Of a stretch of DNA of 64,000 nucleotides, positions 1 to 64,000 are shown one piece after another. The stretch is from positions 408,504-472,503 of the forward strand of contig JAIVFI010000041.1 in assembly GCA_025558095.1 (NCBI GenBank). The letters run 5' to 3'. The notes under the pieces were generated by a model. It was not told where the DNA came from and ran no database searches. It worked only from the letters and a program-made list of their open reading frames with translations. Position numbers and translations under genes: made by a program. The stretch comes from Hyaloraphidium curvatum SAG 235-1. Lineage: Eukaryota; Fungi; Monoblepharomycota. Numbering within the stretch: position 1 is the first letter of the stretch; each line of letters opens with the position of its first letter.

Positions 1-664
1 ATTGGAGCCCCAGCGACCGAAGCACAAGAGCGGCGGCGAATAGACGAAGGTGTGCGACGCGTCGAAGCGGGTTGCGGTAGGTCCACGGAGTTGAATCGGC
101 CCGGGAGACGCGGAGTTTCCGGAGATGAAGCGGTCCCTCCCTAGTCCGCCCGGCCGCCGCCCGACCGCCCGCCGACCACCCTACCACCCGAGGAACACGC
201 AGAAAGAGGTGAATCCAAAAAAGAACTGGTCAATCGAAGGTCCCGGAAGCGATGTTGCTGGCATCCGCCTTCCGGTGAAGTCTTTCGGACTCGATCCGCC
301 ACTGATGCCCCTGAAGGGCTTGGCGTTGAAGGACAGACCCGGCCAGGGGAAGCTAGTACGAAGATGGATGTTCAAAACTGGTCATCGTACACGGCGTCCG
401 AGAGATCCGCAGCGGATTGCTCGGATTCGAACGGCTGGCTCGCCCGAGGCGGTTGCTTGGCAGAAATGATTCACTCCCGAGGGCGTCGACGTGCTGGATC
501 CTGCGACATCTGCCATTCCCGAGGACACGCGAGAGGTTTACGATGGTGAGCTCGAGGAGATAGAGAAATTCTGCTTAGAGCTCGCACCTACGAATTCCCC
601 GCGGGGCATCCGTCCCCGGACCTCTCATCACTCCCAACTCCCCCCACCGCCCCCGACCGCAGCC

Positions 665-1938
665 ATGGCCCGTCTCGCCTCCGCCGCCGTTGCCGCGCTC
701 CTTGTGTCCGTCTTTGCGCTCGCCACCGCCCCGCGCGCGTCCGCGCTGCCCAACGACGCCGCCGCGAAGGCCTTCTGCCGCCGCAACTTCTGGACCGTCG
801 CGGTGCGCAGGCGCTCCTCCGCCCGCCGCGCGAGCTCGCCCTGACTTCTTTCGTCCTTTTCGCAGCCGGAGGTTGTCTCGACGACCACGCAGACGGTCTA
901 TACGGTGCGCCCCACCGCTGACTCGCGCGGAGCGAACCTTACCCTGGGCCGTCCGCGCGCAGACCTGGACCTACACCGCGTACCTCCCGATGCCGGGCAT
1001 GACCTCCGAGACGCCGTTGGCCACCACCGAGATCCCCAGCACGACGGAGCAGGTGGAGATTCGCACGCGGCTGGCGGTGTCGGGACCGCCGTCACTAATT
1101 GACTTCTCTCCGCCCTGCGTGCTCCGATCTTTTTCCTTCCATCCTCTTCTCGTTGCAGACTGCTTCGCTGAGCACCGTTGAGCCATCGATCACGCCGCTG
1201 TCGACCGCGGAGCCGACGACGGTCAGCGATCTGCGTGTCTCCGCTTCGGACCGCGCTGACCTTCTTTTCCTTCGCAGCTCTACCCGTGCACCGCCACTGT
1301 CTCGTACAACTACACTACGGTCATCGTCTCGCTGATCGAGAGCCCCGTGACAACCTTCGTTACCGAAACCTCGTTCTCTTCGGTTACCGTCGCGGTCACC
1401 TCGTTTATCACCCAAATCGAGACGCAGCAGGTCAACTTCACGACCACGATGGAAATCCCCACGACCGTAACCGTCACATCGGTGCGTTTGCTTTGGCGAC
1501 TTGGGCTCTAGCATGCATCTGACGTCGCGATCGCGCATGAAGACCCTCTTCGTCCTTCCCAAGACCACCTCGGCCGCCAAGGAGACCAGCAGCGGCACGG
1601 CTCCCGCTTCTGCGACCATCGCTGCGTCCACCGAGGAGCCCGCCATCTCGACTGCGAGTGGCCGACTTCGTCCGCGTGCCTATCGGCCTCGCTCACTTCC
1701 GCCCCTCGCAGACCGCCGCCCCGATCGTTTCGACCACCGACGCGGGACTCGTCACTAGCTCTGCTCCCGGACCGGCTTCCACCGCCGCCGTCGAAGGCCC
1801 GACCTCCAGCTTCGCCGGGCCCGGCGCGTCCCTCACGGCTTCCCGCACGACCCAGGTGAGACGGCCACGACTCCTCATCACCCGTTCGTCTCACCTTTCC
1901 CTGCCTCGCAGACTCTCGTTGCTCCCGCCAACTTCTAA
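665..1938 (+). CDS. Secreted Ser/Thr-rich mucin-like surface protein, 8 exons
   Basis: Signal peptide MARLASAAVAALLVSVFALATAPRASA. Introns 803-865, 905-962, 1053-1158, 1222-1277, 1482-1542, 1654-1711 (GC donor) and 1856-1911 join Thr-rich exons in frame to TAA at 1936-1938. Confidence 0.75.
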
Positions 1939-2039
1939 AGGGTGATCGATCGTTAGGGAGAGGACATGGATACCCGGTATTCATCGCGAGTATAGAGCAT
2001 GTAGAATCCATTGATTCCCAACGAGTTGTGGCGTTCGAT

Positions 2040-2709
2040 CTACTCTTCCTTCACGTCTTCCTTCTTTGCCTTCTGCTTCTTCCGAGTCGGAGCCTTTCCG
2101 GCGTCGCCTTCCTCCGCCGAAGCAGCCTTGCCGCGCTTCCCCCTCTTCGGAGCAGGCAGCTCCTGTGCGTCCTCCTCCGGCATCGGAACACCTCCACCGG
2201 CACGGCGCGCAGCTCGCTCTGCCCTCGACGTGGCCGTCCCGGTCAGAGGAGCCAGATGGCTTGCTCCCCGCGGGAAGACCAGCTCGTCTTCGGGCACTTC
2301 CGCGACCTTGCCCGTCGGCAGCACCCTCGTCCCGTCGCGGCGCTTCCAAAACTTGTGCTGGATGATAATGTCGATCTTGCTCGCTATCCCCTGTTCGCGG
2401 GCGGGGGCGGACGTCGGTCGGTGACTCCGCGGTCCCGGCGGGGCTTCCCACCTTCCCGACGCCGTCCATGACCTCCGCCGCCTTCTTGCCGTCCGTCACC
2501 GGCACGCCCATGTACCGCACGTTCTTCGCGAACCGGGAAAGCGCGCGGCCGGCCCAGTCATCGCCCTCGGCGAGCAGCGCGGTGGCGAGCTGTCCGATGA
2601 CGTCCGAGAGGAGCAGGTTCGGGTTCTCGTAGGGACCCCAAGGGGTTGGCCACGTCGGGGGAGGGGGTCTAGCCTCTTTGGAGCCGGAGGAGGTTGGCGG
2701 GGATGACAT
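2040..2709 (-). CDS. Stand-alone DNA polymerase X/beta 8-kDa (helix-hairpin-helix, dRP-lyase-like) domain protein with basic tail
   Basis: NLLLSDVIGQLA...GDDWAGRALSRFAKNV...MDGVGK|GIASKID after removing GT-AG intron 2391-2451. This resembles the Pol beta N-terminal HhH (GVGTKIAEKI). K/R-rich C-terminus. Confidence 0.65.
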
Positions 2710-3241
2710 TGGTGTAGGGGTGTGGTTCGTGCGGGACACAGTCGAATCCAAGAGCGGTCACACGAGCAGCTCGACGCCAGAAAATGGAACCGAATCGACA
2801 AAGACCAAACATTGTTCCATTTGTCAACATGCTGCTTTCTGTTTCCATGATTGAACTCCATCCACCAGGCACTGGCACAGGACCACCCTGACCGTGCCCC
2901 GCAGCGATTGCTAGAACTCCCTCGCGGCTCCCGCATCTGGCGCCTCCCAGTCGGCCGTTTTCATGCGCAGCAGCCCCAGCCTGTGGAATCCACAGGTCGC
3001 TTTGATGTCCGCAAAGTGGTCCGGCGAACGAAGGTCGAGAATCGGAGCTTGAAGCGCGGTCCCGGCGATCCATGTTGGGACTCCCAAAACGGTGATCGCA
3101 GAGGTGCGCTAAGTCCGCGCCCTCGATCACTAATTGACGGACCGACGAGAGGCCACACAGCTGGTGCCAAAGGTCAGCTGGCATCAGAGACGATGAGGTG
3201 TCGATCGCGAGGTAGAGCTTGACGAGGTGACGGCAGAGATT

Positions 3242-4297
3242 TCACGCGGGATCACAAGCCGGTTCCAAAAGCGCCAGCGAAGGCCCTGTGGGATCGAGCT
3301 CAGCCAGAATTCCCAGCGGCAGAATCAGCTGGGGATCCGTGTGCCCAAAGTCCATGTTGGCGACGATGGGCAGGTCCGAGCGCCCAAACTCGCCGGCGAC
3401 GATCTTGACTATCCGCTCCTCCAGCTCACGCTTTTGCGACGCAGTGTAGCCGCGCGCCCGGCCAAACAGGATTCCGGATACCCGGTCGAAGATGCCCTGC
3501 ATGCCGTAGTTCCGCAGGAACCAGCTGACCTGAGTCGGTGTGGGCACGTCCTCCGAGGTTTCGAAGAAGAGGATGCGGTCGTCCCAGAAGGACGTTGGAG
3601 GCCAGAATGCAGTACCTTTGAGGAACTCGAGCACCTCGATGCACCCGCCGAATAGCCTGCCCCGCACCGGCAATGCTCCTTGGAGCACCCGCCATCCGTC
3701 AGGATCCGGCTGTAGGGGCTCGATGAGGCCGGTATTGGCCGGTTCTACCCATTCCGGATACCGCTCACTGTAAACTCCGTACGGCCTGTACCTGTACGTC
3801 GACGGGGCGCCGAAGAGGATTTCGCGGAGGTGGTTGGCGAAAGCGGGGGGCAAGGCCCGCAACTGGGAGATGCCCGCCATCACCGACGGGCCGTTGAAGG
3901 CCACAAGACCAAGCTGGTTGACGAAGGTGAGGACGGCGGTCGTGTCCGAGAATCCCATGAGAATCTTCGGGTTCGCGGCGATGACCTCCCGGTCCAGGTA
4001 CGGCAGGATCCGAACCGAATCTTCGCCGCCGATGGACGTGACGACGGCGGCAATGTCCCGGTTGGCAAACGCGGCGTTGATGTCGGCAGCGCGCGCCCGC
4101 GGATCCGCACTGAGCTGCGCGGGCGTCCACCGCGCCGTCGGCATCTCGAGAACGCGCAGGCCGAGGTCTTCTCGCAGAACGGCAAGTCCCTGCTCGTAAA
4201 TATGCGGAAACACGGCAGGGCCGCCCCAAGAGGGTGAGAGCACCGCGACTGTGTCGCCCCGCCGCAGGTGGCGCGGTCGGCGCGGAGCGGCAGGCAT
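3242..4297 (-). CDS. Peptidase S66 (LD-carboxypeptidase / MccF-like), intronless
   Basis: LRRGDTVAVLSPS and SIGGEDS motifs; catalytic Ser (GFSDTT), Glu (FFETSE) and His (DFGHTDP). Confidence 0.9.
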   Translation of the reverse strand: MPAAPRRPRHLRRGDTVAVLSPSWGGPAVFPHIYEQGLAVLREDLGLRVLEMPTARWTPAQLSADPRARAADINAAFANRDIAAVVTSIGGEDSVRILPYLDREVIAANPKILMGFSDTTAVLTFVNQLGLVAFNGPSVMAGISQLRALPPAFANHLREILFGAPSTYRYRPYGVYSERYPEWVEPANTGLIEPLQPDPDGWRVLQGALPVRGRLFGGCIEVLEFLKGTAFWPPTSFWDDRILFFETSEDVPTPTQVSWFLRNYGMQGIFDRVSGILFGRARGYTASQKRELEERIVKIVAGEFGRSDLPIVANMDFGHTDPQLILPLGILAELDPTGPSLALLEPACDPA

Positions 4298-4688
4298 TGC
4301 GTCCGAGGATTCCATTCTGTTGTCAATCTTGAATGCGGAGGGCGTTCTGCGCGTTTTCGAGGGGATCCAGTACCCGCCGACAGAAGATTGGGAGGCAGAC
4401 CCCGCGAAGCTTTGGGGATGTGGAGATGTTGCGACGCCGTTCGTGGAGAAGCCGGTCGGCCTGGGCCGCGCTGCTCCGAATCGAGGTCTAGAGACACGTT
4501 TGAAGTAAGATGTAGTTATGCAAGTGCTGGACATCCGGTTCTTGATCTGTCCGATCGAGCGGATTATTGCTTGTTTGTCCGCCGGCCGGAGTCGAGTCAT
4601 CGACGACGCGCAAGCAGCTAAAGCACGAGCTCAGAGACGGCTCTGACAGACTCTACCCTCACTAGATTAAAGGCAGCAGCGAGGAGAG

Positions 4689-5303
4689 ATGCTCAAAGCT
4701 TTCTTCATGCCCTTCTTCGGACAGCCGTCGGGCCTCGCCGGCCGGATCGGCGGCTACATCATGGCCCGTTCCAACGCCGCGCAAGACTCCAAAGCAACCG
4801 CCCTCCTTCCCCTCGAACCTTCCGGAGAGCACAGGATCCTCGAGATTGGTTTTGGCCCGGGAACTCTGGTTGCCCACCTGCTCGATGCCTTCCCGCGGGC
4901 CACGGTTTGCGGGATCGACCCAAGCGCGGAGATGGTCGGGATGGCCAAGCAGCGCGTCGGCGACAAACCCCGGGCCGTGCTCGAGATCGGATCGGCGTCG
5001 AAGCTCCCGCATGAGGACGCCAAGTTCGACGCGGTGCTGGCCGTGAACACGTACCACCTCTGGCCCGACCCGACGGCTGGGACGCGCGAGGCCTTGCGGG
5101 TGCTCAAGCCTGGCGGACATCTGCTGTTCGTGATCCGGGTGCAAGGGCAGGGAGTGGCCTCTTCCGGGGGCGTCCCGCGAGAGGAGACCCAGGCGAGGCT
5201 GAAATCTGACCTGGACGAAGCCGGGGCGCGGATCGCAGACGAAAGGCTCGAGACCGGCGGCTGGGTCAGCGACCAGTGGTGGGTGCTGGCGAAGAAGGAG
5301 TGA
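4689..5303 (+). CDS. Class I SAM-dependent methyltransferase, intronless
   Basis: ILEIGFGPG motif I, GIDPSAEMV, LPHEDAKFDAV and LRVLKPGG; N-terminal FGQPSGLAGRIGG. Confidence 0.9.
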   Translation: MLKAFFMPFFGQPSGLAGRIGGYIMARSNAAQDSKATALLPLEPSGEHRILEIGFGPGTLVAHLLDAFPRATVCGIDPSAEMVGMAKQRVGDKPRAVLEIGSASKLPHEDAKFDAVLAVNTYHLWPDPTAGTREALRVLKPGGHLLFVIRVQGQGVASSGGVPREETQARLKSDLDEAGARIADERLETGGWVSDQWWVLAKKE

Positions 5304-5396
5304 TCTCGAGGGCAAAGTTCCGTCCATCCAAGACTTGTACAAACAGATCAATCTGTGATTGAAGCGTCCCTTCCCCAAGTCTGCCGGCCCCCCTCT

Positions 5397-6366
5397 TCAG
5401 TCCTCGATGTCGGGCTCGAAGAACACAAACCGGACGGCTGGGAACCTTTCCTTGATCGCCTTTTCGCACGCGTTGATGTTCATGGAGAGCTCCTTGACCG
5501 AAGGAACCTCCCGCATCGTCGCCTTGACGGCGACGATAACGTCCTCGCCGTTCTGCAGCGTGATGCAATTGAGCAGCGACGTGACATTCGGTTGGGCTGA
5601 GATGAAGTCGTTGATCGCCTTCCGGTCCTCCACCTCGACGGAGGTTCCAAGCAGCAGATGATAAACTTGGTAAGCCGTCATGCAGGCCACGATAACCAGC
5701 AACGCGCCAATGGCAATGCTCCCCGCGGCGTCGATCTTGGTGTTGCCCGTAGCGGTTGCGACCGAAACAGCGATGAGCGCCAGCGTCAGGCCGCAGATGG
5801 CCGCCGAATCCTCCCCGAGGACGACGATGAGCTCCGAGCTCCTCGTTTCACGGTACCACTTCCAAAGCGGCTTGTCGCCGCGCGCCTTGTTGATCTCCCG
5901 CACACACCCCCAGAGCGAGATGCCCTCGGCGAGGATCGAAAAGAGCAGCACGCCGATGGCCACCCACGGCGACGACAGCTCTTCCTGGTGCGTCGTGAGC
6001 TTTTCCACGCCCTCGTAGATGGAGAACATGCCGCCGATCGTGAACAGGAGGATCGCCACCAAGAAGCTCCAGAAGAAGAGGTCGCGGCCGTAGCCGAGAG
6101 GGTGGTTCTCGTCCGGTTTCCGCTTGGCGAGTCGGCGGCCGAGCAGGAGGAGCAACTGGTTCGCGCAGTCCGCAAACGAATCTGCGAGGACGTCAGGAAT
6201 CAGCTCGCCAGAAACGGTCCGAACACCCACGAATTGCCTCGGCCAGCATCGACGCCGAGCTCGTGATGAAGAAAGCGACGAGCTTGGCTATGGCTATGGC
6301 CAGGTTTGCGGCCAGCGCAAAGAGAATCGTCCTGATAGGGTTGGCCTCCCCTTCGCCGTGCCCCAT
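5397..6366 (-). CDS. Cation diffusion facilitator (Zn/Co/Cd efflux) transporter
   Basis: SASMLAEAI-H-SFADCANQ formed by splicing 6182-6230; HPLGYG and VLGEDSAA motifs; six hydrophobic segments; C-terminal FFEPD. Confidence 0.9.
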
Positions 6367-6923
6367 TTTCGGCCGGTTTCGTGGGCAATCGGGTGTCCGG
6401 GAAGGCACGAAATGAAGCGGCGACGCGGACGGCGGCTGCGTCCGTTCTCGACGGAAAGGCCCGGCCGACCGGGTGCCGAGGGCTCCCCGAGGACTACGGT
6501 ACTCCAAGAAGCGGTTCCCTCCGCAGGAGGCACGCTCGATGGGCAGGAGCGCAGCGAACGGGTTGACGGGGGCGGGGGTCTTCAGGGACCTGGCCACGCG
6601 AGCCTCACCAGCCCCTCTCCCCGGGTCGGTTCTTGCGCAGTCGGATCGGATCGGAGCACACCGCCGAAAGAAACAGATTCCTCCTCCTGGTATTTCGGTA
6701 TCCAGACACATGCTCAGTGTACAGTTGACGGGCAATGTGCCCCGTTTCCACAGCAGACCATCGAATCAGAGAAACCATACCGAACGAATCGATCCCCTCC
6801 AAGTAACCAAACCGTGAACAGTCCAACGTGAACCAGCTCCATGCACCCATGTAGAAGTCCGGGTCCCAGCCCGCCAGAGAATGGAAGGTAACCCCGCGCG
6901 TCCGAAAGCGGTGGCCGCCTCGA

Positions 6924-7838
6924 TCACCCCCACGCCTGCGGCTTGAACGCCTTGGCCTTGGCCAGCTTCTCCTCCTTCTCCTTCCTCAGCCGCTCCGCGC
7001 GCTCCTCCTCCTTCCTGCGCTTCTCCCTCTCCTTCTCCTCGACCATGGCCTTGTACCGCGGGTCGCGCCTCCGCACCGAGGCGGCGAGCCTGCGCACGGC
7101 CTCGGAGAACTCGACCTTCTCCCTGTGGCGGGCCGATTCTGAAGGGTTGCGGATCGAGAAGAAGGCAAAGAGGGATTCGAGCGGGTCTGGGCCGCGGAAG
7201 TCCTTGGCGGTCGAGAAGACCGAGAGCCTGACGTACAGGTCCGCGGGGTACGGGGATGAGGCGTCGCCGAACTCAAGCACCTCGTCGTGCTCGTCGTCGT
7301 CGCGTTTGCTGCGCCCCTTGCGGCCCTTCTTGCCCCTCGGCCGGCCCTCGAACTCCTCCCGCTCGCGCTGCTCGGCCCTGGCCTCGATCTCCTCCTCCTG
7401 CAGCGCGGCAAAGAGCTTCCCGTAGACGTCGTAGAAGGATCCCGGGCCCTCAAATCCCTTGTAGCAGGTTGGGGAGAACCAGCGGTACAGGTCGTGGACG
7501 TCGATCCAGGCTGACCCGGCGCCCCATCCTCCCTCAGAAGAGCCCGGGCTCCGCCTCCCCGACAGGATCTCCTCGCGGTGCAGATCGTACCACCTCTTCT
7601 CCGCCGGGTCCGAGAGCACCTCGTACGCCTCCTGCACCCTTTTGAACCTCTCCGTAGCCGCCGTCCCGGCGTCGCCGTCCGCGGAGCCCGAGTGCCGGTC
7701 GGGGTGCCACAGCAGCGCCTGCCGCTTGTACGCGGCCCGGATCTCGTCGGCGCCCGCGGAGTGGTCGAGCCCGAGCACGGCGTAGTGGCATTCGGGCGCG
7801 TCCGAGGGAGGCGTCTCCGGGCGGATGGGCGGGACCAT
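6924..7838 (-). CDS. J-domain protein, Jjj1/DNAJC21-like, apparently lacking the C-terminal zinc fingers
   Basis: CHYAVLGL...WHPDR...VQEAYEVLSDP..WYDLHREEIL, then FYDVY, the VRRRDPR motif and a charged coil. Confidence 0.8.
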   Translation of the reverse strand: MVPPIRPETPPSDAPECHYAVLGLDHSAGADEIRAAYKRQALLWHPDRHSGSADGDAGTAATERFKRVQEAYEVLSDPAEKRWYDLHREEILSGRRSPGSSEGGWGAGSAWIDVHDLYRWFSPTCYKGFEGPGSFYDVYGKLFAALQEEEIEARAEQREREEFEGRPRGKKGRKGRSKRDDDEHDEVLEFGDASSPYPADLYVRLSVFSTAKDFRGPDPLESLFAFFSIRNPSESARHREKVEFSEAVRRLAASVRRRDPRYKAMVEEKEREKRRKEEERAERLRKEKEEKLAKAKAFKPQAWG

Positions 7839-8268
7839 GGCGGCGCCGCGCGGGGGACCGGGCCGCGGAGGGCAGGGAGAGGGGTGGAATGCGCAACTGG
7901 AAGAGAGGAGACGGCGCAGAGAGACGCGGAGGGGCGGCTGCCGGGGTCGAGAAAACGGGAGAACGGGTTCTCAGAAGACGGTCGAGCCCGGGTTGATTAG
8001 CGAAACGCCGAACCAACGAAGGGAAGGCACAGGCGCTGCAGCAATCTAGGCGGGACATGCTTAACATCATAGATGTAACTCTGGCCTGGTGGTACCGCGG
8101 CTCTGCCGGTGGTCCACGAAACCGATCCGCCGAGATCGCCTCAAATCTGGAAGCTCCTCGAGGAACTTCGCGGCAAGAAATCAGGTCCTCCTCCGGCGGT
8201 AATCTATGGCAAGGTCCGCCCTCCCTCTTTCGCGACCTTCTGGGAGATCCAAAAGGCACCCCTCCCGT

Positions 8269-10246
8269 TCAGGCGCCTTCTCCGCCGTCGGCCCGGCCAT
8301 CCTCCTCGGAATTCTTGCGGGTCAGGATCTTGGCCAGCAGCCGGTCCGACACCATCATCGTCTCGGCAAACGCCCTCGTCAAATCGTCTACGTCCGTGTC
8401 CGATGGCGAGGCGGCCGGCTGGGGGCTCGGAGTGAGGTCGACTGCGAGCTGGACCCCCGAATCCGCGAGGAGCGCGACGATGCTGTCCATGAACGTGACC
8501 GCTAGGTGGCACAGGGGGTGAGGGTGAGGCACGGCAAAGATGCGAGCGATGCGGCGGCGACCCACCCGCGGGGAGCACCTCGGCAAAGGCCGCCATGTAC
8601 TTGAGGCCGGTACGGATGTCGCGCAGCACCATCGACGCGCCGCCGGCCCTGGCCACGGCCGCCTGGAGGGTGACCGACCTCAGGGCGCCCATGTACGACG
8701 TCAGGTGGCAGTGCCTGAGCATGGGTTCCCGGGCGAGCAGCGCCTCCATGAGCCGGGTTGCGACGATGCCGGCTTCCAGGGCAGCGGCTAGCGGCCGCGA
8801 CGAGAAGAAGGCCCCCGTAGCGGTCGCGGGGTTCCCCGCCACCCACGCAGAAACAGGGAGGGATTGGAAAGCGAGGAGCAGGGAGACCACGGATTCCGCG
8901 GCCGCCGTGCTGCCCAGGTACTCGTCCGCGCGTGCAAAAAGCGGTTCCGGGTCTCCGGCAGCGAGCGCAGATCCGATCGGCTCCGGCATCGCCCGGTGGA
9001 GCTCGGCGACGAGACGGCCCGGCAGCTCCGTGCGCCAGCGGTGGTCCGCATCGGAGGGGGAATCCAAGGCGGGATCCTGCGCGGCCAGGGCGAGGAGGTC
9101 CACCCCGTCCCGGGCGGCCCGGTCCCGGGCGCGGGCTTGGAGGCCGGTGAAGAGGTCGAAGAGGTAGATGAAGACGTATCTGCTGGCCCGCAGGCTAAAG
9201 ACGGCGCCGACCAGCTTGTGGACAAGCCGCGTGCACGAGTCAAAGTCCGGATCGGCGGCGAGGAAAGGGGACGGATCCGCGACGACGCGTTCGCCCTGCG
9301 AGGCGGCGAAGAGGGCGAATGCGTGTTCCGCCGACGGCATGTCGAAGAAAATATCGTGGCAGGGCATCAGCACACGGCCGGAAAAGTAGGAGAACGGCTC
9401 CCTCTCGGCTGGCGTCGTCGAGACTGCGACAGTGTTCGCATCGGTGTGCCCCACGTCGATGGCGCAACGTATGGCCATTTCCGACGACAGCCACTCGACG
9501 ACGTCCCGCGGGGCGAAAACGCCGCCAAAGGGGATGCCGTCCGGGCCGGTGACTGGGCGGAAGATCCGGTCCAGCAGGTCTCTGGCCCTCGTGCGCACGG
9601 CAGGGAGCTCGGTCGTGAGCCCGTACCCGATGTGGTAGCGCATGAGGAATGTCAACACCTGAACGGCCTCGAGGATCGTCATGGTCGGCGCTCCCGGCCC
9701 GTCGAATCCGTCCCGGAACAGCTGCATCGCTTGCTGGAAGTACCCCTCGACAATCTTCCACCGCTGCTCCTTCGAGATTCCCGGAGCGCTGAGAAACGAG
9801 CCTCCGCAGGCAGCCACGACGCACATGAGCGCAGCGGGCTTGTGCGGCCCGTAGACGCGGGAGGGCGGCCTGAGGAACGCGGCCTCGAACGTCTCTCGGT
9901 GCACCGCGCCGCCGGGGGCGTGGGTGGTCTCCCAGTGTAGAGAGATGCACGCGAAAAGAAAATCTGGCTGAGCCAGGATGCCTTCGGGCCCGGGGGACGC
10001 GTCGGAAGCCGCACGGCCCGGGCCGGCCGGACCCGGATTCCCGCGGGGCCCATCCGCGCCCGCCCGCTCCTCGCAGGGCTGCCCCAACCGAGCACACCTG
10101 TCGCAGGGCGCCGATGGGTCGTCGGGCCACGTGCAACGTTTCTTCCTGAGCCGGCAGGTTCGGCAGGCGGGCCGGACCGGTGTCCGCGACGTCGACTGCT
10201 CCGGTCCCGCGGAATCCCGCAGAGGCGCGCCGGGCGGCGCTGCCAT
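8269..10246 (-). CDS. Zn(II)2Cys6 fungal transcription factor (paralog 1)
   Basis: CRTCRLRKKRC...CDRCARLGQPC; fungal TF middle-homology motifs (HRETFEAAF, LEAVQ, MPCHD); intron near 8503-8564, last exon ends at 8269. Confidence 0.88.
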
Positions 10247-10753
10247 CGTGTCTGGAGACCCTTGGCACGGGACGGACAACACCGAGAGCGGCAGAGAGAG
10301 TCCGGGCCCTATCACTGACGAAGCATTGTGTTTGGTTCGAGCTGGGTTGCCACTGCGGGCTTCTTCCGGGCGACGAATACTCCGCTACTCCGCCGAGTCC
10401 CCTGCGCAGCTTGATGCTTTGCTTGGCAACGAAGAACGCATATGGAGGAGAACAGGGGCTATTGAAGCTTTGTCGCTGCGCAACGGGGAGAGTCCTTCTA
10501 CATCAGCACCGTTACCATCTCTGTCCAGCATCCAGTCTCCATTGCGTTCCATTGAAGCCGTGGCGGGGATTGATTGCGGACACTTTGGGGCCAAATCGGT
10601 CTCCGTTTCGCCCGAACGGAATCTGGCCGACGTGGCCCGGTTCAGGCGCGGACCGAGACTCCTCCACCGACCCCACCGACCTACGTTCCGACCAAGCAAC
10701 CCTGGACACAGCCATGGCTTCGTGAACTCCGTCGACAGGCTTGGTCTTCCCAA

Positions 10754-12169
10754 TCACCCGGCGCACACCGTCTCGACCGTAAAGTACACCCCCGCCGCCC
10801 TGAGCACCGTCCAGAGCCCGAACGAGAGCGTCACGCACGTCACCGCCAGCGTCCTCACCACCGCCGCGTCCACCGTGAACCCCATGTACTTCTGGCGCGC
10901 CCCCTCCGTCTGCGCAAACAGCGCCAGCAGGGCGTCGTGGTCCGCCAGCGACCTCTCCACGCGGTCCGACGGCCGCCTCGAGCGGAGCACCAGCACGTCG
11001 GCGCGGGTGCGGCGGTACAGGGCCGCGACGTCCTCGATGCGGAGGTTGGCGGCGGCGATCGCCAGCAGCGAGGTGAAGTAGATCGCGAGCACGTCCAGGA
11101 AGATGAGCGGCATCCACAGCGGCACGCACCCCGCGGCCACTGCGTTCAGGAGCAGGCCGACGATGAGCGTGGAGAGGGCGCCGAGGAACTGCGCGCGCCC
11201 CTGGGAGATGTAGGCCAGCTGGGAGGGCCAGGATTCCGCGAGGCGGAAGTGCAGCTCCACGTAGGGCTCGTCGGCGGCGGCGACGGGGACGAGGTCCTCG
11301 GCCGCGGCGCGGCGGTGCCGGTCGACCATGTCCGAGAGGAGGACCACCATGGCACGGTGCTGCAGGCGGCCCGAAAGACCCAGGATGCGGACGCTCGGGG
11401 TGTTGTACGAGAAGGTGAAGTGCGACGGCAGGGTGTGCAGGAGCAGCAACGCCGCGTAGACGGCAAAGAGGAGGATGCTCCACCAGGTCGACCACATCAG
11501 GGGGGCGAACGTCACGCACAGCGTCCAAACAGACAGGGCGTGTCCGCCGAGGAGCACTGCGCTCTGCATCGCGGCGTCGATCGGGTACATGATCCAGGAG
11601 GAGCGGACGACGGAGCTGCAGTCCCCGCACGGGCAAAGCCGGTCCGCGGGGTCGTGCCGAACGAGCGGCAACACCTGGCTTCCCTTGTCCGAGAGCAGGT
11701 CCCGCCACCGGACGAGCTGCGCAAAGGGGTTCGCGTCCAGGGACGGCACGGCGGCGACGAACTTGTGGCTCGTCCAGACACCGAGCGCGCCCAGCCAGAA
11801 CACGGCCAGGAAAAAGACGGTGATGGCGACCGAAGCCGCGGCGATTTGCTTGGTGCCGAAGGCGCCCAGCCTCGCGTTGAAGACGAGGAGGGGCACCAGC
11901 ATAAGGTACCACGACAACACCGAGGCCGCGAGGCGCGCACCCGAGTTCCGGGCCAGGAGCGCGAAACAGTGCGACACGTAGATGCGCGAGAACGCCAGGG
12001 GGATGGGCAGGCCGCGGAGGCCGGCCAGCAGCGAAGCTTCGTCGAGCGGCGCGGAAGCGCCGGCGTAGTCGCCGTCCTCGGGCAGCAGCGCGCGGCGCTC
12101 GGCGGGGCACAGGGACAGCGGCGGCAGAGGCTGCTTGGCGCCCGCCGCCGGCGCGCCGTCGTCCGCCAT
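10754..12169 (-). CDS. 7-TM membrane protein, gustatory-receptor-like (7TMIC/GRL) candidate, paralog A, intronless
   Basis: About seven hydrophobic helices, no signal peptide, long loops after TM2 and TM4, HDPADRLCPCGDC motif, C-terminal YMGFTVD...TLSFGLWTVL...ETVC. The CDS is solid; the family is inferred. Confidence 0.7.
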   Translation of the reverse strand: MADDGAPAAGAKQPLPPLSLCPAERRALLPEDGDYAGASAPLDEASLLAGLRGLPIPLAFSRIYVSHCFALLARNSGARLAASVLSWYLMLVPLLVFNARLGAFGTKQIAAASVAITVFFLAVFWLGALGVWTSHKFVAAVPSLDANPFAQLVRWRDLLSDKGSQVLPLVRHDPADRLCPCGDCSSVVRSSWIMYPIDAAMQSAVLLGGHALSVWTLCVTFAPLMWSTWWSILLFAVYAALLLLHTLPSHFTFSYNTPSVRILGLSGRLQHRAMVVLLSDMVDRHRRAAAEDLVPVAAADEPYVELHFRLAESWPSQLAYISQGRAQFLGALSTLIVGLLLNAVAAGCVPLWMPLIFLDVLAIYFTSLLAIAAANLRIEDVAALYRRTRADVLVLRSRRPSDRVERSLADHDALLALFAQTEGARQKYMGFTVDAAVVRTLAVTCVTLSFGLWTVLRAAGVYFTVETVCAG

Positions 12170-12344
12170 CCGGGCGTGTGTTCTGGGGGAAGGTTTGTCT
12201 CCGGGCGAGATCTGCGCTTGGCTCAAGGCTTGGCTACTGTCTCCCGCCCAGTGGACCTTGCCAAGATCAATGCCATTCGATCTCCCTCGTCGCAAGTGCA
12301 CCGGGTCAAGTGAAGGCACCGCACGTCCAACGCCGGCGGAAGCG

Positions 12345-13106
12345 TCAGGCCACGACCCAGACCAGATCGACCGGAGACCTGTCGCCCGCCCCGTGCCTCA
12401 ATCCCCTCCCACCACACACATCACCGCCTTTCCTCGTCCCCGATGTAGTACGGCACCACATCTTCCGCAGCGATCCCGAACCTCCCGTCGTCTACCAAGT
12501 GCGAATTGGTCGCCTCGGGCACGACGGGCGGGGCCTTGCCCGCGTGCTCGGCCTCGCGCCACCGCAAGGCGCAGAGGCACCACCTGTCGCCGGGCTTGAG
12601 GCCGGGGAAGCGGAAGTCCGGGCGGGGGGTGATGAGCTGTTTCCGGGAAGGTTTCGGGTGGCCGATCCGAGGTCGTCGGGGGTAGGCAGCAAGCGCAACG
12701 CCGCGGGCAGGACGGGACTACGAGTCAGGGCCGGCAGGGCAGTAGCATCGCGGGCATGCAAACACGCACGTCGTTGCCGCGGGATCGCGTGAACTCGAGG
12801 AACTCCTTGGTCACCTCGGCGCAGACTGCTCGCCGGCGGGATGGCAGAACGGGGTCAGCTTGCCACGCTTCCCATGGGGGCCCGCGTCCGAGACCGACCG
12901 ACATGAGTACCGGAATCCTCGGGACCCGTCACGCACCGCCCGTCGCGGTAGAACCCGGTCAGCGGTGCGAGCGAGCAGATCTCCAGCGGGCGGCCGAGCA
13001 GGTTGCGGGGGGACGCCTGCGCGGGCATCGCGGGGAGCAGCAGCAGCAGCGCCGCGAGGAGGGCGGTGAGGGCGGAAAGAACAGAAGGCGGGGGCGGGCG
13101 GGGCAT
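12345..13106 (-). CDS. DUF2237-family protein with signal peptide, spliced
   Basis: NLLGRPLEIC..PLTGFYRDGRC.TGPEDSGTH|VCAEVTKEFLEFTRSRGND|FPGLKPGDRWCLCALRWREA..GKAPPV. The 3' end is approximate. Confidence 0.8.
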
Positions 13107-13198
13107 GGGGGCCGCGGTGAGGCCTTCCCGCGGTGTGCGGAGGATCGATCGGAGCGCGGTGGCTGCGGGCTGCGGGCGGGGGAATCAGCTTGCATCCC

Positions 13199-14871
13199 AT
13201 GGAGCCGCCCACGGAGCCGGCCTCCGCCGCGCCCCCGCCGGCGCTGCTGACGCGCGAAGAATGGCTGGCGTGTTTTCCGGCCGCGGCGCCGGCGACCGGC
13301 GGGCTCGGCACCCTCCCGGGTCCCCCCGACCCGGCCGCGGCACTGCGGGACGCGGCCCCGCTCACGCAGTCGTCGATGCTGCGTGCCCTCGCCCCTTGGC
13401 CTTCGATGCGTGCCGTGCTATCCGCCCAGTTCGCGACGGGCGCGCTGCACTTCGCGATAATGCCGGCACAGCTGTTGACGCATTTCTTCAACCTGGCCAT
13501 AATGGGCGCCATGTTCTGGTTTCTGGAGCAGGCAAATTTCGCTGGCTTCGGCCGCTCCAATGCCGTGGTGGGCGTCACCGCCGGGGTCGTCGTCAACGCG
13601 TCAGGGTTGCTGTCCTATCTCGTTTTCCTGGTCTCGCGCGAAGCCAGAATGGAGTATCTGAGCTGGTTTGAAGTGAAATCGCTCGATTACAACTATTGCG
13701 CCCAGGCTGTGAGGTGGAGCGAACTCTGCTCGGGCGTTTTGAAGCATGGGGAAATGGAGGACGGTGGCTGCCTGGGCTCCTTCTCCAAAGGCCGCCTGGT
13801 GGCTCACGACCCCGACGACAAGCTTTGCCCGTGCCCGGACGAACGTTGCGCCGGTCAGCTCCTTTGGCAGGCCGCTGTGGCGGCCGCGTCGACGGCCCTT
13901 GTCGTCACGACGGCGGCCGTTACCTCGATGGGGGTGTGCATGGTTTGGACTCCTTTCGTGACCCTGCGCTTGCAGTTTTGGTCGACCTGGTGGAGCGTTC
14001 TTTTGGCCGTCGTCTTTCGTGAGCTCCTGTGTAGCCGCGCTCCTTCCGCCGCACCCCCACTCATGAAGCCCCACGCAGTAGTGTCCATGGTCACCTACTT
14101 TGTGACGTCCTTAGCGCACAACCACATAACGCTGCCCCTGCTCCGCCTCACCCTCCGGATCCACCACCGGGCGATGCACCTGGCGCTGTCGGACCTCGTC
14201 GACGGCTACCGCGCCGTGCTGGAGGACTCCGCCGCGGTCCATCGCGGTTGCCTGGAGACCGCATCCGCGTACGCTTCCCTCTATGCTCGCATAAAGATCG
14301 AATGGCAGACCCGCCTCAGGGAGCTCCTCCGCGGTCGGGGGTTCGCGGCGACCGCGGCGGCGTCCCTGGTCGCAGCAGGAGCCATCAACATCGTGAGCGC
14401 GCGCCAACCCACGGCAGGCGATCGCCCCTTTCTGACCGCCCGATGACACCGCAGATCGGCGGCTCCTGCCTCCCCGCGTACATCCCCATCTGGCTCCTCC
14501 TCGGCTTCGTGTACGTCTTCGCCACAGACATGGCCGGCGTAGCCGTCAGCAACGCCCAGATCTCGGACATCACCGCGCTCTTCCGCGACGCCCGCGCGGC
14601 GCTGGGCGAGCTCTCCATGCTCGCCACGCTCCCCGGCACCTCCCCCGCCCCGCAGGCCGCAATCATAACCTCGATCGGCGAACACCAACGGCTGCTGGGC
14701 TCGTTCGCGGACGCGGACAGGTACAAGGTCCGTCTTTTCGGCTTCGCGATTGACTATTCGGGGGTCAGGGCGGTGCTGGCGACGCTCCTGACGATCGCGC
14801 TGGGGTTGTGGACCGTCCTTAGGAGCGCGGGGGTGTTTCTGACCCTGGAGACGGTGTGCCCGTCTCCATGA
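13199..14871 (+). CDS. 7-TM GRL-like candidate, paralog B
   Basis: Introns 14019-14078 and 14393-14454; HDPDDKLCPCPDERC, WSTWWS and RIHHRAM motifs; C-terminal LFGFAIDYSGVRAVLATLLTIALGLWTVLRSAG..ETVCP. Confidence 0.7.
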
Positions 14872-14986
14872 ACGATCCCCGAGGCTGCATCCGACGACAT
14901 GCGAGCGCAGACGACTGAGCAAACCAATCAAATCAGAGCAAATCAATACAATCACATTGGGGCGCACTGGCCTCCGAAACCCCGCA

Positions 14987-17022
14987 TCACCCCTCCCCGT
15001 CCACCATCGTCCAGCTCCCCTCCATGTCCGCCAGCGACCCCACCGTGCTGCTCGACAGCGTCCGCCCCCTGATCCTCCCCTCCTCGAGCGCCTCGGCGAG
15101 CGTGGGCGCGAACTCGGGGCTCCCGGGGAGCGACGCCACCGACGCCGCGAGGTCCCGCTCCGGGGGGCCGAACGACGAGAGGAGGCGGGAGAGGAGCGCG
15201 CCCATCCTCGACGTCCGCGGGGCGGGAACCTCCGCCGTCGGGAGCGGCAGCTGTCCTGCGTCCTCGTCGCCCGTGTCCACGGGGGCGAACGCGGGGGGCA
15301 GCTCCAGCCCGTCCTCCATGGCCTCGAGCACCTCCCCCGCCACCCTCTCGAGCTCCTCCACCCCCGGCTCCCCCTCCCCCTCCGCAGCCGGAACGCGCAT
15401 CTCCGGCCTGGGCGCCGGGCTGACCAGCACCCCCTCCCCCTCGTCCTCCTCCAGCCCCACGGCCTTCCTTCGTGCCACAGTGGCCGCCAGCGCCTCCCCG
15501 GCCCTCTCCAGTATAAAGTCCGCCGCCCGCTCCGCCCCGCCTTCCTCCCCCATCCGCCGACCCATTTCCCTGCACCGCCCGGCCATGCCCCCGTCGGCCA
15601 AGCACGCTCTCACGGCCTCGAGCAGCTCCCTGCCCCCCGCCCTCCGGACCCATTTGCCCACCCCCCTGGCCTCGCACTCGCGCGCCCACAGGTACTGGTC
15701 CCCGAAGAACGGCACCACGACCGAAGGTACCCCCGCGAGCAGCGCGGCCGACAGCGTGCCGGAACCGCCGTGGTGCACGGCGCACGAGAGGTGCGGGAAC
15801 AGCGCGCCGTGCGGCACCGAGGGGACCACGTGGAACGCCGGGGGCAGGGAGAGCAGCGGGTCCGCGGGGGCGGGGGGGTACGCCGCGCCCGGGGGGGAGC
15901 CCGGGGGTGGTGGTGTGGGGGTCGGGTGGGCCCAGCCTCGGGCGAGGACGACGCGCCAGTTGCCCGCCTGGGCGGCGTCGACGACCGCGCGGAGGAGGGC
16001 GGGGGGGTCGGGGGGCACGATGGAGCCGAAGCCGACGTAGATGATGGGATTTGAAGGGGTGGCGGGGGGTTGGAGGAAGGCGAGGAGGTCGGGGGGGAGG
16101 GAGTCGGTGGATGGGGCGGAGGGGATGGTGAAGGCGCCGCTGCGGGGAAACGTGGAGGAGGGACGATCAGATAAACGGAAACAATGAGCACGCCTGACAG
16201 GCCCCACCACACATCGATCTCGTCGCCCCAGTCGGGCGGCTTGGGCAGCAGGCTCGGCGAGTAGCCGTAAACGGTGGGGATCCCCTTGGCCGGGTAGCGC
16301 CACCCTGCCCCCCTCGCGACCTCCCTCCCCATCGCCCGCTGCTCCCTCGCGTGCATCGAGTTCGTCGGCAGCCCCCTCGCCCTCCTGAAGGCCGAGATCA
16401 GCGCGCGGGCGCCGAACTGCAGCGCCTCCTCGGCGGCCACGTGGCTAGCGAGGTTGTACGCGCGGCCGAGGTCCCGCGGGGGCACGAGGAACGGGTGCGG
16501 CACGTGAGCTGTGCGGTGCCACGGCATGAAGAAGGCGTGGGCGAGGGGCAGCCTCATTGCGTCGGCCAGATGGGTGGAGCACAGCAGCGAGGGCGCGGCG
16601 ACCAGCAGGTCCGGTGCGGCCGCCAGCGCCGCGGCATGTGCCGAGTCGAACAGCTCGGCGAGAAAGGCGAGCAGCGCGGGCGCGGCGGCGGGGAGGTGCA
16701 GCAGCCCGCGGGACAGCGTGGCCATCAGCGCGTGCGGCGAGCCCGAGAGGGGGAGGAAGGCGACGCCGTGCGCCTCGACGAAGGCGCGGTGGGCTTCGTG
16801 GCTCGCCAAAATCACTTGATATGTGGTCGACGGGTCCTTAAATCGGTCGTCCGGGGAGGCCCCCGCAGCGGACGCCGGAGACGGCTGCCCGGCAGTCCGG
16901 CCCCTCTCCGCGAACGCCAGCGCCAGCGCCACGAACGGCTGCACGTCGCCGCGCGACCCGATCGTCAGCAGCAGCACCCGCACCGCTCGGCCGCCGCCCG
17001 GGGGGGCTGGGGGCGGGGCCAT
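14987..17022 (-). CDS. Sterol 3-beta-glucosyltransferase-like (GT1/UGT51 family)
   Basis: TIGSRGDVQPFVAL, PKPPDWG, IYVGFGSI and VPHGALFP..VHHGGSGT..VPFFGDQ; intron near 16141-16207. Confidence 0.9.
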
Positions 17023-17156
17023 CGTGGTGGCGGGTCGCGCGTCACGCGCCACGGAAGGGGATGTCGGACATCGGGGGCCCCATTATCAGACGGACGGGGG
17101 ATCGGACGCTAACAATGGGACTGGGGAGATGCAAGATGGGAATATTGGCAGACGGA

Positions 17157-18320
17157 TCACAGCTTGGTGGTCTTGGCGGTCAGGAACCGGTTGGGCGAGT
17201 GGCCCATGACGGTCGACGCGCCGCCGTCCACGACGACCTCCACCCCCGTCCTGGAACGAAACCCGTCAGCACTCTCTGCAACCACACGGGTCAGCGGCAG
17301 CTCCCCACATGTAGGAGCTCTCGACCGACGCCAGGAACAGCACCGCCTGCGCGATCTCCTCGGGCTCGCCCCACCTGCCCATGGGGGAGCCCTCGGCGGC
17401 GCGGCCGAGGAACTTGTCGACGCTGGAGCGGGGCAGCGAGGGGTTGGCGAGGATGTAGTCGTGGATGTCGGTGGGGAAGAAGCCGGGCTGCGCAAACGGG
17501 GGAAACGGAGGGGTCAGAAGACCGGACCGCCATCGCGTGTCGCACCCCGGCAACTCCCACGTACGTGAATGGAGTTGCAGCGTATGTTGCGATGCGCCAG
17601 GTACGCCGCCGCGTGCTTGGTCATGCCCCTCACCGCCCACTTGGCCGCGTTGTACCCGAACCCGGACCCGGCCCCCTGCAGCGCCGCCGCCGACGACACG
17701 TTGACGATGCTCTTGCCCTCGGCGGCGGCGTTGCGCACCATCGACGCCGACCCCTCGCGGATGCCAAAGTACACGCCGTCCTGGTTGATGGCGAGCTGCT
17801 TGCGCCAGTCGGACGTGGGGTGCTTGTAGATGCCGTGCTGCGCGGGGTCGTGCGCCGAGGCGTAGCCAAAGTACTGGGAACGTGGGAGGGGAGCAAAGAA
17901 GAGGCGTCCGGAGGGTGAACGCAGGTCGGCCGACGACACGGGTGAGCACGCGTCGGACCGTGCCGGCCCCGGGGACAGACGCACCTCCTGCGCGTACCCC
18001 GCGTTGTTCACCAGCACGTCCAGCGGCCCGTACGTCCTCTCCGCGAACGCCACGGCGTCCTTCCACCCGCCCTCGCTGGTCACGTCCAGCGGGAACCACT
18101 CCGCCTCGCCGCCGTCCCTGCGGATCTCCTCGACGACCTCGCGGCCCGTGGCGGCCTGCGAGGGCAGGTCCGTGACGACCACGCGGGCGCCGTGCCGCGC
18201 GAGGAGGACGGCCGAGGTGCGCCCGAAGCCGCGCTTGGAGCCGGCGCCGGTGATGAGGACCACCCTCCCGAGCCCGGTGGAGGGGTTCAGCATGCGCTTG
18301 GCGGGGGGCGGGTACTGCAT
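17157..18320 (-). CDS. Short-chain dehydrogenase/reductase, multi-exon
   Basis: ITGAGSKRGFG, LVNNAG, IVNVSS, YNAAK, IRCNSIH|PG, and MGRWGEPEEIAQAVLFLAS...VDGG. Confidence 0.9.
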
Positions 18321-18812
18321 CGCGGCGGGGGAGTCGGAAGCGGACGCACGCCGGGACGGGGCGCGGACGGATGTGTGTGGGCGAGGTGTCTCCCGCGGGT
18401 GGCAAGGGAGTTCGCGGCGCCGCCATCGCCTCCACGGCCACTATCCGGCCCGCGGTGCATCTTCGCGAGGGTTGGGGTTCGCGAGCCGGAGAAGCAGGGT
18501 GAAGGGAACGTGCGAGGGGCCCGATGCGGGGGGACGGCAAGAGGGGAGAGGGAGATGCTGAGCCGCCTCGGAGCGATCCGACTTTGAGGCGCCGCCCCGC
18601 GAGGCCGGTTTCCATCCGGGCATAGCTCAGCGCTCTGAGATCCTCTCGCATTGCGATGCGGGGGACGGCCCTGATCCGTTTGCCGGGTGTGGGTCCCGAT
18701 GACCTGCGGGCGGCTGAAGTCAAGCGGCGCAAAGCCGGGCGGATAGCCGGGCGGCCGGGCGGTCTCCGTGCGTTTTCCCCGGCCCGCCTTCCCACCCCCC
18801 CAATCCCGCCAG

Positions 18813-19826
18813 ATGGCCGCGCCACGCGCCGCCCCTCTCCGCCTCCGCGCCGCGCTCCTCGCCGAGCTCCTCGCCCTCCTCCTCGCGGTGGCGCTGGCCG
18901 CCCCCGCCGCCGGCTCCGACTGGGACAAGCTCGAGATGGTCAACCGGCACTCGGTGGCCTGCAAGGTCCACGGCGACGCAGGCCACGACGTCCGCTGCGC
19001 AAGTGGAACTACGCGTTCCGGTACAAGCTCGCCCTGCACAAGGGCCCGATCGGCGCCGTGGGGACCAAGCCGGGCGAGAAGGAGGACGAGTATTCGGCAA
19101 AGGTGGCCGTGTACGGCGGCAGCATCTGCCACCTCCCCGGGGTCCCCATCCATGACCAAGGACCGTGAGTGGCGGGCGGCGCAGCCTGCGGGCATTGTCG
19201 CTCACGGAACACGGCTCGCTCCCCCAGAACATCAAGGAGGGCTGGCAAATCATCCGCACCGAGTCGTCCCCGATGTTGTTCGGCGTGCGCCCCCTCGAGG
19301 TGTTCATAAGCCAGTGCCAGGGCAGAAGGGTGGGCGGCGGGATACAGCGAAGCAGGCTGCCGATTGTCCGGTTCTCGATGTTGCGTGCGTCTTCGCGGAA
19401 GCCCAGGCGTAGGTAGTTTACCGAGATTGTCTTCCCCAGATTGCGGTGCTTTGCACTCGTGCGCAGGAGAAGCTAGGGAAGCTTGCCGCGGAGGCCGACA
19501 TCAAGTTCGTGCAGCGGCACGCGGACGACAAGGCCAAGGACGAGATGGCAGAGCTGCTCGGGGAGCCAGGCTATGCCGAGCATCCCGTGCTGCTCGCGCA
19601 CCTGGCGCAGTACTGGCAGGCGCTCGCAAAGAAGCGGATCAAGGCCTAGGGGCGCAAGCGCCCCGAGAAGAAGGAACCGGGCGGGTCGGGGAGGAAGGAT
19701 GTTTACTTCTGCAGCAAGTGCGGGTTCTGCTGGAGCGTGCTTGTGAGCAGGGAGAAGTTCGCCGCGCACCCGTGCGGCACGGCCTTCATGGAGTTCAAGG
19801 ACCGGAGGGGAACGAGTCAAAAGTAG
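18813..19826 (+). pseudogene. Signal-peptide protein of unknown function, apparently disrupted (frameshift near 19000, in-frame TAG 19647-19649)
   Basis: Hydrophobic leader and coding-like exons. After the TAG the frame continues for 58 codons containing YFCSKCGFC...HPC. Confidence 0.45.
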
Positions 19827-19869
19827 CGTGTCGTCTGTTTTTATCGACTCATCTATCTTGCCGCCGGTT

Positions 19870-20912
19870 TCAGATCTTCGCCTTCTCGGCGCCCTTCCCC
19901 CTCTTCATAGCCCCCATGGGTATCGGCCTCGCGAGCGCGACCTGCCTCCCCACCGCCACCACCTCCCCGTTCTCTCCCCACGCCGCAACCTCGTACTCCG
20001 TCGTCGTTCCCCTCCGCAGCGTCATGTGCTGTCTGATCCGGAGCCACTCCCCCCGCGGTGGCGCGAAGAAGTGCACCGAGAACGAGATGGTGCTGTGAGG
20101 CGCCGCGTGGCCCGCGGGGACGTCGCTGCCCCCGACCATGAACCGGATCCCGTAGTTGAGCGAGCCCAGAAAGTCCGTCACGGCCGCGACGCCGGCGCAG
20201 TCCCACGGGCGGCCGTCGCGCGTGCGGATCCAGACCTCGCCGTCCTCGCCCAGCGACAACCTCCGCGGGTCGCCGGAAGGCAGGGATCGAGCGGCCACGA
20301 CGGCGGCGCCGAGGCGGTCCAGGTCCGCGTGCGAGATCACCAGCTCGTAGTTGTCGGCGAACGGCGGCGAGGGCTTGCTCCAGCCGGCGAGGTTGAAGAG
20401 CTCGCGGGCATCGCAGGCGTCTTGGCCCGGAGGAGGCACGGAAGGAAGCCGGGAATAGTAGGGAAGAGCTTCCGACGGGCCCGCATAGGGAAGTCGGCCG
20501 AAAGTGGCCTGAGTGGAGGCAAAGGGTGCCGATGATCCCGACTTGGGGTCGACCTGGGAGAGAATGCAGATCGCCGTTGCTGACAGGCCGTGACAAAGGA
20601 ACGTCAGCGCTTGAAACTGGAATTGGGCAGCCCTTGAAACCCACCGAAGCTCTTGCCCGTCTTCAGGACGCGGACCTCGGCCTCGACCGTGCTGTCCGCC
20701 GGCGGCGCGCCGAAAAATTCGGTGCCCGCGCTGAACACGTCCGGGTGTGACTCTCCAAGCACGGTGGCGATGGCCTTCAGCGCGATGGCCGCCGTGAAGC
20801 CGCCGAACGGCGCGACGGCAGGGCCGCCCCACCCCGGCGACAGGCGCAGCGAGAAGCGGCCCTTTGAAACGGGCACGAGGGCCGTTGCGCGGTCGAAGGC
20901 GTAGGAAGCCAT
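19870..20912 (-). CDS. TesB-like double hot-dog acyl-CoA thioesterase
   Basis: FDRATAL..W...PFGGF, VRVLKTGKSF, VTDF, STISFSVHF and WGENGEVVAVGRQVA; one intron; ends AKI (possible PTS1 variant). Confidence 0.8.
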
Positions 20913-21310
20913 GAATAGGGCAAAAGAGGGAAAAGAGCGGCGATTCCGAGAGCGGCGGCCAACCGGTGGATTTCGAGAGAGGGAGCCGGCGGGCCGACTA
21001 CTATGCCGCTGATGCAATTACTGCACTTCGCGCCCTACACGTCACGACCGACCCGCTAACGATGTGGCCTGCGAGTGAGGGAAGCTGAGGTCCTGAAAAG
21101 TGTGCGCCAACCGGCCCCGATCGTGTCCGTAATCGGGGCCGGCGCGCACCCGGCTCCTGAAGCCGGGGTCTCTAGCTCTACGTCTAAGTCCGAACGCAAG
21201 GTCTCCAAAGCCAGAGCGTCGCCCGCTCATAGGGTCCCCAAAGTCCCGCCGCCAAAATCCGAGGACGCCCCTCGGCTCACCCCACGCCACGCCGCCAGCC
21301 GCGGGGACCC

Positions 21311-24300
21311 CTACCCGATCCCCTCGGCATCGTCGTCATCGTCATCCGGATCCGAGTCATCCCCCCCTGCGAGGTGGTGCGGGAACGGCTGTGGATCCCC
21401 AGGCCAGGCCCCGGGCGGTGCGGGTCCGATGCCCCACCGCCGCGCGCCCGGGGTCAGCTGAAAGTACGGGATGGCCCCGCGGTTGAAGCAGTGGAAAATG
21501 GCCCTGTAACCGGTGTTGCCGCCGCCGATCGTGTCCCGCTCGAAGAAGAAGCGCCGCATGTTGCCGGCGTGGCCGGCGGGCGGGTCGACAAGGTGCTCGT
21601 GGCCAGGGCCGGCGGGCCGATCGCACCTCTTGAGCCGGTGGGTCTTGTGGTTGTGGTCTGCGCGATCGACCTCGTGAGCGGGAATCGAGGCCGCGCAGAG
21701 AGGAAGCACCCACCGACGTCGCGATCCGGGCACTCCGAAGCCCACCGGTTCGAGGTCAGGCAGAAGTTGCGGTGCCGGTGGTGCCCCTTGACCCGCCGCC
21801 GCTCCCACCTGTCGCGAGACGGCCACGATGAGCTCACGACAAGAAAGAACGAGAGCGCAGCAAACTCACACGTGGTCCCGCGGGCACTTGGTCTTCGAAA
21901 CCGTGGTCGCGCGCAGCCGGTGCCCGTGACCCCCGGTCCGGATGTTGTCCAGGAGGCAGGCGTTCGAGGTGCGCTGGTCCGGCACGAATCCCACCGTCGC
22001 GCCCTGGCACGCCATCCACCGCACGATACTCTGCGGCGACGGAGACGGTTAACGAGGGCGGTGTCGGCTCTCGTTCAAGTGCGACCCACGAATTGGCCTG
22101 TCTGGGCGACGGGCCCGTTCCACATCCACCGAGGGAGGTCAAAGACGTGCAGCGCGGCCCTGAACGGGCTGATCGGGCGCCGATACTCGGGATAGCGGGT
22201 GTCGGCGGGGCCCCGCTTTGTTGGGTCGAACTGCTGCGAGACCAGCCGGAACTTTTGCCGCCGCAGCTTTGGAACGGAGCGGAGGTGGAAGAGCTCGGGC
22301 TCGTCGAGCTCGCGGGGCTCGCCGATGTTGTCCCGGGCCGCGCGGTAAGTGTTGGGGTACTGCAGAGGGGCGGTAGTGAGAGACTGCGGAGGCAGCGAGG
22401 GAGCTGCTGGAACCCACCATCACTCCCCTCTTCCACAGCGCCGTGAGCTGCGCCGCGCGGCCCTTGTTGACCTTGAGCTCGTACACGAGCTGCATGTGGA
22501 GCTTCGAGTAGAAAAAGTCGCGGATGCTGGCAAGGCGCGGCGGTGAGCCGCGTTGGGGAGGGGCGGCGAAAGGCGGTCGAAACCCACGAGGCCTGCACCC
22601 TGTACTTGATGGTCTGGTAGAAAAACATCTCCCGCGGGTCGGGCTGCTGGAGGAACTGGCGCTTGAGGCCCTTCAGCATCTCAATCGCCTCTGCGCGATC
22701 GCGAAGATGGTCAGCGGGGCAAAGGAGCAGCAACGAGGTCGGAAAACCCACGGCTGACGGGAAGCTGGCCGGGGGGCGGGTCGTGCGCCGCCCGAGCGAC
22801 CTTGTTCTCGAGGTGGTTGAATCGCGCCTGGCCTGTGAGGTGGCTGGGAAGGAGGAAGTCGAAGTCAGCTCCAGTGCCGAACCGAGAGCGTCGTCGGGAT
22901 CCTCACTACATGAGACGGCCCGGGAGCGTGCGGATGTAAGAGTCTCGCTGCCGCTTGGCGTTCCTGACGGCGACGACGTTGGTTGGGTCGACGGGCGCGG
23001 GCTGCTGCCGGTAGAACAAGTCCATGTCGACCTCCTGGATCGAATTTTTCTCCCCTGGAAAGGTCCGTCAGAGCACTCTCGTCCCGTCCAACGGAGCACA
23101 CCCACCAAAGTCGTTGCCGAGGATCTTGCAGTCCAGGCCGAGCACCCACGTCGCCGCCGGCGTTCCAGGACAGCTGTAAAAGTTGATCATCTGCCCCTCG
23201 GTGGCCTGCGCCGGCGGCGTCGGCCACGGGTACAGCGGCTTGCGCCGCTTCTTGTAGAACTCGGCCATGGTGTACGCGAAGCGGCCTTCGAAGTGGGGCG
23301 TCAGCATGGCCTTCCTCGGCCCAATCAACGACCAGGCTCACGTCGGTAGTGAGGATCCGTCTTCTTGAGCACATTCTTGGTCCGCAGGAAGGCCATGATC
23401 TGCGAGTGCTTGCTGTCGGTACTGAACCGCCAAAAGGTCACCGCAATTGGACGACCTGGTCGATGTGCGCGTGAGCAGACTTCGAGCTCGCCAGAACCAC
23501 CGCGGCGCTCACCTCCGCGGGCCTCGTTGCCCTTGTTGTAGGTCATGACCATCGGCTTGCGGATGCACTGCGCGAGAGTGAACTGCGGCTCGTCGCGCAC
23601 CTCGATGCGCACGGCGCGGCTGCGTTTGGCGGAGAAGAGGAGGTCGAGAAGGCGGTTCTCCATCATCTTGTGCTGGGCGGCGTTGCCGGCGTTGAAGATT
23701 TCCGAGTCGGAAAACTGCGTACGCGCCGCGTGGCGATCGACATAGCGGGGCACGAGCGGGGAGAGGAAGCCGACCGGCAAAATAGGGTTGTTGGCGTCGT
23801 CGTCCTGGAGGTCGGTGCGGTTCAGATGGACCAGGATCCGGGCAGCGATCTTGCCGTCAAATTTGACTTCGTCTGCTCGGCGCATTGAGCGGGAAGGAGC
23901 AGAACGACGGCGACGCTCAACACCTACACGGCTCCCGCTTGGCGGAAAGGTTGAGCAGACGAAGCGGCGCCTTGGGCTTGACCCATTGCGGGTGATTGGC
24001 CGACTCGTACTCGACGGGAACGATGTACGACATGAAGCTGGGCACGTCGTCGATCGTGAGCCGCCAAAACGCCGACGTGGGCAGAGGAGACCTACTTGAC
24101 GAGCGTGCGAAGCTTCGACGCCGCCTCGGGGAACTTGCGGATCACGTAGCTCCAGTCGCCAGCCGTCCGCCAGTCCTCGAGCGTCTCCACGGTCGGCTCC
24201 ACCGCCGAGTCCCACGGCGCGACGGTGGTGCCCTCCAAGACGAAGCTAAGGTAGTAGCGAAAACGGCTGCAAGGCAGCAAAGGGATCAGCGCCTTCAGTC

Positions 24301-25770
24301 GACCATGTGCGGCCAGCGGAGAGACCCACAGAAACCAGCCGGCGATGCGGCGGCGGACGTTGGGGAAACCGGGGCCGTCCGCATTGACGGTCACGCCGTC
24401 AAAGTAAAGCCTCCACATGGCGGGGCAGACGAAGACGAACTGCTTTCCCTTGACGGCCCTGGGCTTGTTCCCGAGGGTCAGCCGTTCGGCTGGCGAAACG
24501 GGCAGGGATCGGTGAGCCGCCGCTGGAACGAGACGACGAGCGAGGCGTACCCATACGAATCCGCTGCGCCAGGGGAATGTGCGTGGTGTCGGCGCTGTCC
24601 TTGAGCAGCGCAAAAAAGCACCTATACATCCATGATTCAAAGTTGGCGGCGTAGTCGTTGCGGGCGTCTGCGGCGGCACAGTCAGGGCCAACAAGGCTCG
24701 CAACGGCTCCGCAGCAGCCCACCCTTGGCCATCTCCACCGACATGGGCCTGTAGACCTCCTTGGACGGAAGGAAGGGAAACTTCTGCTCCGCAACGGGCA
24801 ACGGGTCCGTCCACTCCGGCCGCATCTGGCCGTCGGCGCCGGCCCTGCCCTCCATGAGCACCGTCGGCGCGGGGTCCGGGAATTGTTGGTTGGCCGGCCA
24901 CGCTGAGGAGAAGTAGGGATAAGCGACGCGAGATACCGACGTTGAAGAGCCCACATGGATTGACACAAGCACCAGGGACCCAGATGCGCTGGTAGTAGCG
25001 CTCCAGAGGCCGGATCCACGGTGCTCGCCATCCGGGAGCAGAACGTCCGACGCCTGTCTCGACCGGGACCCCTGCGCATGTTGTCAGCAGTGAAGGATCG
25101 CGGGCGAGGTCAGCACCCACTTGGCGCGCCTCGGTGGCACATCATGAGCGCCTCGAAAAACATCTCCCCGTGGTCGAGCACGCGGAAGGAGCTGCCGACG
25201 TTGACGTGGTGCGGCGGCTTGAGCGGGTCGTCGACTGTGAAACATGCAATTAGGCAGAGGAACGACGACGGAACGCCGGAAAACCGACCGGTCGCGGCGA
25301 GGATGTTGTAGTCCGTGTTCCAATCCAACATGGCTGTCGGATCGTTCATCAAGACGTTGTACGCCCAGGTGTCGATGGGCGTCGCGGGGCGCTCGTCGGG
25401 CAGGCCTGTGAAGGCCGTCCAGTCTGTGCGGGGGGCGGAAAGGAGGAGAGATCAGCAACGTAGTACGACAAGAGCGGAGGGAGAACGAACCCCGAGGTAC
25501 GTAGGCTTGGCCGTCCCACCGTAGAAGCCCAAACTCGGGCAGCGCGGCGAGCCGGTTCGTCTCGTACCGGAAGAAGGAATACAGCAGATCCATCGCCCGC
25601 ATCCGGGCGTCCGAGGTGACATGGACGAGCATGCCGCACACGCCGGAGACGGCGCGCCGGTCTTGCCGCCGGGGGCCGAAGGTCTCGCGGTTGAGGTTGC
25701 TGGTAATGTCCCCCAGCGGGTGGCCCGCCGCGTAGCCCCAGGACCCGCGGTTCTTGTTTGGTGTCGACAT
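21311..25770 (-). CDS. Large multi-exon orphan protein of unknown function
   Basis: Chain of W/F/Y-rich coding-like minus-strand segments separated by short GT-AG gaps, with an acidic C-terminus. No recognised motif; exon structure not fully resolved. Confidence 0.55.
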
Positions 25771-26582
25771 GTCAAAGCTGCCTAGAGGTCCGTGGCCAAG
25801 CCGCCCACGACCGACGTGGCAGGGGGCGGCGGAGCGAGGAGGTGTCGGCCGGGGCTGCGCCCCAGCAGTGATGCCGAGCTCGACGCCTGCGAATGATGGG
25901 CCGCGTTAGCGTTGAGTACCGTGGAGGAAGAAGGGCGCTCTCGCGCCGGAGCCGGCGGACGACGCGCCGACCGACTGCGCGGGCGGAACGGTGAAACCGC
26001 GCGTCCGAGCGCGTCGCGGGCGCGGAGTAACGGCGGCGACAGTGGTTCCGCCGCCGCAAGGCGCCCACGGCGCGTACTCACGGCCGATGTTCACGGCTAG
26101 AGATGGGGGGAGACGAACGGGGTGTTCGGATTCCGCGCGTAGACCAGCGGCTGGCGCGGGAAGCCTCGAAGTTGCCACCCGGAATCCCCCTTTACGGTCC
26201 TGAGCAGATAAAGAAACGGACATAAAAGAAAGCGAAGTTATCATCTTCCATCTGCACTTTTGTTTTCCGTTACTGCTTTGGTAACATCCTGCCTAGTTGC
26301 CGAAGGGAAGAGGAGTCCGAACTGCTTCCTCCGGGACGGCCACCACCGGGCTGAAGACATGGTACTTTGTTGATGGATCTACTCCGAAAGCTCTGGTTCC
26401 GTCGTCGCTGACCGTCCTCCGGGACCGTTTCGGCGAAATGGATTTAGGGGACCGCCCAAGGCCCAGGCCCCGCCCGGCCGACAGCCCCGCTGCCTTCCCA
26501 CCTGACCGAAAGTGCCCCTCGCCGCCAGCGAGTGAGGTGTCATCGACGGGCGTGCCTGCGGGCAACGGAGCGACCTGCAGGC

Positions 26583-28962
26583 ATGGCGCCGTGGGACCCC
26601 GGCGGCGGGGACGCGGTGGTTCGGGCGTCGCATGACGAGGACCACGAACCGGGTCCCGAACACGAGAACTGGTGCGTCGGACCTGTTTCTACCGGGAACA
26701 GGCTCAAGCTCACTCTCCCTTTTGCAGCGGGCCGTGTTTCAAGGACAAAAAGCGCTGCTCGTTCTCGGCACCACCTCCTTCGGCCTGCGACCGTTGCAGA
26801 AGGGCCGGCCGCGCGTGCACCGAACGGGACAAATCCGTTTCGCGCCGGGCGCTGGAGAGGATCAAGAAGCAGAATCGCCACCGGACTGGACCGCCCGAGG
26901 GCCGCGTGGTCCGCAGGAAACCGAACTTCAAGCCCCTGCCACTGCCGCCGCTGCCGCCCCCGTCACCGCCACGGCAGTGGCCTCCCGTGGCTTCTTGCCC
27001 CCTCTCGCCTGTACGCACTAATGGCGTGTCGCCACCGGCAATCCTACCGGGCCGGCCGTCCCCCCCTTATGTCGGCCCATCGCCGTCTCGGGGCATCGGT
27101 TCGCCGGCTTCCACCTCTCTTCCCATGGAGCCAGGTGAGCACGCGCTGCCTCCGGATCTTGGTCTGCTACTCACATACTCCACAGACTACCTAGTGTTAC
27201 CCTGCGTTGCCCACTTTTGGTCGGACTACCACAAGCTCTTCCCGGTCATCCACCGCGCCTCCTTCGAGGCCGCGTTTGCGCCAAACACCAATTCTGAACT
27301 CTATGGACCGAACCCCCCTCTTTCCCTCCTCTTTGCCTTGGCGGCAACCGGTGCCCGGACGTTGGAACTTGGCCTTTCCGACATGGACAAGGCGAGGCTC
27401 GGCCGCGCCTACTGCGAGAGGTCGCGGGACTTGCTCCTGGCGGGCTACTTCGGCGCGGACCCGACTCGCAGGCCGATCGGCGATCTCGAAGCCCTGCAGA
27501 CGCTCGTCGTGCTGCTGAACGTGCTCCTCGGCGCGGGGATGCTCGACCGGACGACCGGGGCCATGTTGCGCGAGGCGGCGGGGCTGGTGGGAAGGCTCCT
27601 CGACCTGGATGCCTTGGGAGGTCCCCTTGACAAGGTGCCGGGAAGCGCGACTGACTGGATTCGGGCGGAATCGGCGCTGCGGGCGTGGATCGCCGTGGCA
27701 TCATTCGACGTGTGGGTTGCCGGGCCCGAAGCAATTGTCGCTCTGCTATTTTTGACCTTCCCGCACAGGCCGTGGTCCTACTTCGTAGAACGTATGCCGC
27801 TCCTGGACTTTTTCCCGAGGCGGCCGTTCCGCCTCCCCTGCCACGAGTCATATTTTGACAATCCGGACCCCAAGACGGCCTTCTTTGCGCTCTTTCTGTC
27901 CCCTTTGTCGGCGCCGTCGGGTGCTTTGGTGGACTTTGGGCCCTTTTTCCGGGCTGTGGACCTCGAAGCGGGCTCTCGGCTGGTCCGGCAGCTCGTCGAA
28001 CCCGTCTTCTCGGGGCGGGCCTCCGTGCACGCGCTGTGGTACCTGAGCATGTTCTTCAGGAGCCTGCGCCACCGCATCAGGCACCAGGCCGTTCAGAACA
28101 ACGTCAATCCTCTTGCCACGCTGGGCCGGCCGCCTTCGGAGCTCACCGCCGCGGAGATGGCGTTCGTCGCTCAGACCAGGCTGTTTGACCACATGGTCAA
28201 CGCAACGTACTCCTCTCTACCGACGGCGTACGCGCCCGATCTCTGGCAGGGCGACGCTGTCGCCTTCCTCTCCTCCTGGCGGCTGTGGTTCTGCCTCGAA
28301 GGCCATGCCTTCCACGCCGTTGCGATGCTCGCAGCCATTCGGAGCTACTCCCTCGAGCACCTCTTCCTGCGCGACGGCGCCGCCCCGGAAGCTGGCGCCT
28401 CGCTCCTCCACTCCCCTGACTTCGTGCCCATACTCGAGGGCGGCATCGCGTTCGTGCGCCTCCTGGCAAGCCAGCTGGGGGCAGACCCCCAGGGCAGGCA
28501 CCTGCATTTCGGGAACGCCATGCCGGCGTTCAGGGTCGCGGGGATGAACCTCGCGGCGATCGCGGTGCTGCGAGCTTCGCCGCGCGCGGCCGAGGCTGAC
28601 GCGAGCCCGTACGCTGACGACCTGAGGGTCATTCTTCGGTTCATGGAGACGGTGGGGAAGCACTACGGCGTCATGCGTGGGTCATTGCTTTCCAGTTCGC
28701 GCGTTCGCGTAGGCTCAGCCGTCGTTCCGCAGCGCGCCGCGTGGCGGACAACTTCCGGTGCACTCTGCTTGCAGCCGGCATCGGCACCGCTGCGCCGGTG
28801 CACTCCGCGCCCCAGGTTGAGGAGGTCGAGGTGCCATCCGAGGACCTGGCAGACTCGGGGACCTTCCGCCCGGCCGCGGACCCGAGCAGCCCCGGGAGGA
28901 CTTACGCGGAGCTGATGACCGAGGCGGACAGGGTGGGGAGGAAGTGGAGCGCGGTTCCGTAG
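26583..28962 (+). CDS. Zn(II)2Cys6 transcription factor (paralog 2, tandem copy 1)
   Basis: An intron splits the first Cys codon, giving C-GPCFKDKKRC...CDRCRRAGRAC; HRASFEAAF, GDLEALQ and LPCHE motifs; ends RKWSAVP*. Confidence 0.88.
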
Positions 28963-29271
28963 CGCACTTTGCAATGCGGTTGGGACGAAGATCTCACCCC
29001 CATTCCACCTTGCTTGGTCGCATTTCCTTGCTGGATGAGGGTGTCATCGATCTATCCGCATGGGCCTTCCACATCGTTTCCGACCTGGGGACACCGCGCC
29101 GGCTCTCATCATATGGCGCGATGCCCTATGACGAAGTAAGATGTGTTGAGGCCTGGACTTGAGGGACCGATCCGTTTCCTTGTGACTCCGCGAAAGGGCC
29201 CAGCCCCCGCGCGCTCGGGGCCGCCCGTCGCCGCCGACATGCCTTGGCCGAGTCCGCGTGTGTCCGACGCC

Positions 29272-31615
29272 ATGGCGGCGTGGGGCGTGGGCCGAGCGGT
29301 CGCGCTGGCGCTTCCTGGAACGGACCCGCGGGGAACCTGGTGCGCCGCTGTGGCCGCCACCGACCTCCATGGACTATCTGACCTCGCCCTCGCCAGCTTT
29401 CGTTGTTTCAAGGACAAGAAGCGGTGTTCGTTCTCGGCAGCGCCGCCGGCGGGCTGCGACCGCTGCACCAAGTCCGGCAAGGTGTGCACCGAAAGGGACA
29501 AGTCGGTCACGCGGAAGGACCTGGAGACGATCAGGAAACAGGGTGCCAGCGGGCCGGCACCTCCCAACGTTGTCGGCGGGCCTCCTTTCTTGCCGACGGT
29601 TCGGCAACTGCCGTCACCGCCGCCGCCTTGGTCGCCGCCACCTGTGCCGGGTTTCGCTCTTCGAGTTGCGGGCCCACTGACGCCGCGGGTCTCGGTCGAC
29701 GCGCCCTTGCCATTGTTATGCCTCCAATCGCCGTCGCGGACCATCACATGGCCTGCCTCCACCTCTCCGGCCGTGGAACCAGGTGGATCTGAACCACCCC
29801 TTGCTCGGACTCCCCGCTGACCAGTCTCACAGACTCCCTGGTGCTAGCCTGCCTCACCCATTTCTGGTCGGATTACCACAAACTGTATCCCATCATCCAC
29901 CGCGCCTCGTTCGAAGCCGCTTTCGCGCCGAACGCCGCCTCTCCGCTGTACGGGCCGAGGCCGCCGTTGGCCCTTCTGTTTGCAATGGCTGCTATCGGAG
30001 CTCGGACCTCGGCGCTGGGTCTCTCGGAAATGGACAAGACGAAGCTCTGTCGGGCATATTGCGAGACGTCTCGCGACCTGATCTTGGCCGGGCACTTCGG
30101 CAGCGACCCTTCGCAACGACCAATCGGGGACCTCGAGGCCCTCCAGACCCTTCTCATGCTGCTGCAGGTGTTCGTCGGCGCGGGCATCCTGGGAGCGACG
30201 GCGGGGGCCATGCTGCGCGAGGCCGCGGGGCTTGTGGGGAGGCTTCGAATTCTCGACCTCGATGGCCTGCAACCGGGCAATGTCCCGCAGAGTACGGCGG
30301 AATGGATTCGGATGGAGTCGGTGCTGCGGGCGTGGATCACGGTGTCGGCATATGATGTGTGGGTTTACGGGCCCTGTTCCCGACTCAATCGCGCATCGCG
30401 CTCACTGCATCGCAGGCCTTTCTCGTACTTTGCGGATCGGGAGCCTCTTCTGGACTTCTTCCCGCCCCGTCCCTTCCCCCTCCCCTGCCACGAATCGTAC
30501 TATGACAATCCGGACCCCGAAGGGGCCTTCTTTGCCCTCTTCCTCTCGCCCACGTCGGCGCCGCAGTGGACATGGGTGGACTTTGCTCCCTTTTTCCGGT
30601 CTCCGGACACGGATGCGGGCTCTCGGCTGGTCCGGCAGCTCGTCGAGCCCGTCTTCTCGGGGCGGGCCTCCGTGCACGCGCTGTGGTACCTGAGCATGTT
30701 CTTCAGGAGCCTGCGCCACCGGATCAGGCATCTGGTCGTGGTCAAGAACCTGGATCCCCTGTCGACGGTGGGCCGCCCGACTTCGGAGCTGGCGGCGGCG
30801 GAGACGGCCTTCGTCGCACAGACCAAGCTGTTCGACCACATGGTCGGCGTCGCCCACGCGTCGGTTCCGGCTCCGTACGGTGCACAGCTGTGGCAGGGCG
30901 ACGCGCTGTCTTTCCTCTCCTCCTGGCACCTCTTCTTCGCCCAGGAAGGCCATGCCTTCCAAGCCGTTTTCTGCCTCGCTTCCCTCAGGAGCTACACCCT
31001 CGAGCACTTCTTCCTCCGCGACGGTTCCGCCCACGACGCCGGCGCCTCCCTCCTTCGCTCGCCGGACTTCGTCCCATTGCTCGAGGCCGGCATCGCCTTC
31101 GTCGGCCTCCTGGCGAGCCAGCTCGGTGCCGACCCGGAAGGCAGGCACTTCCACTTTGGCAACGCGATGCCGACGCTGCGGGTCGCGGGGATGAACCTCG
31201 CCGCGATCGCGGTCCTGCGGGCTTCCCCTCGCGCCGTCGAGGTGGACGCTAGCCCGTACGCGGACGATCTGAGGGTCATTCTGCGGTTCCTGGAGACCGT
31301 CGGGAAGCACTACGGCGTCATGAGTGGGTTGCGCCCCCTTGCCGCGGAATCAACACCCGCTCGTCTTGACGCCCTCCATCCCCAGCCCGCCGCACGGCGA
31401 GCAACTTCCGGCGCACCCTGGTCGCGGCAGGCATCTCCACGGCCGCTCCGCCGCACCCGTCGGCACATGTGGAGGAGGCGGAGGTGCCGTCCGAGGAGCT
31501 GGGTCAGTCGGGGACCTTCCGCCCCGCCGCGGACCCGAGCAGCCCGGGGAGGACGTACGCCGAACTGATGACCGAGGCGGACAGGGTCGGCAGGAAGTGG
31601 AGCGCGGTCCCATAG
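29272..31615 (+). CDS. Zn(II)2Cys6 transcription factor (paralog 3, tandem copy 2)
   Basis: Same first intron position; C-FRCFKDKKRC...CDRCTKSGKVC; highly similar to 26583-28962, with the same RKWSAVP* end. Confidence 0.88.
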
Positions 31616-31715
31616 CGGTCTGTGGGCAACAGGCGACATCGACTTTCGAAATACGGTCTGTTTCCTCTCTTCCTGTACAACAATTCCCGTCGATCCATCC
31701 GTGTCTCTCCTTGGG

Positions 31716-33863
31716 TCAGTAGTAGCGCATGCCCGCGGGCGTCATCCCCTGCTGGCCCGCGTACAAGATGCCCGACGGCGCGGCGTAGTCGGGCGCCAGC
31801 ATCCCCCCCCCGTAGTACCCCTCGGGCCCCTTGTCGTACCCGTCCTTCCACTCGGGGGGCACCAGCTTCTCCTCCATCCCATCGTCGTTGTTCCGCTTCC
31901 TCGACCGCCGCCTCCGCGCGATGAGCAGGAAGACGATCGCCGCGACGACCACCAGGAACAGCAGCGACGTGGTGGCGCCGACCGAGGCGATGATCACCAC
32001 GCGGGTCTGCGCGGCGGCGATGGCGGCCTGCTCCTCGGGGGTCAGCTGGCCCGGCACCCGCGACGGGGTGGCGGTCGTGCCCGGGGCGGCCGCGGTGGTC
32101 GCCGCGGGGGGGAGCTCGGGGTTGGGGGGGACGGTGAGGGCCGCCTGGGCGTCGGTGGAGACGCGGGAGGATTGCCGCAGGGCGGGGGCGGGGACGCGGA
32201 TGTCCCTTGCGAGGAGGCGGCGCCGGCGCTGGCCCGAGGAGGAGACCGAGTCGAAGTAGATGCGGAAGGAGGCGTAGAATGTGTAGTCCTGGGTTACGCA
32301 GTAAGCACCGATCGCATCCAGCAGGGGCACATGTGAGCACTCACAGTTATGGAGTCAAAGTCGTCCGTGGTCAGGAACGAGTCCTCGTTGACGTCCAGGC
32401 CCGCCGTCGCGGGCAGCATGTTGGGTGTGATCTTCATCTGCACCACGTTGGGATCCGCGGTGGGCAGGTAGGTGAAGTTGGTGTTGACCGCGAGCGTCGT
32501 CAGCGCCCCGAGGCCGGCGGGCCCGGCAGGCGAGTCGACCAGGGTCGTGTTGACGTTGCGCGTGACGTTGGTCGCCGCGCCCAGGTTCGGCGTGCGCTGC
32601 ACCGCGTTGCGGCCCAGGATGAGGTTGGTCAGCCTGGCCTCGTAGATGGGCAGGTCCGGCGAGTTGAACTCGGCGGTGAGCAGCACAGTGTCGCCGAAGA
32701 AGTAGCCCTGCGGCTTGTCCGCGGACATGGTGCCCGTGACCGAGGCCACGGTGTTGTACAGCGCGCTGCACAGGTTCAGCACGAGGGTGCCCTGCGCGTT
32801 GGCCGTGCCGACGAGGGCGTTGGCCGTGAGCACCTTGCCCGAGCAGTCCTGGGTGTTGGCCGCGCCGGGGAAGCAGTTGGTATCGAAGTTGAAGGCGTAC
32901 GCGCCGCCGACCTCGCACTGGTTCCCGATGTCGATGGCGAGCGTGCCGGACTGGTAGCAAAAGTCGTCGGTCGAGAAGGGACCCGCCGTCCCGCCCGTGC
33001 TGGTGCGGAGGCATGTCGGCAGCACATAGTTGACGATGCTGACCTTGCCGCGGTATCCGGGCACCTGGATGTAGCCCGAGTCGGCGTCGAGGGTGAGGTT
33101 GTTCGGCCATCTGTCCAACAGGTGAGGAGCAGTCCCAAGGAGCCCGCAGCGTCCGAGGCCCACCTCGAGAACATGTTAAAGTCGAGGAGCAGCAGGCGTT
33201 GATTGTTGGAATTGTCGAACGTGACTCCCGTGAGGTTGAAGTTCTTGATTCCCGATTCCTCGAGCACCTTGATGTCGGTCTGCACGTTGACCGTGGTGGG
33301 GAAGGCGATGGAGACGGGGTACTGCGAAACGGCCGCCAGTCAGCAATTGGGGCAGCACGATGCGGTCCCGGGGGGCAACCCACGGAGTAGCGTGATGCGG
33401 CCCTCCGCCCGTCCGGGAACCTGTCCTGCCACTCGAGGTAGACCGTGTTGTTGCGGACCTCGTAGCCAGCGCGGCTGGCCGTGTCCGGCGGTGTCCACCC
33501 GCACGTGCGCAGCTGCCGCCATGTTCCCTTGATCACCAGGTCGTTCCGGCACGAGTCCGCGTTCGCGACCTTGGCGGCCAGGCACTGCGCCTTTGTGGGG
33601 TCGCTCCCGAGGTACATTGTCGCCTTGCGGCCGGTCACCTGGCGCGACCACGCGGCAACGGCGATGTCCTGGCGCGTCATGTTGGTCGCCGCGCGGTCGA
33701 CCATCGGCTGCGCCGAGCCGGGCGGCGACGAATCGCAGCCGGGGAGGTCCGCGAGCGCGGCCTCGGCAGACCAGTCGACCGCGCGTCGCCCGAGCGAGTG
33801 CGCGCCGGCGGACCGCGCGCAGAGCACGGCGGCCGCCACCGCGAGCCACGCAGGCGCGCGCAT
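31716..33863 (-). CDS. Type I single-pass cell-surface protein with Cys/beta-rich ectodomain
   Basis: Signal peptide, three introns, an RRRR site ahead of a Pro/Thr stalk, TM VVIIASVGATTSLLFLVVVAAIVFLLIA, basic stop-transfer and Tyr-rich tail. Confidence 0.75.
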
Positions 33864-34453
33864 AGTGGTATGGCGCCCTCAGGGGAGCGGGCTTGGGGAA
33901 TCGGTACGATGCGTCAATGCGGAAGGGGACGCTCTGTGCGGTCCCTACGGCGGGCGGCCCCGGTCCCTAGGACGTGCGTCCTTTCGAACCGGCCGGTGCC
34001 CCGAGACACCGCCGGAACTGGGCCGAAAATGGAAAGACATGGCAATTGCATAGAGTCCTGTCGCAGTGTGCCCCTTTCCCTTTCGTTCCTCGATTGAGCG
34101 TGCTCCGCACGAGAAGTGCAAGTTCGGCCCGCCATCACCCTGCTCGGGAATTCAAATCGTGATTGATGGTGGCGTCCTGCGCGATTAATTGCTGCGTGGT
34201 TTACGCGTCGAATGGGGGATGTTCTGGCATGCCTACGTCGGCCCACCGCCGAAACGACACGACAGCGAACAACCACACAGTCCTTCTCGCTCGCCTTGCC
34301 CCGGCGCAAGCTGACCAGCCGGCTCTTGCGAATGAATAGCACGCCCTTCTCTATGAACCCGTACCAGGGTTCCCTGGCACACGGCCGCGCCTTCCCGGTT
34401 GGCCTCGCGCGAGAAGCCTCCCCGGTAGAGAGCGGACAGTCCAAGCGAACGCG

Positions 34454-36033
34454 ATGGAAGCTTTTCGCGACTTTGACATTGAGCCTTCTATGGCATTCCA
34501 CATGGCCAAGGAGGTGGTGGAAGCGGCTCTCCAGGCACTGGAGAGCGGCCGGGCGGACGCGGAAAGCCTGGACCACGCCAGCGTCGCGCTGAGTTCCTGG
34601 TACAACACCGGAAACACCGCGGGGGATCCCGCAAAGGACGGCGCCCTCTTCGTCGCCCAGGCCAAACGGTTCCTCAAGGTGGTCGACGAGCTCGCGAGCG
34701 GCCGGACCGGACCGCGTCGCGGCTCGCCTCGGTCGGGAAGGCACGGCTCACGAGGATCCCCTGCGACATGCTGTCCCAAACCGGGGTCGTCCTCGACCTG
34801 TGGGACGTCGGGCTGCCGAAGGACAAGGCCAAGGCGAAGGCGTTCAAGTTGTTCGAGCGGTGCATCAGCGCCGGCTCCGGTTCCGGGGACCAGGAAGTGA
34901 AGCGCTGCGTCGGGGGATCTTTGCACCACATGGGGCTTCTGATGATGAGGTTCGGAGTAGTCGGCCGCGGAACGGACGTCGTGGCGCTCATCGCTCAGCA
35001 TCCCCTGCCAGCGGCTTCGACGGTCAGCCATCCAACCCGAAGAGGGCCAACGAATACTGGTTCAAGGCCTTCGACCACGGCTTCACAGACGCGGCGTTCA
35101 ACATTTCTTCCAGCTTCCATCTCGGCAACGGTCTCCCGGCGGACACGGCCAAGTCCAAGGAGATGAGTGAGGGACAAGCTGCCGCCGGGCCGGATCGACG
35201 AGCTGATCGCCGAGTTCCGGAAGGACCGAGGCCGCGCGGTCGTGCTCGACTACGAACCTTCGGCAAATGCCAGGGACTGCCGCGTGCCGCTCGCCGGCCG
35301 ATGCCGAAAAGGTGCTCGCCGGGGGCCGGATCAAGTCCCGCGAAAACAGCTTCAGGATCTTCGACTGGCTCCTCGCCGCGGGGCAGTCCAAGGCGGCGCG
35401 CAGCATCCAGATGTGACTGCTGGAGCTCCACACCATCGCGGACGCGAAGCCCAAGGCCGACGCCCTGCTCGGTCCGGGGGGCGGCGGCGCGCTGGAGATC
35501 CTCGCCAAGACCTTTCTCCGATCGATCTCCGTCGAGGAGGCGGGCAGGGATTTCGAGGACGTGCAGGACGAAGCGATGGGGAACATCTTCTCGGAGAAGA
35601 GCGACGTTCCGCTGCGAGAAGCCCGCTGGATCCTGGGCGACGACACGCAGATCGCGCAGGACCCCGCGGTCACAAAATCCCGCGTCGAGCGCGCCATGAA
35701 GCGGTTCATCATGCTGGGAAACAACCTTGGCGGCCCTCGGCGGCCACGAGAGGTCGTTGGCGGACGTCGGCCCTCGGGATGCCCACCGGAGCAAGGTCCG
35801 CTGCCTCACCTGCGGCAAAACGGGGCAGGAAGTCGGTGCGACGCGGCTCATGCGGTGCGGCGGCTGAGGTCGGAAGCGATCGCGTACTGCTCGGCGGCGT
35901 GCCAGAAAGCGGACTTCGGAGGCAGATACGGGCTTCCCGGGAAGAAGAGCTCGCGCAGGGAGGGCAGGGAGAGCGAGTGTGCCATGATCAAGCGGGCGGC
36001 TTCTCAACGGGCGGAGCGCAACTTCAAGCAGTG
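34454..36033 (+). pseudogene. Sel1-like repeat plus MYND zinc-finger protein, frameshifted
   Basis: DKAKAKAFKLFERC and ANEYWFKAFDHGFTDAAFNI..HLGNG; CLTC...MRCGG[TG]RSEAIAYCSAACQKADF with a 1-nt loss near 35866 and further frame jumps. Confidence 0.65.
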
Positions 36034-36204
36034 AGGTCGTGTTGTCATGTACGTGCAAACTGGGGCCGCATGCTCTAACCGCACCAATATCCACCGCCTT
36101 TCGCCGTCGTAAGTTGACTGGCTCCGGCGCGAGTGAGCGCCAAAGGGGTTTTCCGAGATCCTCCGTCCGGCTCATTGAAGGCCCGCGCCCAGAACCATAG
36201 AACC

Positions 36205-37900
36205 ATGACTGCGGCCTCTCCTGCCGAAATATCTTCTGCTTCTAGCGGTGACGTTGCGGAAATGCCGGCCGCGCTGGACCTGCCCGCGGCGGCCGCGGAA
36301 CCACTGCCTCCCGCGCCGGCCGGCTCGGAGCCGTCCGCGCCCGATGCGCCTTCCGCCGACGGCGCTTCGTCGTCCGCCGGAGAGGGCGCCGACGCGGAGA
36401 CGGCCATCGACGGCGAGCCCGATTCCGGCGCCGGAACGCTGAAACCGGACAAGGGGGACCCCTCGGCGACCGACGGCGCTTCCCCGAAGGGCGAGGGCGA
36501 TGTCGAAGCCGGCGACGCCGTGGTGGAGGATGCCAAGCCGCCCGCCCCGCCGGCGCTGGACTACCCCGACGACTCCAAGCTGGGCTACGGCGCCGTCGTC
36601 ATCCTCGCCAACTTTTCCATCCTCTTCCTCGCGGCGGGCCTGCAGTACTCCTCGGGCGTCTTTATCCGAAACTACTACACCCTGCAGTACTTTGGCCCCG
36701 GCACATCCTACTCGGTCATCGCCTTTCTCGGCAGCCTGATCGGCCTCGGGTTCCCGCTGTTCGGGCCCATCGCGGGCACGGTGTCGGCCTACTTCGGCCC
36801 GCGGCCCGTGGTGCTCGTGATGGTCACCGTGCAGGCGCTGGGGCTCATCATCGCCAGCCTGGCGCCGAGCGTGGCGCTGATGCTGGTGTTCCAGGGCTTG
36901 GTGTTTGGTCTGGGGGAGTGCTTCGTCTACATCGCCGGGATTGCTGCGCTGCAGCAGTACTTCCTGAAGCGCCGCGGGCTGGCCATCGGCCTCGCGGTGT
37001 CCGGGTCGGGGTTCGGCGGCCTCGCGCTCTCCTCCGTGACCCAGATCCTCATCGACAACCTCGGCATCCCCTGGACCCTGCGCACGCTCGGCCTGGCGCT
37101 GCTGGGCGTCGGCCTGGTCGGCGGTGCGCTGATGCGGCCGCGGGTGCCATCGGGGCGGCAGGCGCACAAGGAGGCGGGTGTCAGGCTGCTGCCCAAGCTC
37201 GACTTCAGCGTGTTCAGGAACAAGTACTTTGTCGTGCTGTACGTCAGCAGCGCCATCTCCAACTTTGGATACTTCGTTCCGGTGAGACCACTCTCGCGCA
37301 CTCGCCCTCGCCTGCGCTGACGCCCCCCCCCCCCCCCCCCCCGCCCGCCAGTTCTACTTCATCTCCTCCTACTCGACGTCCATCGGCCTCTCGGCCAACC
37401 TCTCCTCCCTGGCCCTCGGCATCATGAACGGCGCCTCGGCGTTCGGCCGCATCGGCATGGGCGGCATCGCCGACCGCATCGGCTACTTGAACGCCTTCAC
37501 CATCAGCCAGCTGACGACGCCCATCGCCATCCTTTTGATCTGGTCGTTCGCCAAGTCGTTCGGCGTGATCGTGCTGTTCTCGATCGTGTACGGGTTCGCG
37601 GCGGGCGGGTTCATCTCGATCATGCCGCCCATGATGGTCTCTCTATTTGGCGGCGGCAGTGGGTTGGTCGCGATGCTGGGCATGCAGATGTCCTCGGGGT
37701 TGGTCGCCAGCCTGGCCGGTCCGCCGATCGCGGGGGCCATCACGGACGCCAACACCGTCGTTTTGCCGGACGGCACGAGGCAGGTGACGACCTGGCTGCC
37801 GACAATCATGTACGCCGGGTTCACGATGCTGGTGGGCAACCTGGCGCTGATCTGGATCAGGGGCGACCGGACGGGGTGGAAGCTGGCGGCCAAGATCTGA
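36205..37900 (+). CDS. MFS monocarboxylate transporter-like (Mch/MCT)
   Basis: YPD..GYG, QYFLKRRGLAIGLAVSGSGFGG, GRIGMGGIADRIG and GPPIAG; one intron starting at 37282 with a poly-C tract. Confidence 0.9.
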
Positions 37901-38061
37901 GGACGGGGACGGGGCACGCGGTTCCGGGCGGGCCGCTTTGGGGGGAGCGTGGATGCCGAGGGCATGTTGTCGGCGGCGTAGCTAGATTTTGGGGGGTGGA
38001 AGGGCAGGCCGTTGTGCCGCGGAATCGGAGCTGCTTGGACCACTTTCGCCCGCGGAACGCC

Positions 38062-38550
38062 TCACGCGCCCCTTCCCGTCCCTCCATCGGCCACCTCCAC
38101 GCTCGGCACCGGCTCCTTCCCCTCCCCCAGCACCCTCCACCCCAAAGTCGGCGGCCTGCCCGCGCCCCTTCCCCCCTTCGCCCCAGGGGCCACGTACACC
38201 CCCAGCCCGGTGCTCCCCTCGTCCAGCCACCACATCCCGTCCGCCGAATTCAAATACATGTAGCTCCCGTTGCCCTGCCGTTCGTGCGAATACCACGTCC
38301 GTCCCCCGCCAAGCCGATCCCACGTCGACCCGACGGGCCAGCCCTGGTCCCTGCACACGGCGGCGAACGACGCGGGGATCTCGGAGGGCGGGCGGAGGAG
38401 GTACGTGCCGTTGACCTCGCTGGTGCCTGCGCGGGAGACGAGGACGATCGGGGGGGGGGTTGGGGGGGTGCCGGGGGTCTGGGAGGGGGGCGGGTTGGAA
38501 CGGGCATCGGGGGGTGTGGGGGTGGAGGGGAGGGGAGACCGGCCGGCCAT
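38062..38550 (-). CDS. Small Trp/Gly-rich hypothetical protein
   Basis: AGTSEVNGTY...IPASFAAVC...SYMYLN..DGMWWLD...GVYVA...PPTLGW reads as a compact globular domain. Confidence 0.6.
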   Translation of the reverse strand: MAGRSPLPSTPTPPDARSNPPPSQTPGTPPTPPPIVLVSRAGTSEVNGTYLLRPPSEIPASFAAVCRDQGWPVGSTWDRLGGGRTWYSHERQGNGSYMYLNSADGMWWLDEGSTGLGVYVAPGAKGGRGAGRPPTLGWRVLGEGKEPVPSVEVADGGTGRGA

Positions 38551-38723
38551 CGCGGCCAGGCGGTGCAAGGACAGCACCAATCGAATGCCGGATCGAGGAA
38601 TGCAGGCAGCTCCGGCGAGAGATCAGGGGGGCGGGCAGCCGGGACCTTTCGCGGGGCTGCGACCAATCCCTAGTGGACCCCAACCGTTCCGCTTCGGGCG
38701 ACCCCGGGCCGCGCTCTCCAGCG

Positions 38724-41700
38724 ATGGCGACGGGCGAGCGCACGCTGCCGCCGCTGCCGGGCAGTCCTCGAAGGGACGCGGCGGGGCCGGACGATGACGT
38801 GGCGCAGAGCGAGCGGGCGGCGGACGCGGGGGCCGCCGAACCGGAAGAGGCCGGGCAGCGGCCGGGCGGAGGGGCCGCCGAGCCGCCCAAGACCGCCGAG
38901 GCGCCAACAAGGCCGACGTCGCCCAAGGAGGCTGCCGGTGCCGTCTCCCGCTGGCGGGCCTCCCTCTCCTCGGCCACACGAACCCGCCTGGCCAGCCTGG
39001 CCGCCTATGCCGACGACGTGCTCGACAGGCGCTTTGCCACGCGGGCCAAATTCGGGCTGTCCATCTCGGCCCTGGGCGACGAGCTCGCGTGGCGGGGCGC
39101 GTGGGCCGAGCTGCAGCCGTGGCGCGCCCCCGCCGCCGCCGCGCTGGTCGCCGCAGTGGTGTCGCCGCGGGCCGCCGTGCTGGTGGCGGCCGTCGCCGTG
39201 GGCGTGGCCGTCGGGCTGTTCATCGCGCCGCTGGCGAGGCCGGCCGCCGAGGCGCGGCGCGTTGGCGACCTGGCCGTGGTGTGGAAGGAGGACGTGCGCT
39301 ACTCGGTGGGCTCCCCGAACGCCAATCGCCACAACGGTTGCTGACGGGCCTGCTGCCACCCCGTTTGGTAGAAACCAGCCAGCCGCCGGCGACCGCCCCC
39401 CCTGCCTGACATCCTCTCGCCCTCGCTGCTCGCCGCCGTCGACACCCTCATCTCCTACTTTGTCCGCGACTTTATCCGCTCGTGGTGGGACCACATGGGC
39501 AACATCCCCAAGCCCCCCGACTTCGTCGACAACCTGCGCCGCGCGCTCGAGCACGCCGCCGCCACGGGCGCCGCCCTCTCCAAGGCCACCCCCGCCGCCT
39601 CGGTCATGATCCCCGTCGCCAACGCGCTCGTCTCCCACCTCAGGCAGTACCGCCTGTACGAGCAGTCGGCCCTGAACCTCCCCGCCTTTGTGCTGCGCAG
39701 CCCTTCCTCCCCGCTCGCCCGCTTCGCCACCCCGCAGCTGGTCGAGCAGCACCTCGCCTCGGTCGCGCAGCTCGTCGTCTCGCGCACCATCCCGGAGGAC
39801 GAGGCCGGGCCGACCGCCATGGCGCTGGTGCGCGCCTCGGTGTCGCTGTTTGTCCTCCTGCAGGCCACCAACGGCCTCGCGGACCCGGACTACTTCAACA
39901 CCCGCATCGTCGAGTTGCTCTCCCCCTCCTCCCCGGCCCCCAAACACCGCCGCAAACCCCCGCCCCTCGCCAGCGTGTTTGTACGCGTGGTCGAGGCCCG
40001 CCGCCTCGGGCTCCCCGCGAGCGTGGCGCAGGTGTACTGCACCGTCCGCGTGGGCGGGGAGGAGCAGCGCACGCAGAAGGTGCTCGCCGAGGGGCACCCG
40101 GTGTGGGATTGGGAGGGCTGGTTCGAGTACCGCGAGGGCGAGGGGAGGGGGGAGGAGAGGGGGCTGGAGGGGGTGCTGGTGGACGTGTGGGCCAGGGGCG
40201 GCCTCCAAGGTACGTTGCGCCGGGGTAGCGCCCGACGTCGGTCTCACGCGTCGGTTCCAGACTCGATCCTGTCGTCGGTCTGGATCCCCTTCGCCACGCA
40301 CCCCCCAAACACCCTGCACAAGAAGCACCACCCCCTCACCACCGCGCACCTCGCCTCGTCCCTCCTCCCCGCGACCGCCCACGCCGAGCTGCACGTCGAA
40401 TTCGTCCGCGCGGACCCCGACGCGCCGATTCCGGGGGTCGGCACCGTGGGGGGCCACCTCGGCGGCGCCAAGAGCCTGCCGGCGCTGATCGACGCCGTGC
40501 GGAGGGGAAGGTGGGAGGAAGAGGAAGACCCGGTGACCCCCCCGCAGCGCGCGTACGGCGGCACCCGGACCCCCCCGGTGCCCACCCCGCGCGCGAGCAC
40601 CGACGCCGCGGGGATGCCGGCGTTGGCGCTGCGCGACCTGCTGTCGGGGGACATGCTGGACGCGCTGCTGTCCCATCTGCAGGCATCGCACCCGGCGCAG
40701 ATGCCGCTGCTGGGCTTTCTGCTGGACCTCGAGGCGTTGGACGGGCTGCCGCCGGCGGCGGCGGCGTCGGACGGGGAACGGATCTTCTCGGCGCACTTTG
40801 GCCCCGGCAGCCGCATGGCGGGCTTGGTGGAGAGCGGTGTCATCGCGCGGATCAGGGAAGGGCTGGCGCTCGGGGAGCCCGGGGTGTGGGAGGAGGCGCG
40901 CAGGTGGGCCGCCGAGGTGCTGGAAAGGGAGTGCCTGCTGCGGTGCGAGGTGGTGCCGGGGTACCGGTACGTCCGCGAGGGCCCGCGGAGGGGGGCGAGC
41001 GCCGAGGGGCGTGCGGGGGGCGGTGGGGAGGCGGCGATCGCGGAGGATCTGGCGGGCGTCTTGGCGCGCTCGGCCGGGGCGCTGCCCGGGCCGGTGCCGC
41101 GGAGGAGGACGACGCCAGGGCCGACGCCGCGGGGTAGCAGGGCGGGGTCGCCGAGCAGGGGGGTGGTTCCCGGGGCGGTGGCGGTGCTGGATCCGGCGGG
41201 GACGCCGCGGAGCTCGACGGACAGCAACCCGTCGGTGCCGACGGACCCGGCCGAGGCGAGGAAGCGGATGGGGGTGCTGCAGGAGCAGATCGCGGCGGTG
41301 CAGGACGCGGCGATCAGGATCCTGCGGACGGACCCGGGTTCGTCAAGGCTGGCGCAGCTCAAGCGGACAAAGAACTCGATGGAGGCCGAGCTGGCGCGGG
41401 TCAAGCGGGTCGTCGAGGACGCGGACGGGCAGCTTACCCCCAGCCGGATCCTCTTTGGCGCGCAGGTTCGCGTGCGGGACCTCGAGGGGCCCAGGGACGA
41501 GGAGGCGGGGGCGGGCAGCGCGTGGACGCTGCAGAGGCTCAAGGAGACGTTCGTCACGGCCGGCGCTGGGATCGCGCCGGCGGCTGCTGCCAGGGCCGCG
41601 GGGCGGGCGATCGTCTACTCTGTCGAGGTCAGCTCCCGCGGCACCGCCATGCGGCACGGGTGGGCAATCACGCGGCGCTGGAGCGATTTCGTGCTGCTTC

Positions 41701-43091
41701 AGGAGAAGCTTGCGTCGCAGCACGCCAAGGTGTCCAAGATCGGGTTTCCGACCCGGCAGAGGCTCACCTCGGAGACGGACGCCGAGGCGCGCGCGCGGCT
41801 TGCGGGGGAGCTGGAGCGGTTCCTCTCGACGCTGCTTATCGACTCAAAGCTGTGCGAGTCGTTCGTGCTGCAGACCTTCCTGCAGCCGGAGCTGGTCAAC
41901 TTTGAGGAGGCGCTGGACAATGGCGGGTCGGAGCTCGAGCACCCCCTGGCGGTGTTTGCCGACGCCTTCCGCTCCGTCGGGACGGGCGTGACCGAGGCGG
42001 CGAGCCTCATAGGCCTGGGCGTCAACGAGGCCGTCTCCGCGGTGTCGTCGTTCGGCAGCGGCGCGGCGTCGGTCGTCGGCGCCGGCGTCGGTGCCGTTGG
42101 GTCGGGCGTCGTCGGCGCAGTCAAGGCACCCATCAGCGCCGCGGGTTCGCTGCTCAAGGGCATGACCTCCAGCAAGGCCGGGCAGTCCTCCCAGGAGGCC
42201 GCGCGCGGGATCGGCAAGCAGAACAGCTTCTCGAGCCAGCTCATGGGCACCTTTGGCGGCTTCACGGGCGCCGCCAACGGGCCCGCGGACCCCTTCTCGT
42301 CGCGGCCGGCGAGCAATTCGTCGTCGACGGTGCCCTCGCCGTCGCGGACGCCCACCGTGGTGCCGGCATCGCAGGCCACGGCGATGGAGCAGGCACTCGC
42401 GCCGGCGGGGTCGGGGTCGGGCGCATCGACGCCGTCCCGCTCGACGGCCGAGTACGTGCGGTCGTCGGGGAGCATCGGCGACAAGCCGCCCGAGGACATG
42501 TACAACGTGGACCCGGACCTCGTGCTGGACCTCGCCTTTTCGCTGCTCGAGGAGGTGTTCGACGTCGCCGCCGTGAGGCAGACGTCGCTCAACATCATCA
42601 AGTCGGTGCTCCGCCAGACGCACCGCGAGACGATCCGGATGGCAGCGAGTAGGCTCATCTATGCCGTCGCGCACGACGACTCGGTCGCCGCCCAAATCCA
42701 GGGCATCCTCGCGCGGTTTTGGCCCGACGGCATCTTCTACGCGCACAACCCCAACTTCGTCCCGCCACCCGTGCGGACACCAGAGCAGCGCGAGGCGACC
42801 AAGCTCGAGGCCAAGCGGCTGCTCATGCAGGACTCGGACCCGTTCGGGATCATGCTCACCCTCGACCGCCTCGTTGGGCGCTACGCCCGCGTGATGGGGC
42901 TCATCCGGCTCTTCAACTGCCTGCAGTCGGACGAGGGGCTGCTCAACAAGGGGCTGATCTGCGCGGTGCTCGAGGTAGTGGCCAAGGCGCTCCTGGTAGG
43001 GGTGGAGGAGGTGCGCGAGGCGGAAGTGGTCGAAAGACCAGATCGCGCATACGGCGCAAAGCAGGCCAAGGGGGCGGACATGGCATTGTAG
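38724..43091 (+). CDS. Mdm1/SNX13-14-25-like sorting nexin (TM-PXA-C2-RGS-PX-Nexin_C)
   Basis: VRDFIRSWW and LADPDYFN (PXA); LLGFLLDLE..IFSAHF (RGS); ITRRWSDF..IGFP (PX); FWPDG..RTPEQR..LNKGL (Nexin_C); plus a C2-like segment. Confidence 0.85.
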
Positions 43092-43239
43092 CGGGCATGT
43101 GCTGAACATCGTTGATTGCATCATCCAACTGTTAGGTCGCGGCGAGGCGGAGTCGTCGGGGGTTCTCCCGCCACGGACTCCAGAACCGCCTGCATGCCGC
43201 AAACACAGCACCCGTCCACATTCCGCTTCAAGCGACTCG

Positions 43240-44543
43240 ATGCGCGCCGCCCACCTGCCTGCGCTGCTCCTCGCCCTCGCGGCTCTGGTGTCTGTTTGGG
43301 GAACTGCTGCCGCCGGGCTCGGGGCGCGGCGGCCCCGCGGGGACGATGTGGCGGAGCGTGACCGGGACGCGGACGCGGTGGCGGACGCCGCGGGAGGGTT
43401 GAGCGCTGCCGAAGCCGTCGGGATCGAGCGCAGGCAGCTCGGCTCACGGCGGAGCACAACACGGCGGCGGAAGACGACGACGAAGCGGCGAAGGACGACG
43501 ACGCGAAGGCGGTCCTCGACCAGGAAGCGCAAGACCACAACAAGGAGGCGAAGGACGACAACGAGGCGCAGGTCATCAGCACGCAGGAGCTCTTCAAGCA
43601 CGCTCGCTGCTCCGACCAGCTCGACGGTCTCGGTCACCCCGACGACCTCGGCCACCTCCACGCCCACCTGCCCGCCCGGCTTCCGCCGCGGCAAGTCCTT
43701 CGACCGCCTCCTCCAGATCTGGCTCGAGAACGAGGACGACGTCGACGTCTCCCTCGACCCGGACTTTGCCCACCTCGCCTCGCTGGGCATCAAGCTCTCG
43801 GACTACCACGGCCTCGCGCACCCCTCCCACCCTAACTACGTCGGCTCCGTCGCGGGGTTCCTCGCCGTGCACGACAGCACCCCCGTCAACCTCACCCTGC
43901 CCAACATCGCGGACCTGCTCGACGCCGGCGGCGTGCCCTGGGGCGTGTTCGCCGAGGGGTTCCCGGGGAACTGCTCGCTCGCGGGCACCTCCGGGCGTTA
44001 CGCGAGGAGGCACAACCCCCTGATCGAGTTCACTTCGATCCACGGGAACGCGTCGCGGTGCGCGCGGATCGAGCAAGCGCCCGCGCTGGATGCCCGGATC
44101 GCAGCGGGGACGGTGCCGCAGTGGGCCATGTACGTGCCCGACCTGGACAACGACGGGCACGACACGTCCATCTCGTTCGCGGGCAAGTGGGTCAGGGGGT
44201 TCCTCGAGGCCAGGGAGGCATGGCTCAACAGCACCAACACTCTCGTGCTCCTCGTTTTCGGTCCGTCCCTCGGCACGCACCGAGCTTGCCCCGCGACTAA
44301 CCTACCACCCCCATGACTGCAGACGAAGGCCGCATCTCCCCCAACAACCACGTCTTTGCCCTCCTCCTCGGCCCCCTCATCCCGCCCGCCCTCCGCGGCA
44401 CCTCGGACGCCGCGCGGTACGACCACTACTCCATCATGTCGACCGCGGAGAACAACTGGGATTTGGGGAACCTGGGGAGGAACGATACGGGGGCGCCGGT
44501 GTTCGGGACGGGGTTGGTTAGGAGGTTCGATGCGTGCGCGTAG
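43240..44543 (+). CDS. Secreted acid phosphatase, phosphoesterase family
   Basis: Signal peptide; IWLENED, HPSHPNY, RRHNP, DGHD and YDHYS motifs; intron 44261-44321. Confidence 0.88.
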
Positions 44544-44669
44544 CAATGCCGGGGGCGGATGGCAGGCCCGATGACGTAGGGAGATGGCAGGTAACGTAGG
44601 CGACGCTCGGGGACGAATAGCCGTTTGCGTCCAACAATCCATGATGAAGCCTCGACGACCAACACTTTT

Positions 44670-46252
44670 TCAGCAGGGGAGCCCGCGGTACCACTCCGAC
44701 GCCCTCACCGCCCTCCACGCCTCGGCCCTATCCTCCGGCAGCGGCGCCATCAGCCCCTTCGCACACTCCACCGCCCCCACCTTTGCCAGCGCCGCGAGGT
44801 CCCCCTTGGGCAGCACGCCCTTCTCGCTCCACTGCTTCCACCCGTGTTCCGACGGCAGCGCGGCGGAGAAGGGGCGCTTGGCGAAGAGGGCGTATAGGAG
44901 GAGGCCGAGGGAGAAGAGATCCGCGAGGACGGGGTCGTACGGTTCGTCTGTTCGCGGGGTTCCGGGTCAGCATGCGCGATGGTCCGAGCGGGGCGCCGAC
45001 GAACCGGTGAACAGCTCGGGTGCCATCCAGGACACCGTGCCCGACCTCCCCAGGCACCACTTGGGCCCGCCGGGCGGGCACCCGCCGCAGGTGACGCCCT
45101 CGGGGTGCCCGCGCCCGGCGCAGACGGCCGAGCCGAAATCGGCGAGCTTGGCGGCGCCGTCCTGCAGGAGCACGTTGTGCGCCTTGATGTCGCGGTGGGC
45201 GAAGCCAAAGGCGTGCTGAGCACGGGGTGTCGCGGTGAGTGATCCAGGGCGGCGATAGGGCGGGCACGACACACCATGTGGTTCAGCGCCTCGGCGACGC
45301 CCTTCCACGCCCTCAGCTTCTGCGCCGCAGGCCTGTCCCCGCCCAACCACGCGGCCAGGTCCCCGCCGGAGCAGTACTCCAGCACGAGGATGAACCGCCC
45401 GCGGCGGTCGTCGAAGAGCATCTCGAAGGTGCGGCAGACGTTGGGGTGCGGCGCGGAGGAGGCCGCGAGCCATTCGCGGAGGCAGCGGAGGGCGTATGAC
45501 TCGAGGGTCGGGTAGTGGGAGCTGGCAAAGGCGGGGAGGCAATCAGGGCCACTTGCGGGAGACATCACGCAGGGGGACCGACTGGTTGCGCGAGATGGAC
45601 TTGCCCAGCAGCCGCACGGTCTTGTCCCCGGCAGGATTCGGGATCCCCGGCCTGCAGCGGACGGCAAACACCCTGCCCTGCATCGTTGAATCAGCGGCGT
45701 CGCGTCGAATCAATAACGACGTCAGTGCCGAGGACCCGCGAAGGCGGCGCCTCCACCCACCCCTCCCCCGCGCTTCACGTCGCCAGCGCCCCTGGCGCGG
45801 ACCTCGTACCGCCGCTCGAATGTCGCCTCCGGGTGGACGGACATCCTGCCCTGCGGGTCCAGGGTGGCCGACACTCCTATGGAAAGATCCCGGAGGCGCA
45901 GGGTTGCGTAGGTTGGCCCGGGCGGCGGCGAGTCCTCCGAGGCTGAGGCGGGCTCGTCGGTTGCGGCGCCGGGCACCGTCAGGAGCGAGGCGGACGGCGT
46001 GGCGCTGAGCGGCGAGTCTCCGGGCGACAGCGGGGATACCGCGGGTCCGGCGGGGGGCCGCGCGGCGTCGCCCGCCGGGGGTCGCGAATCGAACGAGAGC
46101 GCGCGCTGCGGCGACAGCGGCGACGCGGCGGGCCCGGCGGCGGCGGCGGGCGACGGGGCGCGGGCCGCCTTTGCGTCGCGCGGGGCGTCGCCGCCGGGCA
46201 GCCCGAGCGCAGACATCGAGAGGCGACGGAACGCCTGCGTGAACCCGGGCAT
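44670..46252 (-). CDS. Ser/Thr protein kinase, multi-exon
   Basis: HPNV, LEYCSGGDL, HRDIKAHN, LADFG, WMAPE and DLFSLG motifs. Confidence 0.88.
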
Positions 46253-47231
46253 GGCCGAGCGTCGCGATGGGGAGTATGCCGGTGCCGTCGACGTCCCCGG
46301 CGAGGGGCAGAAGGCTCGAAATCGAAAGTGTTTAGGACGGTGGGGCGCAGCGGCGGGCAACCGGCTTCTGGACTTCCAGGGCCGAGTCCCGCCGAAGGTT
46401 CCTGTCGGCCCTTTGCTCCCCGCGATCGGTGAGACGGGGCGATCGGCAACGTTCGGAAAGAGGGCCGCGGATTTGATCCACCCTCGCTCCCCGCCCGCCC
46501 TGCTCCCGCCGCGATGCCAGGTGCGTCTCCCGCAAGGCCCGACGAGGCACCGCCACGGCCTGCATATGCAGCAAGAACTTCGAGAACGAAGCTAGTGCAT
46601 CTCTGCAAACGGTCCACTCCTTGGGCAATGGCAGCGTATTGTCGAGGTTGAATGGCGAGGCGATCTTTCGAAGGCCGAAACCCCTCGCCGTCACGGGAGC
46701 GGGACGACGCGCATCCCTGCGAGAGCCGTTTGCTGTCTCGGGCACCTGTCTCTGAACGGCCGCAGCGAGGCGGCCGCAGCAGGGAGAGCAGTGATCACTG
46801 ACCGCTCAAGCTCTCGCGGTGCCCGTGGCGCCCACGCCACCGCGCGGCAGCCCTTGACGATACATGTTGCTCTCTCGGCATCATCGGCCCTGGCAGGTGC
46901 ACAGTACCTGCCCCATTGGGACGAATCCGCGACACGATCACGGGCGGACCAAGGGGCCGGAACCGGAGTCACTTCTCTACTCCCGGGGCTGGAGCCGCCC
47001 GCCTGCCCGACGATGCGTGCGGCGCTCGCCCTTGCGCATCCGTCGACGTCGGCTCCGTACGACTTTCCGTGGCATGTCCGCAGATGGTCGAGAGCGCGCA
47101 ACTGCCTGTAGCTGACGGGCATGGTCCGCAGAGGCCAGTTCTCCCGACCCGACCCCCGATCCAGACCGCACGCAGCAATCGGAACCACTTGCACCGCAAT
47201 CGGCCCCCCGGCTGCCCGCGACGGTCCCGCC

Positions 47232-49355
47232 ATGGCGGCCGGCCCTCGCTCCGGCGCGGACGCCAGTTCGGCCGGCAGTTCGGCACCGCGGCTGGCCTGC
47301 CTCGTGTGCAGCGTGATCCACAAGAAGTGCGCGTACGATTCCGAGAGCGGGCCGTGCCAGCGGTGTGCCCGGCTGGGCAAGTTCTGCGAGCCGCAGACGG
47401 GCGTCGTGGTCGTCCGCCGGGCGTCTTCCGGCGGCGTTTCGCGGGGGCAGCGCCCGGCGGGCGCGAAGGGGGGAGCCGGCCGGCCGGGGAAACCGCCGCT
47501 GCCGACCCCGGCGTGCCGCGCCCCGAACCCGCGTCCCCACGCCGGCCCGGCCTTTCCGGCAGTCGTCGACCTCGCCCGAGTCGTCGGAGGCCCGCGCACG
47601 TCGAGCCCGGGGCCGGAACGCGCGGGCTCGCCGTCGGGCTTCGACTTCCCCCAGCACGCCCGAATCGCCGTGCCCCGCAGCCCCCCCACGGGACCGGACG
47701 TGCCGCCCGAGGTGCTCTTTGCCTGCGTCCAGCACTGGTGGGCCCTAACGGCTCCGACGCTCAACATCCTCCACCGCGAGGCCTTCGACGCCGCATTCCT
47801 CTCCCCTCCCTCACCCATCTACGGCGCCCACAAACCCGCCGCGCTGATGTCGGCGCTGGCGGCCGAGGGCGTCCTGCGCGTCGAGCTGCCGGGATACTCG
47901 CCCGACGCCCGGTTCCGGCTCTCGCGGACGTTCGCCAGGACGGCGAGGGACCTCCTTCTGGCGGGCTACTTTGGCAGGGAGCCGGGGAACCGCCCCGTGA
48001 CGGACCTCGAGGCGATGCAGGCGTGCATGGTGCTGAACCGCTACCTGCTCGGCGCCGCCAACGGCGTCGACGCGGCCCTGGTCATTGGCAAGGCCTGGGA
48101 GATCTTTGGCGCGCGGTTCGCGCGCGAGCTGGCCTGCGGCGGCCGTCCCGGGCCCGGCGATCCGTGGGGATGGCTGAGGCACGAGCTTGTCTGCCGCGCC
48201 TACATCAGCATGTCGTTCTCCGAGGGCAGCAGGTCCCTGCACATGGACGAGCCGCTCGATTTCGACCGCGGCGTGTCTCCGCTGCGCCGCATCCCGTGCC
48301 ACGAGGTGTTTTTCGGCATGCCGTCGGCCGTGCAGGCTTTCCACCTCGCGAACCTGCGGCCGCCGCTCGTGGTGGACCCCTCCCCTTTCTACGCGGACGT
48401 GCCGGACCCGGCGGCGTGTGCCGAGGTCGCGGTGAGGCTGGTCGCACCCATCGCCGACCTCGGCGCCAGCCGCTTCGCCGCCCTCTACCTTTTCAGCCTG
48501 CTGCAGAGGCTGGTCGTCCGCCTCCGGGCGCAAGCCAGGGCCTCGGGGCTGGACCTTATCGCGCTGGCATCGCAGGATCCCATGGTGGACACCCCGCCGC
48601 AACGCGCCTTCCGCGCGGGATCCGAGGCCGTCCAGGCCTGCACCGCCGCCGTCGTCGACGCCCTGCCCCCGACCATCGGCCCCGCACTCGCCGCCGGCGA
48701 CCCGCGCCCCTTGCTCGCCGAGGCAATCAACCTCTTCTCCTCCTTCGAGCACGGCAACGCCTTCCTCGGCATCTTCATCTGCATGAACACCCTCCCGTGC
48801 TGGCTCTGGCTCCGCGGCGGCGAAGGCGCCGTCCCCGACGCCGCCTTCTTCGCCTCGGACCCGCTCGGCACGGTGCTCGAGTGCTCCGTGCTCGCGGGCA
48901 AGCTGATGGAGGCGCAGATGGTCGCCGGCGGGGTGCCGTCCGTGCACACGTTCGCCTTCACCGCCGCCATCAAGCTGTGCGCGCTGTACCTGGCAGTCGC
49001 GGGGACCGTCGCGTCGGGCGGGGACGCGGCGGCTCGCGATGCCGCCGTGAGGGAGGCCATGGTGAGCTTCCGGTACGCGGAGGAGGTCATGGCCACCTAC
49101 CCGATTGCGTGGCGCGCGCTGGCGCCGCGGATGCACGCGATGCTGGCCGAGTCGGGGCTCTTCCTGCTCGATAGGCCCGGGGTGGGCGGGACGCCGGGGG
49201 TCCGGGGGCAGTCGCCGCCCGCGCCCGTTGTGGTGGGGACCGTCAAGGGGATGCTGCCGTTCGCGTCGGGGGCGCTGACGCCGGATCCCCTGATCTCGAT
49301 GCTGCATTCGGACGGGGAGGCGCAGGAGGGGGACATGGCCGCTGGCGAGGAGTGA
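47232..49355 (+). CDS. Zn(II)2Cys6 transcription factor (paralog 4), intronless
   Basis: CLVCSVIHKKC...CQRCARLGKFC; HREAFDAAF, TDLEAMQ and IPCHE motifs. Confidence 0.88.
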   Translation: MAAGPRSGADASSAGSSAPRLACLVCSVIHKKCAYDSESGPCQRCARLGKFCEPQTGVVVVRRASSGGVSRGQRPAGAKGGAGRPGKPPLPTPACRAPNPRPHAGPAFPAVVDLARVVGGPRTSSPGPERAGSPSGFDFPQHARIAVPRSPPTGPDVPPEVLFACVQHWWALTAPTLNILHREAFDAAFLSPPSPIYGAHKPAALMSALAAEGVLRVELPGYSPDARFRLSRTFARTARDLLLAGYFGREPGNRPVTDLEAMQACMVLNRYLLGAANGVDAALVIGKAWEIFGARFARELACGGRPGPGDPWGWLRHELVCRAYISMSFSEGSRSLHMDEPLDFDRGVSPLRRIPCHEVFFGMPSAVQAFHLANLRPPLVVDPSPFYADVPDPAACAEVAVRLVAPIADLGASRFAALYLFSLLQRLVVRLRAQARASGLDLIALASQDPMVDTPPQRAFRAGSEAVQACTAAVVDALPPTIGPALAAGDPRPLLAEAINLFSSFEHGNAFLGIFICMNTLPCWLWLRGGEGAVPDAAFFASDPLGTVLECSVLAGKLMEAQMVAGGVPSVHTFAFTAAIKLCALYLAVAGTVASGGDAAARDAAVREAMVSFRYAEEVMATYPIAWRALAPRMHAMLAESGLFLLDRPGVGGTPGVRGQSPPAPVVVGTVKGMLPFASGALTPDPLISMLHSDGEAQEGDMAAGEE

Positions 49356-50213
49356 TTTGGGGAGAGGCGTGTTGGCCACGAATACCATGTCCGAGATCGA
49401 TATCCTTTTCATTGCTCGCCGTGTCCCTTCGGTCGGCCGGCCCTGGCCCCCATTCCCCCAACCCATTCTTGCCGGTGATCTCACAGCGCACGGACTTCCC
49501 CAATCAGTCCTTCTATCTCCCTCGCCTTGAATGAATGAATATACGACAAGCATGGGGAAGGTTCGGAGAGGTGCGGCCTCCGCTGGCCGGAGCGCGGATT
49601 CTCAGGAACCCGGACTTGCCGCCGTGTGCCGTCATCCCCGCCCGAGATCCCGCGTCTGCGGCGGGATCAAAGTCCCTGTCCCCAGCGTAAGTAAGTCGGC
49701 AAGGCGTTTGAAAAGAGCAGTTGGGTTTTGGTGACGCGGCGGGGCCCAGAGGCACGAGTGCGTTTGCCACCGATGACGTGGGACCGGTCCAGGCTCCATG
49801 GCGCCCTTGCGTGCCCTTGAGCATTTCGGACGCGGTCTGCCCGTCTCGAGCAACCTGCGACTAATCGCATTATCCATGGGGGTCTCGAGCTGTCCGTCCG
49901 ATGTGCTGGCAGACCCGGGTGCGCTTGCGGAGAAATCTCGCTCCTCCCGACAGTCCCTTGGAGGTGATCCCGAAGGCCGTGGTGGGGCCGGAAGCGCCCC
50001 GGACCTTTCGGGAATGAATCAAGAGACCAGTTTAGTGTCCGTCGTGTCCCCATCTGTGGGAAGCTGTGTCGCGAAGAGGCGGGAATTCCCATCGGTTCCT
50101 TCCATTTCTCGGTTCAGCCAGGGTGGGAAGGCGGCGTCCGGCCGCGCACCTGCCCTCGCACGGGCCCCGCACGCGCCTCGCCGCACGCCCCCCTCTGCCT
50201 CTGCCTGCCCGCC

Positions 50214-51817
50214 ATGGAGCCCGCCCCCCCGCCGCCGCCGCTGCCCGCCAGCCTGAGCGCCGCCGAGTGGGCGGCCGTGTTCCCTTCGCCCCCCGTCGAG
50301 GTCAGCGTGTTCGCCCACGGGCCGCCCCCCGATCCGGCCGCGGCCGAGCGCGCGTCGAACCCGCTCACGCGCTACGCGCTCCTGCGGGAGGCGGCCGCGT
50401 CGCCGCTGCTGCTGGGGATCTCGGACCTCAATTTCAAGCTGCAGCCGTGGGGCCGCCGCATCCCGCTGCGCTCGGCGCTCTCCTACGCGGCGCAGTTCGC
50501 GGTGCTGGGCACGACCTGGGCACTGAGAGGAGACCGCTTCGGCACGCCGCAGATGGCCGCCGCAACCGCCTCAAACGTGCTCGAGTTCCTGGGCGCCGCC
50601 GTCGTGCCCCTTGTCGCCTTCCGCAACTCCGCAGCGTTTCCCGCCATGGACAACCTGGACACCCACGCGCTGGCGGGATTCACCCGCTGGTCGCAGCTGG
50701 TCCGCGCCTCGGCCGACCGCGGGATCGCCGCGGGCGACGACAAGGACGGCGAGGACGGATCCGAGGCGACCCTGACCCAGTCGCGCCACCGCTGGGGCCT
50801 GCTCACGCACCGCGACGGCGACAAGCTCTGCCCGTGCCCGAAACCGGAGTGCATGGGCAAGGTCGGCCAGGCCTACGCCAACCTGCGCCTGGTGCAGATC
50901 ATCCTGGCCCTGAGCGTGATGTGCGGGTACGGGTTCTTCCGGATGTACACCCCGCTCGTCGGGCTCGCCGACGTCTTCTGGACCAACGCCGGCTTCATCG
51001 TCTTGGGCGTCTTCGCATGTGAGTCTCGCCCCCGCTGCCGTCCACATCGCCTGACGACGCTGCGTCCCTCTTTGCTGCCTCCAATCCAGTGTTGGCCCTG
51101 GTTGACGAGCACTTCCCCACCATTCTCGGCCTTGTGCAGTGGACGAACGTCCGCCTCATCGAGCTCTCCAGGCGACTGCAGCGCCGCGCGATGCTTCTCG
51201 CCCTCGACTCGTTCCTGGCACGGTTCCGCTACGCCATCGAGCACGGCGAGGACCCGAAGCTCGAGCTGGACGGCGACGAGCTCTACGTGCACCTGCACGA
51301 GTGCCTGCTTGGCACCTGGCTGCAGCGCGCCCCCCTCCTCGCCGGCCTCGTCGGCGGCCTCTTTGGCCTCGCCCTCGTCGAGGTCATCGTGATCATCATC
51401 AATGCCTTCGCCGGCTCCTGCATCCCCCTCTACACCGTCCTCACCCTTTGCTACGTGCTCTTCCTTCTCCTCACCCACCTCGTCGACGAGAGCGTCGGCA
51501 ACTCGCAGATCTCGGACGTAAGGAACCTCTACCACGACGCGCGCCGCGAGATCCGGGCCCTTGCCGTGCGCGGCGAGTCGGGCCCGCGGTCCCCCTCCAC
51601 GATCGGCGTGCTGGCGCGGCTGCGGTCGCACGACGCGCTGCTGGCGAGCTTCCTCGAGGTGGAGAGGTGCCGCACGCGGCTGGCGGGCTTCGTGATCGAC
51701 TACACCTTTGCGAGGAACTTTGTCGTCACGCTGGTGACGGTCGCGTTCGGTCTGTGGACGATTTTGAGGTACGCGGGGCTCCATATGACCGCCGAGTCCG
51801 TGTGCCCGTACTACTAG
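50214..51817 (+). CDS. 7-TM GRL-like candidate, paralog C
   Basis: Intron 51019-51089; HRDGDKLCPCPKPEC, RLQRRAM and YVHLH motifs; C-terminal LAGFVIDYTFARNFVVTLVTVAFGLWTILR..ESVCP. Confidence 0.7.
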
Positions 51818-52042
51818 CCGCTCGGGGAGAAAGGAGCGGCCCATTGCGCTGCATGATAGTCATAGCTTGGATCGATGTCCTCTAGAGGCTAGACAAAAGA
51901 AAATCTTGTGACAGAATCAACCATGGCCGTGCGGGGGACGGGCAGTGCTCGTCGCCTGGCCGCGTGCGTCTCCCGCACCTGAGCTCTGGCCCAAACAGAG
52001 CCGCCCGTGCCGAAACTTCCGAGCTCGTCGCACTTTGCTGCG

Positions 52043-52993
52043 ATGGCCGGCGGGGCCCCGAAGGACGCGTCCGAGGACCGAGTCTCGCACTGCGCCGCGT
52101 TCCTGCTGGACGCGCATCTCTCGCGCGTGCCCTGCTTCCTGGGCGACCTAATCGACGAGCCCTACGCGCGCGGGCTCACCTACGCGGAGGCCTACGAGGT
52201 GCAGCGGCGGCTGCACGACCGCTTGGCCGAAACTCTTGGGCCCGTGGCCGGTTTAAAAGTGGGCGCGACGACGCCCGGGATGCAGAAGCACCTGCACGTC
52301 TCCCACCCGATGCCGGGCACGATGCACGCGTCCCGCATGATCGAATGGCCCGGGAAGGACGGGGAGCCCCTGCGGCTCGAGCGGGCCAAGTTCAACGGGC
52401 CCTCGGTCGAGTGCGAGATCACAGTCCGCGTCGGCCCGGCGGGGCTGGACGCGAGGGGCAAGGCGCTATCTCTCGAGGAAGTGCTGGCGGCCTTGGACAC
52501 GGTGCATGCGTCGGCCGAGCTCGTGGACGACCGGTACGGCGGCGACCGGATGGGCGAGGACAACTGGAAGCGCGAGGGGATGCAGGCAATCATGGTCGCC
52601 GACAGCTTCTTCCACTGGAGTTGTTTGCGGGCGCGCCAGGGCGTGCCATCGCGGGACATGACCGTCGAGGACTTCGAGGGGCTCGAGGGCCATATCGAGC
52701 TCAACGGACGCATCGTGCAGAGCGGGTCAAGCAGGCTTGTGCTGGGCAACCCGCTCGAGTCGGTCAAGTTCATGGCCGAGTTCCTGGCGGAACACCGGGG
52801 TGAGGCGCTGCCTCCGGGATCGTGGGTCATGACCGGTTCCGTGGTGGGTTGTCCCCTTGATGTTGGACCGGGGTTTGAGGCTTCGATTGATGATTTATTG
52901 ATGCCACAGACGATGCCGGTGCTCCCTAAGGCGGGCGACAGCCTCCGCGTATGGTTCGACGGCCTGCCGGGCGAGGTGCGAGTTACGTACTAG
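52043..52993 (+). CDS. FAH-superfamily 2-keto-4-pentenoate hydratase (MhpD-like), intronless
   Basis: EAYEVQ, GLKVGATT..MQ, VECEI, ELVDDRY, VLGNPL and VMTGS motifs. Confidence 0.85.
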   Translation: MAGGAPKDASEDRVSHCAAFLLDAHLSRVPCFLGDLIDEPYARGLTYAEAYEVQRRLHDRLAETLGPVAGLKVGATTPGMQKHLHVSHPMPGTMHASRMIEWPGKDGEPLRLERAKFNGPSVECEITVRVGPAGLDARGKALSLEEVLAALDTVHASAELVDDRYGGDRMGEDNWKREGMQAIMVADSFFHWSCLRARQGVPSRDMTVEDFEGLEGHIELNGRIVQSGSSRLVLGNPLESVKFMAEFLAEHRGEALPPGSWVMTGSVVGCPLDVGPGFEASIDDLLMPQTMPVLPKAGDSLRVWFDGLPGEVRVTY

Positions 52994-53082
52994 ATGCCGT
53001 TCCGGTCGCTGCATCCCGACACCTTGGGTCCCCGGCTGACGCTCCCCGATTGCAACGGCGGCCGACCAGCCGTTCGCCCCTG

Positions 53083-53322
53083 AGGCCGCCGAGTGGGATC
53101 CACGGAACGTCTTGCTTGGCTCGGCGACCTCCCGCGTGGACGGAGGGAGCTCTCGCCCAACCCGCTCGCCTCCCCCCTCCTCATCTGATTTGCGGGCCTG
53201 CGTCCTCTGTTCCTACGAATCAGTTCCCATAAGGTCGCCGAATGGGATCTTCGGAACGACTATGATTAGCTCGGCGACCTCCCGTATGGACTGAGGAGGC
53301 TCTCGCCCAAGGTGCTCGCCTC
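53083..53322. repeat. Two diverged ~90-bp direct repeats, each containing a 10-11 bp inverted repeat
   Basis: Copies at 53083-53172 and 53232-53322; arms AGGTCGCCGA (53232-53241) and TCGGCGACCT (53271-53280). Confidence 0.85.
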
Positions 53323-54011
53323 TTCGCCGCCTCCTCGCCCCCGCCTCAAATCCCGTAATCCCGGTTGACCGTTGTTGGGATACGTACGTTGGGGTCTTCT
53401 GGGATCAATAGAGATGGAGCGGGCACGGCTGATGACTCTTCTTCCAACACGAACCGACCATCAAGGCCTTGCCGTCGCCTCAGGAGTCCATATTCCAGCA
53501 ACCGTGACGGAGGGCACCCTGAGCCGCAACTACCAGCTAATGTTCTGGGTGTTTCTCCACGGACACTTTGCCACTAGAATGACGTGGCTGGGCCAAGCTT
53601 GCCATTCCTGGGAGTCTTCTAAGTCGATGATTTCATAGCTGCCGGCATCCGAGGGCGCCACGCGCCGCCTCGCGGGGTTTTGCAAAAGGACGGGACATAT
53701 TCTATTCGAGGATTGGCTACTTGGATTGTCTTTAGGCGGACGGCCGATCGAGGGAGACGGCCGATCAGGGAATGTCACGTAGGGCGCTGACCCGTGCCGG
53801 AGCTGCGTGAGACTGGAAGGGAAGGAAGTCTCCGGGGCCGACTTGGACCATGCAGCAGCAGATACCGACACGACCAGCGATACCACTTCTGGGCAGCACG
53901 ATGGCAGGATGGAGGACCTCGGGGTCGAGGCGCCAGCAGGCGCACGGGAGACGGGCGGGGACGAGCCGGTGAGCACCGCGGGCGTCGCCGGCGCCGTGGA
54001 CTGCAAGTACC

Positions 54012-55230
54012 ATGCCCGCCCCCCCCGGCGCCCCCTTGCCGCGCCGCCCCGCGGACCCGGCGAATGGCGCCGGTGCGGCGACTGCAAGGCGGCGGAGCCC
54101 GCGCCGTCGCCACTCGCCCCCGCCGCCCGGCGCGCCGCGGTTCGTCGCGCCCGACTTCCTCCGCCAGTCCGCGGCGCCGCCGCTGCCGATGTCCCCGGCG
54201 CAGGTCAACTTCGGCCACCTTTTCGTGCTCACCGCGACGCCGCTCGCCGCGCTATACGGCGTGTGGGCCGTGCCGCTGCGGGGGGCGACGCTCGCGTGGT
54301 GCGTCGCGTACTACTTCTGGAGCACGTTCGGCATCACCGCAGGCTACCACCGCTACTGGGCGCACCGCGCTTACGACGCAGGCCCGCTGCTGCGCGCCTT
54401 CCTGATGCTGGGCGCCACAGGCGCAGTGCAGGGCAGCGCCAGATGGTGGTGCGCGGGCCACCGCAGGCACCACCGCTACACAGACACCAGATGGGACCCG
54501 TACTCGGCCCGCAAGGGCCTGCTGTGGTCGCACATCGGCTGGCTGCTGACCAAGGAGGACCCGGCCGACCTGGCGCCCATCGACGCGTCCGACCTCGACA
54601 GCGACCCCATGGTCGAGTGGCAGCGGCGGTTCTACGACGTGTGCGCCTTCTTCATGGGGTTCGTGTGGCCGGCAATCGTCGCGGGCATGTGCTGGGGTGA
54701 CTGGATGGTGGGCTGTCGCCGCCGCGCCGGCGTGCTCCGGCCTGATCGAGCTCCGTTCCCCCGCGGGTATCCCGCCCCCCGACGAGCAGGGCGGCTTCTT
54801 CCACGCCGGCGCCGTCCGCCTCACGCTGATCCACCACGCCACCTTCTCCGTCAACTCCCTGGCCCACTACCTCGGCGAGGCGACCTACACGGACCGTCTC
54901 TCGCCGCGCGACTCGTTCATCACGGCGCTCGTCACGGGGGGCGAGGGGTACCACAACTTCCACCACGAGTTCCCGCACGACTACCGCAACGCGGTGCGCT
55001 GGTGGGAGTACGACCCGACCAAGTGGTTCATCCGCGGCGCCGCGCACCTGGGGCTGGCCTGGAACCTGCGCACGATGCCAGACAACGAGGTCAGGAAGGG
55101 GGAGCTGCGGCAGCGGGAGAAGAAGTTGGAGCGGGAGAGGGCGGCGCTCGATTGGGGCGAGGTCGACGGCGGCACCAGGGCGGGCGGCGGCGGACAAGCG
55201 GGCGGAGGGGCGGGGATGGAACGGCTCTGA
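54012..55230 (+). CDS. Delta-9 acyl-CoA desaturase (Ole1/SCD-like) without a fused cytochrome b5
   Basis: His boxes HRYWAH, HRRHH and HNFHH; VNSLAH and YDPTKW motifs; intron 54707-54789. Confidence 0.9.
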
Positions 55231-55553
55231 CATCTTGGCATTCCTCGATAACGACTCTATCATCGCCTATCACGGCCGGGCCGCCCATCCGGGACCGCTT
55301 CGGCCGCCCCACCGTGCCTGCCTGCCCTAGTGTTCCAATCCAGCCGTCCCCCTTCGCCAGGCACGGATTCTCTGAGCACAATCGATTCTCGATACCAGCC
55401 GTGTCCGCATGAGCTCCCCGTCGGATCTCGCGACCGCTGTGATGACCACCCTCCGGCGCGGCCCCCCTCCCGCTGACGATCCGCGAGCGAGGCGGCCTCA
55501 TCCGAGACAGTCCTTCCCGTTTTGGCCCCCGAGGTCGTGACGAGTAAGGGGTG

Positions 55554-56011
55554 CCTGCTTCCGTCCCGAAGAGGTGTCCGCGGGCCCCGGAGGCCAACTG
55601 CCGTCCCAAGCTGCCACACCCGCATTCCGTCGCACCGGCCACGGTTTTGGTCGGGATCGGCCCGCCATAAGGTCTAGTTTGACATGGTATTGCCTGCTGA
55701 CGGGCTGCGCCATCCGCAGCGGACCGCCGCCAGCCGGGCAGTCGGGCGGCACTTTTATTCCGCCCGCACAGGCAGTAGGAGCATTCCGTCCCGGGATGTT
55801 TGGCCATGGAGGGCACGCCACGTATGCAAATTTAACAACGCATGTGGTGGGGCAGGCCACCACCGGCCAGGAAGGCGGCCCTGCTTCCCGAAGAGGTGTC
55901 CGCTGGCCCCCGGAGGCCAACTTCCGTCCCAAGCTGCCACACCCGCATTCCGTCGCACCGGCCACGGTTTTGGTCGGGATCGGCCCGCCATAAGGTCTAG
56001 TTTGACATGGT
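55554..56011. repeat. Direct repeat of ~135 bp, 323-bp spacing; second copy abuts the retrotransposon 3' end
   Basis: Copies at 55554-55688 and 55880-56011; 55601-55688 is identical to 55924-56011 over 88 nt. Confidence 0.95.
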
Positions 56012-56108
56012 TTTGTGTTAGACCACTCGACTAAAGAGAAGGTACCACGTCTCTGGCCCAAGTGTGTAATGAGGAGCTAGCAATCCCACCGTACACTTAG
56101 AAATCCCC

Positions 56109-59100
56109 CTACGCCCCAAGAATCAGCTCCTCATCTACATTCAAACCAAAAGCGACCGGCGCGGGGGCCGGAGCGTTGACAGCGGCGGCTTCGGTGCACA
56201 GCTGAAGCCAGTGTTGGAGTTGGGCCGCGACGCCAAGAGCCCAGGCCACCGCGATCCGTTCGCGGAAGCGCCGCACAAAACGAGAGTAAAGGCCATCGAG
56301 GTCCACGGGCTGCCCATCGCGGCCGACGATCCCGGGATACTGGATGCGCCCCATCTCCGAGGAGAAGCGCGAGAAAGTGGCAGAGACAGCGCTGTACGAA
56401 TCAAAAGCAAGCACGATCAGAGGGTAGAAGTTGGCGTTGAAGACGAAACGGGAGTAGTCCTTCCTGGCGGCCTCGACCCGCCGTTCGACTGCGTGGCCCG
56501 GGACCGAGAAGACCAGGCCCGTGTGCAAATGGGCCATAGAGGTGAGGGTCTTGATCTCGAGCAACCACCGTTTCCGGGTTTCGCGGTGCGTGATGAGAAT
56601 GTCGCCAAGGCGGCCAGCATCCGCAGGCGTGGGCGGGGTGACAGTCTCGTAGCCATGCGCAAGGAGGTTTGGCGGCATGGGGTGCACGCGGAGGAGCGGG
56701 ATGGAGCGAAGCGCCGCGCGGATGGCCGCGCAAATGTCGTCGTGACCAGGACTGAAGAGATCCCGGCCATAGCAGCCCGAGAACGCGTGCTCCCCCGTCA
56801 GCGACATGGCCGATCGCTTGCAGCCCCGCCGGCAGGGCAAGGAAAGACCAGGGTAGTCGGCCTCGTGCAGGAGCGGGAGGCAAAGCCGGAAGCGTACAAG
56901 TAAGCGGAAAAAGTTGTTGCGAATGTGGTTGGCAAGCAGCGCGGGAGAGGCAGTCAGGAAAGCCGACAGGCCGTCCTGCGCCTGGACGAGCCGCTTGCGG
57001 CGCTCCAGACCAGCGGAAGTGTCGGGTTGCAAGGCAATCAGAGCCGCGAGGCGGCGCTGGTCCTCGAGACGCGTAAGGTCGCTCTGCAGGCCGTGCCAGA
57101 CCGGCTGAGCGAAGAAACTGGCGTCCGCAGGGAGCGTACGGCGGGCGGGCGCGGCGCCCACCGGTTGCCCAGCACGCGCAGCCTCGGCGTACGCTGCGGC
57201 CGTGTCATCCTCGACACGCTCAAAGGCGGGGCGGAGGGCCTCGATGACGGGAACCAGTTCCCGCACGTGCTCCACGCCCACACCCCGGGCCGAGGTTCGA
57301 AGACCAAGCATGGCGTCCAAGGGGCCCGCCGTGAGGTTGAGTGAAGACAGGTAAGCCGCCGAGGCCACCTTCTCCGATGACAGAAGCCCCATCCCCGAGT
57401 AGTGCAGACCCAAGAATACCTGCTCCCGCACAGTCCGACCCTCCACCGACAGCGGATACAGATCCTCGGCCCGATCTCCCAGCAAGCGCAAGAAGGTGGT
57501 GAAAAGCGCGTTGTCAAGACGTCGAGCAAAGGGTTGGGTAACCGAGGGGGGGAGAATGCGGAGCCAAAACGAGAAGAGCTGGGTCACACAGAGACGGAGG
57601 AGGGAGTACAGGCCCTGGAGGGAGGGGATGTCGGCCGGCATGGCGTAGCCGAGCGCGGCGCGCTCGATTTCATCGAGAAGAGCGGCAATGGAGTCGATCT
57701 TGGCCGCGAGGAACGACTCCACATAGGCAGGGGTGCCGACCGGGGCACCTACCACCTTGAGGCCGCACGAGCGAGCGAAGTCAGGCGAGCCGGGGCCGAC
57801 GCCGTTGCATGCACCTCGGGGTCGGCCTCGTGAGGCGGGAAGCCAGCGACGCGGATGTTGTGGGCCGCACCGGCCGCGCGCACCCGCTCCAGCACGGCCG
57901 GGTTCGTCGAGAGCGAAAGCAGGTAGCTCTTGTCCGGGCGGTGGGTCATGCCGAGGGAAGAAAGGCCGTCACGCACCTCTCCCAGGACGGCCATGACCGA
58001 GTCCAGCGGCCCGACCACGGTGAGGTCGTCGAGGTACCCAAGGATGAGGCAGTCGGGGTGCCCAGAGCGGATGGGCCGCAGCATGCGGCTCATGGCGCAG
58101 GAGAAGATGGCAGACGACAGCGGGTCGCCCTGGATGTTGCCCTCGTACATGGTGATCCGGAAAAGGAGCTCCGCCGAGCGCCGGTCGCGGAAGTAGGCGT
58201 GGGAAGGGCGCGAGTAAACGAGGTTGTAGTACGGGATAAGCTGAGGCACCTGGCGGACCACCTCGCGCGCGAAGAGGCGGCGCAGCGTATTGAAGGCGTT
58301 CCTAGAGTCGACCTTCATGACGACGTGGTCGGGGAAGGCCGCCAGCCACGCGTTCACCGCGTGGGCGGTCGCCTCCGCGCCCCCGTCCACCCCGTGACCC
58401 AGGTCCTCCTGCTGTTGGAGCTTCCTCAGAAGAGCCTTGTGCCGCACGGCCAGGTACGAGCCCGCGAGCCGCGTGATGCCCTCCATAATGCCAATCGGCC
58501 GGAGCCCCCCCTCCGGCTTGAGCAGAGGGACGAGGATTTGATCCGTGAGGAGCGGCCGGAGCATGGGGGTGTCGAGTCGGCCAGTGCACACGCCATGCAC
58601 CATGGCCGCCAGCGGGCGGAGCTTCCGCCGCGTCGCGTCGTTCTCGCAGTTGTGCACGATGAAAAGTTTGGCCATGCTGAAACCCGACATGCCGGCCCCC
58701 ACGCCGTCCTTCTTCCGGCGCAACCGGGCCCAGATGTCCTCCAGGAAAGCCGCGTCCGTGTAGGCAGGGCAGGGCGCGGGCGCGTTGGGGGGCAGAGACA
58801 GCCGACACAGCGGCTCTCCCTCCCGCGGCCCCGGGTACAGCTCCTCCAGTTCCGCCTGAAGCGTGGGCGTGAAGCCAGCCGGAACGGCCTCCCCCGAGAG
58901 GGCCGCGGACGCAGCACCAGGAGCGCCCTTCAAGGCGGCAAGCACGATGGACTTGAAGAGCTGGTAGTTGAGCGGCCGCAGCCCGTCCCGCCGCGCGCCC
59001 CGGTTGACCTGACGGGCGGCGAAGTAGTTCTGCTCGTACATGTAGTCCCCCGACATGACGTAGCCGCCAAACGCAAGGTAGGCGGTGAGAGTGCGGTGCA

Positions 59101-60019
59101 GGTCGGTTTCCGGTGCCGCCGGGTCCTCGTAGGCCCGTTGGAAAGACTCGCTGGCCCGGAAGGCGAGCGTGCTCCAGGTGGTGGTCCGGTAGCGGTGCTT
59201 CAGCGGCTCCGGCGGCGGCGCCCCCGCGCCCCCGCCCGGCGGCGGATCAGGCCCGGGACCCCCGGGTGGACCACCGTCGCCCGGGTCGCCCGGATCACCG
59301 CCGTTGCCGTGCCCGCCAGCCGCGGCGTTGCCGCCCGGCGCGCCGTCGCCGCCTGGGGGATCACCGCCGTCCGGGGCGGCACGCGCCGCCGCCGCCGCCG
59401 CCGCCAGCGCCGCCCGTTGCGCCTGGCCGTCCTGCGGGGCGTCGGCCGCAACCCGGACGGCCGCAAGGGCCGCCATCAGCGCGGGCGCGGGTGGCGAAGC
59501 ACGGGGAGATGCCGACGATGCCGCTGGTGACGCCGGTCCCTCCGCGCGTCCCGTGGCAGCCGCCCGCTCGGCACGCACGCGGTCGAGGAACTCGACGAGA
59601 TCGGGTGGAAGCGAAGCTAAAGAGACGCCGAGTGGCGGGTTAGCTGCGTCCGGGTTGCACGAGGTGTGCTGTCCAGAAACACCGGCACCAGAGGCGTTTG
59701 CGGCGTAGGGACGCCGGCAACCCCCGCACCGCGCTAGCCCCATGGCGCGCAACGCATCGGCAGACAGGCGCTGCATCGCCAACCAGTGCTCCGGGCTCCG
59801 TGTGACCCGAAGATGACCGTCCCGTTTGTTTTTGTTTGGAGTTGGCTGGAAGCGGCAACCATCAACCGGGCACGCATGGAGGCCGGGTTCAGCAGGCGCC
59901 TCCGCCATCGGCACATCGCCGTCGATGCAAGATTGGTGATGATGAGATAGAGCTCCGATGTTGGCGAAAGCTGCCGCGCAGCGGTGGCAGCTGTAAGGCA
60001 GGAGCGGCGTGCGGCTCAT
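56109..60019 (-). CDS. Zinc finger-reverse transcriptase-RLE polyprotein, with one frame break at about 57756-57814
   Basis: N-terminal C2H2-like fingers; LKPEGGLRPIGI, KVDSRNAFN, QGDPLS and YLDD; then GLKVVGAPVG, CRRGC..HAFSGC, GHDDI, RLGDILI and LLEIK. Confidence 0.9.
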
Positions 60020-60867
60020 GGCGAATACGGTGGCGGCGGCGATGCCGGTGTCCCGCCGCCAGGATCAGCTACCGCGGACGGTGCCTTGTCCGACGAGATC
60101 TCCCAATCGTCGAGCGCATGTGTCCGCATCCAAACCTCCTGTGACTCGGTCAGGTCGCCCCCCGCCCTGTGCCAGGCCGCAAGCGCCGACCACGCGTCAC
60201 CGATAGCATCACGGCCGCCGTCATCGAGGAGCTCGGAACCTGGCCATTCGAGGTGCGCCGGCGAACCGGGCTCCGTGTGAGCATACCAAGGAGGCAAGGT
60301 GCGCGTCGGAGTGGATACTTCCGAGGAGCTCTGCCCCCCCCCGGCCGTTGGTGCCGGCGGCGTGCCGGGGGTTGTGCGGGGCGGCGCAGGCGGCAGCTGC
60401 AAGCTCGGCACGGCGGTTGCAGCTGGGGTTTCCCACGGAGGATGGCCTGGGTGCGCTGAGAGCATGGAAGCGGCCGAAGCCGGGGCATCAGCGATCAAGA
60501 TCTGCGATGACGAGGAGGGAGATACTTCCGAGCATGCCGCCCCTTTCCCCCCCGCTGGTGCCGGCAAGCGGGAGGAGCCGCGGGGCGGCGTGGGCAGAGT
60601 GTGACCCTCGGCCAAGCTAGGCACGGCATTTGGCCGAGGGGCCCCGGGGGACGCGGGGTCAATGTCGGAAGTCTCCCCTGCTGCCGCGAACGGCCTCGGA
60701 ACTCGGTGAGACGTTGTAGATAGTGGTAGTTGGCGTACCGGTGAAGACTGCAAAACAGCAAAAGATGGAGGGGCTGACCGCGCCCGGGAGGTATCCGGAC
60801 GAGCTCGGCGCCGAGAAGAGCAGCCCACTACTCGGCGTTGCCACTTGCTTGGTGGTGTTTTAGGCAT
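60016..60867 (-). CDS. Middle ORF of the retroelement, Pro-rich with Trp-rich C-terminal part, unknown function
   Basis: Fills the whole gap between the flanking ORFs. Its start overlaps the ORF1 stop, and its TGA overlaps the RT ATG (ATGA). Confidence 0.45.
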   Translation of the reverse strand: MPKTPPSKWQRRVVGCSSRRRARPDTSRARSAPPSFAVLQSSPVRQLPLSTTSHRVPRPFAAAGETSDIDPASPGAPRPNAVPSLAEGHTLPTPPRGSSRLPAPAGGKGAACSEVSPSSSSQILIADAPASAASMLSAHPGHPPWETPAATAVPSLQLPPAPPRTTPGTPPAPTAGGGQSSSEVSTPTRTLPPWYAHTEPGSPAHLEWPGSELLDDGGRDAIGDAWSALAAWHRAGGDLTESQEVWMRTHALDDWEISSDKAPSAVADPGGGTPASPPPPYSP

Positions 60868-62998
60868 TCAAGGACGGTGAGCCAGGAGCCGGCAGCAGGG
60901 ATCCGGTTGACGTGGAGGCGGCCTTGGCCTGGGGGGAGCCGAGCTTGCGAACGGCCGCCTTGGCCTTCCGTTCCGCTTTGGCGGATTTGACGTCGATTTG
61001 CTGATACGGCTTGGCAACCTTGTCCGGGTTTGTCCCTGCCACATCCTCCACGGGACGGCCCTTGCCTGCGTGCTTGGGGCCTGGGGCCATCGTAGGATCA
61101 CCAACCGCGGATGCCCCAGCGGCCTCATCGGCCGTGTGCATGTCTTCGCTTGGTGCCTCCGAGTTCGAACCATCACCCTCAGCAGAGGCTTCGGAGGCGG
61201 CGTCGTTTCCACCCGAGGCCTCAGAGCCGGTGGCATCCTCCTCCATCGCAGATTCCGTGCCCTCCATTGCGGGAGCAGCAAGCTCCAGATCCTCCAGCGC
61301 GGTATTGGCTGCAACCTGCTGTGCAGCACTGCTGATGGCGTTCTCAGCGGCCAGCTGGTCGGCACCACCCATGTCCTCGTCCCCATCCTTGTCAGCCGGC
61401 TCCAAAATGGGAAGACCATGGAAATCCATCTTTTCGGCGGCGTCAGACTCCCCCCAATCGACCGAAGCACCGGCACCACCACCACCGAGTGCCGAAAACC
61501 TGTTGTGGGACGCCTTGGCCACTGGCTGGGCAAGAGCTGGGGGCGCAGAGCCTGCGCGCTTGCCGGACGGCCCAGCTGTAAGCCACTCGTTGGCCGCAGG
61601 GGCGGTGGGGGAAGCCAGATGCGGAGGAACGACCTCTTCCCTCAGGGGGGGCAGCCGCGGGGTCGTGGCGGGCTCCACCGTTGGGGGAGAGAGCCGTACG
61701 TTGGCCGGGTTGTGAATGCAGTCCGCCTCGTGCGCACGGCGTGCTTGCGGGCTGGCAAAGGCGCCGGGATTCATGCAGTTGAGACCGTCTGGGCAGTAAG
61801 CACAGTTGGTGCACGTGGCATCGTCACCGACGTGGCCGCCCGTGCGCTTGCAGTGGCCGCACTGTCCGTTGCTACTGTCATAGCGGACAGCTGGGCGAAG
61901 GAGCTTGTGCTGGAGGAGTGTCCCCCACGAGTCAAGGAAGCAGTACGAGGGTGGGCCAATGCGTGCCGCGCGGTCAAAGAAGGCATCAACCCCGCACTGC
62001 GAGACGTCGAAAGTGACCCGCCAGAAGGCGTTGCTGTCGGTGCCCGAGATGGGAGCCGCTTCAATGACTTGGCAAGGGGCCCCATAGTGGTTCTGGAAAG
62101 TCGCGTAGAGGCGGGCCCACCAGTCCGGGCACTCGTGCACCGAACCAGGGACGATCATGGGCCCGATCTTGAGCTCGGCGTGCGTGTCCTTGAAGACAGG
62201 GTGGATGCGCAGCCGACGCGTCGGGCCGTTTGGGAACTTGACCTCCAGCACCCCCTGCTCCACCAAGGCGTTGATAGCGTCTGCCCCGTCGACAGCACCA
62301 ACAACACAGAAGAGGTCCAGTCGCGAGTAACGCGGGTTGTAGCCTCGCGTCTCGGTCGTGAAGACGGTGGTGGGGAAGGTCGCCTTCGCCACGGCTTCGG
62401 CGACGACGCGCCGTCGGTCCTTTGGCACACCGTTGAGGTCGATGAGGCAGTGGGGGACAGGCCCAATGAAGGCCGGCGTGTAGCCCCGACCGTTGGCGTG
62501 CGGTTGCACCCGATCGATGAGCTTGGCGTAGTTGGTGGGCGCCGAGAAAGGCATGGCAGAAGCCAGATGCTCCGCCATCGCGCCGTCCGTGACACGAACA
62601 ATCGGGCGGTCGGGCGAGGTGCGCGACGTTGCTGCGGCGAAAGAGCGAGACCCCAGGCGCGTGGCGGGGGCGGTTGCTTTCGGGAGACGATTCTGCGGAG
62701 CCGGCTCCTCCCGGGCGCCGCCGTTGGCGGACGCGGGGCGGATTTCAGTGGTCGATTCAGCAGCGTCCTCCTTAGAACCTGTCAGCTGAGCCGTAGCACC
62801 AGCGGGGGCCGGCGCGGGCTCCTCTGCCGCGCCAGGGAGGCGAGGAGAGGCAGCGACGCCGGGAGCGTGGGAAGAGTGGACGGGATTCGCAAGCGCCTCC
62901 GAGGAGGCCGCGGCGAGCGCAGGGGAGACCTTGCCATCAGGCAGGACCACGGGAGCGGCCGCATCATTGGGCCCCTGCCCTGTGTCAGGGGGGTCCAT
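60860..62998 (-). CDS. ORF1/gag-like protein of the non-LTR element
   Basis: ATG at 62998; globular core followed by a Cys/His cluster (CGHCKRTGGH..CTNCAYC..C..HEADC); acidic then basic disordered tail. Confidence 0.75.
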   Translation of the reverse strand: MDPPDTGQGPNDAAAPVVLPDGKVSPALAAASSEALANPVHSSHAPGVAASPRLPGAAEEPAPAPAGATAQLTGSKEDAAESTTEIRPASANGGAREEPAPQNRLPKATAPATRLGSRSFAAATSRTSPDRPIVRVTDGAMAEHLASAMPFSAPTNYAKLIDRVQPHANGRGYTPAFIGPVPHCLIDLNGVPKDRRRVVAEAVAKATFPTTVFTTETRGYNPRYSRLDLFCVVGAVDGADAINALVEQGVLEVKFPNGPTRRLRIHPVFKDTHAELKIGPMIVPGSVHECPDWWARLYATFQNHYGAPCQVIEAAPISGTDSNAFWRVTFDVSQCGVDAFFDRAARIGPPSYCFLDSWGTLLQHKLLRPAVRYDSSNGQCGHCKRTGGHVGDDATCTNCAYCPDGLNCMNPGAFASPQARRAHEADCIHNPANVRLSPPTVEPATTPRLPPLREEVVPPHLASPTAPAANEWLTAGPSGKRAGSAPPALAQPVAKASHNRFSALGGGGAGASVDWGESDAAEKMDFHGLPILEPADKDGDEDMGGADQLAAENAISSAAQQVAANTALEDLELAAPAMEGTESAMEEDATGSEASGGNDAASEASAEGDGSNSEAPSEDMHTADEAAGASAVGDPTMAPGPKHAGKGRPVEDVAGTNPDKVAKPYQQIDVKSAKAERKAKAAVRKLGSPQAKAASTSTGSLLPAPGSPSLNA

Positions 62999-63052
62999 TC
63001 CGGGTAAAATTGCGCAGGCCCAAGTGGTCTGACGTCTAAGAGCATCTGCAAT

Positions 63053-63328
63053 CGTTACAAGGAGGTCTTCTGCCCGTGGCCAGGCACGGCACAGGGGTTG
63101 AAGTTCCACATCGACACGGGTGACCATCCCCCCATCTCGCTTCCTCCTCACCGGACGCCGTACAAGCTCCGGCGGTGTCAGGGACTATGCCACCCTGGAA
63201 GGTTCTGAGGCTTTCCCGGACTCTTCCTGGCTCCGCCACACGCACCTACGCCTCACACTGGCGCGGACCGGACTATATAAACCGATAGATCTTTGCCTGT
63301 ACAACCCGAACGTTCGGATAGAGTTACA
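63053..63328 (+). mobile_element. Candidate 5' LTR of the Ty3/gypsy element
   Basis: Ends GTTACA at 63328; TATATAAA at 63274-63281; start is either CGTTACA at 63053 or TGTCA at 63176. No second LTR is available for confirmation. Confidence 0.35.
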
Positions 63329-63444
63329 AGCCCCCGTACTCCGTCTCCCCGTTCTCCCGATCCCGCAGGCCAGGACCGGCCTCCCACGGCTTCTCCTGAC
63401 ATTATCCGAACGTTCATCCCGACACCCGACATCCCGACCCGACC

Positions 63445-63866
63445 ATGGACCCCAACGAGATGCTCGCCCAGATGGCGACGCAGATCCAACAGCAGCACCA
63501 GTTCAACCAGCAGCTGCTCGCTGTCGTTCAACAACTCCAAGCCCAGCAGCAACCTGCAGCCCCGCAGATCCGGCTCAAGGTGGCAGCGCCCGACCGTTTC
63601 GACGGGAAGCGCACCCACCTCCGCGGGTTCCTCGCCCAAGTCCAGCTCAACTTCGAAGCCAACCGACGGCGTTCGAGAACGATCGCCGCAAGACCACTTT
63701 CGTCGGCAGCTACCTCGGGGGCACCGCTCTCGAATGGTTCACGCAGCTGCTCGAGGGTGATGACGAGATCCTCGACGACTACGACGAGTTCGTCGAAAGA
63801 CTCAAAGCCATGTTCGGCGACGCCGACGAAGCCCGCCGCGCCGAAGCCGCTATCAAGAAGCTTAGG
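63445..63866 (+). pseudogene. Ty3/gypsy gag (capsid) N-terminus, frameshifted and truncated by the telomere
   Basis: PDRFDGKRTHLRGFLAQVQLNF, 1-nt frame jump at about 63663, then SYLGGTALEWF..YDEFVERLKAMFGD..AEAAIKKLR. Confidence 0.88.
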
Positions 63867-64000
63867 TTAGGTTAGGTTAGGTTAGGTTAGGTTAGGTTAG
63901 GTTAGGTTAGGTTAGGTTAGGTTAGGTTAGGTTAGGTTAGGTTAGGTTAGGTTAGGTTAGGTTAGGTTAGGTTAGGTTAGGTTAGGTTAGGTTAGGTTAG
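63862..64000 (+). repeat. Telomeric repeat (TTAGG)n
   Basis: 27 perfect TTAGG units plus TTAG, running to the window end with the G-rich strand oriented outward. Confidence 0.97.

Follow-up and report, generated by a model that had tools for sequence, protein, structure and literature searches.

Do three divergent genes close to a chromosome end of the fungus Hyaloraphidium curvatum encode members of the 7TMIC superfamily (insect OR/Orco/GR, animal GRL, plant DUF3537), and could they act as ligand-gated channels in chemical sensing, as a first-pass annotation proposed? The analysis covered a 64-kb stretch (the window, positions 408504-472503 of a contig that itself stops at 472,503) and extended to the family genome-wide. 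The reading of the three genes as a 7TMIC-type family is supported, and none of the three outcomes named beforehand as refuting it came up. We give a probability of about 0.6 to the explanation that they belong to an H. curvatum family with the 7TMIC fold whose members are ligand-gated, chemical-sensing channels.

Three subtelomeric genes of a large family

Searching all six frames of the window with a profile of 36 paralogs recovered exactly three family genes (g1, g2 and g3; Table 1), in the places where three divergent paralogs had been annotated. All three are intact family members, with pairwise identities of 24-38% when compared piece by piece (g2 and g3 were compared and searched as separate exon pieces). 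The match of g1 to the family profile has an E-value of 4e-146, and RNA-derived contigs cover positions 10400-11454 and 11572-12137 of its locus with no joint. The three loci stand as first placed, with g1 a single exon, but g2 needed a correction, as it has two introns instead of one; as both are spliced out in RNA-derived contigs, its protein is 516 aa long. If read through, the first of these introns would be a 19-20 aa insertion relative to the profile. The g3 intron is a prediction from GT..AG ends and contiguous profile coordinates, and its profile position (253|254) and phase are identical to those of g2 intron 1. The RNA contigs show that g1 and g2 are transcribed and that g2 is spliced.

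Table 1. Features of the window (positions are counted from its first nucleotide)
Feature	Position	Strand	Description
g1	10754..12169	-	One exon, 471 aa; CDS 10757-12169, stop 10754-10756; single ORF
g1 loop motif	11618..11656	-	H172-x3-D176-x2-C179-P-C181-x2-C184; TM2-TM3 loop, predicted cytoplasmic side
g1 C-terminal segment	10763..10882	-	G430-F-T-V-D kink, TM7b (435-458) and C-tail to invariant C469
g2	13199-14871	+	Three exons, 516 aa
g2 exon 1	13199..14018	+	273 codons + 1 nt; profile match; RNA-contig joint 14018>14079
g2 loop motif	13805-13849	+	HDPDDKLCPCPDERC; in exon 1
g2 intron 1	14019..14078	+	60 nt, GT..AG, phase 1; skipped in RNA-derived contig
g2 exon 2	14079..14392	+	RNA contig piece 14079-14392
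g2 intron 2	14393..14454	+	62 nt, GT..AG, phase 0; skipped in RNA contig
g2 exon 3	14455..14871	+	138 codons + stop; end of TM5 to C-terminus; profile positions 360-489, E 3e-45; RNA contig 14455-15200
g2 GFAID...C	14740-14859	+	In exon 3
g3	50214-51817	+	One predicted intron, 510 aa
g3 exon 1	50214..51018	+	268 codons + 1 nt; profile positions 7-253, E 7e-56
g3 loop motif	50808-50852	+	HRDGDKLCPCPKPEC; in exon 1
g3 predicted intron	51019..51089	+	71 nt, GTGAGT..CAG, phase 1
g3 exon 2	51090..51817	+	Stop 51815-51817; TM4 to C-terminus; profile positions 254-488, E 2e-70
g3 GFVID...C	51686-51805	+	In exon 2
Telomere array	63862..64000	+	(TTAGG) x 27.8; contig end

The locus is subtelomeric, as had been proposed, because the window terminates in a (TTAGG)n array, lying about 12 kb from g3 and about 50 kb from g1 and g2; genome-wide, family genes are biased towards chromosome ends. 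A truncated retrotransposon gag ORF adjoins the telomere, and the genome is GC-rich, with long chance ORFs in all frames. The host belongs to the Monoblepharomycota and is an early-diverging fungus outside the Dikarya, which makes moot an earlier remark on the absence of 7TMIC homologues from Dikarya.

The first-pass annotation had spoken of an expanded repertoire, and that wording proves too modest: the family comprises about 400-460 genes and is specific to H. curvatum as far as sampled. Protein searches gave 466 representatives (50% identity clustering, E ≤ 1e-3), and a DNA pattern for the loop motif matched the genome 312 times, versus 2 for a control. All 20 representatives sampled are H. 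curvatum singletons, with no non-Hyaloraphidium protein among the 20, and GenBank labels the sampled family proteins hypothetical. When word-indexed protein searches were run with g1 by itself, with a family profile or with residues 405-471 of the C-terminal region, nothing but the query and one to three paralogs came back; since low-complexity words swamped the candidate lists, these searches are uninformative on taxonomic range. A literature search found no paper pairing Hyaloraphidium with 'gustatory'.

The family is under purifying selection, dN/dS being 0.20-0.54 in the 14 closest paralog pairs. Stop codons are absent from 92 of 95 genome matches, and functional-looking residues are invariant across copies only 23-58% identical. 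High copy number, chromosome-end bias, the gag ORF beside the telomere and the long chance ORFs of a GC-rich genome might be taken as signs of decaying repeats or transposon-carried ORFs piled up in subtelomeres, but RNA contigs over g1 and g2 (spliced in the latter), the dN/dS values, the near-absence of stop codons, the invariant residues, a confidently predicted fold (see below) and the absence of a transposon domain from the proteins in Pfam searches make such an origin extremely improbable. The spliced RNA contigs, the dN/dS values and the 92 of 95 open matches led us to reject the pseudogene or transposon reading of g1-g3.

Topology, signatures and predicted fold

Family-averaged hydropathy delimits seven hydrophobic segments (approximately 78-98, 108-132, 196-220, 227-248, 325-346, 351-372 and 436-458), which coincide with the helices of an AF2 model of g1 (pLDDT 92.3, pTM 0.89). 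Seven helices, long loops after TM2 and TM4 and a very short TM5-TM6 linker had been described from the sequence; mean loop lengths of 8/72/6/77/4/65 residues, with a 14-aa tail, bear this out, adding a long loop after TM6 and putting the linker at 4 residues. Intracellular loops (means of 72, 77 and 65 residues) are longer than extracellular ones (8, 6 and 4), and in the 36 paralogs the three long loops carry 24.4 K+R, as against 1.75 for the short loops and the C-tail together. By the positive-inside rule this charge distribution predicts an N-terminus inside and a C-terminus outside, inverted relative to GPCRs, in line with the N-in topology first suggested.

In the g1 model, the TM4, TM5 and TM6 helices (229-256+260-291, 302-322+325-346 and 352-397) each run 23-43 residues past their hydrophobic part, and the extensions recur in a second model. 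TM7 is split: a helix that is not hydrophobic (402-419) is followed by a break (420-434) around the invariant G430 and by a hydrophobic helix (435-458), with helices 467-489 and 501-524 as the counterparts in the second model. The predicted architecture is that published for 7TMICs, namely seven TMs, N-in topology, inner loops longer than the outer ones, extended TM4-6 and a split TM7.

The motifs reported in the first-pass annotation (ANLRI/SNAQI/GNSQI, GFTVD/GFAID/GFVID and T..T...GLWT(V/I)L, for g1/g2/g3) were all located. Among the TMs, conservation is highest in TM7b (1.47 bits versus about 2.6 for TM1-6), whose polar stripe, T440/T444/T447/G451/S-T454, lies between R439 and R457 (g1 numbering). 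The animal TM7 motif, (T/S)Yhhhhh(Q/K/E)(F/L/M), which is diagnostic but not definitive (PMC7746228), occurs in the last 60 residues of none of 176 full-length members, and its replacement was thus correctly noted; the invariant T447 is the sole residue corresponding to it. T-x2-T-x3-(G/A), usually followed by L-W, is found in 136 of the 176. The family also has a loop signature, H-x3-D-x2-C-x-C-x(2-4)-C, whose His and three Cys are invariant in 36/36 paralogs and whose Asp is present in 35/36, the same positions being at least 90% conserved in 100 further members. An invariant Cys pair lies on the outer side, one in the TM5-TM6 turn and one in the C-tail. The His/Cys3 cytoplasmic loop is probably a metal (Zn) site, and the outer Cys pair probably forms a disulfide.

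When the g1 monomer model was searched with Foldseek against 350,542 PDB chains, ranks 1-14 were all insect GRs or ORs; the E-values were weak, none better than 6e-3, and global TM-scores against PDB chains were 0.2-0.4. Among 48,161 chains searched exhaustively with VIA, all eight 7TMIC representatives took ranks 1-8, and they alone matched over the full chain length (311-349 of 319-407 residues), whereas matches to unrelated chains spanned 92-196 residues; a ranking of this type with an independent family member and an independent alignment had the same outcome. The predicted fold resembles the insect smell and taste receptor channels more than any other solved structure. In the ESM Atlas, shape led to unnamed cnidarian and echinoderm clusters (TM 0.58-0.67 over 350-369 residues) and features to a DUF3537 'Gustatory receptor' cluster (score 0.90, 180/256 features in common, 5 hits); the top feature matches were unnamed ciliate clusters and Tmp39, and the recognition score was under the mark, so that this result is a lead only.

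Sequence comparison gave no such signal. Pfam, including 7tm_7, 7tm_6 and DUF3537, returned no match at E ≤ 1 for g1 or for the separate exons of g2 and g3, nor at E ≤ 10 for 36 paralogs, and searches of PDB sequences, using either g1 or the family profile, gave chance-level matches only; these searches likewise linked the proteins to no unrelated known family. The PF08395 and PF12056 HMMs had no match in the genome, but with control genomes silent too this blank carries no information. An unrelated, lineage-specific seven-helix family whose long helices align best with OR/GR by chance would be compatible with these blank searches, with the 7-12% identity of the structural alignments with 7TMICs and with the weak Foldseek E-values. 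Such convergence seems improbable, given that 7TMIC representatives take the first eight ranks as the sole whole-chain matches, that the outcome was repeated, that rare traits beyond helix count are held in common (inverted topology, extended TM4-6, split TM7) and that language-model features point independently to the DUF3537 cluster. We consider a 7TMIC fold very likely on the strength of the models, and homology to 7TMICs, beyond fold resemblance, may be inferred.

Comparison with known 7TMICs

Insect ORs and GRs (MhOR5 7LIC, AaegOR10 8V00/8V02, AgamOR28 8V3C/D, Orco 6C70, BmGr9 8VC1, DmGr43a 8JM9 and DmGr64a 8JME; Pfam 7tm_6, PF02949, and 7tm_7, PF08395) share with the H. curvatum family the seven TMs in N-in/C-out orientation, loops that are long on the inner and short on the outer side, TM4-6 extending into the cytoplasm, a TM7 divided into 7a and 7b, highest conservation in TM7 and a big, quickly diverging repertoire in tandem arrays. 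Unlike them, the H. curvatum family, known here from genes and models in a fungal host, has no detectable sequence similarity and no (T/S)Yhhhhh(Q/K/E)(F/L/M) motif, and it adds the His/Cys3 motif, in a TM2-TM3 loop of 63-72 aa, and the invariant Cys pair.

The chytrid proteins SpunGRL1 and SpalGRL1 (Spizellomyces) were named 7TMICs from topology and predicted structure (Benton et al. 2020, PMC7746228); they conserve 1/4 TM7 motif positions and are encoded by one GRL gene per genome (PMC7746228). The H. curvatum family resembles them in its early-diverging fungal host and in keeping only the Thr of the TM7 motif, but not in gene number (about 400-460 versus one), the two being compared by description. 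DUF3537 proteins of plants and algae (PF12056; Class A of the eukaryotic 7TMICs), with 4-12 genes per plant (PMC7746228), lie closer to the query in language-model feature space than any other named family and have the same predicted architecture according to the literature (PMC7746228; Himmel et al. 2023 preprint), whereas no H. curvatum member among the 36 has a Pfam match to PF12056. PHTF-like Class-B eukaryotic 7TMICs are described as having a long IL1 (Himmel et al. 2023 preprint); the H. curvatum IL1 of 63-72 aa, which bears the signature motif, is likened to it by description only.

Possible function and significance

In the most likely mechanism, four subunits would assemble via a cytoplasmic 'anchor' made of the long TM4, TM5 and TM6 extensions and TM7a, the conserved TM7b would line a central cation pore with its Thr/Ser/Gly face, and the variable TM1-TM6 bundle would form a ligand pocket differing among paralogs, the repertoire being a panel of ligand-gated channels for external chemicals. 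That the proteins are channels seems somewhat probable, and that they make up a chemosensory repertoire is evenly balanced. Against this explanation we count the missing sequence-level link to known 7TMIC families (blank Pfam and PDB profile searches), the animal TM7 motif in 0/176 members, the weak Foldseek E-values and the low global TM-scores. H. curvatum is described as having no flagellated stage, and classical chemotaxis is therefore not an obvious use.

The same fold, probably with common ancestry, could instead serve membrane scaffolds or regulators, transporters, variable surface molecules for self/non-self or parasite recognition, or internal-membrane proteins, the role suggested for PHTF-type 7TMICs. 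It is the fold alone that has been established, and a common fold is not proof of function; a complex prediction with four copies of g1 residues 227-471, run without alignment, scored 0.53, 0.15 and 0.00 (median 0.15, mark 0.32) and gave no verdict for or against a tetramer. The missing animal pore motif, the longer TM2-TM3 loop with its His/Cys3 motif (a long IL1 being described for PHTF-like proteins) and the chromosome-end bias and fast divergence, which also suit contingency or recognition gene families, agree with such roles. We nevertheless regard them as unlikely, if worth serious consideration, because conservation follows the pattern of OR/GR channels (it peaks by a wide margin in TM7b, with its hydroxyl/glycine face, while the TM1-6 bundle varies), neither TM7a nor any of the anchor-forming extensions is missing, and the functionally characterised fold members among the matches (OR, Orco, GR) are all ligand-gated cation channels, judging by structure titles.

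Whether H. curvatum has independently built about 400-460 7TMIC ligand-gated channels, a set larger than the Drosophila ORs and GRs combined and the largest known outside animals, marked by a His/Cys3 metal site on the cytoplasmic side, a disulfide on the outer side and a TM7b lined with Thr, is a proposition to which we give even odds. If true, it would reveal a fungal system for chemosensing or recognition that had gone unrecognised, and massive 7TMIC expansion would not be an animal invention; with several hundred genes in a fungal genome of 32 Mb, the repertoire would far exceed any other outside animals. The family is a deep natural alignment for structural and coevolution studies of the 7TMIC fold, and its hundreds of compact genes, many of them intron-less (g1 included), are suited to heterologous expression. 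It raises the question of what the planktonic, saprotrophic H. curvatum might sense with it.

Family genes in the window and the chromosome end

Searching the window in all six frames with a profile of 36 full-length paralogs (alignment A1) yields exactly three family genes (g1, g2 and g3), in the places where the first-pass annotation had put three divergent paralogs, and every motif it quoted is present in them. Pairwise identity among the three is 24-38%, compared piece by piece; the exons of g2 and g3 were searched one by one. The gene locations proposed earlier hold, with the g2 gene model corrected to two introns instead of one; both are skipped in the contigs of the public run X1, which gives a protein of 516 aa. 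This run also skips two introns of the minus-strand gene neighbouring g1 and g2, and splicing of that kind indicates that it is RNA-derived; it covers g1 without any joint. The neighbouring gene, lying between g1 and g2, is itself transcribed and spliced, its first exon matching DUF2237 (PF09996, 1e-10), a mostly bacterial family. G+C content is 63-73% throughout the window, and real genes are overlain by long chance ORFs in each of the six frames, so that the length of an ORF does not by itself indicate a gene in the H. curvatum genome.

Intron 1 of g2 and the predicted intron of g3 interrupt the same profile position (253/254, in TM4) in the same phase 1, in genes only about 27-38% identical. 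As this intron is missing from g1 and many other paralogs, its gain or loss could serve as a candidate marker for subfamilies.

Features of the window (window positions)
Feature	Position	Strand	Description
g1	10754-12169	minus	single ORF, 471 aa
DUF2237-type gene	12240-13122	minus	introns 12637-12769 and 12826-12898
g2	13199-14871	plus	two introns, protein 516 aa
g2 intron 1	14019-14078	plus	60 nt, GT..AG, skipped in X1 contigs
g2 intron 2	14393-14454	plus	62 nt, GT..AG, skipped in X1 contigs
g3	50214-51817	plus	one predicted intron
g3 intron (predicted)	51019-51089	plus	GTGAGT..CAG, phase 1
gag-like retrotransposon ORF	63612-63866	plus	Pfam DUF4939 (5e-10), Retrotrans_gag (3e-5), Ty3_capsid (2e-4)
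telomere repeat	63862-64000		27.8 perfect TTAGG units

The subtelomeric setting claimed for these genes is literally correct: the window is the final 64 kb of its contig (C41) and terminates in a perfect telomere array, the distance to it being about 12 kb for g3 and about 50 kb for g1 and g2. The usual telomere repeat in fungi is TTAGGG, the H. curvatum end carrying instead a 5-nt unit. The gag-like ORF runs directly into this array, as though capping of the chromosome end had taken place inside a Ty3-type element.

Predicted architecture and fold

Family-averaged hydropathy gives seven hydrophobic segments. Mean loop lengths are 72, 77 and 65 residues on the N-terminal side and 8, 6 and 4 residues on the other, which also bears a 14-residue tail (a long IL1 has been noted in Class-B 7TMIC proteins; 2023 preprint). 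Lysines and arginines number 24.4 on the N-terminal side vs 1.75 on the other, and from this excess the N-terminus is predicted to lie inside, in agreement with the seven-segment, inverted topology first proposed. In the g1 model, TM4 (229-291), TM5 (302-346) and TM6 (352-397) form helices of 45-63 residues that extend far past their hydrophobic parts, and the last "TM" consists of two parts, a non-hydrophobic helix (402-419, TM7a) and a hydrophobic helix (435-458, TM7b), with a break around the invariant G430 of the GF.VD motif between them. Compared with the structural criteria for 7TMICs (PMC9998090), the superfamily that includes insect ORs, Orco and GRs, the GRLs of animals and the DUF3537 proteins of plants, the predicted architecture of the family agrees on each of these points. 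For tetramer assembly, three predictions with four copies of g1 residues 227-471 scored 0.53, 0.15 and 0.00, on both sides of the mark of 0.32.

The AlphaFold2 model of g1 built on A1 has a mean pLDDT of 92.3 and a pTM of 0.89. When it was searched with Foldseek against 350,542 PDB chains, ranks 1-14 went without exception to GRs or ORs of insects (BmGr9, Gr43a, Gr64a, MhOR5, AaegOR10), the kind of fold that the first-pass annotation had anticipated, with weak E-values (6e-3 and above) and low TM-scores (0.2-0.4). A replicate was made with P0083, a member that shares 23% identity with g1 and no more than 27% with any A1 sequence and was modelled on an alignment (A2) of 100 other representatives, none of them 90% or more identical to an A1 member. 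Its model (pLDDT 90.3, pTM 0.89) has AgamOR28, Gr64a and BmGr9 as its top three matches. AlphaFold2 was trained on structures that predate the release of Orco 6C70, and recall of the g1 model from a template is therefore unlikely. The database entry dates that release to 2018-08-22. Two ESM Atlas searches provide leads in the same direction: by shape, unnamed cnidarian and echinoderm clusters (TM 0.58-0.67 over 350-369 residues) and, by features, matches that include, with a score of 0.90, a DUF3537 "Gustatory receptor" cluster.

At the sequence level, Pfam gave no match for g1 or for the exon pieces of g2 and g3, nor for any of the 36 paralogs even at E<=10, and PDB sequences gave none with g1 or the family profile. 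The Pfam 7tm_7 and DUF3537 models found nothing in the H. curvatum genome, control genomes being equally silent. Judging from the models, we put the probability that the family has the 7TMIC fold at about 0.9; a helical bundle that came to resemble these receptors by convergence seems unlikely.

Size, distribution and selection

A six-frame genome search with g1, limited to scoring 90 of its 678 first-look candidates, returned at least 95 matches at at least 89 loci. Against 1.84 billion representatives of 50% identity clusters, the A1 profile recovers 466 proteins at E<=1e-3, a number that falls to 419 at 1e-10 and to 299 at 1e-30. All 20 representatives sampled are single-member H. curvatum clusters; they bear the name "hypothetical protein DFJ74DRAFT_...", as do the closest database proteins, also of H. 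curvatum. An independent count comes from a DNA pattern for H-x3-D-x2-C-P-C, which occurs 312 times in the genome vs 2 for the reversed control; with this peptide form present in 27/36 A1 members and 106/153 representatives, some 400-450 genes are expected. The expansion suggested from three genes is supported, and the evidence best fits a very large, lineage-specific family of proteins with the 7TMIC fold.

H. curvatum belongs to the Monoblepharomycota (Fungi, chytridiomyceta; database taxonomy), an early-diverging lineage outside Dikarya. Fungal 7TMICs have been described as restricted to Chytridiomycota and Blastocladiomycota (2023 preprint). Spizellomyces punctatus and S. palustris are reported to have one GRL apiece, in which only one TM7 motif position is conserved (Benton et al. 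2020). No paper pairing Hyaloraphidium with "gustatory" was found in the searchable literature.

Family members occur in tandem clusters, such as the six motif matches at 704-737 kb of contig C1. Dense arrays, with 5-6 motif matches on both strands per ~33-41 kb, lie at C1:704002-736677, C5:784007-816948 and C12:691306-732429. On the 11 largest contigs, 85% of motif matches are within 300 kb of a contig end vs 60% expected (n=85, p=2e-6), and 83% of similarity loci are within 200 kb vs 54% expected (n=89). The family leans towards contig ends, a bias rather than a strict subtelomeric restriction.

So many copies might be non-functional repeats, which is very improbable, being contradicted by the RNA contigs over g1 and g2, by stop codons in only 3/95 genome matches of g1, and by dN/dS values of 0.20-0.54 in the 14 closest pairs. 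The family members are living genes, diverging fast under purifying selection.

Family-specific residues and possible roles

Conservation is far higher in TM7b than in any other segment (1.47 bits vs ~2.6 for TM1-TM6). One face of this helix carries T440, T444, the invariant T447, G451 and S/T454, flanked on either side by R439 and R457 (g1 numbering), a putative pore lining as far as the sequences indicate. The animal TM7 motif, (T/S)Yhhhhh(Q/K/E)(F/L/M), is found in none of 176 full-length members, and 136 of them carry T-x2-T-x3-(G/A), in line with the replacement noticed at first. Another invariant residue is N375, at the inner end of TM6.

In the TM2-TM3 loop, H172, C179, C181 and C184 are invariant and D176 nearly so in A1, the same positions being at least 90% conserved in A2. 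This loop is well predicted in the g1 model, without secondary structure, and lies on the predicted cytoplasmic side; its four metal-type ligands suggest a candidate Zn site. C348, in the 4-residue TM5-TM6 turn, and C469, in the C-terminal tail, are likewise invariant. The g1 model has short strands at 348-350 and 462-464, with counterparts in the P0083 model; these features suggest a candidate outer disulfide.

All the structural matches that have been characterised are ligand-gated cation channels, and the family shares the conservation pattern of ORs and GRs, with TM7b conserved and the bundle variable. By this analogy the proteins would most likely assemble as tetrameric ligand-gated channels, serving as a chemosensory panel. 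That they are channels is rather probable; for a chemosensory repertoire the chances are about even. The same fold put to a different role is doubtful, while clearly likelier than convergence. As a family of 7TMIC-fold proteins, it is relevant to work on chemoreceptor evolution and fungal sensing.
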